Assembly (NCBI GenBank): GCA_019828565.1
Contig: JAHDYR010000012.1
Span: 1,669,780 to 1,733,779, forward strand
Reading direction: 5' to 3'
Length of the DNA stretch: 64,000 nt
Source of the DNA: Carpediemonas membranifera BICM
Lineage: Eukaryota > Protista > Fornicata
Part shown: piece after piece, positions 1-64,000 of the stretch
Numbering within the stretch: position 1 is the first letter of the stretch
How the letters are laid out: the number at the start of each line of letters is the position of its first letter
Program-made: the position numbers and the translations under genes
The notes under the pieces: model-generated
Seen by the model: only the letters and a program-made list of their open reading frames with translations
The model's database searches: none
Told to the model about the DNA's origin: nothing

Positions 1-1937
1 TGTTGGCAGCGCGGTGGGGCACGTTTGATGCGTGGTTTGACGTTGGCGGGGGACGCAGGCAGGCAGTAAATGGCAGCATAGGTCGACAGTTGGATCGATT
101 GCCTCACTCGACCATTATAGCCACCCCATCTGACAAACCCTCCACCGTGAACCATTGTCCACAATGTGTGGCTCTATAACAGAGAGCCCTCCTCTTAAAT
201 CCAACGAAATGGGGGGGGCGAGTATTTACATCGGGTGGCTACCCCGAGCTCTTATGACTGACCCGGGTAAATCCTCGTCTCGCGATCCGGACACGTCCGA
301 ACCGGCTCCGACACCTGCCGATGCGTTTCGAAGTGTGCCATAAAGTGCACATTGATCGGCGCGCGCAGGTGCCAGTGATGGTCCTGTGACAGGAGTCTGG
401 GGAGTCGCGACCTGCTTCAAGCGAAAATCGGTGAGATGCTCTCTGGTAGGTCCGGTGGAACGCTGTCGCCTCAAAGGACATACGGTACAGTTGAGTACGG
501 GGATGCAGTCTACGCACGTGAGTCTGGCCCTCGGTGACCCAGATGATAGACATATGCTCGCACCAGAACCCATTGATCTCTGATAAGGCTCTTTACTTCT
601 CGAGATGGACGCCATGATGCATGCGGGTCATCGACAGGAAGCTCTGCAAGCTGGTCAGAGTGAGGACGCCCGACTAGTATGAACTGGCTGACCCGCACAG
701 CATTGAGATCGCAGTCGAGTCCATCAGGGCGGCATACAACAGAGGAGACGCGATCATCTGCGCCGACGCGACGAACACATACGCGACGACACGCCGAGTA
801 CACCTGCACGCAGTGATTAAGGAGTATTTACCGGTAAGGTCCGGAGTCGCCTGCTCTGTCGCACCCAGACGAGGGTCGAGTTGGGTCGACCGCGCATCGA
901 GGCGGGCGGAGGGCGCCGGACCGCGCGCTACCGGAATACGTGGAGTGAGTATCGCTCTGCTGATTCCAGGAGCGCGCTGCCCGTTCGCGTCCGACTCATC
1001 GTTTTGGGGGTCGAGTCACATCTCGGCCCCAAATGAACTGCCCACACGTATGCTGCAAGGGAACAGTCAGAGCAAATCGATGCGCGGAGGGGAGGGACCA
1101 GGTGTGCGCGAGGGCAGGCCGGGAGGCTAGTCCTCTGGCGCACAGCGAAATCGGTCTGGGTCGGTCAGACCCATGTCAACCCAGACTCCATCACTCAAAA
1201 TGGTGCGTGCATGCATGCTTTAGAGCCCAGCCCGATGCTATATCGGCCATCAATTTGGTTGACGAACTGTTCACCTGCCTTTCGAAATCCTCTCGAGACT
1301 GCGGGTCCGAAGCTGAGCGATGCCGTCACCTCGACTACAACCATCGAATCGCTGCCGCTCTGCCATAATGCTTGTATAGCCCTCTTACATCTGTATCCGG
1401 GCTGTTACCAGCAGGGGCACACTGGAAGTATGCGTTTGGAGTCGGCCCGATCTTCGATCTCGACGGACATCGAACATGACGAGTAGAGGTCGGAGAGGGC
1501 TGAAACTCACATCATTACACTGTACGAGAAGTTCATACAGGATGGCTGACCCATCTTAGTCTTTAAACTCCCAACCTAAGGTTCTGGAGTCGTCGAAATG
1601 ACGACTCAGTTTGACTCGATCCACCCTCAGCCCGCACCCAATGGCATAGCACCATCAACTAGGCCTGGATATAGTGCGAGTGCCCCACTAACAGCCTTGG
1701 ACGCAACGTCTGCCGTCCTCGAGATGGTTGTGCAGAATACGCCATCTTTTTTCACACATCCCTTCGCGACCTCGAATAATCGCTCTCCAAGCACCTCTGC
1801 TGCTATATTTGTGCACGATGCTCATTTAATACGTCTAGATCACGATTCCTCACTCTCTTTCAGTTTCGGTCACTTCTTCGTGCCGAACTAAACAACATCA
1901 ATCAGGTGCGCCGACGGGACCCTGGAGCGGCAACAAG

Positions 1938-1974
1938 GTAAGTCCGCCACCATCTAATGCTGTCAAAATCCTAG
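1938..1974 (+). other. Candidate 37-nt spliceosomal intron of an unresolved gene
   Basis: AAG|GTAAGT...CTAAT...CCTAG matches the size and style of the intron at 4876-4904, but I could not build a convincing coding sequence around it. Confidence 0.3.
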
Positions 1975-2688
1975 CTGTGCGCCACGGCGTCTTCGGACCC
2001 GGGGTATTGCATTGGCCTCTGGCCCTTGCTGCACACCGGGACATCCGCGCCACCTTACACGGCGCGGAACCCGGCTTCTAGCTAGGAGCGCGCGGGCGGT
2101 GTGTGACTGCCGCGCGGACATCAGATGGACCTAGGACAGTGAGCCTAGATGATACACTTGGACGACCCAGCAGCTGCTGGCGGTTGGCGAGTGTATGCGG
2201 GAGGGCAAGATCGCGGTGTGGAGCCCTATCTGTGAGTCACACCCATGGGAGGTCATTTTCGTCCAAAATTTCCATTTGCCAGAATTGCCCACGTGTGATG
2301 CGAGCCCGCTCTTGCCGCGCACAGTTGCACATTATTCATCGCACAGCTATCCAAGCGTTGACCTGGCTGCAAGGCGCTTGTCGGACCGTTCTTACTTATC
2401 GTTTTCTAACGACGTCACCGTTTATTGTCTGGACTATTGCTGCCCTCCAGGCAAAGCAGAACGAGCAGAGGAACGCCCATCCAGGCTCGGAAGCACCAGC
2501 TCGTTTGCTCTCCAACACCATGGGGCCATTGGTCAGCGGGCCGCAGCAGACCCGGACTAAGCAGTGGGGCCGGCCCGGCCAATATGAAGGAACAGCTGGG
2601 CTGCGGGACTTCAGAGAGGGTCAATTTATCGGGGTCAGCCATAAATTCCATAAATTTGCCATAATCTGCACCATTTACGACGTCATGC

Positions 2689-3630
2689 ATGGTGAGTTCG
2701 ACAACAGCTTACGCCTGCAAAGTTGTAGACCCAACAACCGGCTCGAAGTGTGGACAGTATTTGAGCACGCCAGCGAAGCTCTATCGGCACATTAAGGATG
2801 TCCACGGACTCGTTGCCTGCAAGAACGCCATATGCGGCCATGGATTCCCAACAGAAGAGGAAATGACACAACATATGAGAGCTACACATCCCCAGCTGGT
2901 CTGTCCCGCTTGTGATTACAGCACGAGCACGAAGACTCACATTCACACTCACGTTCTCAATTTCCACTGGTCCCTTTGCACCAAGGAGGACTACGCCGAG
3001 TACTGGTGCAACGCGTGCAACCGACCCTATCGTCTGATCATCGAGCACTTTGCAGAGGCCCACCCTCAAGTGATCGAAGCCATGACCCCGAGCATCCGAG
3101 CAAACTACCTGTGCACTGTGTGCAACAAGTACGTCACGTTACTGGATAAGCACATCCGCGACATGCATAAGGAGAAGACGTCGTGCCCCGTCTCCGGCTG
3201 CAGGTACTCAGCCCACACGTTTCCCGGCATGGTGAAGCACATGACCAAGGTCCACGGTGCGCCAGACGACGAGGCGCGAAAGGCGGTAACTATAGCACAG
3301 CATGGGAGACCTGTCATGCCACAGGATAAGATCGCCGGCTGCGACGCGCTGCGGATGGTGCCCATGCTGCAGAGGGGCATACTCGTCCCAACAGGCCAGC
3401 CCGTGGTCATCCCCGCCCCACCGCCCATGACAGCGCCGCATGCTGCTCCCACCCCCGCAGCTATATCCGCCCCGGTCCCGAAGGCCGCCCCCTTGCACTT
3501 TATCAGACCTGGCCCAGTCGCCTCAGTCGTGCCGGCCCAGGTTCAGGTGAAGGCAGGGGGGATGGAAGAATGGATGAGGAAGCTGCTGGATGCGGCGGGC
3601 GATGAGTGTGTCGTCACTAGTGTCGAGTGA
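2689..3630 (+). CDS. Multi-C2H2 zinc-finger protein with Pro/Ala-rich C-terminus
   Basis: Repeated C-x2-4-C-x12-H-x4-H-like units (CKNAIC..HMRATH, CPAC..HVLNFH, CTVC..HIRDMH, CPVSGC..HMTKVH). Confidence 0.85.
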   Translation: MVSSTTAYACKVVDPTTGSKCGQYLSTPAKLYRHIKDVHGLVACKNAICGHGFPTEEEMTQHMRATHPQLVCPACDYSTSTKTHIHTHVLNFHWSLCTKEDYAEYWCNACNRPYRLIIEHFAEAHPQVIEAMTPSIRANYLCTVCNKYVTLLDKHIRDMHKEKTSCPVSGCRYSAHTFPGMVKHMTKVHGAPDDEARKAVTIAQHGRPVMPQDKIAGCDALRMVPMLQRGILVPTGQPVVIPAPPPMTAPHAAPTPAAISAPVPKAAPLHFIRPGPVASVVPAQVQVKAGGMEEWMRKLLDAAGDECVVTSVE

Positions 3631-3651
3631 TATACATAGCGCCGTAGACCG

Positions 3652-3660
3652 TAAACTGCA
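3652..3660 (+). terminator. TAAACTGCA, candidate 3'-end/poly(A) signal (also 5612-5620)
   Basis: Occurs shortly after two host stop codons, between the convergent transposon ORFs and in several LTRs. It could instead be a promoter motif. Confidence 0.4.
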
Positions 3661-3727
3661 CCGTGTTAGACGCCGAACAACCCGGAACGTCGTACCCAGA
3701 GGCATCACAGTCCATTTGCAGCCATAC

Positions 3728-4408
3728 ATGACCAAGAGCTCTTTATCTGACTTCAAGTACTATCTTTTTGACTTCGACGGCACGCTCTTTGACTCGTTTG
3801 ACCTAATCGTCGCCACCAGCAACGCCTGTGCCTGCAAATACCGTCCAGACCTCTTTACCGAGAACAATCTCCCCGATAGAGCCTTTGTGGAGACCCTTAT
3901 CGGCCGTTCTCTCAGGGACATGATCCAGCAGATTCTTCAGAAGGAGATCACCGACGAGTTCTACGAAGAGGCGTACAAGTTCTTCAGGACGTATCAGCAG
4001 AGCATGTTCCACAAGCATGCCAAGCTCTTCCCCAACGTAATGGACACGATCCGGGGCTTGAAGACCAAGGGCCACAAGGTCGCCATCGTCACCAGCCGCA
4101 CCCGCCCCACGCTGCTCCCCTACACTGAGCACTTCGGCATCAGACAGATTGTCGACGCCATCGTCTCTCCCGAGGACGTCGAGGCCCACAAACCCGACCC
4201 AGCCCCGGTCCGCAAGGCCATGGAGCTGCTGGGCGCCGTGGACCCCGCTGAGGTCGTCATGATCGGCGACACCGAGTTCGACATCGAGGCCGGGCATAAC
4301 GCTGGCGTGTCCTCGTGTCTGGTGGGGTGGTCTGCCACCCCCCTGGAGAGGCTGCCCCGCGCCCCAACTTTTATCGCCAGGACCATGGGCGACTTTGTCG
4401 GCATTTAA
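3728..4408 (+). CDS. HAD-superfamily hydrolase (phosphoglycolate phosphatase/PpaX-like)
   Basis: Motif I FDFDGTL, motif II VTS, motif III HKPDP, motif IV IGDTEFD. The likely start is ATG 3728 (MTKSSLSDFKYYLFD), inside listed ORF 3590-4408. Confidence 0.9.
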   Translation: MTKSSLSDFKYYLFDFDGTLFDSFDLIVATSNACACKYRPDLFTENNLPDRAFVETLIGRSLRDMIQQILQKEITDEFYEEAYKFFRTYQQSMFHKHAKLFPNVMDTIRGLKTKGHKVAIVTSRTRPTLLPYTEHFGIRQIVDAIVSPEDVEAHKPDPAPVRKAMELLGAVDPAEVVMIGDTEFDIEAGHNAGVSSCLVGWSATPLERLPRAPTFIARTMGDFVGI

Positions 4409-4764
4409 GCCGTTATAAACATCGGATCGAATGAGCAGGCTTGCCGCGGTGTGATCGATCTGTGGAATCGTAGGCGCATTGGTCCGCGGGGCAGACTGTT
4501 GGGCGTGCATGGCAGCGACGGTTCAGCCAGACTCCAGGAACCAGGAGGCCTGCAGTCACTCTGACTCACTTGACTCCGGATGACTTTGACCCTGCCTCGA
4601 TGGGACTTAAGGCCGACAGGTACTGGAACTCCGGAGTTGCTGGAGCAGCTGGGCACAGTCGCCCTGGATGGATAGGACGTACAGCACGCATGCGTACCCT
4701 CACGGCGCCAGCGCACGCAGATGCATGGTACGCAGATTATGCAAAGCCCCCAGCAGGTTGAGGG

Positions 4765-5549
4765 ATGCCAACGTCAATCGAGGTGGATGACCTTAAAGAC
4801 GTCGAGCAGAAGTATGTGAAGGAGGTTTATGACGTTATTGCTGCTCATTTCGCCTCCACGCGGACCAAAGGCCCTGTTAGTCCCGTTTTCCCCGCCTTAT
4901 CCAGTGGGCTCCCGTCAAGGCCTATTTGAACAAGCTCCCCGATCATTCGGTGGTCCTAGACGTAGGATGCGGCAACGGCAAGTACTTTCTCGTGAACCCG
5001 CGTCTGTTCATGGCCGGCCTGGACCAATCCGCCGAGCTCGCCAAGATCGCCGTCAAATCGGGCAACCCGCTCGGCCTCACCGTCGGCAATGCCACCGCGC
5101 TCCCCTTTTCGTCCAGCGCCTTTGACCATGTGCTCTCCATCGCGGTGCTTCACCACCTTTCCGACCCCGCTACCAGGGCGACCATGTTGGGCGAACTCAT
5201 CCGTGTCACCCGCCCCGGGGGCACCGTGTTCGTCTCAGTGTGGTCTACTAACGCCCCGTCGGCCGGTAAGCGGAAGGGCCCTGGGCAGGAGCCCGGGCAG
5301 GACAGGCTTGTCCCATGGCACCTGCAAAAGAAGTTCACGGACGACGATAAGGTGGCGAAAGCACAGACACCGCACGACAACACGGGCGACACGAGGAACC
5401 TGGAGGTGTTCTACCGCTACTACCACTTCTTCAGGGAGGGCGAGCTCGAGGAGGCCGTGAGGGATGCCGCCGAGACGTGCGGCCGAGAAGTCTCGGTGGA
5501 GGTCAGCTCAGACAAGGGGAACTGGTACGCCGAGATCACTGTGCACTGA
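4765..5549 (+). CDS. Trm9/ALKBH8-like SAM-dependent tRNA methyltransferase, 2 exons (4765-4875, 4905-5549)
   Basis: Removing the 29-nt intron GTTAGT..CCAG (4876-4904) joins EQKYVKEVYDVIAAHFASTRTKGP to WAPVKAYL..VLDVGCGNGKY..SIAVLHHL..RYYHFFREGEL..KGNW, which are typical Trm9-family motifs. Confidence 0.88.
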
Positions 5550-5646
5550 GAGGCAGTGGGCAGGTGGAACACCGGTCAGGTGAGGTCTCTCGATTTCCGG
5601 CTCTTCGTGGTTAAACTGCACGACAAGATTACGACGGCCCAAACGG

Positions 5647-6981
5647 ATGGATGAAGAGCGCACCGCTCTTTTGTCACCGACAAATGAGCCAGATATTACT
5701 GAAACACCCATGTTATCCGACGAGTACATCGACTCACCGTCCCTGGACCCCAAACCAAAGCAGCCCTTCCTCCGCCGAGCATACAGCGTCTGTGTGTTCA
5801 TCTCACTTGGATTAGCGATGATGACCGCATTCAATGCGATGATTTCTCTCTCCGACTACTGGAACAGCGTGTACCCCGGTCGCCACATGGAGTGGAAGGC
5901 CACGCTCTTCTTCTTCTTCATCAACCCGCCCCTGTACCTCGCCATGATCTTCCTCATCCGTCTGCTGCCCCACATTGTGTGGCTGGCCGGGTCTGTGGCT
6001 ATCACGGTGCTTTCGTTCCTCCTGCTTCCAGCCATACCGCTCCTCCTTCCCCTCGAGATCGCAGAATACGCCTGCCTGCTCCTCATACTCACTGCAGGTG
6101 CGGCGTACTCGGTACTAGGGTCGACCGTCATGGCCGTGTCGTCCATCGCAGGCCCCGCGTCCGTCCAGATGGTCATGGTCGGCCAGGGGCTCGCCGGGGT
6201 GGTCGTCATCGGCGTCCGTATAGCCACAAAGCTCGTGCTGACTGCAGGAATAGTCGGCCATGACGACGGGGTGACCATCTCTGCCGTTCTCTTCTTCCTC
6301 ATCTGCTCAGCCATCGTCAGCTCCTCTGTCCCGCTGTACGCTGCACTACTGCTCATGGACCGCAAGGACAGGGTCCACAGCGAAGCATATGAACCAATAA
6401 CCGGCGAGGAGGCCGAGGAGCCAGTCCCTGCAAGCCCCGCCCGGGCCCTCTCGGTCTGGTGCCACAGAGTCGTCGCCATCTTCAGACAGCAGTTCCCGGC
6501 CAACCTCTCTGTGTGCGCGGTGTACCTGGCGACGTCCTCGTGCTTCCCCGGGATGGCCGTCGCCTTGCTGTCCGGGACCCCCGCACTCGACTCCACTGGC
6601 TGGTTCGCCATCATAGTGTTGCTCACATTCATGGTCGGTGACCAGCTCGGCCGTCTGCTGCCACGCATCCCGCTGTTCCGCCTTGGGCCATGGGCGGTGA
6701 CGTCACTCGCCCTGGCCCGACTCTTGGCCATCCCCACATTTACCGTGCTTTACATGTTACGTGAGGTCGTCATAATTGCCCCCCTGCCGCCTGTGCTAGT
6801 GTTCGTGTTCTCTCTGTCGAACGGGCTGCTCTCCACCAGGGCGTTCATGCAGTCGTCTGAGATGCTCCCCCCCGAGCTGACCGACTTGGGCGGAGTCGTC
6901 ATGACGATGGCCCAGGTCTCAATCATATTCGCCGGAAACATGCTCGGGCTACTACTGGGCTACATCCCGCAGGTGAAGTGA
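5647..6981 (+). CDS. Equilibrative nucleoside transporter (ENT/SLC29 family)
   Basis: About 11 hydrophobic segments. ENT-like motifs FNAMISLSDYW, MVGQGLAG, FPG, GDQLGR, LARLLAIP, FSLSNGLLST. Confidence 0.88.
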   Translation: MDEERTALLSPTNEPDITETPMLSDEYIDSPSLDPKPKQPFLRRAYSVCVFISLGLAMMTAFNAMISLSDYWNSVYPGRHMEWKATLFFFFINPPLYLAMIFLIRLLPHIVWLAGSVAITVLSFLLLPAIPLLLPLEIAEYACLLLILTAGAAYSVLGSTVMAVSSIAGPASVQMVMVGQGLAGVVVIGVRIATKLVLTAGIVGHDDGVTISAVLFFLICSAIVSSSVPLYAALLLMDRKDRVHSEAYEPITGEEAEEPVPASPARALSVWCHRVVAIFRQQFPANLSVCAVYLATSSCFPGMAVALLSGTPALDSTGWFAIIVLLTFMVGDQLGRLLPRIPLFRLGPWAVTSLALARLLAIPTFTVLYMLREVVIIAPLPPVLVFVFSLSNGLLSTRAFMQSSEMLPPELTDLGGVVMTMAQVSIIFAGNMLGLLLGYIPQVK

Positions 6982-7510
6982 GTTTTGGCTGTGTAATTGT
7001 AGTTTTGTAAATGATAGGCACCAACGCTCTGAGCGCCGGCCACGTCGTCTTTTATCCTTCAATCCTGGTGAGCAGCAGGCAACTACCAGTCGGACTCCAA
7101 CCCCGACCCCATCACGACGCTGAGTCCGAGCCTACCCCCGAGCAAGAGCCCATTCACCGGCCGGGACTGCCCCGTCTCAATCCAGGCCGAGGCCCCGCAA
7201 TAGCTGCAGGGACGCCTTTCCGAGGACACGGTCATAGAGGAGGTTCGGCTCGTCAGAGAGCCACTCGATGAAGAGAATAGGTGTAGGGTTGGTTTGTTAT
7301 TATGCGGTCGTTCCTGCCTCCACCTCCGTGGTCTGAATCAGCGCCAGTGATCTGATGCACCCGCTGCCGCCAGCCACGTTGGGACGTGGCGGCGCGGGGC
7401 AGTCGTGTCAGTAGTGGCACATTCCTCGTCGAATTCGTCCTCATCCGAAGATTCATCCCTCTCTGCATCCGGAGCGTACTCTAGACTGTCTAGAACATCG
7501 CGCAGGGTGC

Positions 7511-7945
7511 TGAGAGACGTGCTAAGGTGGCTCAGCCCCTCTTTCGTCTTCAGGTGCAGTTTATGTCGTGCTACATTCCCCCCTAGAGCCGGCACATCAT
7601 TAGCGGCGGGGGCGCGGATGATTGCGCGTGGTAGCTTCGAATCGCTTACAGGCGCGATCGAATTGAGGGTGCTGGTCTCGATACTTAAGCAGGGCATCAA
7701 GTGTCTTACAGTCGGAGAAGGCTAGCTCTGAGTCTTCATCGTGCTCGAAGCCAAGCCAGTTCACCATAACGATGGGCTCGTTGGTCTGAGAATCCAGTCT
7801 GTACTGGACTACGTGGTCGACAACCTTCCAGTTGCTGTCAGCGGTGAACGCTCTGGCCGCCTCGGCCATCGTCAGCGTCGGGCCTGTGTTGGGCAGCTTG
7901 GCCAAGCGGTCGGCGAAACGGGTAATGGTCTTCCCTGTAGGAGCA
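7511..7945 (-). mobile_element. Element R: 3' remnant of a K/L-type Gypsy element (integrase tail, chromodomain, PPT, 3' LTR)
   Basis: The C-terminal part of ORF 7600-7998 (WKVVDHVV..VNWLGFEHDEDSEL..LDALLKYRDQHPQFDRACKRFE) closely matches the end of element L. PPT GGGGGAA is followed by an LTR starting TGTAGCACGACATAAACTGCA at 7575. The left LTR end is uncertain. Confidence 0.75.
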
Positions 7946-8897
7946 CACCCCGTCCAGGCCGCCTCTGCTCCCCACTCCGCCCCTGGTGTCCCCGCCATGG
8001 CCGTCGCCCCACGCTCCGCGAGGTGTTATAAGTGCGGCGACCGTGGCCACCTGGCCGACGTGTGTCCCCGTCCGAACCCGGTGTGTTTCCGGTGCAAGAA
8101 GGAGGGTCACGTTGCCAAGGACTGCCCTGCTCATGTAAATGACCGGGCGTATCAGGTTGGTGTTGTTGTTTCGGGTGAGGAGAGGGCCGCGCAGGAGGAG
8201 ACAGCGACGGTGTATGCTGTCAATAGCGGCTGCAGCACGTGGACACGGTGGTCGACGTGGAAGGGGTCAGAGCAAAGGCGCTGCTGGACTCGGGCGCCGG
8301 GGTCAACCTCATGTCGGCAGCGAGGGCGGCGGACCTCGGGCTGACTGTCAGAGAGCCGGGGGAGATCCGGCAGGTTGAGGGTCTTGGTGACCAACCCGTG
8401 CCAGTCATCGGGCGGGTGACGGCGACGCTTGGAGGAAAGCCGGAGTGGTGCGTTGTAGAGCCGGACGTGCTCTTCGTCGGCTACGACACCTTGGTTAAGC
8501 GCGGCATTGTGCTGCCCGACATGGCGGATAAGCTGACAGCTACAACCGTCCCAGGTTCGCGTGAGGACAAGCTACAGCGACTGTACGCGTACGATAGGGA
8601 GGGGACGGCTGCTGACTTGCCCATGTTTCAGCTTAAGCTGGCAACGGACGCAAGACCGTTTAGGGCATGGCCGAAGAAGATGGGCGTCGAGGATGCAGCG
8701 TGGGTGCGTCAGGAGGTGGCGAGCATGCTGAGGAAGGGGGTGATACGCCCGTCACTTAGCCCGTACGCATCGAGGGTGGTGCTCGCTGACAAGAAGGGGG
8801 GTTGTCAGTCAGTACAATTTAAGAACATTTATGGATTGACTTCGACACCCCTGTGTCGAAGTCTTTTCCCCCAGTAAAACAGGTATAGTCAAACCAC

Positions 8898-8909
8898 AGT
8901 AATATTACT
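8898..8909. promoter_or_regulatory. Palindrome at PBS position of B: AGTAATATTACT
   Basis: Perfect 12-bp palindrome overlapping the last A of the 5' LTR; ATG 4 nt later. Confidence 0.85.
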
Positions 8910-8913
8910 TCAA

Positions 8914-11900
8914 ATGACTGAAAACGGCCCGTCAGTGAACGAGCCAAGCATTAGTGCCATTCTGGCATTTCACGAAAAGCTAACGAGACATGTTCAGGCC
9001 GGTGGAAAGCGCCGCCTCATTAAGCGCTTAGGCCCTGCAGTTCTAACATTCTGCAGTTCATCGGGTGTTGATGTTAAGCAGGTGTACCGCCGCGCGAGGA
9101 GACAGAAGACATCATCCTCCCTTATTTTTCGCGCACCGCAAGTCCGTATGAAAAAGTCCGGAGCGGAAGACCTAGCTTTCCAGGCCGTCGTTGACGCCAT
9201 CAAACCTCAATCAGCTATCCTACAGCGCCAACTATTCCAGCTCTCTGTGAAGGGCGTCCATTCGGGGCGCTTCACACAGTACTTGGACAAGTTCCGTACA
9301 AGGTACCGCATCATCAAGCCTGATCTGGCGCCTGCTACGATCCGCCAGATGTTCCTGAACGGAATCCTGGACGAGTTCCTCCGCGAGGAGGTCAAAGACG
9401 CCGTAGTAGGAATGTCGCTCGATGAGACCTTCATTACCTCTCTTATGATCTGCAAGAAGCTCGAGGAAGCTCGTCTCATCTCTGAATCATACGCATCCCT
9501 CCATCCAGTGTCGTTAACACATCCTGGAAGCCGCGTCAAGTCTAGCAGAGCCCGTCCGGGCCGCCAAGAACGTCAACAGGCAAGACCTGACCAGCCTCCC
9601 CTCCAACGCCAAGCTCCTGAGCCACCGCACGCGTACAACCACTCCAGTTTCCAGCCTGATACGAGACGGCCCGACAGAGCCAGTAAGCAGTGTCAGAACT
9701 GCGGCAAGCAAGGTCACTTCGCCCGGGACTGTAAGAGAGATAAGATCAAGTGCGCAAAGTGTGGAAAGCTGGGCCACATGGCCAAGTTCTGCCGGTCGAC
9801 AGGCCCAGTTCCTGTAAACGACCGTAAGTACACCAATTACTCGACACCGGCGCGCGTTTGGACTATGGCTGGCGAGACAACTCCATCATTGCCTGTGGTA
9901 TCGGGTGCAGTGGACGGCTGCGCATGGGGACGCATACTATTCGATTGTGGTGCGGACATCCCGCTCGTTAACCCCGCCTCAGCTCAGGAAGCGGGACTGA
10001 ACGCGACGAAGCTAGCCAGCCCGATACACATCAAGTCACCCGGAGGCAGAATCCAGACAGACACGACCTATGAGGTCCCAGTAATCATGGACAAGTCGCC
10101 GATGACCCCGAAGGGCGTCGAGGCGACGGTGACCGCGTATGCAGTTGAGATGGAGTATGACATGCTCTTGAACTATGCAGTCATGGTGGACTGGGGCATT
10201 CTTCCACATGTTGGAGCTAGGTCGAGCGACTCGTCGATCGAAGAGGACGCCCAGCTCCCATCGACACTCGAGCGTCTTGAGAGACGACTCTACAATTTGC
10301 GAGCGGATATGAACGATAAGCAGAGTCGGATATTGGCCCGCTATGACCACTGTTTCCACGACCGGCAAGGTTTCAGCAATCTAGAACCATATGACCTTGT
10401 GCTCAAGTCGGACAGGGTGATCGCGTCACGGTCTAACTACGTCCCATACCAGCGCGAGCACTTATTCGACCAACATCTCGCCGAGCTAATCGAGAAGAAG
10501 TACGTCGAGCAGTCTTTCAGCCCATATGCTTCGCCGGTGCTCCTGGTTCCGAAGGGTCCGGACAAGACACGCATGGTCGTGGATTTCCGTAAGATCAACG
10601 ACGAGACGGAGCCGTTCGAGTACCCTATCTCTGAGATACAGACGTGTTTAGCGAAGTTAGGCGCATCCAAGGTGTTCGCCACCCTAGATTTATCGGCAGG
10701 GTACCACCAGATTCAGATGTCCGAACGTTCGCGCCAGTACACGGCGTTCAATACGCCGAGGGGCAAGTTCCAGTATACGGGCATGCCGTTTGGTTTGAAG
10801 AACGCGGGTGCTCACTTTCAGTACTCGATGGAGCGGGCGTTCGCAGATTTACTAGGAGCCAGCTGCCTGATTTATATCGATGACATCGTAGTCTTCGGAA
10901 GAACAGAGGCAGAGTATATCGTCAACCTGACGAAGGTCCTCAAGCGAGCGGATGAACTGAATCTTCGCCTCAATGCCGAGAAGTCACATTTCGGCCAGTC
11001 TACAGTCGAGTTCCTTGGCTGGACAGTTTCAGGTGAGGGCTACGGTATTGCTGCCGACCGGGTACATGACATCCAAGAGCTCAAGCTACCCAAGTCCCGA
11101 AAGGCGGCCCAGGCACTCATGGGATTTCTGAACTTCGTCCGTGACTTCGTGCCACACTTTTCCATGGTCACGCGACCATTGGCACTCGCAGCAGCCGGTA
11201 AGATTGGGCTAGGCACCCCAGAGCAGACCAAAGCCTTGGCCCTGGTGAAGGATCTACTGTGTTCCGCACCCATCTTACAACACTTCGACGTGACAAAGCG
11301 CCACGTGGTGATGACCGACGCGTCGGACGTAGGGATCGGAGGTGTCCTCCTGCAGGATGGCAAGCCTGTCAGTTATATGTCGAAGGCCTTCACCGATGTG
11401 CAGACAAGATGGAGCACGATAGAACAGGAGGCATATGCTATCGTCTCCGCGCTTCAACGCTGGCGCCGTTTCCTGGTCTGGACCCCTTTCACGCTGCTGA
11501 CCGACCACCGTAATCTCATTTATATGGCCCGTTCATCAAACGCTAAGGTCCAAAGGTGGTATGAATCGATCGCAGACCTCCCCTTCACAATACGACACGT
11601 CCCTGGAGTAGATAATGGAGCAGCGGATGGATTGAGCAGAGTCTTTGCTGCGTCCAAGACCCCGACCGCGACAGAGAATGAGATCCATGACGCTCACCTC
11701 CACGGTCAAGCCCATCTCCCCATTTATACGACAGTCGAGCTGTTGAAGGCGAGAGGGAAGCGAGCCCCCATTGACCAAGTCGCAGAGGTAATTAACAAGT
11801 GCCCAGTCTGTCAGCTCACGGCGAAGCCAGAGGACGCCAAGCGGTCGTACTTGCACACAGCGAGTGTAACTCCGTTTGATAAGGTAGCGATTGACACGAT

Positions 11901-12903
11901 TGGCCCGCTACCAGAGGTCAACGGTTTCAGCTATATCTTGGTAATGGTTGACACGGCCTCAAGGTGGACAGAGCTGGTACCCCTACGGACTACGAAGGCC
12001 CTTGAAGCAGTAAGAGCATTTACGAATACGTGGCTACTACGGTACGGGGCGCCTAGAGTTCTCCAGTCAGACGGAGGGCGCCAGTTTGCAAACCGTTTGT
12101 TCGAGGATCTTGCTGGTCGAGTCGGGTTCTCGACCCATATCACAACTCCGTATCACCCGCAGTCCAATGGGATTGTAGAGCGGGCGAACTCTCGAATCGA
12201 ACGAATCTTGCGCTCCAGGAAGTATGAGCTCCAGACCGAGGATTGGGTCGACTGTTTACCAGTGGCACAATTTATTGTTAACTCAACACCCAGAGCGGCC
12301 CATCACCTCACGCCGGCTGAGATTATCTTTGGAAGCGACATGCGAGTGCCGAGTGAGATTGTCTTCACGAGCCAAGATGACAGCGCGGACTATCCGGCAG
12401 ATAATGGCGAGGCGGTGAAACTCGCGAGACAGATGGCCGCGGCACGCATCCGAGCCATGCAAGAGGACGCGCGCAACCGGGTTGGGTCCCCGCCGGTTAT
12501 TGATTCAGAGTGGGTGCTGGTGAAGTATCCGACTAAGCCACCTTCCAAGCTTGCGGCAGGTTGGCGAGGCCCAATGCAGCTAGTGAGCCCGGTTATCGTC
12601 GACAACTTACCGGTAGCATACAATGTGAGAGACGTGAACTCGGGTAAGGAGTTCAGGGTAGCATCCGAGCGCGTGAGGTCTTTCGAGGGTGACTTGTCAC
12701 GCGACTCAGCACAGGCCCTGGCAGCGACCACTGATGCCGAGTACGTTGTCGAGTGCATTTACGATTCATCCAATGAGAAGTCGATCAAGAATAGGAAGTT
12801 CCACGTGCACTGGAAAGGGTATGAGCCATGCGAGGACACTTGGGAGCCTTACGAGAACGTCAAGGACTGCGAAGCGTTAGATATATTTCTCGGAAAAGCA
12901 TAA
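8914..12903 (+). CDS. B Gag-Pol single ORF (2x CCHC, PR, RT, RNase H, IN, chromodomain), intact
   Basis: CQNCGKQGHFARDC, FDCGA, LDLSAGYHQ, YIDD, TDAS, GPL..DGG..ER, WRGP, HWKGYEPCEDTWEPY. Confidence 0.95.
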   Translation: MTENGPSVNEPSISAILAFHEKLTRHVQAGGKRRLIKRLGPAVLTFCSSSGVDVKQVYRRARRQKTSSSLIFRAPQVRMKKSGAEDLAFQAVVDAIKPQSAILQRQLFQLSVKGVHSGRFTQYLDKFRTRYRIIKPDLAPATIRQMFLNGILDEFLREEVKDAVVGMSLDETFITSLMICKKLEEARLISESYASLHPVSLTHPGSRVKSSRARPGRQERQQARPDQPPLQRQAPEPPHAYNHSSFQPDTRRPDRASKQCQNCGKQGHFARDCKRDKIKCAKCGKLGHMAKFCRSTGPVPVNDRKYTNYSTPARVWTMAGETTPSLPVVSGAVDGCAWGRILFDCGADIPLVNPASAQEAGLNATKLASPIHIKSPGGRIQTDTTYEVPVIMDKSPMTPKGVEATVTAYAVEMEYDMLLNYAVMVDWGILPHVGARSSDSSIEEDAQLPSTLERLERRLYNLRADMNDKQSRILARYDHCFHDRQGFSNLEPYDLVLKSDRVIASRSNYVPYQREHLFDQHLAELIEKKYVEQSFSPYASPVLLVPKGPDKTRMVVDFRKINDETEPFEYPISEIQTCLAKLGASKVFATLDLSAGYHQIQMSERSRQYTAFNTPRGKFQYTGMPFGLKNAGAHFQYSMERAFADLLGASCLIYIDDIVVFGRTEAEYIVNLTKVLKRADELNLRLNAEKSHFGQSTVEFLGWTVSGEGYGIAADRVHDIQELKLPKSRKAAQALMGFLNFVRDFVPHFSMVTRPLALAAAGKIGLGTPEQTKALALVKDLLCSAPILQHFDVTKRHVVMTDASDVGIGGVLLQDGKPVSYMSKAFTDVQTRWSTIEQEAYAIVSALQRWRRFLVWTPFTLLTDHRNLIYMARSSNAKVQRWYESIADLPFTIRHVPGVDNGAADGLSRVFAASKTPTATENEIHDAHLHGQAHLPIYTTVELLKARGKRAPIDQVAEVINKCPVCQLTAKPEDAKRSYLHTASVTPFDKVAIDTIGPLPEVNGFSYILVMVDTASRWTELVPLRTTKALEAVRAFTNTWLLRYGAPRVLQSDGGRQFANRLFEDLAGRVGFSTHITTPYHPQSNGIVERANSRIERILRSRKYELQTEDWVDCLPVAQFIVNSTPRAAHHLTPAEIIFGSDMRVPSEIVFTSQDDSADYPADNGEAVKLARQMAAARIRAMQEDARNRVGSPPVIDSEWVLVKYPTKPPSKLAAGWRGPMQLVSPVIVDNLPVAYNVRDVNSGKEFRVASERVRSFEGDLSRDSAQALAATTDAEYVVECIYDSSNEKSIKNRKFHVHWKGYEPCEDTWEPYENVKDCEALDIFLGKA

Positions 12904-12954
12904 GCCTACCACTTATACGTACCTGTAAAAGGCAGGTAAGGCAGCCAACAGAAT

Positions 12955-15900
12955 TTATTCTTCGTCGATCGCACCAGCAGACTCGCGCAGCCGGGCCAGG
13001 AGCAGCTCAGGGTGCCACTCAGGGCGAACACGCGGCCAAAGACGGGCATTGGTGAGGTAGTTGGTGATCGGGAGGCAAGTGCACATGGATTGCGTGAGCT
13101 GAGTGAGTCCAGGCACGGCGTAATTCTGATACTTAACCACAAGGGTGAAGCTTTCGCGGAACTGTTCGTTGTACAGCTCAATGTGCCTGAGGCACTCGAC
13201 GATCACATAGTCGAGTGACGGGTCAGACACCTGCGGCACGAGCTCGGCAGCGCTGATCGTGGTCTCGATCCGTGCGATGCGATCGTTTGTGAGCAGGGCG
13301 TAGTAGTCCGTCACAAACCGTGTCGCCTCGTGAGCAGACAGACGGTCGACGCGACGGGCCTGGGCCACCATCCAACAGCAGTACAAGGAAGGGTGCGAAG
13401 AGATCATGATGATCCGCATCAGGGACTGGTTCGCCAGGGTTCGGAGATAGGATGGCTGGCGATCAGCGAGATCGGGAGTGATGCGGGTCAGGGTCGCTAC
13501 CACGACGTCGACCGTAGATCGGGAGAAACAGCCGGACGTGACACCGTCAGAGGCGAGCAGAGCCTCGGCGAGGGCAACATCGGCAGGTGAGTCGATCTCA
13601 AAGTGGGACCGCAGTGCACGGCCCACGACGGCGTCGGTGACGAAGTCCGTCAGGAGCAAGAGGGACTGACGCGTCATGAGGTCCCCAGCCTCATCGCCAG
13701 CGCTGAAGACCTGTGTGCCGTGTTACGAATGAGTTTTATGCAACAAACTCCCGCAGTTTAGGGTCACACTTCCCCCCATGCGGACGCATTAACGGCGCCC
13801 GGAACTGCGGAACTTCTTCTTGGCGGCGGCGAACGCGGCTTCATGCTCTGGATGAGCGACGAGGTAATCATCGAGAGCCGCTAGCTGGTCATAGTACCGG
13901 TTATAGGGTACATAGGAGTCTTCGTCGGGTGTGAGGCCTTCCCAACGGATGAGGAGCTCCAATGAGCCGTTCTTCTTCTTCTTGTGACCGACGATCTCCT
14001 TGACGGGCTGTTCGCCTTGCTCGAAAGCGGCGATCCGCTCGAGCTCGGTGTCGGATAAATCGGTCTCGAATCGGACCAGTCTGTCGGCGTGGACCGTGCT
14101 GACGCATCTTGTGACGAGGTCACGGACGCGGTAGGTGTTCGGGTGTTCGCCCTTCCCCTCCATGCGGAAGGGTCCGCGCAGGGGGGTGTAGATCTTAGCC
14201 GGGGGCTTGCCCGGGTAGCGCAGGAGAACGTATTGTTCTCTCTCCCACGCATGAGTGTCTGCTGTGGCCTTGGCCTTGCGCGCCTCGTACGCGCGAATCT
14301 TGACGCGGGCGAGGGCTTGTAGAGCGGCTACGTCCTCCTGGAAGCGGACAATCTCACCTTCATCAACGCTCCCAGGGGTGCAGCTCTTCGTGGCGTTTGC
14401 CAGAGCGATCGGGGCGACCCGTAGCGTCGATTCTTTGCCGAACAGCAGTTCGAAAGGGGAGCGACCGGTGGTGGCGTGGCGGGTAGAGTTGATGACGTGT
14501 TGAGCGAGCGGTAAATAGGCGGGCCAGTCGCCGTCCTCTGCGTCTAGGAGGAGCGCTCTCATGCGAGACATGATCGTGCCGTTGAGTCGTTCAACGACTC
14601 CGTTGCTGGCCGGGTGGTAAGGGGTTGAGAACCTGTGCTGAAGACTGATGATGGCGTTACACTCGGCAATGAGGGCGTTACGGAATTGAGTGCCCTGGTC
14701 GGTTTGAATCTCCTTTGGGACTCCGAACGTGGACCACACATCCAGCATCGCTGCTGCAGCCTCTTCGGCCTTTGTAGTAGCGACCGGACGGAGGATCGTG
14801 AACTTGGAGAAGACATCCACGATCGTGATGATGTAGGACATGCCGGCCTCTTCCGGAAGGGGGCCTATTGTGTCAAGCTGGACCGTCTCGAAGGGCTTGA
14901 GTCGCTGCGTGGAGTGCCACTTCGTCTTCTCGCGGGCAGGGGGTCTAACCTTCTGGCAGACGGCGCAACTTCTGAGGGTCTCCCGGACGTCCGATTTCAT
15001 GTCGGGCCAAGACTGCCCGGCGTTGCGGAGATTTGCCATCGTCTGAGCGACGCTGACGTGGCCCTGTGCACCGGCGTGGGCCTGGTTGATGAGGTGACGG
15101 TGAGAACTGGAGACCTGTTCGATAGCGGCCTTGAGGTCGTCTCGGTCCTCTGGGACGCTGCTAGGACGGGACAGCGAGTCGGCGACGACGTTGTGGACGC
15201 CCTTGATGTGGGCGATGGAGTAGGGGTATTCGGTCATTGTCAGGCGCCAGCGAGTAAGCTTTTTCGTGCCCTCCTCGTCCGTCTTTCTCAGGAGCCAAAT
15301 AAGGTTCCGGTGATCGGTTCTGAGAGAGAACGGCTTAATCTTAAGGAGGGCTGAGAACTCCGGTCGAGTTACACAGTGGATGATCGCGTAAAGCTCCTGT
15401 TCGACGGTCGACCACCTTTGCTGAGTCTCGTCCAAGGTCTTGGAATAAAAAGCGAGGGGAACCTTCTCAACTCCTTCGCCCTGCCAGAGGACCCCGCCGA
15501 TCGCTACTGAGGAGGCATCGGTCTCCAAGGTCCAGGGCTTGTCTAAGTCTGGGAGGGCGAGCGCCGTGTGTTCGGTGACCAGGTCTTTCATCTTAGCGAA
15601 AGCGGCGTCCTGCTCGGCGCCCCAGGCCACGGGGGACGACTTCCCCGGAGAGCCCTTAAGCAGCCGGTTGAGAGGTGCTGCGGCGTCGGCGAGATGGGGA
15701 ATGTAATTCGACAAGTAGTTGAACTTGCCGAGGGATCGACGGAGTTCCGACGTGGTGGTCGGAGGAAAGAGGTCGCGGATGGCCTGGACTCGAGCGGGGG
15801 CAACGGATCTGCCCATCTCGTTAACGATGAAGCCGCACACCTCAACCTCGGAGAGGCCGAGGGCACACTTGTCGGCCTTCAGTCTGACGTTGGCCGCCAG

Positions 15901-18900
15901 TAGATGATCGAAGAGATCCGTGATGGCGCTCTTGAACTCTTCCTCCGTGTGCGAGTAAGTGAAGATATCGTCGACGTAGGCTTTGGAGCTCTTGCAGTCT
16001 TCCAACACCTCGTCCATCGCTCTCTGGAACTTGGCCGGGGCATTCTTGAGCCCGAAGGGGGTACGAAGAAACTCGTAATGACCGCCTGGGATAGTGAAGG
16101 CGGTGAGTGAGACGCTGTCGGGGTCCATACGTTGCTGCCAGTAGCCGCTTCGGAGGTCGAGCGTGCCGAAGAGTGAGCAGCCGCTTGCCTCATGGACGAA
16201 GGAGCAGATATCTGGTGTCGGGTAGCGATCGTCTTCGGTGGCTTCATTCAGAACGTTATACGCGACGCAGAACCTGTCCTCACCGTTCTTCTTCTTCGCC
16301 ATCACGTGTGGGGATGAGTACGGCGAGTCACTTGGGCGGATGACTAATTGTTGGAGCATCTTGTCGATTTCAGCGGCGGCGCTGGACGCTTGGGAACCCT
16401 TAAGGGGGCGTGGTCTTGCCTTCGGGAGCCTGTGGTCGCCAGGCTTCAGGGTGATCTTGTGTGGACGCAACTCGCTGCCGTCCTCTGGCAGCTCGCCGAA
16501 GAGCTCGCGGCGTTCGTATAAGAAGCCTTCGAGCCACTTAGTGAGGTCTGGATTGTCATCGTAAGGGATTCGGACCTTCTTCCACTCGTTATCAACATCA
16601 ATCTCATCTGTGCAGGAGTCGAGATACGGGTGTGGAGGCAGATTGTCGTTGTCGGAGATGGTGGCGGATGACGGGATCAGCAGTCTGTCGTTCATGAGGT
16701 AGCCCAACCTTCTGAGGAGGTCGCGGCCGATCAGGACCTTTCGGCGTTTGGCGCGGATCACCATCAGCAATGCGGTGGCCTGCACGGTCTTGCCATCGAT
16801 AGACGGGAGAGTGATGTCGACCTTTGCGGCCTTACCGATGGAGATGACCTCGTCGCCGGCGCCGAAGAGCTCGACTGAGGTGTCGATGAGCTGGTAATTC
16901 GGGACCTTCGCTAGTGCGGGCTCCGAGATGACTGAGACGCAGGCTCCGATATCGAACTTCGTCTTGATTTGGACACCGTTGATCGTGGCCGGGACGTTGA
17001 TGGGGTCGTTGTCGATCTCAACAGCCCCCACCTCATAGACGTCACCTTCGTCCTCGGACTCGGCGTCATCTGAGGCGTTGTTGTCGACTTCATGGACGTC
17101 GCGCTGGCCGCGCGAGTTGCGAAGCTTTGAGGAGTCCCTCAGGAACATGTTGCCGGCCCGACGGTCGGACTGCGTACCGCTGGTCTGCTTCTGGTCGTTC
17201 TTCCGCGGCTGAGAGGAGCCGGAGGTGCCCTTGGACTGGTTGTCCTTCTGCCGTGCGAGGAACCTGCATGACTCTGTCGTATGGTTACTGTTCCACCCAT
17301 GAGACTTGCACCACTTGTTGAAGTGCTGTGGGATGGCATACTTGTGCTTGTCTTTGAACTGGAGATAGGGATCGCTTGTATGGGGCAGTACTGTCGGCTT
17401 TTGCTTGCCAGGGGCGCGACGGCCGCTGTCTTTCTGGTCGGCGGGTTGGGATGTTACCGCGAACGCCCGCCACGGGACAATAACGCGTTCGTCGTGATCG
17501 ACGTCGAGGTTCTCGAGGCGAGAAAGAAGATCGTCGATTGACTCGGCTGGGTCCTCGATGATGTCCTCGTAAAGAGCCTCGGCGTCCTTGCTATAGCCCT
17601 TGAGGAAGATCGACCCCAGTAAGCGCTCGGTCGAGTTGTAGGTTAGTGCCTCGATGTCTGGGACGCATGGATCGTAAGCGTTGAGGATCCTACGTAGCTT
17701 GAAGACGGCGAGTCGGTGCTCGACGGCTGGGCCGAAGAATCTAAGGCCGGATGCCTTGTCGCGCACCATCTTCAGTCTCGATCCCATGTCGAGGGTCGGT
17801 AGGAGCGTATAAACGATGTAGGGGATGATCGCCTTTGCCTCGGCGCGGAGGTAAGCGTAAACGTCGGGGAAATCAGCACGCTTTGGCCAGGCGGCCAGGT
17901 CGGGCTTCTCATCTATGGTGGGCTCCGGGACCTTGTCAGAGAAATCTGGGAGTGTCATGTCGGTCCCGTCAGGCACGGGGACAGTCGGGGTTGCGGCGCT
18001 GAAGAGGTCGGACCATCTGTTGGCCGCGGGGTCCTTCATGTACGAGGTGATGAATGTCCGGGCCTTCTCAGTGGCCTCCGGGATTGCGCGTTGTATCTCT
18101 GCCGAGATTGACTCCTTTGTCAGGCTGGTGAGGGCCGGGTCCTTGAAGTTTGAAGAGACCCGCACACACTCTGCGTACTGCGCTCGCTTGCAGGCCGCCT
18201 CAAAGGCAGCAGCGAAACGCTTGGCGATTGCATCTGCGGTGGGATTGTGGGATATAGCTTGCGGAGCCTCGTCCGAACGGGCCTGAGCTCGGGCTTCGGC
18301 GTCAGACATAATGGAGGTCTGGAGGCTCTCAAGAGTGGGAAATTTCGCTGTCGGACGCCAATCACGCTTTAACTTCGCGACCGTGTCCGCTGTGAGCGTT
18401 TGGATGAAAGAAGTTGGGTTTCTCTCGTGGATAATTGCAGTGGTGTAATCCGCGAGCGCCTGGATTGCGCTTTCTGGATCATTAGTCGTGAATTGCTTCA
18501 TTTCACCGGTAATATCGATATTGTGCCGTGTTACGAATGAGTTTTATGCAACAAACTCCCGCAGTTTAGGGTCACACCTGGCCGGTCCTCAGACGGGACA
18601 GCATGCCCTGGAGGGGCAGCTCGAAGCAGTTCGAGACGCGACCAGAGACCGAAGCGATTACGGTCTGGAAACGGGCTTCCCGCTCCGCCAGGTCCGCCCG
18701 ATGAGGTCCTTGGAGGTGCCCGCGGAGCACCTGGCGGGTGATGGGGCGGTTGGAGGTCCGGCGCTGGGCGGCCTCAACCGTGCTGACAGCATGACCAGCT
18801 TGGGCAGAACAAGTGGCGACAGCCACGACGCGTCCGGTCAAGGTGCGACGCGTACCTTCATCGTCGACGACAACACCCGTTACGCGGCGGATATCCTCAG

Positions 18901-19156
18901 GTGGGTGCCGGCGGGTGATCGCGCGAGCCGCAGGAACCTCGATGACGACGTCCTGTGGCGATGACGGCTCAACAATGGGTGCTGAGGAAGATTCCTCGGG
19001 ACGAGCACGTCTCTGGGGCATATCGGTGCTGTCCGGCACGAGCACGGACTGGTGTTTGCGCTTCAGAGCGCGGAGACGTTCAGCAACGGGCAGATTGCCG
19101 TCATTGCCAGCAAGATCAGCGATCAGTGCGTCCAAATCATGCACAAGGTTCTCCAT
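12955..19156 (-). CDS. B antisense accessory ORF, 444 aa after removing element C (19156-18577 + 13709-12955); C-terminal chromodomain-like region
   Basis: The two listed ORFs join in frame across TSD CCTG (..RTGQ-VFSAGDEAGDLMTRQ..). C-terminal DYVIVECLRH..LVVKYQNY. Confidence 0.75.
13789..18501 (-). CDS. C Gag-Pol single ORF, 1570 aa, intact
   Basis: CHHC-type knuckle CKSHGWNSNHTTESC, protease FDIGA, RT YVDD, RNase H TDAS, integrase, chromodomain IRWEGLTPDEDS. Confidence 0.95.
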   Translation of the reverse strand: MKQFTTNDPESAIQALADYTTAIIHERNPTSFIQTLTADTVAKLKRDWRPTAKFPTLESLQTSIMSDAEARAQARSDEAPQAISHNPTADAIAKRFAAAFEAACKRAQYAECVRVSSNFKDPALTSLTKESISAEIQRAIPEATEKARTFITSYMKDPAANRWSDLFSAATPTVPVPDGTDMTLPDFSDKVPEPTIDEKPDLAAWPKRADFPDVYAYLRAEAKAIIPYIVYTLLPTLDMGSRLKMVRDKASGLRFFGPAVEHRLAVFKLRRILNAYDPCVPDIEALTYNSTERLLGSIFLKGYSKDAEALYEDIIEDPAESIDDLLSRLENLDVDHDERVIVPWRAFAVTSQPADQKDSGRRAPGKQKPTVLPHTSDPYLQFKDKHKYAIPQHFNKWCKSHGWNSNHTTESCRFLARQKDNQSKGTSGSSQPRKNDQKQTSGTQSDRRAGNMFLRDSSKLRNSRGQRDVHEVDNNASDDAESEDEGDVYEVGAVEIDNDPINVPATINGVQIKTKFDIGACVSVISEPALAKVPNYQLIDTSVELFGAGDEVISIGKAAKVDITLPSIDGKTVQATALLMVIRAKRRKVLIGRDLLRRLGYLMNDRLLIPSSATISDNDNLPPHPYLDSCTDEIDVDNEWKKVRIPYDDNPDLTKWLEGFLYERRELFGELPEDGSELRPHKITLKPGDHRLPKARPRPLKGSQASSAAAEIDKMLQQLVIRPSDSPYSSPHVMAKKKNGEDRFCVAYNVLNEATEDDRYPTPDICSFVHEASGCSLFGTLDLRSGYWQQRMDPDSVSLTAFTIPGGHYEFLRTPFGLKNAPAKFQRAMDEVLEDCKSSKAYVDDIFTYSHTEEEFKSAITDLFDHLLAANVRLKADKCALGLSEVEVCGFIVNEMGRSVAPARVQAIRDLFPPTTTSELRRSLGKFNYLSNYIPHLADAAAPLNRLLKGSPGKSSPVAWGAEQDAAFAKMKDLVTEHTALALPDLDKPWTLETDASSVAIGGVLWQGEGVEKVPLAFYSKTLDETQQRWSTVEQELYAIIHCVTRPEFSALLKIKPFSLRTDHRNLIWLLRKTDEEGTKKLTRWRLTMTEYPYSIAHIKGVHNVVADSLSRPSSVPEDRDDLKAAIEQVSSSHRHLINQAHAGAQGHVSVAQTMANLRNAGQSWPDMKSDVRETLRSCAVCQKVRPPAREKTKWHSTQRLKPFETVQLDTIGPLPEEAGMSYIITIVDVFSKFTILRPVATTKAEEAAAAMLDVWSTFGVPKEIQTDQGTQFRNALIAECNAIISLQHRFSTPYHPASNGVVERLNGTIMSRMRALLLDAEDGDWPAYLPLAQHVINSTRHATTGRSPFELLFGKESTLRVAPIALANATKSCTPGSVDEGEIVRFQEDVAALQALARVKIRAYEARKAKATADTHAWEREQYVLLRYPGKPPAKIYTPLRGPFRMEGKGEHPNTYRVRDLVTRCVSTVHADRLVRFETDLSDTELERIAAFEQGEQPVKEIVGHKKKKNGSLELLIRWEGLTPDEDSYVPYNRYYDQLAALDDYLVAHPEHEAAFAAAKKKFRSSGRR
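18511..18522. promoter_or_regulatory. Palindrome at PBS position of C: AATATCGATATT
   Basis: Perfect 12-bp palindrome overlapping the 5' LTR end. Confidence 0.85.
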
Positions 19157-22100
19157 TAGGCCGTATGGAAGTATTAACCGCGGTCAAAACTTCATTTACG
19201 TGTTACATGATACAAAAACGTAGGACCTGGGTCATGACCAGGACTCCACACAGCTAAGTCAGGACGCTGAATAGCATGGTGCAACGCGTAATTTACGAAA
19301 GCAGACGGGTTAGGCAGAATTCGCCGACCGAGAAAGGGTCCGTTTGGTGAACCCCGATGAACGCTTGTTGAGGACGATAAGTCCGCAAAATCACGATATT
19401 TATACGTCTATGAGACGAATACTGATGTTGTTAGTGTTATAGAGCAATATTCGCGGCGTCCCAACTGTCGACGAACGAGAAAAGCAAAAAAAGGCCATAT
19501 CTCGGCAACGAAGAGGCTTTGAGGCCTCTAGAGGCGTTATTCGAACGCTATGTAAGAATGAGGGCTTTCAAGGCCGCATACCATGGTGGTTTCGAACTGA
19601 AGCCATTTGTGCATTTTAAGGATCCGAATGAACTAATCGACGACCATACGGCCCAGTAATGGCCCGTGGGAGGGCGGTAAGCCCGGGTAAGACTAACCCT
19701 TGAGCGTATGACGCAATACTTACACAGTGGTACCACGAAATTCTGAGTCAATCAATTTGGAGATACGTCACCACAGAACAACTACGGTTGTACCGGACAC
19801 CCTTACGTGGCAGTAAGAGTATGTCAACGGTGTTCCGGCTGCTGTGCTACCCACAGTTAGCGACGGTGAAGCAAGGGTTACCGAGCTAAGGCAGAGTACC
19901 CTTCCCGGGCACTGGGCTATTCCCCAGCCGCCAACGGTGAAGTAGGTTAGCACAGGCTTTCCCCTGTGAGGCCTACCGGCACAAGTTATTCATACTCAAG
20001 TCAGTTGAGCATGGAGGGGCAGTGTCAGTCAGTACAATTTAAGAACATTTATGGATTGACTTCGACACCCCTGTGTCGAAGTCTTTTCCCCCAGTAAAAC
20101 AGGTATAGTCAAACCACAGGGTGACAAGAGGCTATGCGTAGACTACCGACAGCTGAACAGGCTGACGGTGGACTATGACTACTGTTACCTTACAGTACCC
20201 GCTGCCCACCATATCCTCATTGATAGAGATGCTGGAGGGCAACTCCAAGTTCAGTACGCTGGACCTGAAGGCCGCGTTCAACCAGGTCGAGCTGGATGAG
20301 GATTCGAAGGGCCTCACAGCGTTCGCGACTCAGGAAGGCCAGTTTGAGTACAACAGGATGCCGTTTGGGCTCAAGTGTGCGGCGGCCCATATGCAGATGG
20401 CCATCGAGTCAGTACTGGGCGACCTCATCGGGCGCGCGTGCCTCGTATACATCGACGATATAGTCGTGTTCGGGGCCGACCAGGAGCAGCATGACGCCAA
20501 CCTGGACGAGGTGGTTGACCGGCTCTTGAAGCACAAGGTGGGGCTGGGCGAGGCGAAGTGCGTATTTGACAAGGAGGAGATCGAGTATGTGGGATGGATT
20601 GTCAGTGGAGAGCACAAGCGGATCGACCCGAAGCGAGTCGAGCACATCCAGAACATGCCCATGCCGGACTCCATTCCCGCGGTCAGGGGGTTCCTGGGCA
20701 CGGTTAACTTCGTGCACGACTGTATACCCCACTTGGCGTGGCGTGAGAGATGCCTACATCGCTTAGAGAAGAAGGACGCAGTGTTTGAGCGAGGCTGGAC
20801 ACCGGAGTGCGTCGAAGCCGTCAACACCATCAAGGCGGAGATCGCCAAGGCCGAGGCACTATGCATCCCCGGCGCAGAAGAACCACTCGAGCTGTATACC
20901 GACGCGTGCGAACACGGAGTGGGCGCAGTCCTCATGGCCAAGCGGGGCGACAAGCTCCTTCCGGTCGGGTATTTCTCCAAAGCCATCCAGGAAGACACGT
21001 CGAGGGCGAGGTGGAATATGACCCAGAAGGAGACGTTCGCCATCAAGGAAGGGGTCAAGCACTTCATTTCCTGAAGGGACGGAAGTTCACCGTCGTTACC
21101 GATCACCGCAACCTGTTGTGGATGGACCAGTCCGAGAACACGGTAGTGCAGCGGTGGGCCCTAGAGTTGCGGCAGCAGTACAACTTTGAGATCAGACATG
21201 TCGCCGGGGTGGACAACTCAGCGGCAGACTGGCTGTCCCGCCACCCGAGGAAGACAGCAGGGGAAGCGACCGAGAGCGTCTACGTAGCCAGCCCGGGTGA
21301 CGGCGAGACCCCGCATACATTGCCTGAGAGCCAAAAAGAGGCGCGGTTCAAGGAGGTACACGGAGCCGGCAAGGGCCACCATGGTGTGCAGCGGACACTA
21401 TGGAAGCTAGAGGACCGCGGGCTATTGTGGGAAGAGGCCGAGACCGATGTGTCAAGGATGGTCAAACAGTGCCCCATATGTCAGAAGTCCGGGCTAGGGG
21501 CCGACCCGTACCAGCTGGTACCCAGAGAGCCGCTCGGGCCATATGGCCGAGTGTTCGTGGACACCATTGTCATGAACGAGGCCGACGGTGAGTACAGGAA
21601 CATCGTCGTCGTTACCTTACCTTACAGTCGTGGAGGAGACGTCACGCTGGGTCACCCCCATACCATTGAAGTCAACGTCCTCGCGCGAGACCATCGAGGC
21701 GCTAGTCCGGCACTACCTGACCCACTTCCCGGTGCCGGCCGAGTGGGTGGCTGACAATGGGTCACAGTTCGCCTCCACCGAATTCCACGCATGGGCACAG
21801 GAGACTGGTGCGAAGGTAGACCACACCACGCCATATTACCACGAGGAGAATGGCGTGGTCGAGCGGTGGAACAAGGAGGTCAATCGTCACCTGAGGTGTG
21901 AGATGTACGAGCGGCAGACCCACAGGTGGGCCAGCCTGCTACCTGCCATCCAGAATATAATCAACTCCGCCCGATCGAAGGCGACCGGGTCGTCTGCATG
22001 GAGGTTGATAGTGGCAGACGGGACCAAGGCGTCCGTTGACAAGCTCAAAGCACAGAGGATGGAGGAGACCGAGGCTGTCATGGGTCTCACCCAAGATTAC

Positions 22101-22177
22101 ACAGATTTATATTGTCGAAGCCAGAATAAATGACGCATTCATTCTCGACTTCATGCGTCATAATTGTATTGATTCTC

Positions 22178-23133
22178 ATGGCCTATGGGATTGAGACGCG
22201 AATACGTTTTGGTCTTATGATGGACCAAGGGGCCTCCGAGAAAGATATAATGAAGCAACTCGGCATAATAAGCCGGTCAACAGTCACACGTTGGAAACGG
22301 TTGTACTATACGCACCAAGGAACGATCAAGAAGCGGAAGCGGGAACACAAATCGACGATGAAGCACGACAAGTTGATAATGCGAGCTGTTGCTAGGTGCG
22401 AGGATGAAGACAGACAGTTCACTGCTGCTGATCTTCGAGGCATGCTAGCAGGCTGGGTAGAAGACCCTCCCTCCGTATCTCACCTCCGCCGCTGGCTCAA
22501 GAAGCACCGCTACAACTACAAGCTGGGCCTCAAGATGTGGTATGAGAGCGACCCCACACGTATCGGTGAGTTCTGGGCCGAGTACGCCACGGTAATCCGC
22601 CCTCAGCACGCGTTCAAAGATCTTGTCTTCTTAGACGAGACCTCCTTCGACCCCCATCAGGCACGAACCAAGGGGTGGATGGCCGTGGGCGACTCGGTGA
22701 GCAGGGCCAGCGGGAAAGTTGTGGGCAATCGCGTTTCAGTATGCGCCCTCCTCGGCGTAAATGGGATCATAGACCGGGCTATCACCGAGGGAACGTACAA
22801 CGCGGACGACTTCTTTACTGTTCTACGTCGCTTCTTAGAGCGTATCCGCGGTCAGCACAAGGTCATGGTGCTCGATAACGCACGGAGTCATAAGACGGGA
22901 CGCGCTGAGCTGTATGAGCCACTGAGCAAGGAGTACGGAGTAACCTTCTTCTTTCTACCTGGCTATGCTCCTTTTTGAACCCCATTGAGACAGTGTTTGC
23001 CTGTGTGAAGAGAGAAGTGATCAAAAACCGTGGCAGGAACGAAGATGCCCTGCCATACATCACCGAAGCCTTCGATAGCGTGTCAGAACTTGTCAACTTG
23101 CCCGCATTGTTCCGTAAAGTGGGGTATTGGTAA
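22178..23133 (+). CDS. IS630/Tc1-type transposase (DD37E spacing), one frameshift in a T-run at ~22975
   Basis: N-terminal HTH (ISRSTVTRW), VFLDET, VLDNARSH, and LPGYAPF/LNPIE once the frame is restored. I count 37 residues between the second D and E. Confidence 0.85.
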
Positions 23134-23225
23134 ACGTGCAGTTTATGTCATCACCTCCAAGGCGCCATACACGGACCATGGGCAACACTGAGGATAATAA
23201 ACGATCAAGAGGTGCAACCAAAGGT

Positions 23226-23696
23226 TTATTCTTCCACGTCGTCTTCCTCTGTACCGTCCAACCCAGACGCATCCAGCGCCTGAGATGCTGAGACAGTACT
23301 GACGCGACCAGCTGCCAGGCGCCTGTTGTGTAGCCACGTATAGAGATCAGCTACTGCTTCAGTAGGCACAGGAACATGCACGAAGCTTGCGTCGACTGGA
23401 AGAGCCGGTGGTGATGATACAGAGATGAAGGACCCGGATGACTGGGATGATGAACGGCTGTATTCGCGATGCGAAAGGCCCATTGGAATCTCAGTCATAT
23501 CTGCCTTGTCGAGGATAACTTGAACCGCCCATGAAGCGATTCTCTCAACCGGAAGGCGCTTCGCTGTCCCATTCGCCGTCAGTATGTCTCGCATTGTCCC
23601 AAAAATGCTACACCCACCATCTAGCTTGTTTTTAAGGGTAACAAGCGGGCAGGTTCCGGCGTGATGGCCTGTTGCGCGGCATATAGTACAAGGCAT
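23226..23696 (-). CDS. Second, convergent transposon ORF with N-terminal CCHC zinc knuckle
   Basis: MPCTICRATGHHAGTC fits C-x2-C-x4-H-x4-C. It lies wholly inside the TIRs and is followed on its own strand by TAAACTGCA. Confidence 0.65.
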   Translation of the reverse strand: MPCTICRATGHHAGTCPLVTLKNKLDGGCSIFGTMRDILTANGTAKRLPVERIASWAVQVILDKADMTEIPMGLSHREYSRSSSQSSGSFISVSSPPALPVDASFVHVPVPTEAVADLYTWLHNRRLAAGRVSTVSASQALDASGLDGTEEDDVEE

Positions 23697-23851
23697 TCCA
23701 ACTTTCCTTTGAATGAATCAAAAATCCTTTTGGAATGCGTCATTTAGTTTGGTTCTCACAATATATGATATTAGTTAGTCAAGGAGTTTCTCCTCGACAC
23801 CATTGTGTCGAGTCTTCTCCTCTTGTAAACATAGTTCGTCAAACGAACCAC

Positions 23852-23863
23852 AATACTAGTATT
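23852..23863. promoter_or_regulatory. Palindrome at PBS position of D: AATACTAGTATT
   Basis: Perfect 12-bp palindrome overlapping the 5' LTR end. Confidence 0.85.
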
Positions 23864-23873
23864 CCACGTTTTG

Positions 23874-26800
23874 ATGACGCTCTATAACAATATGCCTATG
23901 CTAAAGAAGACGACCATTGAGTCGTTAGTCCGATTCGCCGAGGATTTGTCCGAGTACCGAGCCAAAGGCGGTGATGCCGACGTTGCCGACATGATTGACA
24001 CCGAAGTCCAACGGTACGCTGACGCTCTCGGCTTTAAACTCTTCGCCAAGGCCTCTGAAGCCATCCCCTCGGCTGAGGCCTCTGTCCCCGTGAACGATGA
24101 AGGTTCACCAGTAGCCGGAACGCCTAAAGACGACGAGCAACCCCTCCAGCAGTCCCTCATCCTAACCGCAGCTGTCCGAAAGACGCACAAGCGTAAGCGC
24201 AAGGCCAAGCGTCTCGCTAAAGACGACCACGTCCTCAAGCGGCTCGGTAGAGCACTGCAACCGTCCCGTTTTTCTGCCCGTCTCGACTTGTTCCGTCTTT
24301 CCATCTCGTCCTTTACTCCGCAGGAGGTGGTTCGAGTGAACCGACGGTTCAGAACCCTCCTCTCCCTTGTTGATCCCGGGGTAGACTCTGAGATCCTCTG
24401 CGACACCTACGCGCGTTGCTTTAAGCTACCCGATAATTCGCGCGTTCAGTACAAGGTTAAGGATCTCACCGAAGGCTTCTCCCTCGAACAGGCTATGCCG
24501 CGGGTGATTGATATCGCTCGCGATATCGAGGAATCCCGTGCCATGCTGCGTTCCATCGGAATGACCGACAAGCAGTCGTCAACCAAGGCTAAGTCGGGCA
24601 AACCCCATCGCGGTCTTCACCACGAACCCACCCATCCCGCCCCCAAGCCAATCGCCAAGCCTCATCATCAGGATAAGCCAGCCGCAAGAGCCCCGAACCA
24701 ACGAGGAGAGGGCAAGCGCGAGCTGGTGTGCTACAACTGCGGCGAGACGGGCCATCCATCCTTCAAGTGCCCGCGGGATCGTGCCACATGCCCGGTTTGC
24801 AAGAAGCAGGGTCACCTCGAGAAGTTCTGCCGTTTTAAGTCCCCAGTAAACGGGGCGAAGTGTTTATTTTCCGCTGCGTCAGGGGGAGGGTCGTTGCCTG
24901 TAGTCAATGGAGTCATCGAGAAGGCCGAAGTGAAGGTCTTACTAGACTCTGGTGCTGACTGTGCCACGATATCTCCCGATCTGTGCTCCTCGCCAGCCGT
25001 TACCAGGATCAACCACGATACTGTACGCATCCAAACGGCAGGTGGAATACGAGAAGCTGAAGGCACCGTATCGGTGCAGATCACGTTGAGGCCATCTCCC
25101 TTCACGCCACGTGGCTGCGAGCTGAAGATCCGCGCCTTCGTTCTCAAAACTGCGTACGAAGTCAGTTTTGGTTACAGCCAGATGGTAGAGATCGGACTGC
25201 TGCCCTCAATGGCCCAGCCTAGCAACTCGGAGAGCGAAGCAACTGACGATCCTCCCGTCCCGAGCAAGTTTGAAGCTAAGGCTCTTACCCTCCCCGATGG
25301 TATCGCGAGCCAGCAGATCAAGCTGCTCAAGGAGTACGAAGACCTCTTCCGTGACCGTACTGAACCGAGCAAGCTCGAGCCCTACGACCTATGCCTCAAG
25401 GGCGATCGAGTCGTCCACGTACGTCCCTACTATGTTCCGCCCCCAAAGGTCCCGGTGCGGCGGCAAACGGAATTCTCTTTACATAAACTGCACTGACTCG
25501 AGCGCCGTCGTGTGTTACCACAACACTCTACCCCCTCGTCTTCTTCCAAGCGAGGGAGTTGTCATGGATGTAGCTGATAACAAATACATTGTCCCAGTTG
25601 TCGGGCCCGTATCTCTCCCAGGTGGGATTGGAATAGCCCACCCATTCTACTAAGATCTCCCGAACGCCACGCTTGATCCGGTGTTTCCGGACGGCTTGGA
25701 CTTGGAACTCTTCTGAGTCTGTCGCGGCCAATCTCCTGCCCTCATCAAGGTCAGGGACGGTGACTCTGCTGAGTCGTGACACATGCACAACCCGCACACT
25801 GTCGTCGACTAGTGAGCCTATCTCGACAGCCTTATGCTCGAGGACTCTTAGTACCTTATAGGGTCCCTTGAGGCCATGTAGCTTCGATTTGTTCACTGGC
25901 CTCTCCAGGACGAAGTCCCCTGCGCTGAGTTGAGTCGCTTCAGTGTCATCCCTAAAGTGCTCGACGGCGAGGTGCTCATCTCGAATGACCTTCACCACGT
26001 CTTCCTGAAGGCGTCGGAGGTTGTCTAGGGCCGTCTTGACGTCCCTAACCACATCAATCTTAGAGGGTGCCGCCGGCGGTGTCCTCCGCAGCTGGCCGAT
26101 CTCCACGTAGCGCCCATACAGGACCTCGTTCGGCGAGAATCCTGTTGCTGTGTGGACAGCACTATTGAGGATGTGTTGAACATATGGCAGGGTCTCTTCC
26201 CACCTGCTGAAGTCGTTCAATGCCAGTGTTAGCCATCTGACGTGTCTCATGACTTCGGCGTTGCGTCGCTCTACCACACCATTCGATTGAGGGTGGTAAG
26301 GCAGTGTCCTACGGTGGAACGTGTGCATGAGTGTTACGAGCTCCGAGATGACGCTGTTCACGTACTCTGGACCGTTGTCTGACTGAATTACTGTCGGCAC
26401 GCCGTGTCGGCAGGCTAGCAGCCAGAGGGCCCTTGCAGCCTGCTGGCCCGTATTGACCTCGGCAGGCATCAGCTCAGTGTAACGACTGAACATGTCGGTC
26501 GCCACGAAGATGTAGTGGAAGCGCGACTCTCCGTGGATTGGTCCGATCGTGTCAATGGAGACGCACTCCCACGGCGCTGTCAGGCCGTCCGTGGTAGAGC
26601 TGTTCGTAGTCTGGATGAAGTCCCGCAGCCTGGTCTTTCTACAGACAATGCAGTCCTTGACATGGTTGGCAACGGCGGTAGCGCGTCCTCGCCAGAATGC
26701 CACATCCTTGAGGGAGCTCATAGTTCCTGATCGTCCACTGTGACGGCGGTGGGCGTACTGGAGGAGCTCGTCCTTCAGTTCCGTCGCGCCTTCAGGTACG

Positions 26801-29800
26801 ATGGGAATGCCTTCGAACTTCCAGATTCCATCACGGTCTCTCGAGTAGCCAGCCCTGACCCAGGTATCTCTCTCTCTCTCGTGCGCTGCTTGCGCCTTCA
26901 TGATTCTCTCGCTCCAGCTTAGCGTCTCCCCCGCTTGGGCTTCTACCCTGGACAGCTGGTCTGCGACTTGATTGTCTCGACCCGCGATGTGGAGGATACT
27001 GAATTTGTAGTCACTCAGTATCAGAGACCACCTCATCAGCTTGTTGTTCAGGTCCCGCTTTCCCATAAGGTACATCAGATTTCTGTGATCAGATCTGATT
27101 GTGAGGTTGTGGTGCAGCTTAAACAGGGGCGACAGGTGACTGCTGGTAAGGCACGCCAGGATGGCGTACAACTCTTGTTCGTACGTACTCCACCGCTGTT
27201 GTGTTTCACTGAAGCTCCCGGCGAAGAAGGAGACAATCTTCCACTTCTCCTCGCTCTGCTGTTGGTAAAGTACACCTCCAAACCCGGTAGCGCTGGCGTC
27301 TGTGTGCAACTCCCACTTCTTGGAAGGGTCAGGGAACGCTAGCGACACAGCCTCTTTCACCTTCAGCTTGAAATTGTCGAACGCCTGCTGGTGCTCACTC
27401 GTCCAACTGACCGGTTGTCCAGGCTGCGAGTCCTTCCTCAGGCGATTCAGGGGGTCAGCACTCTGCTGGAGTCGTCCACAAAGCGCGACACGTAGTTAAG
27501 GGAGCCTAGCGTCCGCTCTAAGGCCTTGTAGTTGGTCGGCGGTGGCATGTCTAGCACTGCCTCGATACGCGATGGGGCTAGTCGTTGCCCTTGCGCGTCC
27601 AGTATGTACCCCACGACCTCAGCTTCGGCTGCCCCTATCGTGCATTTCGGCGCCTTGAGTCGCAAGTTGAATTCGTCAGTTCTCTGGAAGACCCTCTCAA
27701 GGATCTCTAAGAACTCTTCCTTCGAACGAGCGTAAACGAAGATATCGTCGATGTATACTGAGGTCCCCTTGTGTAGCAGTGGGGCATACACCCTGTCCAT
27801 CTCCCGCTGGAAGCGGGATGGGGCATTGGTTAGCCCGAACGGGCAGCGCAAGAACTCCATGTAGTTGTCCGGGGTGATGAACGCTGTCTTATGTACGTCC
27901 TCCTCCGCCATGGAGAGCTGGTAGTACCCTTGACGCAAGTCAAGTGTCGCGTAGTACTTGCACCCTGCGGCCTCTCGCACGAACTCCTGGATGTTCGGCA
28001 GTGGGTAGTGGTCCTTCACTGTGATAGCGTTCAGACTCTTATAGTCTATGCATAATCGGATCTTGTCAGACCCCTTGTGTCCACCCGACACTACTACGAC
28101 TGGGGAGGCAAACGGTCCGACACTCGGTCGCACTATCTCCTCCTTCTCCAGTCTTGCCACCTCCTCTTCCACTAGATGCCTCTTCTGAGCGTTCAAGGGG
28201 CGCGGGCCCACTCGAACTGTGGTGTCCTCAGTCAGCTCTATGGTCATAGGCTTCAGACCGTTGCTCTCCGGGAGGTGTGGGTCGAATATCTGCGCGTATT
28301 TCTCCGCTAGAGTTCTTATCTCGCCAGCTATCTCGGAGTCTGGGATGTTGATGAGGCTGACCTGGTCACTGCCTTCGTCCTCCACTGCACAAGCGAGGTA
28401 CGGGTGGTCGAGCGCGATATCGTCGTCGCCGTCAGTCGCCTGCGAGGGCGTCTGCGGCTTATATATGTGTAGGCCTTCGTCGCTGAGCAGCCCGAGGGCT
28501 CTGAGAGCGCTACATCCGAGGAGCATGCGTCCCGATCCTGGGATCACAAGCATTCGGATCGTGACAATCAGGACGCGCGGTCCGATGTCTGGTAAGGTGA
28601 TCGTGAGCTCTACGGCTGTCTTTCCTGTCACGATGGCCCCTCCCGCGACTCTTACTCTAAAGGTCGGACATGGGATTGTCTTGATGCCTGGGTCGTTCTC
28701 CTTCATCTCTCGTAGTGTGTTCTCGGGGATGAACGGATGAGTGGCCCCAGTGTCCACGACCATGATATAGTCTCTGCCATTTACAATGGCCTTCGTCGTC
28801 AGCGCCTCGTCTCCTGCCTCCATTGCTTCGAAGGGTGCAAGGGTGTGGTCGCCGGTTCTCTTGGGACACAGATTGTCGTAATGCATCTGTCCGCAGTGCC
28901 GGCAAGGGCGCATCTTTCTCTTGCCAGACACAGGCAGCACCGTGGAGGGCGTCTCTGATTTCTGGGTCTGTGGCGCGCTGCCCTTAAGACTGATGTTGTT
29001 ATTAGGAGGCTCGCCCCCGCCGCTCGGGTCGGGGGTTGGTTGAGCCTCCTCGGCCTTGGCAACAGCACGTGCCACCGCAACCAGAGAGGTAAGAGTCTTG
29101 GCCTCGCAGAGCTTGGACTCTAGATCAAGGCGCTCAAAGAGTGCCTTAGGCTTGATTCGCTTAAGGAAGATCTCCCGTGCAACCTTATCGAACTTGTCGG
29201 CGCGGAGGCGCGCGGCCTCTGCCACCGTGAACTGACGTTGGACCGTACGCTTCTTAGCGGTACCGTCTTCGTCGATAAAAGCCTCTTCGGCGGACTTAAG
29301 ACCGTAAAGAGGGATCATGGCTCGAGTCGCGTCGTCATTGAGGGCGACGGTCTCGGCGAGCTCAGCAAGCTCCATGAAGTCAGCGATGAACTCGCGCACG
29401 CAAGTGGTGAGTGGGAGTTTGCTGATCGCTGTAGTGGAGCACTGAAGCTGCTTAAGCTGAGTTTTGAGGGCGCTCAAGCTCTTCGGCATGGACTCCTTCG
29501 TGAGGAAGTCGAAGACTTGTTCTTCGGAGAGATCTTCGGCTCTCTTGAGGCCGTAATGAATCTCAATCTCCTTTTGAAGGGAATCGCACAGTAGTAGAGC
29601 TATCTTGAAGTCAGGATGGCGCGTCTTAAAGACTCTCACTTCACGCTTGAAGGCACGAACGCGTTTTTGCGTAAGATCCTTTGCTTCGATGCTAGGGAAT
29701 GAATAATCGATGCTCAAGCTTACCATTAAGCAAAGTAATTACTTATGCGGCGGCAAACGGAATTCTCTTTACATAAACTGCACTGACTCGAGCGCCGTCG

Positions 29801-32275
29801 TGTGTTACCACAACACCGGTTGTCAAGGAACACATCGATACCCTTCTGGCCAAGAGGTATATACAGGCGTGTCAATCGGCCTATTCCAGCCCAACTATCA
29901 TCGTACCCAAGAAGGGTGGCAAGACTCGCTTTGTCGTCGACTTTCGTGAAGTCAACACCATGACAGAGCCATTTGATTACCCCATCCCTCGAATTGACGA
30001 AGTTATCACACAACTTTCGGGTAAGCGAGTGTTCGCAACGCTCGATCTGTCTGCCGGCTACCACCAGATCGCCCTTACTGAGCGTTGCCGGAAGTATACC
30101 GCGTTCAGGACAACCTTCGGCCAGTTCCAATATACACGGATGCCCTTTGGGTTTCGCAATGCCGGTGCTTTCTTTCAGAGAGCGATGGAAAACGCGTTCA
30201 GAGGGCTACTTGGGACCGCCTGCATCATTTACATCGACGACGTGATCGTCATGGGTGCCACGCCAGAGGAATACATCGAGAACCTGAGGAAGGTCCTCCA
30301 GCGCGCCCGTGAGTACAAGCTCCAGCTCGGAAGGGACAAGTGTCAGTTCGGTCGGGCCGAGGTGGAGTTCCTCGGCTGGATCATTTCCGAGGGGTCAGTC
30401 AGGATCTCACCAGAGAGAGTCAACGATATCCAAGACATGAAGCTGTCGCCTACAGTCAAGGGGATGCAAGGTCTAGTCGGATTCTTTAACTACTTCCGCG
30501 ACTTCGTACCGAACTACGCGACCCGCGCCAAACCACTCGTGTCTGCAACGACTAACCGTACGGCCGTGCCAGAGAAAGAGCTAGAGGCTGCCCTAGCGGA
30601 TATCAAAGAAGCCTTGTGCTCGGCAGATTCTTTGGCGATGTTCGACGCGACCAAACCTCATGTCGTGATGACTGACGCATCCGACGTGGGGTACGGGGCT
30701 GTCCTCCTGCAGGAGGGTCGCCCCGTGTGTTATATGTCCAAAGCCTTCACAGACGTCCAATCCAGATGGAGTGTCGGCGAGAAGGATGCCTTTGCGATTG
30801 TGTCAGCCCTTCAGAAGTGGAGGAAGTTCTTGTCCTGGGAGAGATTCGAGCTCCTGACCGACCATCGCAACCTCTTGTACATGTATAGGTCGAGTAACGC
30901 TAAGGTGCGTAGATGGGCCGATTCTATTGCAGACCTAGATTTCGAATTGAAGCACGTGGCCGGTTTAGACAACGGGGGAGCCGACGGTCTGTCGCGCGTA
31001 TTCTCGCTAGCGTCAGTTGATGAGATCAGCAAAGCCCACCTGTTCGGTAACGCCCACCTCTCCGGACGGTTAACCATGGAACGTTTGCGGGAAGCCGGTG
31101 TTTCAGTTACTCGCCGTGACGTTTACGACTACGTCGCCAAGTGCCCTGTCTGCCAGGTCTTGGAGAGACCGCCTGTTGAAAAAACAGACGGTCTACACAC
31201 GGCTGTGGATGCACCGTTCCAGCGGGTGGCAATCGATACTCTAGGTCCGCTCCCGGGGCGTGACGGCTACAAATACGTCCAAGTCATGATAGACATGTGT
31301 TCCAGGTGGACGGAGCTAGCCCCCGTCAAGTCTACCACCGCACGCGATGCCGTGGATGCCTTCGTCAACACATGGGTGCTGCGTTACGGTTGCCCACGAG
31401 TGCTGCAGTCTGACGGAGGTCCCGAGTTCAATAATGCTCTCATGAAGAAGCTGGCACAGGACATGGGGTTCGAGACACACGTTACCACCGCGCATCACCC
31501 TCAGTCCAACGGAATGGTTGAGAGAGCTAACCAGATGGTCGAGAGAGTGCTCAAGGCAAGGAAGTTTGAGCTCAGAAACGGCAATTGGCGTCAGCATTTA
31601 CCGGTTGCGCAGTTTATTGTCAATTCCATGCCAAGACAACCAACACGCCTTTCCCCCGCCGAGAAACTGTTCGGGAGCAACATGGCGGTGCCGGAGAAGT
31701 TATACGTTACCGAGAACAGCACGGCAGCAGCTCGTACGTCGCATCTCCTCGCTGCCGAAGCCGCTACACAATTGGCCAAGGCACGTGTCCTGGCCATGCG
31801 CGAAGACGCGTTGGCGAAGGCCTCCACCACCCGCACGGAGATCTTGTCACGGTTTGTGCTCGTGAAATATCCCTCGCGCCCTCCAAACAAGCTTTCCCCG
31901 GGCTGGAGAGGGCCTATGCGACGAGTGTCGTCTGTCAAGCAGAGCGGTGTTGTAGTAGCCTACATGGTGAAAGACTTAGGTCAGCCCGGAGCGGAACCCA
32001 TCCGGGTCGATGCGTCTCGCGTCAGAAAGTTCGTCCCCGGCACCCTATCAGAGGAACAGATCAAGCAGGTGGCGGCCGCCGGCGTGGAGGAGTGGTATAT
32101 CGACCGGATATCCAAGTCGCGTGGCACGGGCTCGGTCTCAAAGAGAGAGTACCTTGTCCATTGGCAAGGATTTGAAGACTCCGAGGCTACCTGGGAGCCA
32201 TACCGCTCCCTTAGAGACGCTGCTGCTCTGGATGACTTCTTGTCGTCTGCTCAGGCCAAGTCGGAAGGGTTGTAA
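23874..32275 (+). CDS. D Gag-Pol single ORF interrupted by E (23874-25455 + 29820-32275)
   Basis: Joins in frame across TSD CCGG (PKVP-VVKEHIDTLL). 2x CCHC, LLDSGA, YIDD, integrase, chromodomain HWQGFEDSEATWEPY. Confidence 0.9.
25456..29815 (-). mobile_element. Element E: chromodomain Gypsy element, 70-bp LTRs; gag-pol 29726-25528 with one frameshift at ~27450
   Basis: Identical LTRs at 25456-25525 and 29746-29815. TSD CCGG. CRHCGQMHYDNLC, VDTGA, YIDD, EWVGYSNPTWE. Confidence 0.93.
29733..29744. promoter_or_regulatory. Palindrome at PBS position of E: AAGTAATTACTT
   Basis: Perfect 12-bp palindrome 1 nt from the 5' LTR end. Confidence 0.85.
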
Positions 32276-32318
32276 ACCCTCCTATTCTCATCTCGCCTGA
32301 TTTATTGTTGATTAGTTG

Positions 32319-35300
32319 TTAGAGTCGGCGGCCCCGACCAGCGAAGGCAGGTCCAGTACTGCGCGGTTCAACCCCGTGACGAGCAAGGTGCGCTACCACT
32401 TCAGGCAATTCTAGCAACTCCGGCGTCGGGTACGACCGTGTCACAAACCTGTAGTCTTCCCATTTCAACGTGAGGAGTCGACCACCCGGGCCATTGCGAC
32501 TGCCAACAACTCGTTCCAGTCGATAAGTACGGAGCTCATCAGTGAACTGGAGCCCTCCGTCGCCCGTAGTCATGAGTACCGGTACCCACTGTGGATGGGC
32601 TTTGAATACCCGCATGACCAAGCGGAATCGCTTCTCCATCTCCGGTATATCAGAGGACCGGTAGCAAGCCTCTTGAAGCAAACCATAGACTCCCGGGAAG
32701 ACGGCTGACGTTGTCGGTGGGAAACATTTTAATCTCGACACAATGGTGTCGTAATCATCAACTGATTAAATGATAAGGAGTCTACGACATCCTGCTCCTC
32801 CCCCGCTCCGAGGTGTTCAACGGCTTCCATCGAATCCTATGTTGCCGGAGGTAGTCGGAAATTGGGCCGACCTTGGCATTGTCGCGTGTCAGTGGTTCCC
32901 ATGTCGGTCTGGGTGTAGCCCTCCCACTTAATGAGTAGGGTGTGGTCTCGAGTGTTGTGCTCAAGTACTTGTTCTACAATGTATCTCTCGTCGTCGGAGG
33001 CGGCATACTGTCTCGCCAACTCCAGGGAGATGTCAGGGCAGAGGGCAATCTTGTCCAGATGCGTGAATTGCCTCTCGTCATTGAGTAGGGACGCTACTTC
33101 AACAGCGTTGTTGCTGTGGATTGCGTGAACCTTGAATGGGCCGAGTAGGCCGTGCAGCTTGTGCTTGACAGCTGGTTTGATGAACACTAGGTCACCTGAC
33201 CTAATAGCTGGGCGTGTTGGGGCAGGGCCCAGCCTCTCCTCCCTCTTGTTGCACTGAGTTATAACCTTGTCCAGATTGTCCTGGACGTGAGCTAGTCGAT
33301 CGAGATATTGCGCGATATCGGGTCTCTCTAGCGCCGCTTGTTGATTTCTGACCAGACCGATCTCTGCTCGGCGGCCGTAGACGACCTCGTGCGGCGATAC
33401 GCCGAGCTTCGTGTGTGTTGATGTGTTCAAGATGTGCTGGACGAAGGGGAGGAGTTGGCTCCACTCTCCATAGCCGTCCATAGCCAGCGCCAGCCATCTG
33501 AGGTGACGTCCGACTTCCGCGTTCCGGCGCTCGACCACCCCGTTACTTTGAGGATGGTATGGCAACGTCCGCTGGTGGTGCGCTCCGAGCTGTTCAATCA
33601 GGAGGCTCACGACCTGATTAACATACTCTGTTCCGTTGTCACTCTTGATGTAGCTTGGGATGCCGTGGCGGGTGACGGCCAGCCATATGGCGTCGACCGC
33701 GCTCTGGGCATTGTTTGCGGTTGCCGCATGCAGCTCTGTGTAGCGTGTGTAGAGGTCCGTGATGACGTAGATGTACTTGGCCCCATACGCGTCCTCCGAC
33801 AGCGGTCCCACCGTGTCGATGGCTATGGTGTTCCAGAACGAGTCTTGAATGGTGCGCCCCTCTGGGGCTGACAAGAACTGCTTGAGCCTTGTCTTGGCAC
33901 AGGTGGGGCACTGCTGGACGAAGTTGCTCACGTCTCTAGCGCGGCCGGGCCACCAGGCGACCTCGGCTACCCGTTGAAGCGTATCAGCTCTGCCGCCATG
34001 TCTGCTGTGGGCGGCTTTGATCAGCTTGTGTCGTAGCGCTCTGGCGTCTTTGGGGAGGACGGGGACGGCATCCTTCACCCAGGTGTTGTTGTTGATGGTG
34101 GCACCAGCGCGTCGCCAAGAATCCTTCTCCTCTTGGGAGGTGTTCTTTTGAGCAGAACTAATCTCATCGTTCCAATCTGTAAGCTCCACGGCTAGTGCGT
34201 CGATGCGGGACATCAAGTCCGCGGTCTCGTTATCAAGACCGGCGATATGTTCGATTGTATACTGATAATCCGATAGTAACAGCAACCAACGGAGGATCTT
34301 ATCGTTCTTAAGCTTCTTCTGATCAAGATACACAAGGTTCTTGTGATCAGTCTGAATTGTCAGATTTGGGTGAATCCTGAAGAGCTGGCCAAGATCTGGT
34401 CTGGTCAGGCAGTGTATGATTGCGAACAGCTCCTGTTCGTAGGTACTCCACCTTGTCTGAGTCTTGTTGAAGGATCCCGAGAAGAACGAGACTATCTCTT
34501 GGCGTCCGTCGTCCCCCTCCTGAGTGAGGATGCCACCGAATCCTATATCTGAGGCGTCCGTCTGGAGCACCCACTTCTTGTTGAGGTCCGGATGGACCAG
34601 TACTAGGTACTTCTCGAGGCGTCTCTTGAACTCGTCAAGTGCCTCATCATGAATCGATGACCAAATGAAATCGGCGCCATCGGTGGCCGACCGCAAGTCA
34701 TTGATGGGAGATAGTACTCTACTAGCGTCAGGAACAAATTTCGCTACGTAGTTCAGCGAACCACACATTGAAAGAAGTCCTTTCTTCGTCGTTGGCGTTT
34801 TCAGGGCATGGATTCCCTCCACGCGTTCCTTGCTTAGCTTTAGGCCCTCTGTATTACAGATGAAGCCTAGCATCTCCACCTCCTCCACGCCAATCTTGCA
34901 TTTCGGCGCTTTGAGCCGGAGGCGTTGTTCCTTGCAGATATCAAGGACGTTGTGCAGCCGTTCTAGGAACTCCTCCTTCGTGCGGCCATATATCATGACA
35001 TCGTCGATGTAGATAGCCACGCCGTGGTGTAGCTCCTTCGCGAAGGCCTTCTCCATACATCTCTGAAAGTGTGATGGGGCGTTGCAGAGGCCAAACGGGA
35101 GTCTCTCGAACTCCTCGTACGCATCCGGGGTGATAAAGGCGGTCTTGGGAATGTCCTCCTCCTTAACCTTGACTTGATAGTAACCTTGTCTCAGGTCGAG
35201 ACTGGCGTAGTACTCTGCGCCTGCGGCTTCCCGCAGGTACGCCCTGATGTCAGGTAGCGGGTACCTATCCCGCTTCGTGTGACGGTTGATGACGGTGTAG

Positions 35301-38300
35301 TCTACACAGGCGAATCTTGGTCGACCCCTTGTGCCCGTTCGAAACCACCACTACGGGCGAGGCATATGGCCCGTGACTGTGGCGGATAATGTGCTGGAGG
35401 TGCATCTGCGTGACCTCCTGGCGCACCTTCTCTCGCTTTTCCTCCGAGAGGTGTCTCGGTTTTTGGTTGAACTCATTCACCCAGTCGTCGGAAATGAAAT
35501 CAATAGACATCGGTTCAAGCTTGCTACCTTCTGTAGGGAGCTCTTCCTCGAACACTTCTTCGTATGCAGCGCAGATCTCTCGTGCTGCTGCGCCGGTTTC
35601 GTTCTCGCCGAACTCGATCTTATCGATTTCGGTCTTGATGCTCCTATTATCAGCGTGTTCCGCCGATAAGTAGCTGTGGTTGTAAGGGAGGATGTCATCT
35701 TCCTTCTCCGGGCCTTCTGGCGACGGGAAAGGGAGGAAGATTCCTCTGTCGCTGATGAACCCGAGGGCTCTCAGCTGATCTACGCCCAATAGGAGCTTCT
35801 CCACAGGACCTGGGAGTACTCTGAAGCTGATGTTCTTGACTATGGGTCTCGTGGTCAGGTGTGGGAGCTCGACGCGGAGCTCAACCATCTCATTACCCTT
35901 GACGGTGCTACCTCCCGCCAGCGAGACGATAAACGGTTGGCACTTCTTCGGCTTGATGGAGTTGTCACGCTCTCTCAGAGTGTGAAGCAGTCGGCTGCTA
36001 ATGAATGAGACCCCGGCTCCCGTGTCAACCGTAGCAGAATAGGAGGAGTGATTTATGACAGCCTCCGTGTGGAGAGCTTCAGCATCACCCTCCTCTGCCG
36101 TGTGCGCCTCGAAGGGCGTCTTCTTCGGGGGGTTAGGGCGGAGCTGGCCGCTCTCGCGGGTCCGGCCCCCGAGCTTAGGGCAATCTGAGTCCCAGTGCTC
36201 GCCTCCGCAAAGGCGGCACGGTCTAGTACGCTGCTTACGCGAGGACTGGGCGGCAGTGGTGGTCTTAGCAGCCTGGGGAGGCGCCTGACGGTGCTCCCGG
36301 TGGTCGTTGGCCTGCGAGGCGCCTGCAGAGGTGCTGGAGGCGGTCGTGGTCGTGGAGTTAGACGCATCCTCGAGCTTGGCGACGGTGCGTGCGATGTTGA
36401 TGAGGTCCTTGAGGGAGGACGGCTTGACGAACTGGCTCTCGAGCTCGATCCTTTCGTAGAGCGACTTCGGCTTGATCTTCTCCAGAAAGATCTTCCTTGC
36501 CGTCTTGTCGAAGGCGGCTGCTCGCTTCGCTGCGACGTCGGCGGCAGTGAGGAGTGCCTCCTCCTCCACCACCTCGGCAGTGCCGTCTTCAAGCAGGCGG
36601 GCCATCTTTCGCTTCTCCTTGCCAAAGAGCGCTGCTAGGCTCTCGCTGCCCTCCTTCGCGGCGGAACGAAGGGCGTAATCTGCGAGTTCCACGAAATCGG
36701 CGCCCAGCTGGCGGACGACAGAGAGATTCGAGGGGTAACCCTCGGTACCCAGCTTCGGGCACAGCACAGCACGCAGCTGGCGTTTAAGTTCGAGCAGGGA
36801 ACGGGGTGTGGCCTCGGATTCGAGGAACTCATATACTTGGTTGGAGGTGGCGCTCTCAGCGCTCACACCGAGGGTTGCTTCTAATTCTTCCTGTAACTCC
36901 TCGCTAAGCAGGAGCCCGGTAGCATAGTCGGGGATCCGAGCGCGAAACACGCGAACCTCGGCTTTGAATTTCTTAACACCGCGAGGATCGAGCTCCTTGG
37001 CCGACATACGCGGGAAATTATAATCGATTTCCAACTGAACCATTACGAGTGATCACTATGACGTTGTCGGTGGGAAACATTTTAATCTCGACACAATGGT
37101 GTCGTAATCATCAACTGATTAAATGATAAGGAGTCTACGACACGGCTAAGGCCAGGAGGTGGCAGAGGGACTTGTCACCCCTACCAGGGAGCTTGCGTCG
37201 GATAGCGTCCATCTCATGGTGCCAAGTGGCGGCGCGATGCAGGTCCAGTTCAGGTAGTGCCTGGGCAAGTTTCATGAAGGCCTGAAGATCGAGCAACACG
37301 CGACGCGCACAAGAAACACCCTTATGTTGGCGTTCGACGTCTTCGAGGGAGAACTCACACTCGAACCGCTGTTCACGGAGAGAATTCATAAGCGGGGTGA
37401 GTGTTAGAGCAATCGAATGGGCGTGCTCGCCCAACAGCCGATGGACCAGCCGGTTCAAGTCCGAAACGTCCGTTCCTGAGGCGTGGGAGAGCTGGCGAAC
37501 CGTAGTAGTCACGTCAGCAGGCTGGTTGGCTTCGGGCTGGCCGTCTGGCAGCGTTGGGGAGCTGTCATTCCCCGGGGCATCGTCCGAAGAAGTCGGCGAT
37601 TCGTCTTCTTCGCTGTCATCGTTCGAGCTCTCGTCTACCGACGAAGCGGGCTCTGAGTGACACACGGGACGGCGCACAAGCCTCTTGCGCCTCCTGTTGC
37701 CCGGTGCTACGCGTGACTGAAGAGAGAATTCGTTTACTTGGGGAAATCCGCATAGTTGGACCAAAGGTCAATCGTGGTCAAACCCACGTCACTACCCCCT
37801 TCGACGAGAAAAACCCACCTGCTAAAGGAAGGGAAAAGAGGGTACTTAGTACTTGTCGAGGGACTTACGAGCTTTGCGTGCCTTACGCTTGATGATCTCG
37901 AGGTGCTTTATGGCACCGAGAGGCTCGTCGGTCAATTCATCGTAGCCTAGCCACTTGACCCGGGCTGAACCCTTTTTCCAGTCGATAGATACTATATCTT
38001 CGACTCTGTACTGCTCCTGATCCGACTCAGCTAGCTGCCTCATAAGGTCTTCGCTAACATCAGTCTCGAACTTCATCAGCTTGTCAATATGCGTAGCCTT
38101 GAGCCGGTTATCGCTTAGCGACATGAGCTTAGCTCTGTTGTTAGGGGAGTACCTCTACCACCTTCCACGGACCTGTGTGGGGTGTGTCAAGTTTTTGAGG
38201 GGCTTCGTTCTTCCAAAGAACGTAGTCCCCTGGCTCTAAGCCTGTGGTCTCGATCGGGCTCTGGTGAGGCCCTACTGCCTGTTTTGCCGCCTCTTCGAGG

Positions 38301-41300
38301 TTAGCCAGGGTGACCTTAAGGTTTTCGTAGAATCCTTTGTAGTCGAAGACGCCTAGCGTCTCTTCCGACCACAAAGTACTGTCCATTATGTTGTGTGGGT
38401 GGCCATAGACCAGCTCGTGGGGGGTAAATCCCGTGGCCGCCTGCAGTGTACCGTTGATTATCATCCGTACTGTTGGAAGTAGGGTCCAGGGACCAGTCGT
38501 CCTTAGGAGCGATAGAGAGAGCCATCCACCTTAGGTGTCTTGCTACCTCGGCGTTACGCCTCTCCGCCAGCCCATTGCTTTGTGGGTGGTAAGGTGTCGT
38601 GAAGTGACGGCTGACCCGTAGGGTGTCCGTCAACGCTTTGACCATCTGGTTTGCGTATTCTGGTCCGTTGTCTGACAGGAGCTCCTTAGGTAGCCCGTGC
38701 CTCGAGAATACGTTGTCCCATAGGGCTTGCGCGACGGTGTCTCCGTCGATGCTCGCTACCGGAATGAGTTCCGTGTATCGCGTGAACATATCCGTCGCTA
38801 CAATGATGTAGCGGGCGCCCCTCGGATCCTTCGGTAGAGGTCCCATGGAGTCGACCGCTACGGTCTCCCAGGGTGACTTTCTAGTCGACGACCCAGCCTC
38901 AGGCTGCAGATAGTTCTTGATCCTCGCCTTAAGGCAGATCGGGCATGTGCGAACAATCCGCTTGCAGTCTTGCAACATGCCTGGCCAATAGGCCATGGTC
39001 CTCAGGCGCTGGTACGTAGCGTTGGTTCCACTATGGAACTGGTGTGCGACCTTGAGGTACCGCGAGCGAATATCGCCTTCTGGTATAATGGGGACGGCGT
39101 CCTTCAAGTAAACGCCGTCCACCAGGGTTACTCCGTCGAGTTTCACCCAACCTTCCTTAGTAGACTCGGGCTGCTTGGCCTGGTCATCCCGAACCTCCTC
39201 TAAGGATGGTCCCAGGGTCGCTTCCCCCACGTCTAGCAGGTTCGCTTGTTCCTGGTTACCAGAAGGAATATCCCTCGACAGCATATCCGCCATCTTGTTT
39301 GACTCACCCGCAATATGCGTGATGGAGAAATTGTAGTCTGATAGAATCATAACCCATCTGAGCAGCTTTTTTTGAAAGTTCTTTTCTCTTCAAGAGATAG
39401 ACTAAGTTCTGGTGATCAGTATGAATCTCGATCTCGTCTTTAAGACGGAAAAGCTGTGCCATGTCGGGACGAGTCAGACAGTAGATGATGGCGTGGAGTT
39501 CTTGCTCATATGTGGGCCAACGCGACTGAGCCGGCGTGTGGACACCTGCGAAGAAACTCACTAGTTGGCGATTTCCGCCGTCACTGTCCTCCTGGTACAG
39601 GATTCCCCCTAGACCCTCATTCGACGCGTCCGTCTCGAGGATCCATCTCTTAGAGATGTCAGGGAAGCTTAGAACAGTGTCAGATGTAAGCTTAGCTTTG
39701 TAGGCTTCGAAAGCTTGGGTATGCTCGTCCGTCCAAAGGTCGGAGAGTGAGCCCTTGACCTTTAAGGCGGTGGTGAGTAGGTGGTTCAGGGGACGGAGTG
39801 TCCGAGCAGCGTCTTCGATGAACTGCGCAATGTAGTTGAATGAACCTAGCACCCTCTGGAGTGACTTAGCCGTCTCAGGGACTGGAATATCCCAGATCGC
39901 CTGTACACGCGATGGAGCCAGCTGCTTCCCTCTCTCAGAGACGATATAGCCTACGGCCTCCACGTGGTCCGTGCCGATTTTGCACTTGCCTGCGTTCAAG
40001 CGTAGCTTGTACTCGCGGCAGATGGAGAAGACTTTCTCCATCAGGGCGACGAACTCGTCCTCCGAGCGAGCATATACCATGATATCATCAAGGTATATGT
40101 CGACTCCTTTATGGAGGATTTCCGCAAAGGCCCGCTGCATAGCACGCTGGAACCTTGAGGGAGCGTTCGTCAGACCAAAAGGACACCTAGTGAACTCGAA
40201 GTACGAGTCCGGGGTAACGAACGCGGTCTTAGGAATATCCTTTTCACTCATGTTCATCTGATAGTACCCCTGCCTTAGGTCTAGGCCTGCAAAATATTTG
40301 CAGCCTGCCGCGCGATCCACGAAATGTCTAACATTTGGGATCGGGAACTTGTCCTTGATCGTTAGGTCGTTCAGCTCTTTGTAATCTACGCAGAGTCTGA
40401 TTTTCTGGGAGCCCTTGTGACCTTTCTTCACCACCACTATGGGGGAACTGTAAGGGCCTCGAGACTCACGGATAATCCCAGATCTCCAGAGTTCCTCGAG
40501 CTCGGTCGCTACAAGCGCCGCTGTCGCGTCGGCAAGGCCTCTAGCTCTCGCCTGGACAATGTCCCGCTCGTTTACGAGCTCTATAGTCATCTCCTCCAGG
40601 TTAGACCCTTCTGCGGGGAGAGACTCTTCCCAAATATCGGGGAAAGCGGACACGAGCTCTTCGAGCTGGGGCTTTATCGCTGAGTCCGGAATATCCGGGT
40701 GGTTCTCTTCCACTTCAGCTGTGTTCAGATCCTCGTCGAGGTATCTGTGAGTGAATGGAACCCACTCTGATTCGTCCTCTGAGCCTAGCTTCTCGAGGTT
40801 GAAGTTGAGTGTCTCATCGTCGATGAACTTGAGCGACCTAAGAAGGTCACAGCCCAATAGGACCTTAAAGGCTTCACCTGGAAGCACATAGAACTTCCAG
40901 GTCGTCGTAATGGGCACTGGGCCGAGCCGTTCTAGACGGAAGGTGAGCGTAGCTACTTGGTTCGTCCGAACCTTGTGGTTATCCCCTAGGGTCACAGTGA
41001 TCCACTCTCCAGTGTCAACTGATACAGAGTCCCTGGGTAGCTGGCGTACAGCCTTCTGGCTCATAAAGCATATACTTGCTCCAGTGTCGACAGTAAAAGA
41101 ATACTCACGGCCATTTATAGTTGCCGTGGTTGTCATGGGACCGGCAGACGAAGTCTGGGCCGCGTTGGCCTGAGCCTGGCGCTCCTCAGCGGCGAACTTC
41201 GGGTGCTGAGGGCAGCGGTAGTCCTTGTGCCAGCCCTGACAAAACTTGCAGGGTCTGGTAAGAGGCTGAGGAGCCTGCTGGCCCGAAGGGCGCTGACCCT

Positions 41301-42337
41301 GAGGTCTGGAGAGGTTGGGGCCCTGAGGGCGCTGGCTGTTGGCAGGATGCGTAGGGCCTCGGCCCACACGCTTGACGTGGCCGGCTGGAGCCGGGACGTG
41401 GGCCTTCGGGCCCCTGGGGGGACCCTGGCGGTCAAGGAACTTAGCCGCCTTGACCGCCGACTTGACTGTATCGTCGAAGGAGTCATCGCCCCATAGGAGC
41501 GAGATCCATCTCGTCTTAGTCTTCAGGGCCTTAGGCCGCTGGAGGAGCGTCGATGAGCAGTCTGCTACAGAGCTGCTCAAAGCGGTGACGTCTGGAGGAT
41601 ACCTCCTCGTCCGTGGCGGCCTCGGGGAGGTCCTCGCCCGGAGGAAGGGAGTCGAAGAGACGCATCCGGTTTCGGAAGCTGGCGACCAGCACACGGGTTG
41701 CTCGCTCGATAGAACCCATGGCGGTGCCGTTGGGGACATTACGGGTACTGTCCCAGTCAAGAGAGAGAGATGCTAGGTTATCTAGCAGGTCGATGACGTT
41801 GTCAGGAGTTACGAGCTTGCGCATCAGAGTGGAGAGTTGATCAAGGGTAGCTCTCGTGAAATCGACGTCGGGGTATTGTGCTTGAAGTTCTGTGATGTCT
41901 TCGAGTGACAAGAAGTCCGTGGGAGCAACCTTGCTGTTCGTTGCAAGGAAAATCCTGCCCATACGCTCAAAGGCGTCGATACTCTCGATGGTTGCATCTT
42001 TCAGCTTGATAGTGGGGTAATTACCTGTAACGGTGTTGATTGAAGTACTCATGAACTAGTTCTAGAACTGAAGAGAGAATTCGTTTACTTGGGGAAATCC
42101 GCATAGTTGGACCAAAGGTCAATCGTGGTCAAACCCACGTCATGACGATCGCAGATTTTGGATGTCGGAGCCCAATGTTGCACAACGGCGCTGCAGAGAA
42201 CGCATTCGAGGATCATCAGATTCCTCAGAAGCTACTAGCTGCAGCAACCGCGCCAATTCCCCCAAATGTTCCGTCACCATTTGCACCAAGATTGGTGCAA
42301 AATGAAACATCCCAATCCCGAATGGAAAGCCGCTCAA
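32319..42337 (-). CDS. D antisense accessory ORF, 382 aa after removing F and G (42337-42143 + 37713-37143 + 32701-32319); C-terminal chromodomain-like region
   Basis: Both junctions restore the frame exactly (NLRSS-RVAP; LALA-VFPG). C-terminal TYRLERVVGSR..LLTLKWEDY. Confidence 0.75.
32706..37142 (-). mobile_element. Element F: chromodomain Gypsy element, 84-bp LTRs; gag-pol 37043 to ~32782 with frameshifts
   Basis: Identical LTRs at 32706-32789 and 37059-37142. TSD CGGC. CRLCGGEHWDSDC, VDTGA, YIDD, IKWEGY. Related to E. Confidence 0.93.
37048..37057. promoter_or_regulatory. Palindrome at PBS position of F: AGTGATCACT
   Basis: Perfect 10-bp palindrome 1 nt from the 5' LTR end. Confidence 0.85.
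37718..42142 (-). mobile_element. Element G: chromodomain Gypsy element, 74-bp LTRs; gag-pol 42052-37846 with several frameshifts or stops
   Basis: Identical LTRs at 37718-37791 and 42069-42142. TSD TGAC. CKFCQGWHKDYRC, VDTGA, YLDD, VKWLGYDELTDEP. Confidence 0.93.
42058..42069. promoter_or_regulatory. Palindrome at PBS position of G: AGTTCTAGAACT
   Basis: Perfect 12-bp palindrome overlapping the 5' LTR end. Confidence 0.85.
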
Positions 42338-42508
42338 ACATGGAGTTATGATCTCTTTATTGTTGTCTTGATGTTGTTTAGTCGTTTAGTAGCTCTGTAG
42401 TGGGTCTTACCCAATACTTACATAGTTTATGACTTATAGATTACACCATATTTGCAACCATTGGGTTTTCTCTTTATTAAAGTTCTTTCCCTCCTCCAGT
42501 AGGAGCAC

Positions 42509-42520
42509 ATTAGATCTAAT
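42509..42520. promoter_or_regulatory. Palindrome at PBS position of H: ATTAGATCTAAT
   Basis: Perfect 12-bp palindrome overlapping the 5' LTR end. Confidence 0.85.
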
Positions 42521-45500
42521 CCAAGCCTATGGAGAGTAGAAAGGTAACTCCCCCGTTGTTGAAAGCTCCAACGATGCCCGCGTTGATCAAGTTCGTGGAC
42601 GAACTCTCGGACTACCGGGCGTTGGGCGGAAAACAAGACATTGATCTACTTGTGGATAAGACCATTCGCGATTACGTCACAGACACGATTGGTGACGAAT
42701 CTGATGGCGAAGAGAGCGTCCCTCTCATCGTCAAGAAGGCATCTCAGCAGAAGCGCAAAGCTCGCGACCTATTCGTGGTCAAACGCTTGGGTAGGACACT
42801 TCGTCCCACCAGGGAGATCGCGCGCCTAGAGCTGTTCCGAGCGCGCGCCGCTAACTTCTCCCCTGCCGAGGTCGTGAAGATCAACCGTAAGTTCACTACG
42901 CTCTTAGCCGTGGTGCAGCCAGACTCGTCCGAAGAGGTCCTGAGAGAGACGTACGCGCGGTGCTTCAAGTTCGGTTCTAGCTCCCGCACAATGTACCGCG
43001 TCAAAGAGCTGATCGAGGGCCAAGCGTTGCTCGAAGCCATGCCCAAGGTCCTGGCCATGAGCCGCGATGTTCAAGAGAGCAGGGAGATCACCGAAGCCTT
43101 TGGCGATCAACCTGTCTCTAACAAACATCAACGCTTTAACCAGCACAAGCCGAAACGTGACAGTCAACCGTTGAACCACGGTACCCATGAGAGCCACCAA
43201 CATTCCGAAGCGAAGAAGGACATGAAGCGACTCGACACACGCAACCACACGGATCGCAAGAAGAAGTTCGACACCTACACGTGTTTCAACTGTGGCAAGT
43301 CGGGCCACCCATGGCACAAATGCCCAGTCCCGAAGCATAAGTGTTCAGCCTGCGGTCGGGAAGGTCACCTGGAGAAGTTCTGCCGGGGTAAACAGCCCCT
43401 CTACGTTCTTTCAACTTCTACAGAAGATGCATTCCTCAGCTAACCTTCCCCTAGTCAAGGCCAAGTTCCAGCAGACCGTAATCTCCATCCTGTTAGACTC
43501 AGGCGCGAACGTGTCCGTCATTCACTCAGAGTTAGCGAAAGGCATGAAGCGCGACAGCCCCAACCACAACCCAGACGTGCAGACGGCCAACGGCCGAAAG
43601 TGTTCCCAAGGCGTGGTGACGACTGACATCAAGCTGCTACCCTCGGCGTTTACACCCAGACAGTGTTCATGCCAGATCACGTGCCTGGTACTAGACACGG
43701 ACTTCGATATGATCCTCGGGTACCCAGATATGGTGGATTTAGGTATCATGCCCCGCGTGGGCCAAGACACCCAACTCGAGGGACCAGACGCATCGATCCC
43801 GCAAGCCACCAAACAACAGGCAGCCGTGTATCAACTCAGCGCAGATACAGCCGACGAACAGGCGCGTATCATCAAGGAGTTCAACTCACTGTTTCTGGAC
43901 CGAGACGAGCCGAGTGTCCTCGAGCCGTACGATCTGATCCTCTCAGGCAACAGAGTGGTCAACGCCAGACCCTACTACATCCCGCAGCAGAAGGTTCATG
44001 TCATCAAGGAGCACCTCGACGTTCTGCTCGCGAAGAGGTATATCGAAGCGTGCCAGAGTGAGTACGCCAGCCCTGCCATGACGGTGCCGAAGAAGGGAGG
44101 CAAGACTAGGTTCGTAGTCGACTTCAGGGAGGTCAACGCGATGACAGCGCCGTTTGACTACCCGATACCGCGAATAGACGAAGTTTTAGCCCAGCTCTCC
44201 GGCATGAAGGTGTTCGCCACACTCGATTTATCCGCAGGATATCATCAGGTCGCCCTGTCGGAGCGGTGCAGAAAGTACACCGCGTTCACTACGCAACTAG
44301 GCCAATTCCAGTACAGACGCATGCCGTTCGGACTCCGCAATGCTGGAGCTCATTTCCAGAGAGCTATGGAGAAGGCGTTCCGAGGTCTGGTCGGGTCAGC
44401 ATGCCACATATATATCGACGACGTCATCGTCTTCGGCGCGACCGAGGCGGAGTATCTTTCAAACCTCCGCAAGGTGCTGCTCAGGGCTAAGGAGACCAAG
44501 TTGCAGCTCAACCGGGAGAAGTGTCAATTTGGGCGTGAGGAGGTCGAGTTCCTCGGCTGGGTAATCAGAGACGGCACCTACGACATTTCACCGGAGCGTG
44601 CCCAAGACGTTAGCGACCTGGTCCTTCCCAAATCCGTCAGGGGGATGCAGGGACTAGTCGGATTCCTCAATTATTTCAGGGACTTCGTGAACGACTTTGC
44701 CGTGATCGCCAAGCCGCTGACTGACGCAATGGCAGGCAAGATCCAGATCGGCGGCGCACAACAGCAAGACGCGCTCGATCGCCTCAAGAAGGCACTCACC
44801 TCCAAGCATACCCTACAGCTGTTCGACGCAACCAAGGAGCATACTGTCATGACAGACGCATCCGGACTCGGATACGGCGCAGTGCTTTTGCAAGAAGGCA
44901 AGCCCGTGTGCTACATGAGTAAGGCGTTCAATGACGTGCAGTCGCGCTGGGCCACGAACGAGAAGGAGGCTTATGCCATCGTCGCAGCCCTGCAGAAGTG
45001 GCGGAAGTTCCTGTCGTGGGGAAAGTTCACCCTGCTGACAGATCACCGCAATCTACTATTCATGTATCGCAGCGTCAACTCGAAGGTGAAGCGCTGGGCC
45101 GACGCGATAGCGGACCTGGATTTCGACATTCAACACATCCCGGGTCTAGATAACGGCGCAGCCGATGGCCTATCGAGAGTGTTCACAGTGAGACAAACAG
45201 CGTCGACGACCGATATTAAGACGGCGCATGAGACCGCTGGGGCACATCTATCGAGGAGGATGACCATAGAGCGACTGAGAGCCGACAATATGTCTGTATC
45301 ACGTGCCGCAGTCGACGAGTACGTGTCCGCCTGTCCAGTGTGCCAAGTGCTCGAGCGTCCACCTGTCGACCAGCCCGAGGCCCTATACACTGGTGTCGAT
45401 CAACCATTCAAGCGTGTAGCCATAGACACGATGGGTCCCTTCCCCGAGGCAGACGGTTATACTCATTTGACCGTGATCATAGACATGTGCAGTCGCTGGA

Positions 45501-46502
45501 TCGAGCTGGTACCCGTCAACGGCACCACGGGCGAGGCTGCGGCCAACGCCTTCGTCAACAACTGGGTGCTACGCTTTGGTTGCCCGGAGGTCCTCCAGTC
45601 AGACGGTGGTCCGGAGTTCAACAATCAGCTATTCCACAGACTCGCGACGGAGATGGGCTTCGAGACGCACATTACAACACCACACCACCCCCCAGTCGAA
45701 CGGCATGGTGGAGCGTGTCAACAAAGAAGTCCTGCGGATCCTGAAGGCGAGGAGATTTCACTTACACGATTCCAACTGGATACGTCACCTACCAGCAGCC
45801 TGCTTTATCCTCAACTCTACCCCGAGAATCCCGACGCGGTTAATCCCCGCTGAGGTAATATTTGGTTTCAATCTCAGGATTCCAGACAAGATATTCTTGA
45901 CCGACGTAGCTATAGCGAGCGCGAAACAGTACCATCGCGCGTCAGCTGAGGCAGCCATACAGCTCGCCAAGGCGAGAGCTCAAGCTATGAAGGAAGACGC
46001 GTGGTCGAAAGCGGCCTCATCACGGACTGAGATTCTCAGCAGGTTCGTGTTAGTCAAATACCCCGCTAGACCCCCAGACAAGCTATCCCCCGGCTGGCGC
46101 GGCCCAATGAGACGCGTCAACTGTATCAAGCAAGACGGTATCCCCGTAGCTTATGAGGTCCAAGACCTCACTGAGGGCAAGAGGGGCAAGACAATCAAGG
46201 TCGACGCAGCCAGAGTACGCAAGTTCAACCCAGGCACGCTATCAGAGTCGCAGATCAGGCAGATCGCCGCCACGGCGTTGGACGAGTACGAGATCGATCG
46301 CATATCGGACGATAGGGGCGCAGGGCCGGTCACGAAACGAGAGTACCTCGTGCACTGGCTCGGGTTTGAAGACGACGAAGCGACATGGGGGCCGTACGCT
46401 AACGTCAAGAAGACCGAGGCCCTTGAATTGTTCCTGAAGAAGAGCTAAGACATTTACAAGTGCCTGGTGACCGGGGTAAAGGGCACACACACACAAGATC
46501 GT

Positions 46503-47615
46503 TTACTTGAACCAAGACGAGGGGCAGTGCTTAGTCAGCTTGTGAGCCCGGAGGAACTCGCGAGTGATGTCCAGTCGAGCCAACTCTCGGTCGACCGCGA
46601 CGATGGAAAGCCCCGGGAAGCCAACGTAGGCGATGAACAACAGAAGGACGCCTTCGCGATTGAAGTCGTGGCCGACGATGGCCTCGAGCTCATACTCGCG
46701 CTCAGGATCGGACGCCTGCAGACTGAGGCCGACCAGACGGGGAGGCAGAGCAGGCAGACCATGGGCGAGGTTACGGACGAGATAACCCCAGATCGCCGAC
46801 ACGTCGGCACCGCGAGAGGACGCGACATAGACGAGGCGGTAGTAGGCAGGGGCGAAGGTCATAATGGTCAGACGGTGGAGAGACAAGCGAAGCTCAGTCT
46901 CGGAGACGCCAATCCGTCCGCCCATGAGGTACTTAATCAGTGCGGGGCTGACCAAACGATGGGAGGCTCCAGTACCGGTGATGCTCATGTCGCCATCAGG
47001 ACATCGGGACATGATGTCACGATCAGAAGCCGGACCCAACTTGTAATAGAGCGCGATCGACTTCAAGACTGAGTGGTCAATGCGCAGGTCGCGCACCTGT
47101 CGAGCCAGCGTTTTCAGAGGACCGACGTCAAACTGGGCGAACCCCCCAGTCTCAATGGCGTCAAACACCGACTGAAACGGGAAGTCCACCCAGTTGACGT
47201 AGTTGTTGACGTGCTCAGTGACGAACGGCGTGAGCACACCGTCGAACTCGGTGAACGGCGGTAACTCAAAACCCTCAAGGGGGACAGAAGACAACAGCTT
47301 CTCGCGCACGGCAGTCGTGATTGTGGCGCTATATCAGCGTTAGGTTGATGTTGTTACTTACTTTTTGGCCGTTTTGCGGCTAGCGCGCTTACGGATCGCG
47401 CCAGAAGGAGCGGCAGCGGCAGAAGAAGCGGAAGGCAGCGTGGCCAGAAGATCCTGAAGCTCAGCGGGAGCAAGCTCCATGAGCTGCGAACGGATATCGG
47501 CAATAGACGACGCAGAAACCGTTTCCCCGCTTTTGGCATGCGAAAAGCGAAATGCCAAATCTGACAATTTAGTTCCGCGTCGAAACTCCCCCAAAATGCT
47601 GCCAAACAACGTCAT
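46503..47615 (-). CDS. H antisense accessory gene, 2 exons (47615-47362, 47328-46503; ~359 aa), C-terminal chromodomain-like region
   Basis: A 33-nt intron (GTAAGT..CTAAC..TAG, 47361-47329) removes the stop and joins ..RKTAK-NATITTAVREKLL.. in frame. C-terminal EYELEAIVGH..FIAYVGF. Start codon uncertain. Confidence 0.72.
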
Positions 47616-50600
47616 ATAACCTCCATTTATCCCCTTATTACCTATTTTGATGTTGTTATTATTATTGGTGCAGGCACCAGATGACGGCAATGGCTGTGAA
47701 GAAAAAAGCACCAGAACTCGACAACGAAGCCTCGTTGAGGCCTCTAATGGCCATATTTCGACAGTACTATGTAATGAACGCGAAGAAGTCCCCATGTTGG
47801 GCAAAATACGAAACCGAAGGTCGTTTGACCCAAAGGTGCACCGTTTGATTGTTTCAAACTGGTTTGTTTTCATTTGACGGCCTATACTGGCCGTGGAGGG
47901 GCAGTGTCCCCGGTAAGGATCCATTTTACATCAGCGCGCAATTTATCCAGTGGTACCACACAAAATATTTGAATCTCAGGAAAAGATTTGAGACATTGTC
48001 AGTGCGCGTAGCGACACCGACGAGAAGGTCAGACATAGCCCATCTCACTGCCAATGAGATGGACTGCGGCGCGAGCGGCGTGGCAACCGTGAACAAAGCA
48101 GTTGACTCTTCGACAAATCCTCACTAGCCGTACAGTCACACCGCTTGAGGTCGTGCCCATTTGGGCACTGAAGGGGCAGTGTAGTGGGTCTTACCCAATA
48201 CTTACATAGTTTATGACTTATAGATTACACCATATTTGCAACCATTGGGTTTTCTCTTTATTAAAGTTCTTTCCCTCCTCCAGTAGGAGCACAGCTCTAT
48301 CTGAGCGTAGTCGTGGTGTGAATTCACGCTGCAAAGAAAAAGGCTCGTATCTCGCCGTTGAGGCCTCGTTGAGGCCTGAAAATGCCATTTTCAGCACTAA
48401 CCTGATTAATGGCGCAAACAGTTGGAAAGGGGCGGTGTTTCACCATCGTTGTGCTTGGATGGCCATAACCTGCACCCAAGCATTTTAAGGTACGTCACAT
48501 TTCGATTTTCGGCGAGGAAAAGCCGAGGAGGGGCAGAACCCCTATGGTAGGATCCTTCTAACCCAGCGGTACCGCGCGATTGTAAGCCGTGCTATTTTGC
48601 ACGTCGTTGTGCTTCTTGTTGTGTCCCCGCCAAGGTCGCAAAAAAGGGGCTCGATCGGTGGTTGGCACCCACCAGGACCGGCCCCCAAGAGCCAACATTC
48701 ACCCCCACTGGCAGTAGCCAGCCGTCAAAGCTCACGCTGTCTGGGGTCATGCCTCATTGAGGCATGGAGGGGCAGTGTCATGGGTCTCACCCAAGATTAC
48801 ACAGATTTATATATGATATTAGTTAGTCAAGGAGTTTCTCCTCGACACCATTGTGTCGAGTCTTCTCCTCTTGTAAACATAGTTCGTCAAACGAACCACA
48901 AGGCCGCACGGAGGATGGTTCAGAACGAAGAGAATAGAAGTAGGAACATGGAGCAGACGGCAAAGAAGAAGAAGGACGAGGGCCAGAAGCGCGCGGCGGA
49001 CATACAGAGACAGCACCCGCAGTCGCCGGTGACCGCTGGGCTGTGGGTGTTCGTGGACCGGGACGCTGAGATCCGCAAGAAGTACGACCTCAAGTGGCGC
49101 GGGCCGCTGAAAGTGATCAGAAAGGTGCCCGGGAAGAGCAACTCGTACATCGTGAGAGACCCGGAGACAAGGAAGACGTACAAGAAGCATGTCAGTCACT
49201 GAAGGTGGCCGAGGGAGAATGGAGTGAGGAGAAGGCCAAGATCGCTTGCGCGCTTGACAGAAGTCAGGCGTATATTAAGGAGATCGTAGACTGGAGGGTA
49301 AGGAGAGACGGCAACAAGACGCCTGAAGTGAAGTGCAGGTGGTTGGGATTCGAAGCTAGCGAAGATACCTGGAGAGTGGCAACAGATGAAGACATGCGGT
49401 CCAATATCGTGTTATTGAAGTACATGGAGGATCACAGCCAGCTAACCAAGTGCATTGAGGACCATTTTTTCAGAGTCGATCGGAGTCAGGAACGGAGGAG
49501 GGCCACTGAGAGGGAGGGGTAGTGAGATTAACGTGTTATGTAAGGAGAGGTATCGGTTTAGACCATATTAGCCATAGGGTGAAACCTGTAAAGCATTCCG
49601 AGCCGCGGTTCCGTATTTCAAAAAGACAGGATGCAGTTTATGTCGTGCTACAACATTGTGGGCGTATGAGCTCTGTGATCAGGTACTAAGAACTAGTCTG
49701 CCTTTATAGGGTTAACCTCGTAGGTGAAAGTGGTCTAAACTACAGGGCTTTGAATTCATCACTACCCCTCCTTCTTCAAGGCTCGGCTTCAATTCTGATT
49801 ATCTTTTGATTGACTAGTAAGACGAGCCTTAAGGTCTGTGTAATTCGATATCGCTTCGTCTAAGTCTGGATGGAGCTGTCTGTACTGCATAAGCGGTACG
49901 TTAGACTTCATATCTTCATCTGTAGGATCTCTCCATGTGTCGTCCGACGGCTCGTATCCTAACCAGCGGCATTTCACCAGTGGTGTCCTCATAACGTCTT
50001 TCTTAACCTTGTGCGTCACTATCTCCTTGATATAGGTGTGCATCCGATCCTTAGCGCACTCAATCTTTGCCTTCTCTTCGTCCCACTCACCTTCCGCCAG
50101 TTTCAAATGTGCAACATGCTTCACGTACGTCTTGTTCGTCTCGGGGTCTCTAACCACGAACGAATTCTGATTCGTCTTTGCCTTCTTCACAACCTGGAGC
50201 GGTCCTCTCCACCGCAACTGGTATTTCTCCCGTGTCTCCGCATCTCGGTCCACATATACCCAAGCCTTCACGCAGACACGGGTGGGAGTCTTCTTTGCGT
50301 GTCCTTCTTGTTTCTTCTTAGCATCATCGTATGCTTTGCGAGCGGCGTTCTTCCTCTCCGTGTCGCGTTCCCTCTCGCCCCTTACCATCTGTTCAACCTT
50401 CGTCATGTCTTCTCTTCCTCGTAAGTTGGACCCGTCTTGTCCACGTTGGTCTCGTGACACCATCAGCTTCCAGGGCGAAGTGCTGGTGGCGGTTGCCCTT
50501 GCTTGGTTGATGATGTTCTGTACCGTCGGAAGCACGCTCAGCCACGCCTTCGACTGTCTTTGGTACATCTCATCACGGAGGTGCCGGTTCACTTCACGGT

Positions 50601-51026
50601 TCCTCCGTTCGACCATCCCGTTCTCTTCGTGGTGGTACGGGGACGTTGTGCTGTGTCTGCTACCCAGGCCGGCTGCGAACGCCTTGAATTCGGCTGAGTC
50701 GAACTGTCGGCCACCATCTGTCACCCATTCTAGCGGTGGGGGAAGTGTGTAAGATACCTCTCCCTGATCGCCTGGATCGTGTCTGCTGATGAGACCGTGC
50801 GTAGCGGGCACATCGTCGTCCACCTTGTGGTCTCTTCGACCAGGACGAGGATGTTCTTGAATCCCCGGTCAGGCTCCGCCATGACAATCGTGTCGGCGTA
50901 CACGCGACTGAATGGTGCCGCAGGGAGTCTCACTTGCTCCTGGTAGCTGTCGGGTGTGTGTCGTTGCCGTCCCTTCTGACAAATCGTGCACTCCTTGACC
51001 ATCCTGCTGACGTCGGCCTCCACTGT

Positions 51027-53573
51027 CGGGAGGAGGACATCAGAAAGACGGCCTTCACCACACCGATGGGGCTGTTCGAGGCCACGCGGCTGCCTTTTGG
51101 GCTGAAAAACGCCCCAGCGTTCTTTCAAGACGCGATGAACACGATCTTTCGCGAACTGATCGACACGGGAAAACTGCACATATACATAGACGACTTCCTC
51201 GTCAAGGCCCACAGCGATAAGGAACGCCTAGAGACACTCAAGCGCCTACTCCAGATCGCCGCCGAGTACGACCTCCGATTCAACTTAGACAAGGGCGACC
51301 TCGCGAGCGAGGAGGTGAACTGCGTCGGATACTTGATATCCAAGGACGGGATCAGGATGGATCCAGCGAGGATCGCGGCAGTCCGCGACATGGCCAAACC
51401 GACTGACCTCGCGAGCCTGCGCCGTTTCCTCGGCGTGGCCATATTCTTCACGAGGTTCGTGCCCGACCTGGCCTCCATACTCGCGCCACTCACAGCACTT
51501 ACGAGCAAGTCGAAGATGGTCAAGCGAGACTGGGACGACACTCACGACACCGCGTTCACACGGGCGAAGGAGGCGATCTCAGGCGCACGCATTCTGGCCG
51601 CCCCAGATTACACACAACCCCTCGTCGTCCGGACGGATGCCAGCAACATAGGCGTCGGCGGAGTCCTGCTACAGATCATCGACGGCGAGGAGCGACCCAT
51701 CACATTTATGTCGAAGAAACTCACGGCAGCCGAGCAAAACTGGACCGTGGGGGAACGTGAAGCATTCGCGATAGTCCACGCCGTCCGCCTGTGGAAGCCA
51801 TATCTAGCAGGGACGCAGTTCGTCATCCAGACGGACCACGCAAACCTGCGCTTCACTGAGAGATCAGCCTCTGAAAAGATCACCAGATGGAGGATGGAAC
51901 TCCAGCAACACGATTTCATCATAGAATACATCCCAGGCAAGCTTAACGACGTAGCAGACTGCCTCTCGAGGGCATTCCGCCTCCAACGGGTAAGGAAGCC
52001 ACCACAGCGTCTAATGGACGACGAATTCGTCTCCTTCGGGGAATCCGCGGACGCAGACGAGGAACAGGAGACAGAAGACGCCTACGAGGGCACAGACGCG
52101 GAAGACGGCGACGAACAAGCGCTGGACGACGAGGCGTCGAACATCATCCAGGACGCGGCCCGTCCAACCGCAGCGACGCTCGAGGAGACCCTGGCCCAGG
52201 CGCACGGCATCGAGACGGGGCACCAAGGAGTCAACGCGACCATACGCCTCATGAAAGACGCCGGCCACTCATGGCCGGGGATGCGAGCCGCAGTCGTCGA
52301 CTTCATCCTCCGGTGCCCAGTATGCCAAAAGAACATGGCCCGAGGAAACATCAAGGTCCGGCAGGGTAAGATCCCCCGCGACACACCATTCGCACGGGTT
52401 GCGATCGATACTGTCAAGGTCACGCCGACATCCCGCTCCGGCCACAAGTACATCATGGTGATGGTGGATCACGCCACACGCTACACCGAGATATACTCGA
52501 CAACCAACAAGACAGCCGAGGACGCCGCGGCAGCCTTGCTCCACTGGATCGGACACCACGGACCCATGGAGACCCTCCACAGCGACCAGGGCACAGAGTT
52601 CAAAAACAGAGTGGTCGCAGCCCTACTGAAGCCGCTCGACGCGTCACATCACACAACCTTCAGCTATCATCCACAGGCAAATGGGATTAACGAACGAACG
52701 AACCAGACCGTGGTGAAGCTTCTCAGAAGAGTTTGCAGCGACTGGGGCACATGGGAGGACTGGCCGATAGCACTGCCCATCATACAACGCCAAGTCAACA
52801 CAAGCTACCACAGGTCCATAGGAACGACCCCGGACCAGGCGGCGCACGGCATAACGTGGAGACCGACGAACGCACTCCAGCTCATCGGTATACCGACGAC
52901 GCTCGAGACGGAAGACCTCGACTCACTCAACGAAGAGATCCGACAGCTGATACTGAAGAAGACCGCGATGATCGCCGAGAGAGAGAGGAAGGAAGAGGAC
53001 GAGACCGAGGACGCTGAAACGATCGAGACAGGCGACTATGTGCTCCTGCTCCCGCCCCACGGCGACGGAAAGATTCGGAACATCTGGAAGGGACCTTTCC
53101 AAGTCAAGGAGCCACACGGGCCCTTCGGATTCACCATATCCGACTTGACAGACCCGCAGAGAGAGCTGACCGTCCACCGCGAGCGAATCCGCAAGTTCCA
53201 CGCTGGACCGCTTTCAGTCGAAGACCTGGTGCAGCTCGCAGCCACCGACGGCAACGAACGGCTGATTGACTCCATCCAAGACCACCGCACGACTCCCGAG
53301 GGACGTCGCGAGTTCCAGGTACGCTGGTTCGGACTCGCCGACGGTGAGGAGACCTGGGAGGACTTCGACACCCTCCGGGACACCAAGCCACTCGCGGACT
53401 ACCTTGAGGCTCATCCTGAGTCGGTCGTGGGGAGGGCATCTGTCGCAGGCGCAGCCGGCGCAGCCCGACTTATGACGACCTTAGACTGCGCGAGTCGTGG
53501 AGTCACGCAGGGTGACTCCACGTGAGTCACTTCATCGGGAATAAACCTTTATGCACTCAGAGCTCACACCACA
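51027..53573 (+). mobile_element. Element J: 5'-truncated Gypsy element (RT, RNase H, IN, chromodomain, PPT, 3' LTR ~53441-53573) inserted antisense in I
   Basis: KTAFTTPMGLFE, YIDD, TDAS, VRWFGLADGEETWE. PPT GGGGAGGG is followed by TGTCG..CACCACA, after which the RNase H of I resumes on the minus strand. Confidence 0.85.
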
Positions 53574-55369
53574 CCTCCTTTCTATACGTACTCCACTTAC
53601 GCTGGCTGGTGGTAAGTGCCTTGGAGAAGAAGCTGACCGGTCTCTTGGTCCCATCCTCCTCCACCCGCACCAGGACCGCGCCAATTCCGGTATCCGACGC
53701 GTCTGTGTACAGTTGTAGTCTGTCGTCTGGGCCTGGTGTGACCAGCATCTGGGGTGACGTGATGATCTCCTTCAGGCGCTCAAGGGCTTGTGACTGCTCA
53801 TTGCCCCATGCGAACTCTTGACCTTTCAGCTCCAACTTCCGCACCTGCGCCGTGATGTCGGCGTATCCGGGAATGAACTGCGAAAAGAAGTTGAAGATCC
53901 CTAGCGTGGACCTGACGTCGCTTACGTTCTTGGGGTCCGGTAGATCGAGGACACCTTGAATGGCTTCAGGAGGGCTGGGCCCTCAGCGTCGCCGAAGCAG
54001 TCAGAGTACCGCTCGATCCAGTCTTCCGATAGCTTGGCGAGGATCTCGATCGGGTCCGCCTCGGTGTCGAGGTTGCGGTTGATCAGCCCGAGGCTGTCAA
54101 TAAGCCGATACCCGATGAGGATCCCTTCTGCGCCGTCCATCACGTACCACTCTGGTGTAGTGGTGAGCTCGCGGTCGAGGTGCAACGTGACTGGTAGTTG
54201 ACCGTCAACGGCGTAGATTCGCTTCTGGTCGCCGTCCGCTAGTCTGACCGACCTCCCCCTCTGGACGGTCTTGACCCCATGTGCTGCAGCCCAATCCCGT
54301 GGGATGATGTTGTAGGACGCGCACGTGTCCATAAACAACAGCTCCTCTGACCCTGCCACCGTCGCCATCTCTCTCCACACCGTAGAACTCGACAAGATGA
54401 AACACTTTGAGCCTTTTACAGCGGGGCACTCGTTAGACTTGTGCCCGAACTGGCCGCACCCGAAGCAACGGGGCTCCGGGTGGGGGCATCCAGCCGCTGT
54501 GTGGGCCGTCGAGCCACAGTTGAAGCAGCGCTTCTTCTTCTCCTCATCCTCCTTCCTCTCGTGGCGGGTCTCGGCTCTCTGAGTCTGTGTCAGGGCTGGC
54601 TTGGCCCGTGCGGCCGGGACCAGGTCGAAATCGCGCATGGCGTCGGCTCTCTGTCTGAGATATTTGGCGACAAATCTCAGCGAGGCCTTGGCGGTGGGCT
54701 GTGCCCGAACCACACTGCGGGCGTTGGCCCCGAGGCTATGGGCGGCAAGGGCCTCCAATATTGCGTCCTGTAGCTCCTTCTGGTCGAGTGCAGTTTTGGC
54801 CTCTGGCGAGTTTTGTACCGCGAGGAACTCTGGCAAAGCGCTGATATCGCCATCGGCGTTGAATTCGTAGGAGCGTGCTGCACATCGATGCCAGCAGGTA
54901 TTACCGCCGCTGTCTCACGGACCATGCGGCGCCACAACTCATCTCTTGCCCTTGACTTGGTCCTCTTCTTCTTCTCGTCGTCCTCTCTCTTAGTCATGTA
55001 TCGAAGCAGTGCAGTGGAGGTCCCTTTGCCATCTTAGCGTCATCTTCGTCCTCTGATTCCTCACTGTCGTCATCACTGGCATCGGTACCGCTCTGCTCGT
55101 GACCAGTCTCGTCCTCCTCATCGTCATTGCTGACATCGCTGCTGTCGTCGCTGTCGTCTTCTTCTTCGTCTTTCATGGCTTCATAGCTGTCGATGATGAT
55201 GGACCTGACCGGTCCCTTGATGCAGGCAAAAAGGCTCTTGGGCTTCATAGCAGCCTCAGCATATAGCTTGTACTCGTGTTCGAAGGTAACCCACGTCTCC
55301 GCTGAATGCTTGGAGTAGGTCGGAGACCTTCCGTTCTCCGTTTCCTCATCATCTTTTCCCATCGATCGT

Positions 55370-55379
55370 AGTAATTACT
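55370..55379. promoter_or_regulatory. Palindrome at PBS position of I: AGTAATTACT
   Basis: Perfect 10-bp palindrome overlapping the 5' LTR end. Confidence 0.85.
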
Positions 55380-55500
55380 GTGATCAGGTACTAAGAACTA
55401 GTCTGGCTTTATAGGGTTAACCTCGTAGGTGAAAGTGGTCTAAACTACAGGGCTTTGAATTCATCATTAGAATGTGCACTTTATGTCGTCTACAAACATG

Positions 55501-58500
55501 TGTCGCCACAATGGACTTATGTGAACAGGGTGCAGTTTATCTCACACTACATTCCCCTCCAGAGGAACTAGTCCAGTCTGTTGGCACGTCTGTGACCGGA
55601 CTGAGGCTTGGCCTCGAAAGCCTTGATCGCACGGTCAAGGTCAGGGTGAGATGAACGATAGTGGGTGAGAGCGGAGAGCGTCTTGATCTCAGTGTAACGC
55701 CGCTCGCTGTCTTCATCTGATTCATGCCCAAGCCAGTGAACAGTCAGAACTGGCTCGAGAGTGTCGGCTTCAAGACGCCAACCAACGATAGAGTCTACGA
55801 CACCCCCAGACAGTGTCGGACATGAACGCAACCTTGGCCTCTCCAACAGAGGGCTTACGAGGAGCTTTAGCGAGTCTGTTCGCATGACGCTTGATGATGA
55901 CCTTGGTCACAGGATTCTATCAGGCTGTAGGTATCAGGACCGTCAGCGGCTCCTGTCACCAGATAAGGTCCGCGCAAGTGGAACTCAAGACGAGGTACAG
56001 GCTGGTCACGCTTAACCAGGACCCAATCGCCGATATTGAGCTGCTTCGAACCGAATCGAGGGAAATGCTCATCCTTCCACCTCCTCCGGTGAAGCTGAGC
56101 TGCCTGTAGCTTTGGCAATAACGCTCTTAGCAGCGCGCTCCCTGCGTCTCGGCAGTGATATGCGATCTGTCAGGGAGTGATAGGTTCGCCGTTCTCAACA
56201 GCGTGATGGACAAGTGCAGCCGAAAGAGCAACCTCTCTAGGCGTAGCGCCTCCCAGTGACACACTGGGGTAAAGCATTGATGTTAATCTCCGCTTGGGAC
56301 ATAGAATTGCGCCATTGGTGGCGCGGACAATCAGATAACGTTCCAATAGCGACCCTAAGGTGCTTGTTGGCCTCCCGGTTAAATCTCTCAACGAGGCCAT
56401 TTGCCTCGTGCCTTTCAGGCGTAGTTACGCGATGGTAAATGCCGAAGGTAGCGCAGAAGGTCTTAAAGTCATGGTTGCAAAAACTGAGTACCACTGTCAG
56501 TTACAATCTGGTCGGGGCACGCCCAACGCGCGATAATGATCGACCGGATTGCCATAATAGTCTCGCGAGCCTCGGTGCTCTTAAGAGGGATAAGGTGGGT
56601 GAGGTGGGAACCTCCGTCAACGCATGTCATGATATACCGGTAGCCCGAGTCCTCAGGAGTTATAGGTCCGATAGTATCCACGTGGAGCGTGGCCAACGGC
56701 CTGTCAGCTGGCAGCTGGCGCTCGATGTACATGACATTTGGTTGAGCACGGTGTGAGCGCTGACATGTCACACACCGTTCTACATAAGACTCCACGTCCT
56801 TTCGAGCCCCAGTCCAACTGAGTCCGGCAACCTCCAAGAGGTGTAGGGTGGTGTCTACTCCGGCATGATGCCTGCTGTGCACAGACTGGAAGCGAGATTG
56901 CTTGATGTCGTCAGTCAGAACAGCGTTCTCCCCAATATACATGATGGGAAGCCTTGACAGGCTGTCAGCCGTGTTGTCGCGCCCAGGGATATGCACGACT
57001 TCATAGATGGGGAAGCGGGCCATCTCTAAGGCCCAACGAGTGACCTTGGGCGTCGAGGATGCAACCATCGACACAAGGCATGAGTTGTCAGTGTGGAGTG
57101 ATATGGGCGTACCAATAAGCATAGGACGGAAGCGCTCCAGAGCAGCGAACACAGCCCACTGCTCTTTCTCGACAGTCTTCCAGACACACTGCTGTTTGTC
57201 AAAGCGGCGTGAAAAGAATGCCAAAGGGTGGCCATCCTGCACCAGGACGGCACCAACGCCCACGTTGCTCGCGTCAGTATAGAGATCGAGTGGCTTGTTG
57301 GGATTGAAATGATAGAGTGTGACCGCCTCACTTGCAGCCTCTCTCAAACACTCAAGGGAGTGGCGTCTCTGCTCAACTGAAATCGTCTCCCCGGCCTTAA
57401 ACCTCTCGAGAGGGTCTGCCTTTCCGATGTAGTCCGGTATAAATCTTCTGATAAAGCTAAAAACCCCCGAGCACATGTTGTGCTTCGGACTTGTTCAGAG
57501 GGACACGGATATTAGTCAATGAGTCGAGTCTGGATGGGTGGATCGAGACCCCCGTTCCAGACACAACAGAACCCAGATAATCAATTTGGGTTAAGCCAAT
57601 GTGAGACTTGGGCCCCGACAGCCGGATTCGATGATCACAGCAGACGTCAAACAGCTCCTCAACCACAGAAAGGGAGGTCTGCAGCCGAGCCTGCGTAGCA
57701 GAGTACGTCATCAACAAAGATCAGGCACTTAAGCTTGTACTTGCGACGCAGACCATCAAGTCTGGACTGAAAGATCATAGGCCCATTCATGAGGCCAAAG
57801 GGCAGACGACGGAAGACATATCTCTCGCCACGATGTTCAAAGCCTGTCGCCATAGAGGCCTGCTCGGTCAGATTGAGCTGATGGAAACCCGAGCGGAGGT
57901 CGAAGCAGGCAAACACCTCGGAGCCTCGACATGCCTCGTAAAAGCTCTTCCACAGTTGGCATAGGATGTTCCTCGACCTCAGTAGCCGCGTTAACATGGC
58001 GGTAGTCGAGAATGGGTCTGAACGGTGGGTTCGCGGAGGGCTTACCAACCATAAACACGGGGAGAGCCATTTCAGGTCAGCAGCTGTGCTCTCGATGGTC
58101 CCGTTATCAAGCATAGACTCAATAAAGGTATCCATGGCCTCGAGGTGGGCCTTGTTCCGGATAGGTCTCATGATCTGGGAGGGGACGATGCCATCCTTCC
58201 AGATAATGTCAAACTCTGCCAAATCAGCTCCCGATGGGTGCAACGGACCAAAGAGCTCACTATGCTTCTCGCACAGTGCATGGAACTTAGGTGCAAGATC
58301 ACCGAGGTTCGAATCATGGATAGTAGGAAGAGTGTAGCCGCCGACATATAGGTTAGCTAACTCAACAAAGTCGTTGACCGGATCTGTCGAAGGAGTCTTA
58401 TCCTCCTCCGGCTCTGGCTTATTAACGCCAAAGGACAGTCCTACTGCACGCATGGCAGTCTTACCCAGGATGAGTGCCGTGGGTAAGTCAGGGATAATAA

Positions 58501-60190
58501 CAGCATCAAGCTGTCGGCCACGCACCGGGAAACAACCGGGCATGGAGACAATAGGGCTCAGCGTCGTAGTACCAACATAGCAGCCACACTGGCCATTCCA
58601 GCTGTTGACGTGGCCCTCGGCCGGTGTAACGGTTAGACCCAGGCGTTCAGCCGCCTCAGGCCTCATCATAACGGCAAACTGCTTGGCACAAGAGTCGGCC
58701 TCTGCAACAACCACAGGACCGCCGTGACGTGTGCTAACCTCGACGAGGAAGTCATCGTAGGTTTCAGGCAGCTCAGTCATCATGGGTTCAACATAGATAC
58801 CCGAGTGCTCAGCCTTCGGGATAAAACCATTGTAAGAGTTCTTGTTGCGTGTCGAGCGCCCTTCAGTCTTGACTCGGTCAGCGATGGACTCCAGAGTCAC
58901 ATTGTGCGCCTTCATAGCAGCTAAAGCAGTCTTACAAGGCTGCTTGTCGAGATCCTGAGCTCTCCGGACATGGTTCATGAGCTTGGGGATGGTAAGGACC
59001 TTAGTAATGTCGGCTTGCTGCTTTGCATTCGCAGCCTGTAGGACGTGGCAGTCACTGCTACCGTGGTCGTCGACGAGGTGGAAGCAACAGAATTTCCCAC
59101 CGGAGTTCTTCGGGCCTGCGGTCATCGCCCTCGGAGCGATGTCTCCCTTAACAGTACGGGAGAAGGGCTTGGACTGAGTGGAGATGGGGGTCACAGCCTC
59201 CATGACTCCATCAACTCTACGTAGAAAGTCGCGAAGCTCAGTGGACTTCTTGAGGGCCTCGCTAATCAAGGTGTCAACAGTCACAGTATGATCGAGTATG
59301 CGCCGAGAGTACCCCGTGCCAAAGAGGTAGTTGAGGGTGACGTCATTCGGGGCACGCACTCCTTCGATGAGGAGCCTCTTAATCTCACTTCTTAGACCAT
59401 GGTCATCGGAGCACTGAAGCGAATCCAGGGTCTGGCGGAAGGCCAATAGGAATGTGATGGTGGACTCGAGCGATTCGAGCCTTGTTCCGTGATTGACCTG
59501 CGACACAGCCGCCAAGATAGCTAGAGCATCAGAATCCGTCATCTTAAGTTCCTGACGCAAATAGTCAAGGTAATTGTCGGCCTGCTTACCGAGGGCTTCG
59601 GTCTTGGATAGGGCCGTCTCCTTAGGGAGAGCGAGCGAGTGCTCTATGGTCTCCTCCATCGTCGTCAAATAGTTAGCTCTTGCCTTCGAGAGCTTGTCTT
59701 CACGCTTAGCCTTAGCATCAGGCGTCTCCTCATCGGGAACAATCTGAAGAGTAGTAATATACTCCTTAAGCATGGTTACTGTTCGAGAGAGCTTCGTGAA
59801 ACGGTCAGATGAACCGTTATACATCTTCGATGAGAGGTATGGCTCTATCTCTTGGGCCAAATACGACACGAGTTCAGTAGCAGAGGTGAACTTTCGTGTT
59901 GATGAAGAGTCGGAATTGGGCAGAACCTTCAGCTCCGCCGTGGGGTCATGAATGGTGGCTAAGAAAGCCAATGCGGATGCGTTCGATAGAACCTTCCCAA
60001 GTGTCAGCACGTTCTTGTTATCACTGAGATTGTGATTTTTCAGTAGGAGGATCCAGTGATTCCATGCAGCATAATCCCGTTTGTTAGGGGGATCCTTCAA
60101 AGCTGATATGTCCATGTTCTTAATAGCAGTAGAAGCTTCTGTCGCCACAATGGACTTATGTGAACAGGGTGCAGTTTATCTCACACTACA
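55501..60190 (-). mobile_element. Element K: chromodomain Gypsy element with 51-bp LTRs; gag-pol from ATG 60115 to ~55568, multiple frameshifts
   Basis: Identical LTRs at 55501-55551 and 60140-60190. TSD CATG. PPT GGAGGGGAA. CCFHLVDDHGSSDC, RT FVDD, VHWLGHESDEDS. Confidence 0.93.
60131..60140. promoter_or_regulatory. Palindrome at PBS position of K: AGAAGCTTCT
   Basis: Perfect 10-bp palindrome overlapping the 5' LTR end. Confidence 0.85.
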
Positions 60191-60194
60191 CATG

Positions 60195-63100
60195 TGTAGT
60201 CTCAGTAGACTTCCGGATGATCGGGGGTGTGCACTTTAATGATCGCTACATTCCCCTCCAGAGGCCGAACCGGCACTAACGACGAGGAGTGCGAGTGCGT
60301 GGACGCGAGTTCCTGCCCGGATGAGCGCTTTCGAAGCGCTTGCAGGCCTTGTCGAACTGCGGGTGAAGGTCGCGATACTTCAAGAGAGCATCAAGAGTGC
60401 GGACCTCACTCAGGGGCAGTTCGGAGTCTTCGTCCTGCTCAAACCCGAGCCAGCGGAGCATGCAGATCGGCTCGTGGGTCGTGGGGTGAGAGCGCCAGTC
60501 AACCACATGGTCGACTGTCTTCCAGGTGTTGTCGGACTCGAACATCTTACGAGCCTCATCGATGGAACCCGGGGGGTGCTGCAGCTTGGCGAGACGGTTG
60601 GCGTGTCTGACGATGATGACCCTGGTGGTGGGATTCTGGATCTCGTAGGTGCCGTTGCCGAGCTGGCGGATGACGTGGTACGGGCCTCTCATGGCGTACT
60701 CCATGCGTGGAATGGGCTTGTCTCGCTTGACGAGGACCCAGTTGCCAGGATGGAGCTCCTTGGACCCAATGACAGGATAGAGCTCGTCTTTCTTCCCCCT
60801 CCTGACGAGCTGCTGCTCTTGGATACGCGCAAGGACGGCGGCGGCCTGTTCTTGGGTCTCAGGAGTGACTGGTTCAGACGTGGACGGCTCAGCGCGCTTA
60901 ACCTGGTGGAAGGCCAGCGCGGCGGCTAGTGCGGCCTCCCTGGGTGTCTTATTGCCTAAGATTCGCGAAGGAGTCGCGTTAATGTTGACCTCCGCGGTCA
61001 TCACGGCGGAACGCCAGTGTGTGCGTGGAGAATCGAGGAGAGTGGACACTGCGATGCGCAAATGCTTGTTAACCTCGCGGTTAAATCTCTCCACCAGCCC
61101 ATTGGCCTCGTGGCGCTGTGGCGTGGTGATGTGGTGATGTATGCCGTATGTAGCGGTGAAACGATCGAACTCCGCGTTCTTAAACTGTCCGCCAGAGTCC
61201 GTCACGATGGTGTCGGGCGTAGCCCACCGCCCAATGATGTTGGTGCGGATGGCCTCGATTGTCTCTCTGGGAGTTAAAGTTTTCAGCGGAATGAGGTGGG
61301 TCAGATGAGTGGTGGAATCCACGCACGTCATGATGTACTCGTAGCCCTCGTCGGCCGGGGCGATGGGGCCCACCGAGTCGATGTAGAGAGTGGCTAGAGG
61401 TCGGGCTGGCGGTAAGCCTGCCGGGTTGTAGGCCACGTCTGGGACGGCGCGGTCGCGCTGGCACGTGATGCAGCCCTGGACGAAGCGCTGGACGTCAGGT
61501 CGGGAGCCGGGCCAGTCCAGACCAGCGACCTGGAGCAGATGGATGGACGTGTCCACCCCGGCGTGGTGACGCAGGTGGACAAAGAGGAAGCGCTCCCGCT
61601 TCTGCTCGTCCGTCAGTGAGCCTGACTCCGGGATCGACATAATCACCGGCAGACGGCTCAGTGCGTCCGCGGCTGAATTTGTCAGACCCGGGACATGGCA
61701 GATCTCGATGATCGGGAATCTAGCGAGTTCGAGCGCCCAGCGGACCACTTTCGGCGTCGCGCTGGTCACCATTGACACCAGACATGAGTTATCAGTGTGT
61801 AGTATCGTCGGGGTCCCTCCCAGGATGGAGTCGAACCGCTCGCATGTCGCGTAGACGGAGAACATCTCCTTCTCCACGATCTTCCAGTTGCGTTGAGTTG
61901 CGTCGAATCGACGCGAGAAAAAGGCCAGTGGGGCGCCGTCCTGGAGCAGAACAGCGCCGATCCCGATTGTTGACGCATCAGTGTAGAGGTCGATTGGTTT
62001 CGCGGGATCGAAGTGGGCCAGCTCGACGGCCTTCTTTGCAGTGTCGCGAAGTGCGGACAGTGCTGCCGAGGCGTCGGCCTTGGATACCGGCTCTCCACGC
62101 TTGAGGCGCTCGAGCGGATCAGCTAGGCGGATGAAATCAGGGATGTGACGGCGGATGAAGCCGAATATTCCGACAATATGGGCAGCCTCCTTCGCAGTTT
62201 GAGGCGTGCGGAGGGTGTCCAGGGAGGACAGGCGCTCCGGGTCGATGCGTACGCCGGTGCCAGATACAATCGCTCCCAGATAGCGGACCTCAAGAAGGCC
62301 GATGTGCGACTTGCGTGCCGAGAGGCGGACACGGTGGAGTCGGAGTGCCGTGAAGAGCTCCTTGAGCGCTTCGAGGAGGCTCTCTGCTCTCCCTGCGTAG
62401 CAGAGGAGGTCGTCGATGAACGCGAGGCACTTGAGGTTGTGACGCCGGCGGATGTCGTCCATACGGTGCTGGAACGCCATGGGACCGTTCATCAGTCCAA
62501 ATGGGAGGCGATTAAACACGTAGCGGCGACCCTCGTGCTCGAAGCCCGTGAGACGAGACGCCTCCGGGGTCAGTGGCATTTGGTGGAAACCAGATGTGAG
62601 ATCAAAAACGGCAAAGATCTCAGCGCCTCTGCACCGCTCGTACAGTTCTTCGGCCGTGGGCATGGTGTACACGAGGGGCTCCAGTGGCAGCGTTGAGCGG
62701 CCGGTAGTCGACAACTGGGCGGAAAGGCGGGTCTGCCGCCGGCTTGCTCGTCATAAAGACGGGAGATAGCCAGTCCAGGTGGTCGTCGGTCGTCGAGATG
62801 ATGTTGTTCTTTGTCATCTCCTTGATGAAGAAGTCCATGGCGTCCTTGTGCCCCTTCGACCTCATCGGGCGGACGATGGCGGACGGCTTGGCATCAGCAC
62901 GCAGCTGGATGTCATACGGAGCGATATCTGCGCCGTCTTGGTGGATAGGGTGAAAGACGTCTGCGAAACTGCGGACCAGCTCGTCGAAGTCGTCGGCCAG
63001 GTCCCCCAGGTTCTCTCGATGGACTGTGGGGAGCTCCTGCGAGCCAGACGCGGTGTACATCTGGGCGAGCTCATGGAAGTCTGCCGGCTCAAAGAGCGCG

Positions 63101-64000
63101 GGCGTATCAACAGGTGTTGCCTTGTTGTGGCCAAAGTCGAGGCCCACCGCGCGAAGCGCTACGGTGCCATACAGGACTGCTACGGGCAGGTCGTTGACAA
63201 TATAGGCGGTCAGCTCGGTCGAGGCTCGGACCGGAATGTCGAAGTATGGCTCTGAGATGATGGGAGTGAGCTGTGCTGTGCCCACATACTCGCCGTGGAC
63301 ATCTCTCCAGCCGTTGACAGGGCCTGAGGCTGGTTTCACCTCGAGGGAGAGGTAGGCGGCAGCATCCGGGCGCATCAATATGGGGTACTGTTCAGCACCT
63401 GTGTCGAGTGACACGACCAGTGGTGGGCCGTTCCGCTGCGTGCGCATCACTGCGCGATATCGGTTCGTCGGAGTATCCGGTAGGCTGTCCAATAGGGGCT
63501 CGGTTGCGACTCCCGGCACGTATGACATGGGCTTATCAGCATCACGAGCCTCCCGGTTGCGTGCAATGCCAGGGAGGGCGAGATTGCGCCTCTCGGCCTC
63601 CTTCTTGACCTCGGGCATGACTGTCTTGCCTTGCTTATCGCACACTCGGTAGTGGTCGGTCAACTGCTTATTCTTCAGCTTGCTCGGATCAACGCGGAGC
63701 TGTTTGACAATGTTGCAGTCTTTCGTCGGGTGTGCGGTCAGGTGGAACGCGCACTTTCCGCCCGTCGTTCTCGGCGGGGGTGGTGCGAGTACGGGGCCCG
63801 AGCTGGGTTGTCGCTCTGGGGCCGTGTCGGACGATACTGGTCGCAGCAGCGGCTCGATACGGATCAAATCCGCTTGCAGCGAGCCGAGGGCCTCCCGTGC
63901 CTCATCTAGCATGGCGGTGACAGGCTCTGCCGCCGTGACGCGGTTGATAGAGCCCTCGCCCACCAGATATGCTGTGGTCGTGGCGTTTGGGGAGGCGAGG
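60195..64000 (-). mobile_element. Element L: K-related Gypsy element, 56-bp 3' LTR (60195-60250); 5' end lies outside the window
   Basis: PPT GGAGGGGAA. ORFs 62620-63963 and 60276-62714 carry CAFHLTAHPTKDC, LDTGA, RT FIDD, integrase and chromodomain LRWLGFEQDEDS. Confidence 0.9.

What the first reader, a model, noticed from the sequence alone, without database searches (positions are those of the whole stretch)
8898..60140. Nine of nine LTR retrotransposons replace the tRNA primer-binding site with a family-specific perfect palindrome: candidate new priming system
Seen: directly after every visible 5' LTR there is no TGG-starting PBS but a perfect, loopless palindrome. These are B AGTAATATTACT (8898), C AATATCGATATT (18511), D AATACTAGTATT (23852), E AAGTAATTACTT (29733), F AGTGATCACT (37048), G AGTTCTAGAACT (42058), H ATTAGATCTAAT (42509), I AGTAATTACT (55370) and K AGAAGCTTCT (60131). 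Seven overlap the LTR's terminal A and two sit 1 nt away. The sequences differ but the symmetry is kept across several divergent clades, and none follows a 3' LTR. Established: Ty3/Gypsy elements normally prime minus-strand DNA from a host tRNA, while Tf1-type elements self-prime from a complementary transcript 5' end. Neither fits here by eye. Inference: a self-complementary PBS would let one element RNA (cleaved or terminated at the palindrome end) anneal to a second copy and prime it. It would also provide the homology for second-strand transfer and act as a family-specific dimerisation code, analogous to the retroviral DIS.
Basis: partly seen in the sequence, partly recalled or inferred. 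Interest (0 to 1): 0.95.

Follow-up and report, generated by a model that had tools for sequence, protein, structure and literature searches.

The report
Palindrome-primed protist Gypsy retrotransposons
A broad lineage of jumping genes in single-celled eukaryotes carries a perfect self-pairing 10-18-letter sequence exactly where such elements normally bind a host tRNA, and it likely lets two copies of the element's RNA pair up so that one primes DNA copying of the other.

Summary
Confirmed and extended. The window is a nest of Ty3/Gypsy elements in a Carpediemonas membranifera-like genome. All 9 elements with a visible 5' LTR carry a perfect 10-12 nt palindrome there (7 start on the LTR's last A); 0 of 9 3' LTRs do. 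Relatives agree: 28 of 28 elements on one RT branch (support 93-98/99, unrooted) with a visible junction have it, in 26 different sequences. 0 of 27 outside elements with an LTR pair have it, and nearly all show a TGG site. Tf1-type priming fails: no matching LTR stretch, and an adapter-marked RNA 5' end of element B (8873) does not match. A hairpin mostly does not form; a dimer does. Best reading (about 0.5, untested): two element RNAs anneal at the palindrome, one is cut and primes the other. A 10-nt palindrome at this position is already published for fungal GalEa Copia elements, without a mechanism; my searches found no Gypsy case. 'Family-specific code' holds only partly. The scan noted this before on other DNA (microsporidia, protists, Copia).

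The parts
8803..8898 (+). Element B 5' LTR (96 bp; 3' copy 20023-20118; TSD GGGT)
8873..8873 (+). RNA 5' end of element B, likely the transcription start; 26 nt before the LTR end
   Evidence: contigs of runs X3 and X4 (one sample) start here behind a loose end equal to a published 5'-phosphate RNA adaptor
8898..8909 (+). B palindrome AGTAATATTACT, starts on the LTR terminal A
8878..12903 (+). B gag-pol open frame (zf-CCHC, RT, RNase H, integrase, chromodomain); first ATG 8914
20023..20118 (+). B 3' LTR, preceded by a polypurine tract; no palindrome after it
18522..18576 (-). Element C 5' LTR (55 bp; 3' copy 13714-13768; TSD CAGG); C is nested in B; single ORF 13789-18543
18511..18522 (-). C palindrome AATATCGATATT, starts on the terminal A
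22076..23852 (+). Element D 5' LTR, split by a Tc1/mariner transposon (about 22113-23760); 3' copy 48776-48900; TSD AGGC
23852..23863 (+). D palindrome AATACTAGTATT, starts on the terminal A
29746..29815 (-). Element E 5' LTR (70 bp; 3' copy 25456-25525; TSD CCGG)
29733..29744 (-). E palindrome AAGTAATTACTT, one T away from the LTR
37059..37142 (-). Element F 5' LTR (84 bp; 3' copy 32706-32789; TSD GCCG)
37048..37057 (-). F palindrome AGTGATCACT, one T away from the LTR
42069..42142 (-). Element G 5' LTR (74 bp; 3' copy 37718-37791; TSD GTCA)
42058..42069 (-). G palindrome AGTTCTAGAACT, starts on the terminal A
42396..42509 (+). Element H 5' LTR (114 bp; 3' copy 48180-48293; TSD GCTC)
42509..42520 (+). 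H palindrome ATTAGATCTAAT, starts on the terminal A
55379..55466 (-). Element I 5' LTR (88 bp; 3' copy 49674-49761, one mismatch; no TSD match; RT largely deleted, element J inserted)
55370..55379 (-). I palindrome AGTAATTACT, starts on the terminal A
60140..60190 (-). Element K 5' LTR (51 bp; 3' copy 55501-55551; TSD CATG)
60131..60140 (-). K palindrome AGAAGCTTCT, starts on the terminal A

Best explanation
These Ty3/Gypsy elements carry a perfect palindrome in place of a tRNA primer-binding site, and they likely prime reverse transcription in trans: two genomic RNAs would anneal through the palindrome, one would be cut at the 3' end of the duplex (probably by the element's RNase H, as in Tf1), and its new 3'-OH would prime copying of the partner's U5-R. 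SHOWN: the palindrome, its register on the LTR's last A, its confinement to one RT lineage, mirrored double changes, no TGG site, no Tf1-type complement, and an RNA 5' end of B at 8873. PREDICTED: the dimer duplex (-4 to -19 kcal/mol). INFERRED: (1) pairing inside the particle; (2) the cut after palindrome position 11 or 12, giving a 36-37 nt primer in B and a strong-stop DNA of 25-26 nt; (3) trimming of the primer's own R-U5 once the new DNA folds back on it; (4) plus-strand synthesis copying the primer, so second-strand transfer works only if the site equals its own reverse complement. Step 4 would enforce strict Watson-Crick symmetry including the centre and would let a mutation be repaired into a mirrored double change.
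For: 28 of 28 in-lineage elements with a visible junction have a perfect palindrome of 10 nt or more; 26 start on the terminal A, the register where a primer must end. 20 of 28 are 12-mers, i.e. the A plus 11 nt, and Tf1's primer is 11 nt and is cut by RNase H (PMC7175516 passage). 26 distinct sequences and 157 pairs, all Watson-Crick, with the central four bases always self-complementary. Every difference in 8 compared pairs of differing relatives is a mirrored double change (this follows once both are palindromes). Hairpin energy is 0 in 23 of 28 and never below -1.8, against -4.4 to -19.3 for the dimer. The B leader folds at -2.3 alone and -16.0 as a dimer. Longest Watson-Crick complement upstream: 4-7 nt in the nine window LTRs and 4-8 nt in 350 nt upstream in 19 loci. 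B's RNA 5' end matches the palindrome at only 7 of 12 positions, 5 contiguous. Controls: 0 of 27 outside elements with an LTR pair have a palindrome, and the nearest outside element L085 has a TGG site.
Against: No primer, cleavage product or cDNA was observed; both RNA contigs of B run uncut through the palindrome. Many duplexes are weak and AU-rich (83% A+T; 6 of 28 weaker than -7 kcal/mol). E and F sit one base off register. Palindromes are known to dimerise Ty3 RNA while tRNA still primes (PMC11381356 passages), so symmetry alone does not prove priming. Host tRNAs and small RNAs could not be searched: no genome is held and the window has no tRNA genes. For 14 of 19 loci the junction was picked by CA plus palindrome upstream of gag rather than by an LTR pair (control 18 of 18 vs 2 of 22).
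Confidence: 0.5

Rival explanations
1. The palindrome is only a dimerisation or packaging signal (DIS-like), and the primer is something else not yet identified (a host small RNA or a protein).
For: Ty3 5' RNA dimerises through a short palindrome (PMC11381356 passages). Self-pairing is mostly stronger than cross-pairing among the nine window sites.
Against: Ty3's signal is a 6-mer in gag, present in addition to a tRNA site, and the retroviral DIS is in a loop in addition to the PBS. Here the palindrome is locked to the LTR's last A in 26 of 28 and no other primer site follows it. An RNA-only duplex should tolerate some G-U pairs (recalled expectation); none is seen among 157 pairs.
Confidence: 0.2
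2. Snap-back priming in cis: the RNA is cut just after the palindrome, and the 5' piece folds on itself as a 4-5 bp hairpin and primes copying of its own U5-R. Full symmetry is then demanded only at second-strand transfer.
For: Same register and same need for a self-complementary site. It needs no partner at the priming step. 5 of 28 sites fold weakly (-0.4 to -1.8 kcal/mol).
Against: 23 of 28 sites form no hairpin at all. A cut RNA loses its site, so a second RNA is needed later anyway (inference).
Confidence: 0.14
3. The palindrome acts as DNA: a symmetric binding site for a dimeric protein (promoter, integrase or silencing factor), unrelated to priming.
For: Strict Watson-Crick symmetry fits a DNA duplex. 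The outer letters are biased (A-T in 18 of 18 and T-A at position 3 in 15 of 18 distinct 12-mers).
Against: Inner positions take all four pair types. The site lies downstream of B's RNA start and outside the LTR, so it is absent from the integrase ends and from 3' LTRs. It leaves priming unexplained.
Confidence: 0.06
4. The site is complementary to an internal piece of a host tRNA (half-tRNA priming as in some Copia) or another host RNA, and the symmetry is incidental.
For: Half-tRNA priming exists (PMC10886601 and PMC6317226 passages). Host tRNAs could not be checked.
Against: It would need 26 different host segments that are themselves perfect palindromes. Half-tRNA use was found only in Copia in the plant survey.
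Confidence: 0.04
5. Ordinary Tf1-type self-priming from the transcript's 5' end, missed by eye.
For: B's RNA begins with five bases complementary to the last five of its palindrome. The elements carry chromodomains like Tf1/sushi.
Against: Only 4-7 nt of Watson-Crick complement (5-9 with G-U) anywhere in the nine LTRs, against 11 for Tf1. The A/T-GTAAA motif at B's start does not follow the palindrome in D, G, L002, L019 or L022.
Confidence: 0.04

Closest known systems
Conserved Hairpin Site (CHSeq1) of fungal GalEa Ty1/Copia elements (Donnart et al. 2017, PMC5445492; read: passages, section 10, Additional file 4)
   Same: No tRNA site; a palindrome directly after the 5' LTR that includes the LTR's final A. 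The 10-mers resemble those of F and I. The authors also ruled out Tf1 complementarity and mention the DIS.
   Different: Copia, not Gypsy. Essentially two sequence variants (85% of families), which differ by G>A and C>T changes and may be RIP products (my inference from the low GC of most CTAATTAGT families); here 26 sequences of 10-18 nt. GalEa usually has a downstream inverse copy (CHSeq2) forming a hairpin; here the best such match is 6-8 of 10-12. TSD 5 bp there, 4 bp here. No mechanism was established there.
Tf1/sushi self-priming (Tf1, Tf2, Tj1, Tosmo, Tcn1; PMC7175516, PMC4600332, PMC6317226 and bioRxiv 10.1101/2022.12.06.519325, passages only)
   Same: Chromodomain Gypsy elements without a tRNA site. 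An 11-nt site next to the LTR. The proposed mechanism borrows RNase H cleavage of an RNA duplex.
   Different: Tf1's primer is the first 11 nt of the same mRNA in a three-duplex 'pretzel', and its site is not palindromic. Here the LTR and the observed RNA start do not complement the site; the only complement is the site itself.
Palindromic dimer initiation in Ty3 (PAL6), Ty1 and retroviruses (PMC11381356, passages)
   Same: Two genomic RNAs pair through a 5' palindrome.
   Different: Those signals are short (6 nt in Ty3), lie away from the LTR end and coexist with a tRNA site.
Dictyostelid Skipper chromoviruses (PMC5006619, passages)
   Same: Protist chromodomain Gypsy elements with no TGG site and no LTR complement; unexplained priming.
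   Different: The site is a polypyrimidine stretch, not a palindrome. Skipper was not in my trees.

Membership tests
Ty3/Gypsy LTR retrotransposons (Metaviridae) | Domain order gag-PR-RT-RNase H-integrase | tested here: met
   Pfam; best solved match Ty3 RT, E 1.7e-66
Ty3/Gypsy LTR retrotransposons (Metaviridae) | TG...CA LTRs, polypurine tract, target duplication | tested here: met
   4-bp TSD in 8 of 9
Canonical tRNA-primed LTR elements | TGG-starting site complementary to a tRNA 3' end | tested here: not met
   0 of 28 have TGG in the first 6 nt; 26 of 27 controls scored TGG, and the 27th shows TGG overlapping the scored base
Half-tRNA-primed elements | Site complementary to a tRNA anticodon arm | not testable with these tools
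   no host genome, no tRNA gene in the window
Tf1/sushi self-priming group | 5' end of the transcript (in the LTR) complementary to the site over about 11 nt | tested here: not met
   4-7 nt in the nine LTRs, 4-8 nt in 19 loci; B's RNA 5' end matches 5 contiguous nt
Tf1/sushi self-priming group | RT phylogeny groups with Tf1/sushi | not tested
   no named Tf1, sushi or Tcn1 sequence was among the tool-supplied proteins used
Chromoviruses | Chromodomain at the integrase C-terminus | tested here: inconclusive
   PF00385 in B, C, D, H, J and, below the curated cut-off, I; not found in E, F, G, L; placement against reference chromoviruses untested
Fungal GalEa CHS elements | Copia domain order (integrase before RT) | tested here: not met
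Fungal GalEa CHS elements | Palindrome including the LTR's final A | tested here: met
   26 of 28
Fungal GalEa CHS elements | Downstream inverse copy (CHSeq2) forming a hairpin | tested here: not met
   best match 6-8 of 10-12 in the LTR plus 150 nt, nine window elements
Retroviral/Ty3 dimer initiation site | Palindrome present in addition to a separate primer site | tested here: not met
   the palindrome occupies the primer position; no TGG site follows the LTR
Retroviral/Ty3 dimer initiation site | RNA dimerises through the palindrome | not testable with these tools
   only predicted energies

The most novel reading that the evidence does not exclude
A third general way to start LTR reverse transcription, beside tRNA priming and Tf1 cis self-priming: obligate priming in trans, in which one of the two packaged genomes is cut to prime the other through a palindrome that regenerates its own symmetry each cycle. 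It would define an unnamed, old Gypsy lineage spread over metamonads, jakobids and uncultured protists, and would have arisen separately in GalEa-type Copia elements.
Probability: 0.5. Interest if true: 0.88.

Novelty: new variant of a known kind. Interest (0 to 1): 0.72.

Why it matters
How reverse transcription starts is a defining trait of retroelements, and only tRNA priming and Tf1 cis self-priming are worked out. This gives a whole lineage with a sharply defined, covarying signal and near-intact elements with identical LTRs (B, which is transcribed, and C). It makes the unexplained GalEa palindrome directly testable. If true, dimerisation, priming and second-strand transfer would be one 12-nt signal, the element would be independent of host tRNA and tRNA-fragment control, and new families could be isolated from each other by a mirrored mutation. 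It also gives annotators a rule for elements now scored 'no PBS', together with a protein signature.

Tried and rejected
No whole genome is held and the loci's assemblies are not held, so no genome-wide count and no tRNA comparison were possible. ARAGORN found 0 tRNA genes and Rfam 0 families, so no known ribozyme. Tf1-type complement and CHSeq2-type hairpin: tested, not found. The viral collection gave one unrelated locus without LTRs. Sequencing runs: no holder on record as RNA, 4 runs with small shares; contigs only, covering the 5' junction of B but not of C-H, so no cut product could be looked for. One quick tree gave the lineage only 57 support; the finished careful search on the same 57 rows gave 93/99. 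The ESM Atlas gave generic RT clusters and no hit for an antisense ORF. Ten relatives had no source names. Literature searches for a palindromic site in Gypsy elements (Carpediemonas) listed no such report among the papers I opened; the Helenus paper has 0 occurrences of 'palindrom'. Levin 1995 and 1996 are not held. Subscription journals, Repbase and GyDB could not be searched. Rejected: assembly artefact (LTR pairs, TSDs, RNA contig identical across the junction, 19 independent loci); chance; a strictly family-specific code.
Full report
SETTING. The window (56% GC) begins with compact host genes. The nucleoside transporter at 5584-6981 is 98% identical to a protein named Carpediemonas membranifera, the only hit among 8000 candidates, so the host is that free-living metamonad or a very close relative. 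From about 7500 to the end lies a nest of Ty3/Gypsy elements with gag, protease, RT, RNase H, integrase and often a chromodomain; the best solved match of B's RT is Ty3 RT. No whole genome is held.

OBSERVATION. Nine elements have LTR pairs of 51-125 bp with TG...CA ends and a polypurine tract; eight have a 4-bp target duplication. Seven begin on the LTR's last A; E and F begin after one T. None of 8 nt or more follows a 3' LTR. Per-element chance is 0.2-0.9% and about 1e-21 jointly; 53 of 8385 CA sites in the window have such a palindrome, the nine included. At least three further elements (A, J, L) lack a visible 5' LTR and were not scored. RTs of the scored elements are far apart: B against C, E, F, G is 33-38% identical, and against D, H 57-58%.

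RELATIVES. An RT alignment fetched 80 metagenome loci (best 80 of 489), 1 viral locus and later 7 contigs from prokaryote bins. In RT-RNase H trees the window's elements, named Carpediemonas, Aduncisulcus, Dysnectes and Andalucia proteins and 21 of the 88 loci form one side of a branch: SH 98 (FastTree, 109 rows), 99 (46 rows), 98/99 (53 rows), 93/99 (57 rows; the interim quick tree gave 57). Rows were thinned for the later trees, mainly near-copies outside the group. The trees are unrooted and contain no reference chromovirus. I and K are not in the trees; they are tied in through A (integrase 58% over 97 residues) and L (63-66%). Of the 21 loci, 19 show the 5' junction and all 19 have a perfect palindrome starting on the A of a CA; L018 and L083 do not reach it. 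In five (L019, L021, L022, L033, L086) an LTR pair fixes the junction independently. In the other 14 it was picked as CA plus palindrome between the LTR start and gag; as a control this pattern occurs within 150 nt of the gag ATG in 18 of 18 inside loci (L084 had no ATG assigned) and 2 of 22 outside loci. The seven loci arrived after the pattern was set: 3 of 3 inside ones with a junction (L084, L086, L088) fit, and the outside neighbour L085 has a TGG site. Of 27 outside elements with an LTR pair, 0 have a palindrome and 26 score TGG; 26 of these 27 share one record prefix, so they are not independent. The lineage also has protein marks, such as W for Y in an RNase H motif (39 of 44 inside, 3 of 48 outside) and loss of a His conserved in 46 of 48 outside RTs; the W was part of the search patterns, so that count is biased.

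ANATOMY OF THE SITE. 28 elements give 26 distinct palindromes: 20 of 12 nt, 5 of 10, and one each of 14, 16 and 18 counted from the start. They are 83% A+T and hold 157 pairs, all Watson-Crick, with the central four bases always self-complementary; inner positions take all four pair types. Lengths end at the first mismatch, so edge wobbles are not counted. Close relatives differ by mirrored double changes, e.g. D against H at positions 2/11, 5/8, 6/7. As single strands 23 of 28 do not fold, while dimers give -4.4 to -19.3 kcal/mol. Self-pairing mostly beats cross-pairing among the nine window sites, but E and I share a core and cross-pair at -11.2, and two pairs of distant loci share the same 12-mer, so the 'family code' is loose.

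RNA EVIDENCE. Contigs of runs X3 and X4 (kind guessed as RNA; one sample) match B with no differences from 8873 onward and carry a loose 5' end. That end equals an RNA adaptor described as ligated to RNA 5' phosphates (PMC1838911 passage; same core in PMC4176332 and PMC3025573 passages). So B is transcribed and has an RNA 5' end 26 nt before the LTR end, likely the start site, though a processed end is possible. That end matches the palindrome at 7 of 12 positions, 5 contiguous, which does not fit Tf1's 11-nt primer (PMC7175516). The contigs run uncut through the palindrome; contigs cannot show rare cut products.

MECHANISM. A primer for minus-strand synthesis must end next to U5, and that is where the palindrome is locked. 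tRNA 3' ends are excluded (no TGG) and the LTR holds no complement. The only perfect complement in the element is the site itself, on a second RNA; particles package an RNA dimer (PMC7175516). I therefore infer annealing of two genomes, a cut at the duplex end by RNase H as in Tf1, and extension on the partner. In the standard cycle the plus strand copies the primer and must then pair with the minus-strand copy of the site. With a self-derived primer this works only if the site equals its reverse complement, which would explain the strict symmetry, centre included, and the paired changes. The same argument holds for a cis snap-back, which is disfavoured only by energetics. A pure dimer signal with an unknown primer stays possible. 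None of these steps was observed.

WHAT IS KNOWN. Donnart et al. 2017 (PMC5445492; passages, section 10 and Additional file 4 read) describe fungal GalEa Copia elements whose 9-nt site is palindromic with the LTR's final A, usually with a downstream inverse copy, and state that no model fits. That is the same geometry in another superfamily, with about two variants. Tf1/sushi self-priming (passages), Skipper's polypyrimidine site, bivalve TRIMs without a PBS and Ty3's dimer palindrome are the other neighbours; the membership tests are in the table. Searches gave no report of a palindromic site in Gypsy elements among the papers opened, but subscription journals and Repbase were out of reach. 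Earlier scan notes report the same pattern in microsporidia, other protists and Copia elements; I did not test those genomes, and I had found the GalEa paper before reading the notes.

VERDICT. Real, lineage-wide and under selection for symmetry; most likely a tRNA-free priming signal working through an RNA dimer. It is a new variant of self-priming with a partial published precedent, and the mechanism is untested. Interest 0.72.

Noticed in passing
window 8873-8898 and 25456-25525: R may be very short. An A/T-GTAAA-like motif lies 20-40 nt before the LTR end in all nine elements. B's RNA starts on it, and E-family contigs in X3 and X4 stop a few bases after it (LTR position 53 of 70). If it is the poly(A) signal, R would be only about 10-15 nt. 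This rests on contig ends only.
   Followed up: partly
window 12955-13722, 18572-19183, 37135-37767, 46503-47333, 47358-47930 (all - strand): Elements B, D and H carry extra antisense ORFs between pol and the 3' LTR, unlike each other. The four scanned have no Pfam hit. B's has a weak match in L002 (33% over 63 aa). H's 276-aa ORF ends in a chromodomain-like stretch by eye and has no Atlas hit.
   Followed up: partly
window 22113-23760: A Tc1/mariner DNA transposon (DDE_3, HTH) inserted at a TA inside D's 5' LTR.
   Followed up: partly
window 7500-64000: A deeply nested cluster (C in B in A; E, F, G, H in D in A; J in I) with mostly identical LTRs, so insertions are recent. It may be a heterochromatin or centromere-like island, which would fit the chromodomains (inference).
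   Followed up: partly
window 8846-8867, 23793-23812, F LTR: B, D and F share a U3 inverted repeat with a GACACC..TGTGTC core upstream of B's RNA start; possibly a promoter element.
   Followed up: no
window 4876: A 29-nt intron is skipped in contigs of X1-X3 in the methyltransferase gene; X1 and X2 differ from the window by a few percent in host genes, so they hold another strain or allele.
   Followed up: no
L024, L033, L038, L048: gag and pol are separated by a single in-frame stop codon (read-through arrangement), unlike the window's elements.
   Followed up: no
L082-L088: Eukaryotic Gypsy elements sit in bacterial and archaeal genome bins, likely binning contamination.
   Followed up: partly
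window 7555-7575, 49632-49652, 55467-55496, 60195-60250: Remnants of K/L-like LTRs flank elements A, I and K, suggesting insertions into older LTRs followed by deletions.
   Followed up: partly

Follow-up and report, generated by a model that had tools for sequence, protein, structure and literature searches.

Ty3/gypsy elements with LTRs of 51–125 bp in Carpediemonas membranifera carry a palindrome at the primer-binding position and may prime reverse transcription through RNA dimers

A stretch of 64,000 nt from the free-living protist Carpediemonas membranifera (hereafter the window, meaning the whole stretch that was analysed) is a nest of Ty3/gypsy elements with LTRs of 51–125 bp, and a perfect palindrome of 10–12 bp follows the LTR in all nine elements whose 5′ LTR lies in the window. 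We think it somewhat probable (about 0.55), going by sequence features, that these elements represent a compact protist Ty3/gypsy lineage in which the palindrome replaces the tRNA primer-binding site (PBS) and mediates tRNA-independent priming by way of RNA dimers.

The most complete view is offered by element C (13714–18576, minus strand), a 4863-bp element flanked by the 4-bp TSD CCTG. Its 5′ LTR (18522–18576) and 3′ LTR (13714–13768) are the same 55-bp TG..CA sequence; the 12-bp palindrome at the primer-binding position (18511–18522) has the final A of the LTR as its first base, and a polypurine tract (PPT; 13769–13777) adjoins the 3′ LTR, all on the minus strand. As the initial annotation had stated, one ORF (18501–13789, 4713 bp including the stop, 1570 aa) takes up 97% of the element, and it covers gag, PR, RT, RNase H, IN and a weak chromodomain. 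The domain order PR-RT-RNase H-IN is that of Ty3/gypsy (Metaviridae), as are the direct LTRs with TG..CA ends, PPT and TSD found in the window (nine LTR pairs, TSD in eight of nine), and in a comparison of RT-RNase H with solved structures the best match was Ty3 RT (E = 1.9e-66), followed by a pararetroviral-type polyprotein (9.9e-48). Catalytic residues predicted from the sequence are all present in RT (YVDD), RNase H and IN (HHCC, DDE); the protease active site reads D-I-G, where the alignment shows D-T-G or D-S-G in 10 of 12 relatives. Gag of C had no match in Pfam, Atlas or PDB, and Atlas look-ups with it and with an antisense ORF of B returned nothing above 0.8, but it is homologous to five related polyproteins in which its knuckle (C-x2-H-x6-H-x4-C) is conserved. 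An integrase C-terminal chromodomain, the mark of the chromovirus branch, passed the Pfam cut-off in B, D, H and J, stayed under it in C (22.8 bits) and I, and was absent from E, F and L in the same Pfam comparison. Contigs from two sequencing runs of identical content matched C exactly at 13788–14111 and 14221–14383, with no LTR coverage among them. Host genes in the sequencing-run contigs were unevenly covered, part of the coverage coming from a paralogous copy.

Element C sits in the 3′ extra region of element B (8803–20118, plus strand; 96-bp LTRs at 8803–8898 and 20023–20118, TSD GGGT, palindrome 8898–8909, 1329-aa gag-pol ORF). Element D (22076–48900, plus; 125-bp LTRs, the 3′ one at 48776–48900; TSD AGGC; palindrome 23852–23863) has its 5′ LTR split by a Tc1/mariner insertion and contains four further elements, namely E (25456–29815, minus; 70-bp LTRs, TSD CCGG, 12-bp palindrome 29733–29744), F (32706–37142, minus; 84-bp LTRs, TSD CGGC, 10-bp palindrome 37048–37057), G (37718–42142, minus; 74-bp LTRs, TSD TGAC, 12-bp palindrome 42058–42069 and an overlapping 10-bp one) and H (42396–48293, plus; 114-bp LTRs, TSD GCTC, palindrome 42509–42520). 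Element I (49674–55466, minus; 88-bp LTRs, palindrome 55370–55379) carries an internal deletion and is broken up by the 5′-truncated element J, of which a lone 3′ LTR of about 133 bp is present (53441–53573, plus; border inferred). K (55501–60190, minus; 51-bp LTRs, TSD CATG, palindrome 60131–60140) is followed by the lone 3′ LTR of L (60195–60250, minus; 56 bp), whose partner is outside the window, and a lone 3′ LTR of element A of about 98 bp lies at 49523–49620 (plus), its border taken from PPT and TG..CA. The insertion order across the nest is coherent.

All ten LTR lengths put forward initially, from 51 bp in K to 125 bp in D, were reproduced with TG..CA ends throughout, the 56 bp of L being set from a single LTR with its PPT, TG..CA and 5-bp terminal inverted repeat. 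The near-identity claimed for the pairs holds for the nine in the window, which together differ at 1 of 757 bp, a mismatch in I, but not for the unpaired L. Likewise, borders delimited by TG..CA, PPT and a TSD were recovered with a 4-bp TSD in eight of nine elements, I having none. The proposed recent insertion is backed by the pooled figure and not by C itself, because one identical 55-bp pair on its own is compatible with up to 5.3% divergence (95% bound). Intactness, also part of the original description, is true of C and B, each with a single open gag-pol frame, but E, F, G, H and K (five of the seven elements compared) each show at least one frame switch. Homopolymer runs are present in the frame-switch intervals examined (E, F, G, H), and the aligned gag-pol parts are free of in-frame stops save one in K; therefore the switches may be real or may be assembly indels.

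The initial annotation had also judged U3-R-U5 to be close to minimal size, and the position of a TAAA motif in the LTRs lends this some support. TAAA occurs in 12 of 12 LTRs (shuffles, n = 20000: mean 4.4, maximum 10) and lies 19–33 nt before the LTR 3′ end in 10 of 12 (shuffle mean 1.0, maximum 6), motif and interval both having been picked post hoc, after inspection; TAAA is also found on the antisense strand of 8 of 12, and in K and L the sole TAAA is 39–44 nt from the LTR end. In nine of the 12 the hexamer is AATAAA, ATTAAA, AGTAAA or TGTAAA, signals described for metamonads (PMC11529991). If TAAA near the LTR 3′ end acts as the poly(A) signal, its distance of 19–33 nt from the end would leave a U5 of about 1–20 nt and an R of about 5–20 nt, and U3 would be little beyond a core promoter, which would be in keeping with the short intergenic spacers of the host. 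Such an LTR might have no working promoter at all, transcription being driven by read-through from flanking DNA or by signals beyond the start site that let U3 shrink, an explanation that fits either priming model and to which K, whose poly(A)-like motif begins 13 nt from the edge of the 51-bp LTR and leaves fewer than 30 nt upstream, and the density of the nest both lend weight. We regard it as doubtful, if the best placed of the alternatives: two distinct motifs are found in the C LTR, TAAACTGC at +9 and CATAAA near +30 (its TAAA 25 nt before the 3′ end), and TAAA[CG]TGCA recurs in the short intergenic spacers of the host (13 matches where 0.44 would be expected), so that a compact host-type promoter could fit.

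The palindrome, which the initial annotation overlooked, begins with the final A of the LTR in seven of the nine elements and at +2 in E and F, so its geometry is not uniform. It falls within a leader of 15–24 nt, the gag ATG lying 16–25 nt downstream, and its sequence is different in each of the nine. Palindromes have 113 start positions per 64000 bases in the window; when 21-nt leaders were shuffled with composition kept, the chance of one was 0.6–2.6% per element, giving a joint chance of about 3e-10 as the product over five representatives (B, C, E, I, K). At this position no TGG, the site for a tRNA 3′ end, followed the 5′ LTR in any of nine elements, and in all nine the first 20 bases of the leader were complementary to the LTR, as a Tf1-type site would require, over at most 7 nt. 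Comparison with Rfam gave 0 matches, and no tRNA gene was found within the 64-kb window. Pairs were counted from the palindrome centre, because MAFFT left the palindromes out of register. Each of the two innermost pair positions occurs with all four Watson-Crick pair types, and the central four bases are self-complementary in 9/9, in six different sequences. Because a hairpin loop has no need of self-complementary central bases and a duplex does, intermolecular pairing is favoured. Moreover, predicted folding gave 0.0 for a hairpin in all nine palindromes and −9.0 to −15.6 kcal/mol for the homodimer, and no conserved intramolecular fold was detected (z from −0.84 to +1.25 in seven of eight). 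The palindromes are thus predicted to form RNA homodimers rather than hairpins.

The same pairing evidence would serve equally well a palindrome that is a dimerisation or packaging signal alone, of the retroviral DIS or Ty1 PAL type, in the short leader, with priming left to a fragment from inside a tRNA or to a split site elsewhere in the RNA. Palindromes have indeed been proposed to mediate Ty1 dimers, and the primer sites of Ty1 and Ty3 are bipartite (PMC4974528). We nevertheless hold this to be unlikely: the minus strand has to be initiated at the edge of U5, exactly where the palindrome sits in the seven elements sharing the final A, nine different sequences would each need a tRNA match of their own, and the retroviral DIS, according to passages of PMC5445492, is additional to the PBS and coexists with it instead of taking its place. 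A single RNA cut behind the palindrome and folding back into a small hairpin from which U5 is copied would likewise explain the position at the U5 edge and would make a second RNA unnecessary; it is very unlikely, given a predicted hairpin in 0 of 9 and a would-be loop that is self-complementary in every element.

Priming by dimers, the reading that we prefer, would run as follows. Two genomic RNAs would pair through the palindrome, and cleavage of one of them would turn it into the primer for reverse transcription of the other. In antiparallel pairing the 3′ end of the palindrome in one RNA would come to lie opposite the last U5 base of the other, and a cut at the palindrome edge would place a 3′-OH exactly at the LTR edge. 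The cutter would probably be the RNase H of the element, by analogy with Tf1, whose own RNase H makes the primer cut. Since the primer is self-complementary, its copy in the plus strand would restore the site as it was; a substitution in either half of the palindrome could also be carried over to the opposite half, and this would let the sequence drift while the symmetry stays.

Among known short terminal repeats, the LTR of Bombyx Mag is 77 bp long and SMARTs have terminal repeats of about 85 bp. Mag and CsRn1 resemble the elements described here in being compact autonomous Gypsy elements of 4.3–5 kb with the shortest LTRs of the clades tabulated in the excerpts of PMC3601003, PMC3286476 and PMC11117352, but their LTRs there measure 145–300 bp (Mag C mean 174) and go with tRNA-Leu/Ser sites, in contrast to 51–125 bp and no tRNA site. 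TRIMs share short terminal repeats (100–250 bp according to PMC6934838); TRIMs and SMARTs are non-coding, whereas the elements here encode full gag-pol. Closest in primer-site design is fungal GalEa (Ty1/copia), where a 10-bp palindrome, the Conserved Hairpin Site (CHS), replaces the tRNA PBS, as described in the passages used of Donnart et al. (2017, PMC5445492). The last A of the 5′ LTR is part of the CHS, as it is of the palindrome in seven of our nine elements. GalEa, in the same passages, is a Copia element with LTRs of 138–311 bp, a 5-bp TSD and a nearly fixed palindrome, as against Gypsy domain order, a 4-bp TSD and nine different palindromes; it also has a second complementary 9-mer (CHSeq2) 12–41 nt downstream that forms the hairpin, of which there is no counterpart here, the best 9-mer downstream of the palindrome having 3–5 mismatches of 9 in all nine elements. 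Tf1/Tf2 (Tf1/sushi) are Ty3/gypsy elements, often with a chromodomain, that use no tRNA primer and are primed by cut element RNA, as may be the case here (excerpts of PMC5445492 and PMC6934838), but the Tf1 PBS pairs with the 5′ end of its own transcript and is non-palindromic. A palindromic primer site has a published precedent in fungal GalEa Copia; the present examples come from Gypsy elements of a metamonad. Nothing turned up in the open literature outside Repbase that treats LTR elements of Carpediemonas, autonomous LTRs shorter than 100 bp or a PBS of palindromic form in Gypsy; the portions covered of the main text of the C. membranifera genome paper (PMC8516963) contain no 'LTR', 'retrotranspos-' or 'Gypsy'.

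The short-LTR families of the window form a clade in three of four trees built with correct frames, and the clade is lost in a 409-sequence RT-only tree, in which J, K and L fall outside; the trees contained no named chromovirus references. The one named microsporidian Pol included (P0102) was outside the Carpediemonas clade. Searches yielded 80 metagenome loci, 72 from viral collections, 36 from prokaryote bins and 1 further locus, all at most 44% identical over RT. None of those placed in trees fell inside the clade, and LTR size and palindrome are therefore known from this window alone. Fetched loci with readable ends mostly have ordinary TGG sites, and their LTRs measure 191 bp (L028), about 144 bp (L059), 248 bp (L160) and about 105 bp (L083). 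L013, L023 and L045 show palindromes close to candidate LTR ends; these had no assignable LTR border and were left out of the count. Judged from the sequences at hand, short LTRs are a lineage trait, with RTs 26–75% identical across families; because nine such families all have short LTRs, there is no sign of deletion derivatives. That the LTRs are those of trans-mobilised deletion derivatives, or were trimmed by assembly collapse, from founders with ordinary LTRs is the least probable explanation, the frame switches and the atypical protease motif of C being offset by nine LTRs of unrelated sequence with both edges set by PPT, palindrome and 4-bp TSD (eight of nine), by the coherent nesting order and by the lone LTRs of A, J and L, which are short too.

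If dimer-mediated priming on such compact elements is correct, the LTRs would set a lower bound on the size of a working LTR, being shorter than any autonomous LTR in the literature compared, and the elements would bear on how reverse transcription is initiated in LTR elements with neither a tRNA site nor a Tf1-type fold-back. A wider proposal, which we advance tentatively as somewhat less than an even bet, is a protist-wide Gypsy lineage of near-minimal design, whose LTRs can be as short as 51 bp and which follows a third priming route: each of two genomic RNAs would serve the other as primer by way of a self-regenerating palindrome that is dimer signal, primer and PBS at once and that would have arisen independently in fungal Copia and metamonad elements. 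LTRharvest has a default minimum of 100 bp (as given in the excerpts of PMC2253517), bearing out the initial remark on LTR finders, and so would miss the seven of nine pairs that are below it; tRNA-based filters would discard all nine elements. Because of this cut-off and these filters, the annotation of such lineages in protist genomes is probably incomplete. Element C, at 4.9 kb with a single ORF, would be a test bed for the start of reverse transcription, and nine natural palindrome variants at one locus would make the rule that symmetry and not sequence is kept directly testable.

Carpediemonas membranifera is a free-living metamonad protist, and its compact host genes, including one for a HAD hydrolase (3728–4408; in a 90% cluster with a C. 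membranifera protein, at 97% identity), occupy the first 7 kb of the window, with a nest of LTR retrotransposons filling the rest from ~7.5 kb to the end. GC is 51–61% across the window, in keeping with the genome value of 57.1% in the part of PMC8516963 used here. The nest (7553–64000), more than 56 kb next to gene-dense DNA, comprises 13 or more LTR elements from many families, which are Ty3/gypsy by domain order, termini and reverse transcriptase (RT), several with a chromodomain. It may be centromeric or heterochromatic, in an organism whose kinetochore is reduced (cf. the same part of PMC8516963). A segment at 1780–2470, with contig depth over 1000, many variants, no recognised gene within and no Rfam match, is multicopy or strongly expressed sequence. 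A Tc1/mariner-type element (22111–23762; DDE_3 transposase, terminal inverted repeats, TA target) sits in the 5′ LTR of element D, and its second, antisense ORF (23226–23717) is covered by a sequencing-run contig.

Nine LTR pairs (elements K 51, C 55, E 70, G 74, F 84, I 88, B 96, H 114 and D 125 bp) came out of a search for exact repeats, with the lengths given in the initial annotation. Its delimitation by TG..CA termini, purine tract (PPT) and target duplication held for all nine in the first two respects, the tract adjoining the LTR on the 3′ side, and for eight in the third, a 4-bp duplication being lacking in I. The near-identity of the pairs was likewise confirmed (one mismatch in a pooled 757 bp). 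Element L, listed with these pairs, has a single LTR in the window, its 56 bp being set, like those of A (~98 bp) and J (~133 bp), by the PPT and terminal dinucleotides. Element C (13714–18576, minus strand) was reproduced at 4863 bp with a 4713-bp ORF and has all catalytic residues of RT, RNase H and integrase. At the protease motif, however, it reads D-I-G versus D-T-G or D-S-G in 10 of 12 aligned relatives. When seven elements were aligned to related proteins, the frame held throughout in C and B only. E, F, G, H and K each switched at least once; homopolymer runs lie in those of the switch intervals that were inspected, and K has a single in-frame stop. The switches could reflect decay or assembly indels alike. 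Thus, the lengths were right, and ‘intact’ and ‘pairs’ were overstated for several elements. The expectation that LTR finders work from a minimum near 100 bp agrees with the LTRharvest default of 100 bp (PMC2253517, in part), seven of the nine pairs being shorter.

RT cores of eleven elements were 26–75% identical among themselves, and their LTRs share nothing alignable apart from short motifs, though all are short; judged from sequence, the short LTR is a lineage trait. The best named RT relative was a C. membranifera protein (57% identity). In FastTree analyses, from which element I was left out throughout, all window elements entered fell in one 23-member clade among 228 RT sequences (support 0.90) and again among 261 (0.93), and ten fell within a 40-member clade among 113 RT–RNase H sequences, K being left out there too (0.88). 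The clade was not recovered in a 409-sequence RT-only tree, where J, K and L (short or long-branch rows) dropped out. Its members with names come from C. membranifera, apart from one protein of the jakobid Andalucia godoyi; none of the fetched loci placed in the trees fell inside. In the parts of the sources used, autonomous Gypsy LTRs have clade averages of 174–695 bp (PMC3601003), and 145 bp is the smallest value in the part shown of a Culex table (PMC3286476). Since the outgroup locus L083 has ~105 bp ahead of its TGG site, an LTR of ~100 bp is not unique to the window elements; nothing near 51–55 bp occurred among the loci compared and the published Gypsy sizes in these excerpts. A 77-bp LTR is reported for Bombyx Mag. 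The short LTR of the window elements, taken alone, is a record-type observation.

TAAA was present in all 12 LTRs (shuffles: mean 4.4, maximum 10 in 20000) and began 19–33 nt from the LTR 3′ end in 10 (shuffles: mean 1.0, maximum 6), with motif and distance range picked after inspection and related families not independent; the antisense strand also has it in 8 of 12. Nine LTRs carry AATAAA, ATTAAA, AGTAAA or TGTAAA, mapped signals of trichomonads and Giardia, where cleavage follows 15–20 or 8–9 nt past the signal (PMC11529991, in a part that does not cover Carpediemonas). TAAA also lies 8–63 nt past the stop codon in 4/4 host genes read. If TAAA is the poly(A) signal, U5 would be ~1–20 nt; R regions as short as 10–11 nt are on record for Sire and MMTV in the excerpts used. 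An in-frame gag ATG follows 16–25 nt past the 5′ LTR in 9/9 elements, and this spacing, the TAAA positions and the inferred short U5 make the near-minimal U3-R-U5 initially proposed plausible. TAAA[CG]TGCA had 13 matches versus 0.44 expected, in host spacers and behind the mariner ORF (341, 3652, 5612, 23145) and in the LTRs of K, L, E and the partial K-type LTRs M and O, 13 nt into the K-type ones, and the LTR of C has a close variant 9 nt in; the motif may be a candidate Carpediemonas 3′-end or promoter element. The hairpin CGACAC-N4-GTGTCG (8843, 20063, 23795, 32736, 37089, 48843) is confined to the LTRs of B, D and F, the last despite its different sub-lineage, and the LTR of K holds the related CCATTGTG.

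K-type elements form a head-to-tail stack in minus-strand orientation (49632–49673, 55467–55500, 60191–60250, 7553–7574), with insertions within ~6 bp of each other (K, the 3′ LTR of L, and the partial LTRs M and O). M is split by I and O by A, and the body of O is 61% similar to L. The arrangement suggests insertion targeted immediately upstream of the family's own LTR. Between pol and PPT, B (12904–20022), D (32276–48775) and H (46449–48179) have an extra 1.7–2.3 kb sharing a 65–73 bp segment and bearing long antisense ORFs (~450 aa, split by C, in B; ~400 aa in D; 190 and 276 aa in H) without similarity among one another, both pieces of that in B giving no Pfam or Atlas match. The gag of C has an atypical zinc knuckle, C-x2-H-x6-H-x4-C (17266–17310 region); K, L and the closest relatives of C share similar CHHC forms, and shortened CCHC knuckles in E, F and G.

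Overlooked by the initial annotation, a perfect 10 or 12 bp palindrome opens the leader between 5′ LTR and gag in 9/9 elements, starting at the last A of the LTR in seven elements and at +2 in the other two, E and F. Across the window, 113 of 64000 positions begin a palindrome of this kind, and shuffled 21-nt leaders yield one in 0.6–2.6% of cases, depending on the element. All nine differ in sequence, with four pair types at each of positions 1 and 2 from the centre and three at position 5. No leader starts with TGG (0/9). Palindromes of 14–20 bp were also seen near a possible LTR end, with putative borders, in three distant environmental Gypsy loci (L013 1696–1820, L023 1–180, L045 85–110).

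On their defining tests the window elements are neither Tf1-type self-primers nor carriers of a GalEa hairpin site, although, as in these fungal Ty1/copia elements, the palindrome takes in the final A of the LTR. The longest leader complement to the LTR was 7 nt, and no GalEa-type second 9-mer was found downstream of the palindrome in the leaders examined. Our literature search, with most subscription journals and Repbase outside its coverage, turned up neither Gypsy elements described with a palindromic site nor any account of LTR elements from Carpediemonas. Repbase reportedly holds Gypsy entries whose annotation gives a self-priming palindrome and a 4-bp target duplication. The GalEa authors, in the part of PMC5445492 used, find that none of the models described so far fits, and refer to the dimer signals of retroviruses.

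We favour, at a probability of roughly 0.55, priming mediated by an RNA dimer formed through the palindrome. Two genomic RNAs would be joined antiparallel, the 3′ end of one palindrome lying opposite the last U5 base of its partner, and a cut at that point, most simply by the element's own RNase H, as in Tf1, would give a primer placed precisely at the edge of the LTR. Plus-strand copying of this self-complementary primer would restore an identical site and mirror any change into the other half of the palindrome. The key argument for intermolecular pairing is the self-complementary centre, which a hairpin loop would leave free and a duplex would not; homodimers are predicted at −9.0 to −15.6 kcal/mol. 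That the palindrome is a dimer signal only, another primer being used, is a less likely alternative. It is improbable that the palindrome snaps back as a hairpin primer, since none is predicted for any isolated palindrome. The fold of LTR plus leader was no better than shuffles in 7/8, the exception, B, being due to a hairpin internal to its LTR. Least probable is that the short-LTR elements are derivatives or an artefact; the observation is real and well delimited. Sequencing-run contigs match the 3′ coding end of C, none spanning an LTR. The short LTR combined with a covarying palindrome makes these elements a compact system for a direct test of the open priming question.

Follow-up and report, generated by a model that had tools for sequence, protein, structure and literature searches.

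The window, by which we mean the whole stretch of 64 kb analysed here, is a nest of Ty3/gypsy LTR retrotransposons, several of which carry a chromodomain, with a few host genes alongside. Three of these elements, B, D and H, share a module in their 3' non-coding region. They are Ty3/gypsy chromodomain elements by their PR-RT-RH-IN order, their chromodomain and their LTRs, which are short (96 nt in B and 114 nt in H, both copies being identical within each pair), and the identity of RT among the three is 51–73%. Each ends in a polypurine tract (PPT) followed by the 3' LTR:

19989–20022, + strand: true PPT of B (20013–20022) with the preceding stem-loop, which has one mismatch
20023–20118, + strand: 3' LTR of B, after the true PPT
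48154–48179, + strand: true PPT of H (48170–48179) with the preceding stem-loop
48180–48293, + strand: 3' LTR of H, after the true PPT
48747–48775, + strand: true PPT of D (48766–48775) with the preceding stem-loop
from 48776, + strand: 3' LTR of D, after the true PPT

In each of the three, an antisense reading frame lies between pol and the 3' LTR, and conserved blocks lie upstream of the module:

12955–19157, − strand: antisense gene of B, split by the insertion of element C
46503–47613, − strand: antisense gene of H, with a 33-nt GT-AG intron (47329–47361) at which the annotated relatives are joined
19423–19557, unstranded: upstream block of B (TGATGTTGTT, an A-run and a hairpin of GAGGCCTC), which may act as promoter or splice acceptor for the antisense gene
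47648–47775, unstranded: upstream conserved block of H
48330–48395, unstranded: upstream conserved block of D, whose TGATGTTGTT is found at 42369–42378, left of the H insertion

B, D and H come from a free-living flagellate, and the annotated proteins closest to theirs are those of Carpediemonas membranifera. Two hypothetical proteins annotated in that species share 96% identity with the antisense protein of H. Its family comprised 7 matches, with relatives only in C. membranifera and in a metagenome element, L002, and no match was obtained in Pfam, PDB or Atlas; the matches imply that C. membranifera has several further subfamilies of this clade. A chromodomain-like tail noticed by eye found no support in profile comparison, which gave it a probability of 0.07%. 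The upstream A-run/GAGGCCT block is common to B, H and D, as the initial annotation of this DNA had proposed; GAGGCCTC was not seen in the non-coding region of L002.

Protein-based searches for relatives of these elements gave 1 locus and 0 loci in viral contigs, 51 loci in genome contigs and 80 loci kept of 334 in metagenome contigs, L002 being the only close relative from the metagenome search. In an RT tree of 56 rows, B, D, H and L002 form a single clade (support 97/94), which no other row joined. L002 is a circularly permuted element that has one LTR of 76 nt with a palindrome after it, and an antisense gene with its own small intron. A fifth element is represented by a 615-nt RNA contig (runs X1 and X2) that matches 47889–47906; the letters preceding this first matched piece form the stem of H with a different 6-nt loop, and a second matched piece 219 letters further corresponds to the PPT and LTR start of D. 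Runs X1, X2 and X3 are RNA-like because their contigs lack 29 letters across a predicted host intron (4876–4904; the gap is placed only approximately). X1 and X2 are probably one data set, and the sequencing evidence as a whole consists of contigs of 4 runs from at most 2 samples. Full module sequences thus number four (B, D, H and L002), with one common origin, and the patterns described below were partly chosen post hoc. In the six further elements that were checked there is scarcely any 3' non-coding region, so that the absence of the module from them says little.

The module is a real, conserved cis element composed of two parts, alpha and beta, and is not a single fold. The initial annotation had described it as one ordered structure, and the order is indeed kept in B, H and D, but in L002 both beta units lie upstream of alpha; the two parts are therefore separable and there is no fixed fold. 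All the motifs reported for B, H and D were found at their places and in their order, and the surroundings are diverged as had been claimed, the flanks being unalignable. Alpha consists of a stem-loop followed by a copy of the PPT, and lies 239–345 nt upstream of the 3' LTR (345 nt in B, 275 nt in H, 239 nt in D and 275 nt in L002; 236 nt in the fifth element):

19648–19667, + strand: alpha hairpin 1 of B (arms 19648–19655 and 19660–19667), 7 of 8 positions paired
19668–19684, + strand: degenerate PPT copy of B, GGGAGGGCGG, the 3' half of which forms hairpin 2, closing at 19684
47877–47894, + strand: alpha hairpin 1 of H (arms 47877–47882 and 47889–47894), 6 bp
47895–47911, + strand: PPT copy of H, GGAGGGGCAG (47895–47904), then TG; hairpin 2, with CCCC at 47908–47911
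48509–48526, + strand: alpha hairpin 1 of D (arms 48509–48513 and 48522–48526), 5 Watson-Crick pairs, extendable by G-U
48527–48542, + strand: PPT copy of D, GGAGGGGCAG (48527–48536); hairpin 2, with CCCC at 48539–48542

The pairing described for hairpin 1 holds in H and D, whereas B has one C-C mismatch, and the linker given as GGA is GGGA (4 nt) in B. Of the two hairpins, hairpin 1 shows more of the covariation that had been claimed: both of its sides changed in 4 of 6 pairs, as against only 1 of 4 in hairpin 2 (four sequences).

Among the suggestions of the initial annotation, that of a second plus-strand origin gained most from our analysis, because in B, D, H and L002 the true PPT, too, is directly preceded by a stem-loop. 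Hairpin 1 and the purine run together thus copy the whole context of the primer. The true PPT of these four elements ends in GGGGCAG, and this core is present in the copies of H, D, L002 and the fifth element and is degenerate in that of B. A perfect stem of at least 6 bp precedes GGGGCAG at 4 of the 5 PPT and PPT-copy sites of B, D and H, the exception being the true PPT of B with its one mismatch, and at both such sites of L002; among the other GGGGCAG sites of the window it occurs at 2 of 11, with a background of 12%. The motif together with the stem arose by chance in the non-coding region in 37 (H), 124 (D) and 234 (L002) of 20,000 simulations each, for a pattern chosen post hoc. At its distance from the 3' LTR the copy is not central and is not a cPPT in the strict sense. 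TG follows it directly only in H and in the fifth element. In B, where the PPT copy is degenerate, a paired change has preserved hairpin 2, which speaks for structure rather than priming in this element; in L002 hairpin 2 is weak. A covariance model built from alpha, run against the window and L002, recovered the 4 training sites and nothing else below an E value of 0.35. The true PPT of D, which lacks hairpin 2 and the donor, for that reason scored no more than 7.9 bits (E 6.5), and the model found no match in the 94 loci searched of the other 131. We put the chance that alpha primes plus strands at about even.

Beta has the form GTA(A/G)G...YTWAYNCAG in all five units (one each in B, D and H and two in L002). 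The GGTA(A/G)G and 'CA + G' motifs of the initial annotation can be taken for the start and the finish of a mini-intron on the + strand, a relation that it had missed:

19687–19727, + strand: predicted 41-nt mini-intron of B, GTAAGA...CTTACACAG, sharing 11 letters with the LTR start of H
47913–47950, + strand: predicted 38-nt mini-intron of H, GTAAGG...TTTATCCAG
48547–48566, + strand: predicted 20-nt mini-intron of D, GTAGGA...CTAACCCAG

The units of L002 measure 59 and 24 nt. A GT donor and a branch-like motif abutting the AG were found in 5/5 units, as in a spliceosomal intron, and the host intron at 4876–4904 shares its YTWAYNCAG end with all five. On the + strand of the 64 kb this end has 5 matches, 3 of them in the modules and 1 in that host intron. 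C. membranifera introns are small and have a branch site abutting the 3' end, according to the passages covered of PMC1201135. The beta units range from 20 to 59 nt, and the three introns seen here from 29 to 33 nt. Several points count against reading beta as an intron. The unit of D (20 nt) and one of those of L002 (24 nt) fall below these introns in length; a sense-strand intron would be expected to disappear on reverse transcription unless the spliced RNA stays unpackaged; and no beta unit is seen spliced in the contigs, none of which spans one. In addition, donors resemble branch sites when reverse-complemented, so that the beta ends of B, D and the second unit of L002 also allow a reading as donors of the − strand. 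The true LTR end is CACA in 4/4 elements, and among the five beta units only that of B shares it. We consider it slightly more likely than not that beta is seen by the spliceosome. Three further candidates were rejected: a host intron predicted at 2692–2728 is still present in a contig that spans it, no joint corresponding to back-splicing from the donor of B to the LTR is among the contig joints listed, and the intron end has no complementarity with the 5' palindrome for which it might have served as primer.

In all five beta units the last G of the acceptor is also the first base of a perfect, GC-rich 10-bp palindrome, the centre of which varies (GTAC, CATG or TGCA). Moreover, 'CA + palindrome' also ends every 5' LTR here, which the initial annotation had missed:

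19727–19736, unstranded: beta 10-bp palindrome of B, predicted self-duplex −16.8 kcal/mol
47950–47959, unstranded: beta 10-bp palindrome of H, predicted self-duplex −16.8 kcal/mol
48566–48575, unstranded: beta 10-bp palindrome of D, predicted self-duplex −19.8 kcal/mol
8898–8909, unstranded: AT-rich palindrome of B replacing the tRNA primer site, after the 5' LTR
42509–42520, unstranded: AT-rich palindrome of H, after the 5' LTR
23852–23863, unstranded: AT-rich palindrome of D, after the 5' LTR

A palindrome of 10–12 bp is found at, or within 2 nt of, the 5' LTR's end in 9/9 elements and at the 3' LTR in 0/9, and in all 9 elements checked it stands in place of the tRNA primer site. The idea of a dimer signal fits the internal palindromes, which are predicted to form a strong self-duplex (−16.8 to −19.8 kcal/mol) and next to no hairpin (0 to −1.7); they are about twice as stable as the 5' palindromes (−8.2 to −9.6 kcal/mol), and their predicted mean unpaired probability is 0.31–0.57. 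To our knowledge, known dimer palindromes lie near the 5' end, which counts against this reading. From these predictions a role of the internal palindrome as a dimer contact is a serious possibility, though at somewhat less than an even chance. It was also considered as a partner of the 5' palindrome, with which it has no complementarity.

The pattern GTA[AG]G...CA followed by a 10-bp palindrome has 4 matches on the + strand of the window (the three modules and the place where the 5' LTR of H ends) and none on the − strand, whereas 40 simulations averaged 0.45 matches, with at most 2 in any of them. L002, which was not used in defining the pattern, has it twice in 627 nt, a result reached by 1 of 20,000 simulations. 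The exact module pattern had no match in viral contigs. As for structure, 87.5% of the pairing cells of the four sequences are filled by pairs against 75.0% in shuffles, a weak difference because the structure was drawn from the same four relatives, and both strands fold with an ordinary energy (6/6 folds, z from −0.05 to −0.89). Ty1 reportedly cyclises through a long complement between its 3' region and 5' leader; no such cyclisation complement was found here, the longest ones being reached by 9–60 of 60 shuffles in all 4 elements. Open sense frames are present after the acceptor, with no convincing likeness among them by eye.

The module is probably a signal for copying and packaging and not a ribozyme. 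The explanation that we advance, tentatively and with a probability below one half, is that it combines a second plus-strand primer with a retained mini-intron whose palindrome would link two genomic RNAs. The stem-loop and the PPT copy would be the likely primer of a second plus strand, on the sense strand. Once RNase H had cleared the RNA, the stem-loop would form within minus-strand DNA and, by stacking on it, lengthen the primer hybrid of only 10 nt, at the true PPT and at the copy alike. DNA synthesis starting at the upstream copy would then displace the strong-stop strand, which would become available for the second jump, with only a 10-bp AT-rich palindrome to anneal to. The mini-intron would be kept in packaged RNA and removed from translated RNA, or would merely mark the latter, and two RNAs pairing through the palindrome would hide the G of the acceptor. 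Since a sense intron survives only if the spliced RNA is not copied, beta would either sort RNA pools or act as a bound, unspliced signal. The module may have arisen when the hairpin-PPT-U3 junction was duplicated. We take the order 'PPT, spacer, CA, palindrome' as a hint to origin and not to present function, since it is not kept in L002. A bolder reading, which we regard as improbable, would make the module a spliceosome-gated replication switch in a clade that primes without tRNA: the tiny 3' intron would sort translated from packaged RNA, the acceptor palindrome would block splicing and pair genomes, and the duplicated hairpin-PPT would drive the second jump. In such a switch the acceptor palindrome may also prime a minus strand, in the way supposed for the 5' palindrome.

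Other explanations were weighed against that of a second primer with a retained mini-intron. An unlikely one is that the region works as DNA in driving or splicing the antisense gene, either through upstream promoter elements or through donors and acceptors of a spliced antisense leader whose start is in or near the 3' LTR. The place would suit such a role, since the region lies just upstream of the antisense gene in 4/4 elements; the A-run block of B, H and D, when read along the − strand, gives the acceptor-like CTCAA...T-run...CAG, − strand donors occur in the modules of B (19723) and D (48562) and in the LTRs of H and D, and antisense introns, of which H carries one, survive reverse transcription. 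Nevertheless, the letters of the palindrome are not kept, unlike those of a protein-binding site, the module of H is without a − strand donor whereas the + strand reading fits 5/5, and AT-rich TATA-like words lie nearer to the antisense start than the module does. The PPT copy would also be left unexplained.

There is a small chance that the region is a structure for packaging or export only, in which Gag or the antisense protein would be bound by both hairpins and the palindrome, and no priming would ever occur from the purine run. Rev binds its own element and would be the model for the antisense protein, which in this case is without a recognisable RNA-binding family. The covariation in hairpin 1, the persistence of hairpin 2 in B despite the loss of the exact PPT, and the joint presence of module and antisense gene in 4/4 elements (one origin) are all consistent with such a structure, but the ordinary folding energy, the weakness of hairpin 2 in L002 and the variable order of the parts are not what it would lead one to expect.

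Less still speaks for an internal mini-LTR, decidedly improbable in our view, in which a PPT, a spacer of 30–50 nt ending in CA and a primer-site palindrome would resemble the junction of tandem elements and serve as a second minus-strand origin too. Its three components do follow one another in B, D and H, a palindrome of 10–12 bp follows 9/9 5' LTRs and 0/9 3' LTRs, and the 11 letters common to the spacer of B and the LTR start of H are the longest match of 60 comparisons. Against it, the two CA-palindrome units of L002 lie upstream of its PPT copy, the spacer ends fit the host acceptor and include the LTR end CACA only in B, the spacer begins with TG in H alone, and a cDNA ending at the internal CA would lose the 3' LTR. 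The same 11-letter match could be a trace of an old PPT-LTR junction duplication of which the module is now a functionless relic; expression of the B, H and D copies over the module was not seen, although contigs cover at most an 18-nt piece of them and so have no bearing on expression. We regard this as very improbable, given that stems and palindromes keep pairing while their letters change, in spite of unalignable flanks and an RT identity of 51–73%. A self-cleaving ribozyme or IRES-like RNA, which the initial annotation had listed and which two adjacent short hairpins with a purine linker would suit, is hardly credible: no Rfam family matched at the places of the module, the one weak match in the region of B (to the CPEB3 ribozyme, with 14.9 bits where 35 is the threshold and an E value of 0.75) falls at 19313–19365, outside it, the folding energy is ordinary, no conserved reading frame was seen downstream and the parts are reordered in L002.

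Each part of the module is of a known kind; their combination and their place fit none. No description of it was found in the literature covered, under 'second polypurine tract' or otherwise, most subscription journals lying outside that coverage, and the C. membranifera genome paper does not contain 'LTR' or 'retrotranspos' in its main text, the part consulted (PMC8516963). Extra PPTs are known in Ty1 and EVADE, and the consulted part of PMC7197481 treats central or additional PPTs in Ty1, EVADE and HIV-1, which resemble alpha in being a second copy of the plus-strand primer sequence within the element. In B, D, H and L002, in contrast, the copy measures 7–10 nt, lies 239–345 nt from the 3' LTR, comes with a copy of the stem-loop of the true PPT and belongs to a Ty3/gypsy clade, whereas the extra PPTs of EVADE are of 15–19 nt and internal (PMC7197481, same part). 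Known extra PPTs are central and not 250–350 nt from the LTR, which we counted against the reading as a second primer. For Ty3 itself, according to the sections covered of PMC5371799, no extra PPT is known; they describe repeated priming that leads to strand displacement before the second jump.

Dimers of Ty1 need palindromes, and its PAL1 and PAL2 are like the module palindromes in being short self-complementary sequences in non-coding genomic RNA; they are placed in the 5' UTR, whereas those of the module directly adjoin a predicted splice acceptor near the 3' end (PMC6844567, passages covered). The Conserved Hairpin Site of GalEa is likewise a palindrome that replaces the tRNA primer site right after CA, as in the 9/9 elements here; GalEa is a fungal Ty1/copia element with a second complementary sequence 12–41 nt downstream, is compared here by its palindrome only, and is not described as having an internal second palindrome in the passages covered (PMC5445492). 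Copia and EVADE have a sense-strand intron that is kept in genomic RNA and removed from translated RNA, which in our elements is predicted only. Their intron makes a gag-only mRNA, whereas that predicted in the module (20–59 nt) stands behind the pol stop and would alter no protein (PMC7197481, part consulted). Retand, Grande and RIRE2 also have an antisense ORF between pol and the 3' LTR, with no role assigned in the passages covered of PMC11963269; the antisense protein of the B/D/H clade differs in that Pfam has no match for it and that its relatives are confined to C. membranifera and L002.

If the parts serve the antisense gene only, the value of the module is modest. We know of no priming mechanism for elements in which a palindrome replaces the tRNA primer site, and to such an element this clade adds, within about 100 nt, a further palindrome, an additional PPT together with its hairpin, and what is predicted to be a sense-strand mini-intron. 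Because these parts are separate and mutable, they offer a way to ask what the palindrome does and how a retrotransposon keeps an intron. With respect to plus-strand priming, the module points to a rule of a hairpin plus a short PPT.

In B, one of three Ty3/gypsy chromodomain retrotransposons of one clade (B, D and H), the layout of the 3' module's first part recurs within a conserved block upstream of it: a hairpin, a 3-nt purine linker, a second hairpin and GTAAG occupy window positions 19508-19557 (E 2.6). This stretch is possibly a second, older unit; the metagenome relative L002, a circularly permuted element, likewise carries 2 units.

Perfect AT-rich palindromes were also found following the 5' LTR, in place of the tRNA primer site, in all 5' LTRs checked (9/9).

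Palindromes after 5' LTRs (window positions unless stated)
8898-8909
18511-18522
23852-23863
29733-29744
37048-37057
42058-42069
42509-42520
55370-55379
60131-60140
L002 1862-1871

Many elements between window positions 8803 and 62750 combine identical LTR pairs with frameshifted pol frames; we read this as a sign of recent insertions and possibly of assembly errors in base runs. The 5' LTR of D is interrupted by a DDE_3/HTH transposase element (window 22113-23760). At window ~1830-2230, contig cover was very deep and polymorphic in all 4 sequencing runs, indicating a high-copy repeat that is probably transcribed.

The antisense proteins belong to one family, which comprises several subfamilies in C. 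membranifera as well as a member in L002.

Antisense protein family members
window 46503-47613, - strand
window 12955-19157, - strand
window 32300-42340, - strand
L002 278-1143, - strand

No known domain was found in this family, and a chromodomain-like tail seen by eye received no support.

The word AAACTGCR occurs 17 times in the window versus 3.2 expected. It lies upstream of 2 host genes (window 3653 and 5613) and in several LTRs (window 13752, 18560, 25485, 29775, 55531 and 60170), is absent from the LTRs of B, D and H, and is a candidate host promoter motif.

Contigs of sequencing runs X3 and X4 share a first matched position, window 8873, located 26 nt before B's 5' LTR ends and preceded in the contigs by 24-26 unmatched letters; a start site, an adapter and a splice acceptor are candidate explanations. 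On the + strand of L002, a long T-run with a terminal TAG (1685-1714), shortly before the polypurine tract, resembles a strong splice acceptor in sequence. Finally, AGTAAA/TGTAAA words lie 20-30 nt ahead of the LTR end (window 20093 and 48872; L002 1839). These words are similar to the Giardia poly(A) signal and, if they act as such, R and U5 would be very short.

Follow-up and report, generated by a model that had tools for sequence, protein, structure and literature searches.

A putative spliced antisense gene for a chromodomain-like protein in a Ty3/gypsy retrotransposon of Carpediemonas membranifera

A Ty3/gypsy retrotransposon in the genome of Carpediemonas membranifera, a free-living anaerobic protist, is likely to carry on its antisense strand an accessory gene that is interrupted by a 33-nt intron and that encodes a protein with a chromodomain-like C terminus. 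We place the probability of this whole account at about 0.65. One part of it, that the 33-nt segment is a real spliceosomal intron, is probable from the sequence and is supported more by homology than by the splice pattern alone. The element, designated H, lies in a 64,000-nt stretch of contig JAHDYR010000012.1 (positions 1,669,780 to 1,733,779), here called the window. Coordinates are those of the window, and the features discussed are collected in Table 1.

Table 1. Positions of the antisense genes, their flanking motifs, element H, and the host intron in the window
Feature	Coordinates	Strand	Description
5' LTR of H	42396..42509	plus	114 nt; target-site copy GCTC before it
gag, protease, RT, RNase H, integrase, and integrase chromodomain of H	42520..46448	plus	Three frames, two frame breaks
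3' LTR of H	48180..48293	plus	100% identical to 5' LTR; followed by GCTC; purine tract before it
Exon 1 (H antisense gene)	47362..47480	minus	Likely start ATG 47480; short predicted helix, then basic stretch
GT-AG intron candidate	47329..47361	minus	33 nt; phase 2; three in-frame stops
Exon 2 (H antisense gene)	46503..47328	minus	274 codons plus stop; predicted helical core, C-terminal chromodomain-like domain
Chromodomain-like domain	46530..46718	minus	About residues 258-320 of P0001
Non-coding motif ending in T-run	47703..47757	minus	Repeat family D8, from alignment; shared with A (19487) and C (48337)
AACAACATCA word	47648..47657	minus	Also upstream of antisense ORFs of A (19432) and C (42378)
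Two TAAAY words	46452..46505	minus	Candidate poly(A) signals; one overlaps the stop codon, the other is at 46456
Antisense gene of element A	12955..19156	minus	444 codons, no coding intron; interrupted by nested element 13714-18577
Antisense gene of element C	32319..42280	minus	363 codons, no coding intron; interrupted by two nested elements; approximate start
Host intron, Trm9-like methyltransferase gene	4876..4904	plus	29 nt; yardstick

From about position 8790 on (8790-62750), the window is a dense nest of at least ten Ty3/gypsy LTR elements, several of them with identical LTRs. Element H (42396-48293) is inserted in element C. Its LTR pair, its intact 4-nt target-site duplication, and the order gag-protease-reverse transcriptase-RNase H-integrase identify H as a Ty3/gypsy element, and its integrase ends in a chromodomain that scores above the Pfam cut-off (PF00385, E 5e-9). 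The identical LTRs and intact target-site copies mark H as a young insertion. The antisense ORF lies between pol and the 3' LTR. A reverse transcriptase tree, built without reference elements, joined H with C (93/100), and a single origin of the antisense gene was not apparent from it. Chromodomain-bearing gypsy lineages have been described outside the chromoviruses (PMC12477816). The copy or its assembly is imperfect. The gag-pol frame breaks at 43380-43450 (+) and within a C-run near 45690 (+), and a G-run near 47530 (-) is one base shorter than in the sister models; these are either long-read assembly errors or real lesions.

The preliminary description had drawn attention to a 33-nt segment with a donor, a CTAAC word, and a TAG acceptor. 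Rereading of the minus strand from 47361 to 47329 reproduced it as GTAAGT...CTAAC...TAG, flanked by AAAAA and CGCC. An in-frame stop is present as claimed, but the segment holds three (TAA, TAA, and TGA) rather than one. Excision fuses the two ORFs, as proposed, into an open frame of 314 codons that runs from ATG 47480 to the stop at 46503, and no other GT..AG excision joins the frames among spans of 18-129 nt with donors 30-159 nt past that ATG. The segment has the GT donor and YAG acceptor of a U2-type spliceosomal intron. Its GC content is 0.36, versus 0.59-0.60 in the flanks; none of 881 other 33-nt stretches of the antisense gene falls below 0.42, making the segment the lowest in GC.

The size match with a host intron, which had also been pointed out, held when the host intron was verified. 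The Trm9-like frame stops if unspliced and is open if spliced, and its exon 2 then starts at a W whose counterpart in the alignment is residue 9 of Trm9 chain 5cm2_Z. The comparison rests on this one verified host intron, which the candidate resembles in size (33 versus 29 nt) and at its ends. In addition to CTAAC, the candidate has a second branch-like word, CTGAT, that directly adjoins the acceptor, and the nine-base 3' end has the same shape in the candidate (CTGAT-A-TAG) and in the host intron (CTTAT-C-CAG). The two C. membranifera introns known at the time of an earlier study have branch-like sequences that abut the 3' end (PMC1201135). It is possible that CTGAT, rather than CTAAC, is the branch point. 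A second host intron at 2692-2728 was considered and rejected because an in-frame ATG at 2689 opens the zinc-finger frame without splicing.

The splice pattern by itself is only suggestive, because frame-joining donor words are not rare in the window. A strict intron pattern occurred 4 times, versus 0.9 ± 0.7 expected from 40 Markov-3 simulations. Frame-joining GTNAGT donors numbered 7, versus 0-6 for 12 control words, and those accompanied by a branch-like word numbered 4, versus 0-1 for the control words; two of these four (2692 and 21588) look false. Other intron-like sequences are present in the window. An AT-rich span of about 43 nt on the minus strand (GTAATA...CAG, 47641-47599), whose removal would drop two upstream ATGs, is possibly a second intron in the 5' untranslated region. 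A strong intron-like sequence of 37 nt (GTAAGT, CTAAT, TAG) at 1938-1974 (+) lies just past a AACAACATCA word, in a region without an obvious coding gene.

Homology provides the stronger evidence. The frame of the H antisense gene is open beyond ATG 47480, with a further in-frame ATG upstream at 47615, and exon 2 has no ATG in its first approximately 105 codons. Exon 1 had the best codon score of the six frames, though this score was only about 0.0 bits per codon. Read in the frame set by the GTAAGT donor, exon 1 aligned with the N terminus of the 30%-identical paralogue P0007 with a score of 46, versus 22.9 ± 4.2 for shuffled sequences, and none of 5000 shuffles reached it. Exon 2 aligned with the remainder of P0007. 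The match of both exons to one protein indicates that the two ORFs are the halves of a single protein. P0007 does not fix the junction, because the spliced and read-through forms score alike against it (320 and 324) and because P0007 is longer by 8-11 residues at the intron site. The P0007 model may retain an intron, or coding sequence may have become an intron in H. Homologues of the H antisense ORF (2 of the 2766 candidates scored) all came from C. membranifera, as did the four proteins found at E ≤ 0.001 among 1.84 billion representatives. Scans of metagenome contigs for relatives yielded 329 and 394 pattern matches, none of which was confirmed, and the ESM Atlas held no usable match for exon 2 or the P0007 C terminus.

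Two NCBI models that are putative sister copies, J8273_6117 (P0001) and J8273_0515 (P0002), have exactly the spliced junction. They were compared as protein models, that is, as gene predictions. Gene models of C. membranifera were made with Augustus/PASA, with RNA-seq hints for training (PMC8516963). In exon 2, the sister copies and H disagree at 11 of 274 and 8 of 218 residues; in exon 1, they differ by a single in-frame gap of 6 residues. When H pol was the query, none of the 7992 candidates scored was a near-identical model.

The joined junction in P0001 and P0002 would fit an intronless allele equally well. Under this alternative, which we regard as improbable, the 33 nt are an insertion private to the H copy that killed its gene, and the sister copies show the joined sequence for lack of any intron. 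Copies of the antisense gene of element A have real-looking in-frame deletions in the same N-terminal zone, and 12 nt of the segment repeat the upstream AACAACATCA word, as a template switch could yield; a repeat of this length between the intron and the upstream region was reached in 16 of 20000 shuffles. However, the ends of the segment have no target duplication or repeat, and they coincide precisely with GTAAGT and TAG, between which lie two branch-like words. P0007 is longer at this site, not shorter. A clean insert with such ends would probably be spliced anyway.

The preferred reading, a spliced antisense gene in H, gains from the presence of related genes in other elements. Elements A and C have antisense ORFs in the same slot as in H, and both are open once the nested elements are skipped. 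Homology places the gene of A in the family (a tblastn match to P0004 at E 4e-5, in addition to two further NCBI models). The gene of C is linked to it by its C-terminal pattern and by flanks in common with the others. Two integrase-chromodomain fragments of a fourth family flank one accession of the P0004 group, which suggests that this family has the same antisense layout. The related groups comprise 14 NCBI models, with element context read from accession order for one group only. Three other elements in the window (repeat pairs D10, D12, and D14) leave no room for an antisense gene. That A and C have no coding intron at the homologous gene counts against an intron in H.

It is also conceivable, although improbable to a similar degree as a private insertion, that a real intron sits in an antisense transcript whose function lies in the RNA itself, through double-stranded RNA or transcriptional interference against the element, with a protein that is a by-product or no longer needed. 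For Arabidopsis Copia families, non-coding antisense transcripts with several exons are reported (10.1101/2024.04.02.587720), a double-stranded RNA function has been raised for antisense genes of this kind (PMC7264820), and other elements split the antisense genes of A and C. Against this, long open frames persist in four or more families whose proteins are 18-34% identical, indels are in-frame only, and the C-terminal pattern is conserved.

The non-coding flanks of the antisense gene would be consistent with a separate transcript. A motif ending in a T-run lies upstream of each antisense ORF in A, C, and H, and may be a promoter. The AACAACATCA word, for which 0.125 copies were expected, occurs seven times, including a repeat inside the H intron at 47355 (-), two copies in pol frames, and one at 1891 (+). 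TAAAY is found within 71 nt of the end in four of four host genes and three of three antisense genes, versus 0.054 expected per 60 nt, a motif picked post hoc. The poly(A) signal of Giardia is given as WGURAA (PMC11529991). Shared upstream blocks together with TAAAY ends are the anatomy that would be expected of a separate transcript. The earlier proposal of an intron within a genuine antisense gene draws support from homology, from composition, from upstream motifs in three elements, and from a downstream 3' word of the host type. The 3' non-coding regions of A, C, and H also have in common a GTGGTACCAC palindrome and a CTGCCCCTCC block (approximately 48001-47940, 19700-19640, and 48600-48540, minus strand).

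The AACAACATCA copy inside the segment, like those that precede three antisense ORFs, could be taken as a second start site, as if the segment were decayed coding sequence or the join between two short adjoining genes and no splicing occurred. The length of the segment is a multiple of three and the read-through form aligns to P0007 as well as the spliced form does. This alternative is nevertheless very unlikely, since three stops and a drop in GC are confined to 33 nt of a copy so young that there was little time for the stops to arise by decay, exon 2 lacks an ATG for about 105 codons, and both halves match one protein.

NCBI annotation is not independent proof of the splice, because the model that matches the H locus itself, J8273_0557 (P0003), uses another donor, GTAACA, 4 nt downstream, and a different exon-1 frame. 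Splicing as in P0003 (donor at 47357, 29 nt, exon 1 from ATG 47539) has a deposited model and a host-like length in its favor, but it is highly improbable: exon 1 in that frame is not homologous to P0007 (18% of 3000 shuffles reached the score) and has a poorer codon score. Near 47530, H is one G short of what the sister models imply, and the P0003 donor and frame compensate for this, so that the model looks like the predictor's repair of a one-base difference upstream. Stop read-through or an altered genetic code was ruled out by the presence of three stops of two kinds and of long ORFs that are open under the standard code.

The antisense protein family is predicted to end in a chromodomain-like fold. 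A profile of five C termini had as its best match in the PDB the Swi6 chromodomain 2rso (E 0.0085), with 4quc second (E 0.4), and it matched a profile of the six integrase chromodomains of the window with E 2.5e-4 and a probability of 43%. An alignment-based model had a pLDDT of 52 overall and of 62-80 at the C terminus, where it formed three strands and a helix. Among the 50 structural matches listed, 16 cover residues 258-321, and all 16 are chromo or chromoshadow domains, although with low Z scores (3.3-4.1; rmsd 2.5-3.4; 48-58 residues aligned). Three aligned aromatic positions, which we take to be the methyl-lysine cage, are kept in all five C termini, and the TWE motif is absent from all five.

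Other searches set limits on this assignment. No Pfam family was recognized in any of the six members, and the PF00385 cut-off was not reached; for this reason the domain is named chromodomain-like. Single C-terminal sequences did not score above shuffles with an integrase-chromodomain HMM, and profile A4 was not significant against the integrase chromodomain of H alone. Folding of the domain from a single sequence gave an all-helical model of low confidence (pLDDT 52). Whole-protein profile A2 had no PDB sequence match, the best match of profile A3 was at only E 0.14, and Foldseek found no match at E ≤ 0.001. A wide structural search with the low-confidence helical core found only generic helical bundles (Z ≤ 6.3). 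The basic stretch in exon 1 is possibly a nuclear localization signal.

We propose that a host Pol II transcript would start from an internal promoter near 47650-47750, would be spliced, and would end near a TAAAY word and be polyadenylated. The product would have about 314 amino acids, or 332 if translation starts at the upstream ATG that the sister-copy models have. With its basic N-terminal stretch and chromo-type C terminus, it would be a nuclear protein that likely acts on chromatin for the element. The genomic RNA would hold only the complement of the intron, and every new copy would thus keep it. An intron antisense to the genomic RNA survives reverse transcription, as in the Ty1 his3-AI design. 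By analogy, and tentatively, the protein may be a chromatin reader made independently of Gag-Pol, which most likely would tune the silencing or transcription of copies or aim integration at element-rich chromatin such as the nest. Chromodomains are reported to steer integration (PMC6673714).

The layout is already known from plant, fungal, and algal elements; the new part is the chromodomain-like antisense family, more than the intron. REM1 of Chlamydomonas reinhardtii is, like H, a Ty3/gypsy element with a chromodomain-bearing reverse-frame ORF behind pol. Its ORF3 is described as a truncated integrase end with GPY/F and chromodomain (PMC2774666) and with a PHD finger (PMC6673714). In contrast to REM1, the integrase of H keeps its own chromodomain on the sense strand and the antisense protein has a second, diverged chromodomain-like domain on an unrelated helical core; the H antisense family has no PHD finger or other Pfam match. 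The aORF-3R antisense ORFs between pol and the 3' LTR, namely gene23 of maize Grande, rice RIRE2, and TRP28 of Silene Retand (PMC7264820, PMC11963269), have the same slot and orientation as the H gene and are likewise retained among copies and families. For Grande gene23, an internal promoter of its own and a nuclear product are described (PMC7264820, PMC11963269). No sequence relation between these genes and the H family was found, and the host of H is a fornicate protist. The available sections of these sources describe no intron in those ORFs (PMC7264820, PMC11963269), whereas the H gene has a candidate intron.

Boty of Botrytis cinerea, by its description, resembles H in being a gypsy element with a chromodomain integrase and an extra antisense gene, brtn (PMC8365987, PMC4227169). 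Spliced antisense protein genes inside LTR retroelements, as proposed for H, are exemplified by HBZ and APH-2/3/4 of HTLV, whose antisense transcripts are spliced, polyadenylated, and protein coding, with a 3' LTR promoter and a bZIP-type regulator as product (PMC3185765). HTLV is a retrovirus with a 3' LTR promoter, whereas H has an LTR of 114 nt, a promoter that seems to be internal, and an intron of 33 nt. A literature search, largely limited to papers outside subscription, yielded no account of retrotransposons in Carpediemonas or of these genes.

Extra antisense genes of LTR elements are mostly without known function, and a domain that resembles a chromatin reader offers a testable handle. 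A spliced gene inside an element would be the best sequence evidence for an mRNA of its own. With an intron in H that is absent in A and C, this would be a small, dateable case of intron gain or loss. A more far-reaching scenario, which we consider unlikely, is that a lineage of fornicate retrotransposons uses an antisense promoter of its own to make a second chromodomain-type protein, free-standing and serving in counter-silencing or targeting, and that one family gained the 33-nt intron after the families split, from coding sequence or from a copied promoter word. If this were true, it would be intron birth inside a mobile element in the one orientation that is immune to erasure by reverse transcription. 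The genome paper on C. membranifera, a metamonad, reports loss of canonical DNA-processing complexes (PMC8516963).

Several minor observations concern H and the nest. Tf1 is a self-priming retrotransposon. A short palindrome (TTAGATCTAA) at 42510-42520 (+) directly follows the 5' LTR of H, and by analogy with Tf1, H is possibly self-primed. P0012 and P0013, on contigs of 6.3-6.6 kb, are gag-pol relatives with 44-57% identity. An ORF for a Tc1/IS630-like DDE transposase lies amid the retroelements at 22130-22978 (+). Each of four nested elements (D10, D11, D14, and H) has its insertion site within an antisense gene of A or C or just upstream of one, a pattern that may reflect insertion preference or selection.
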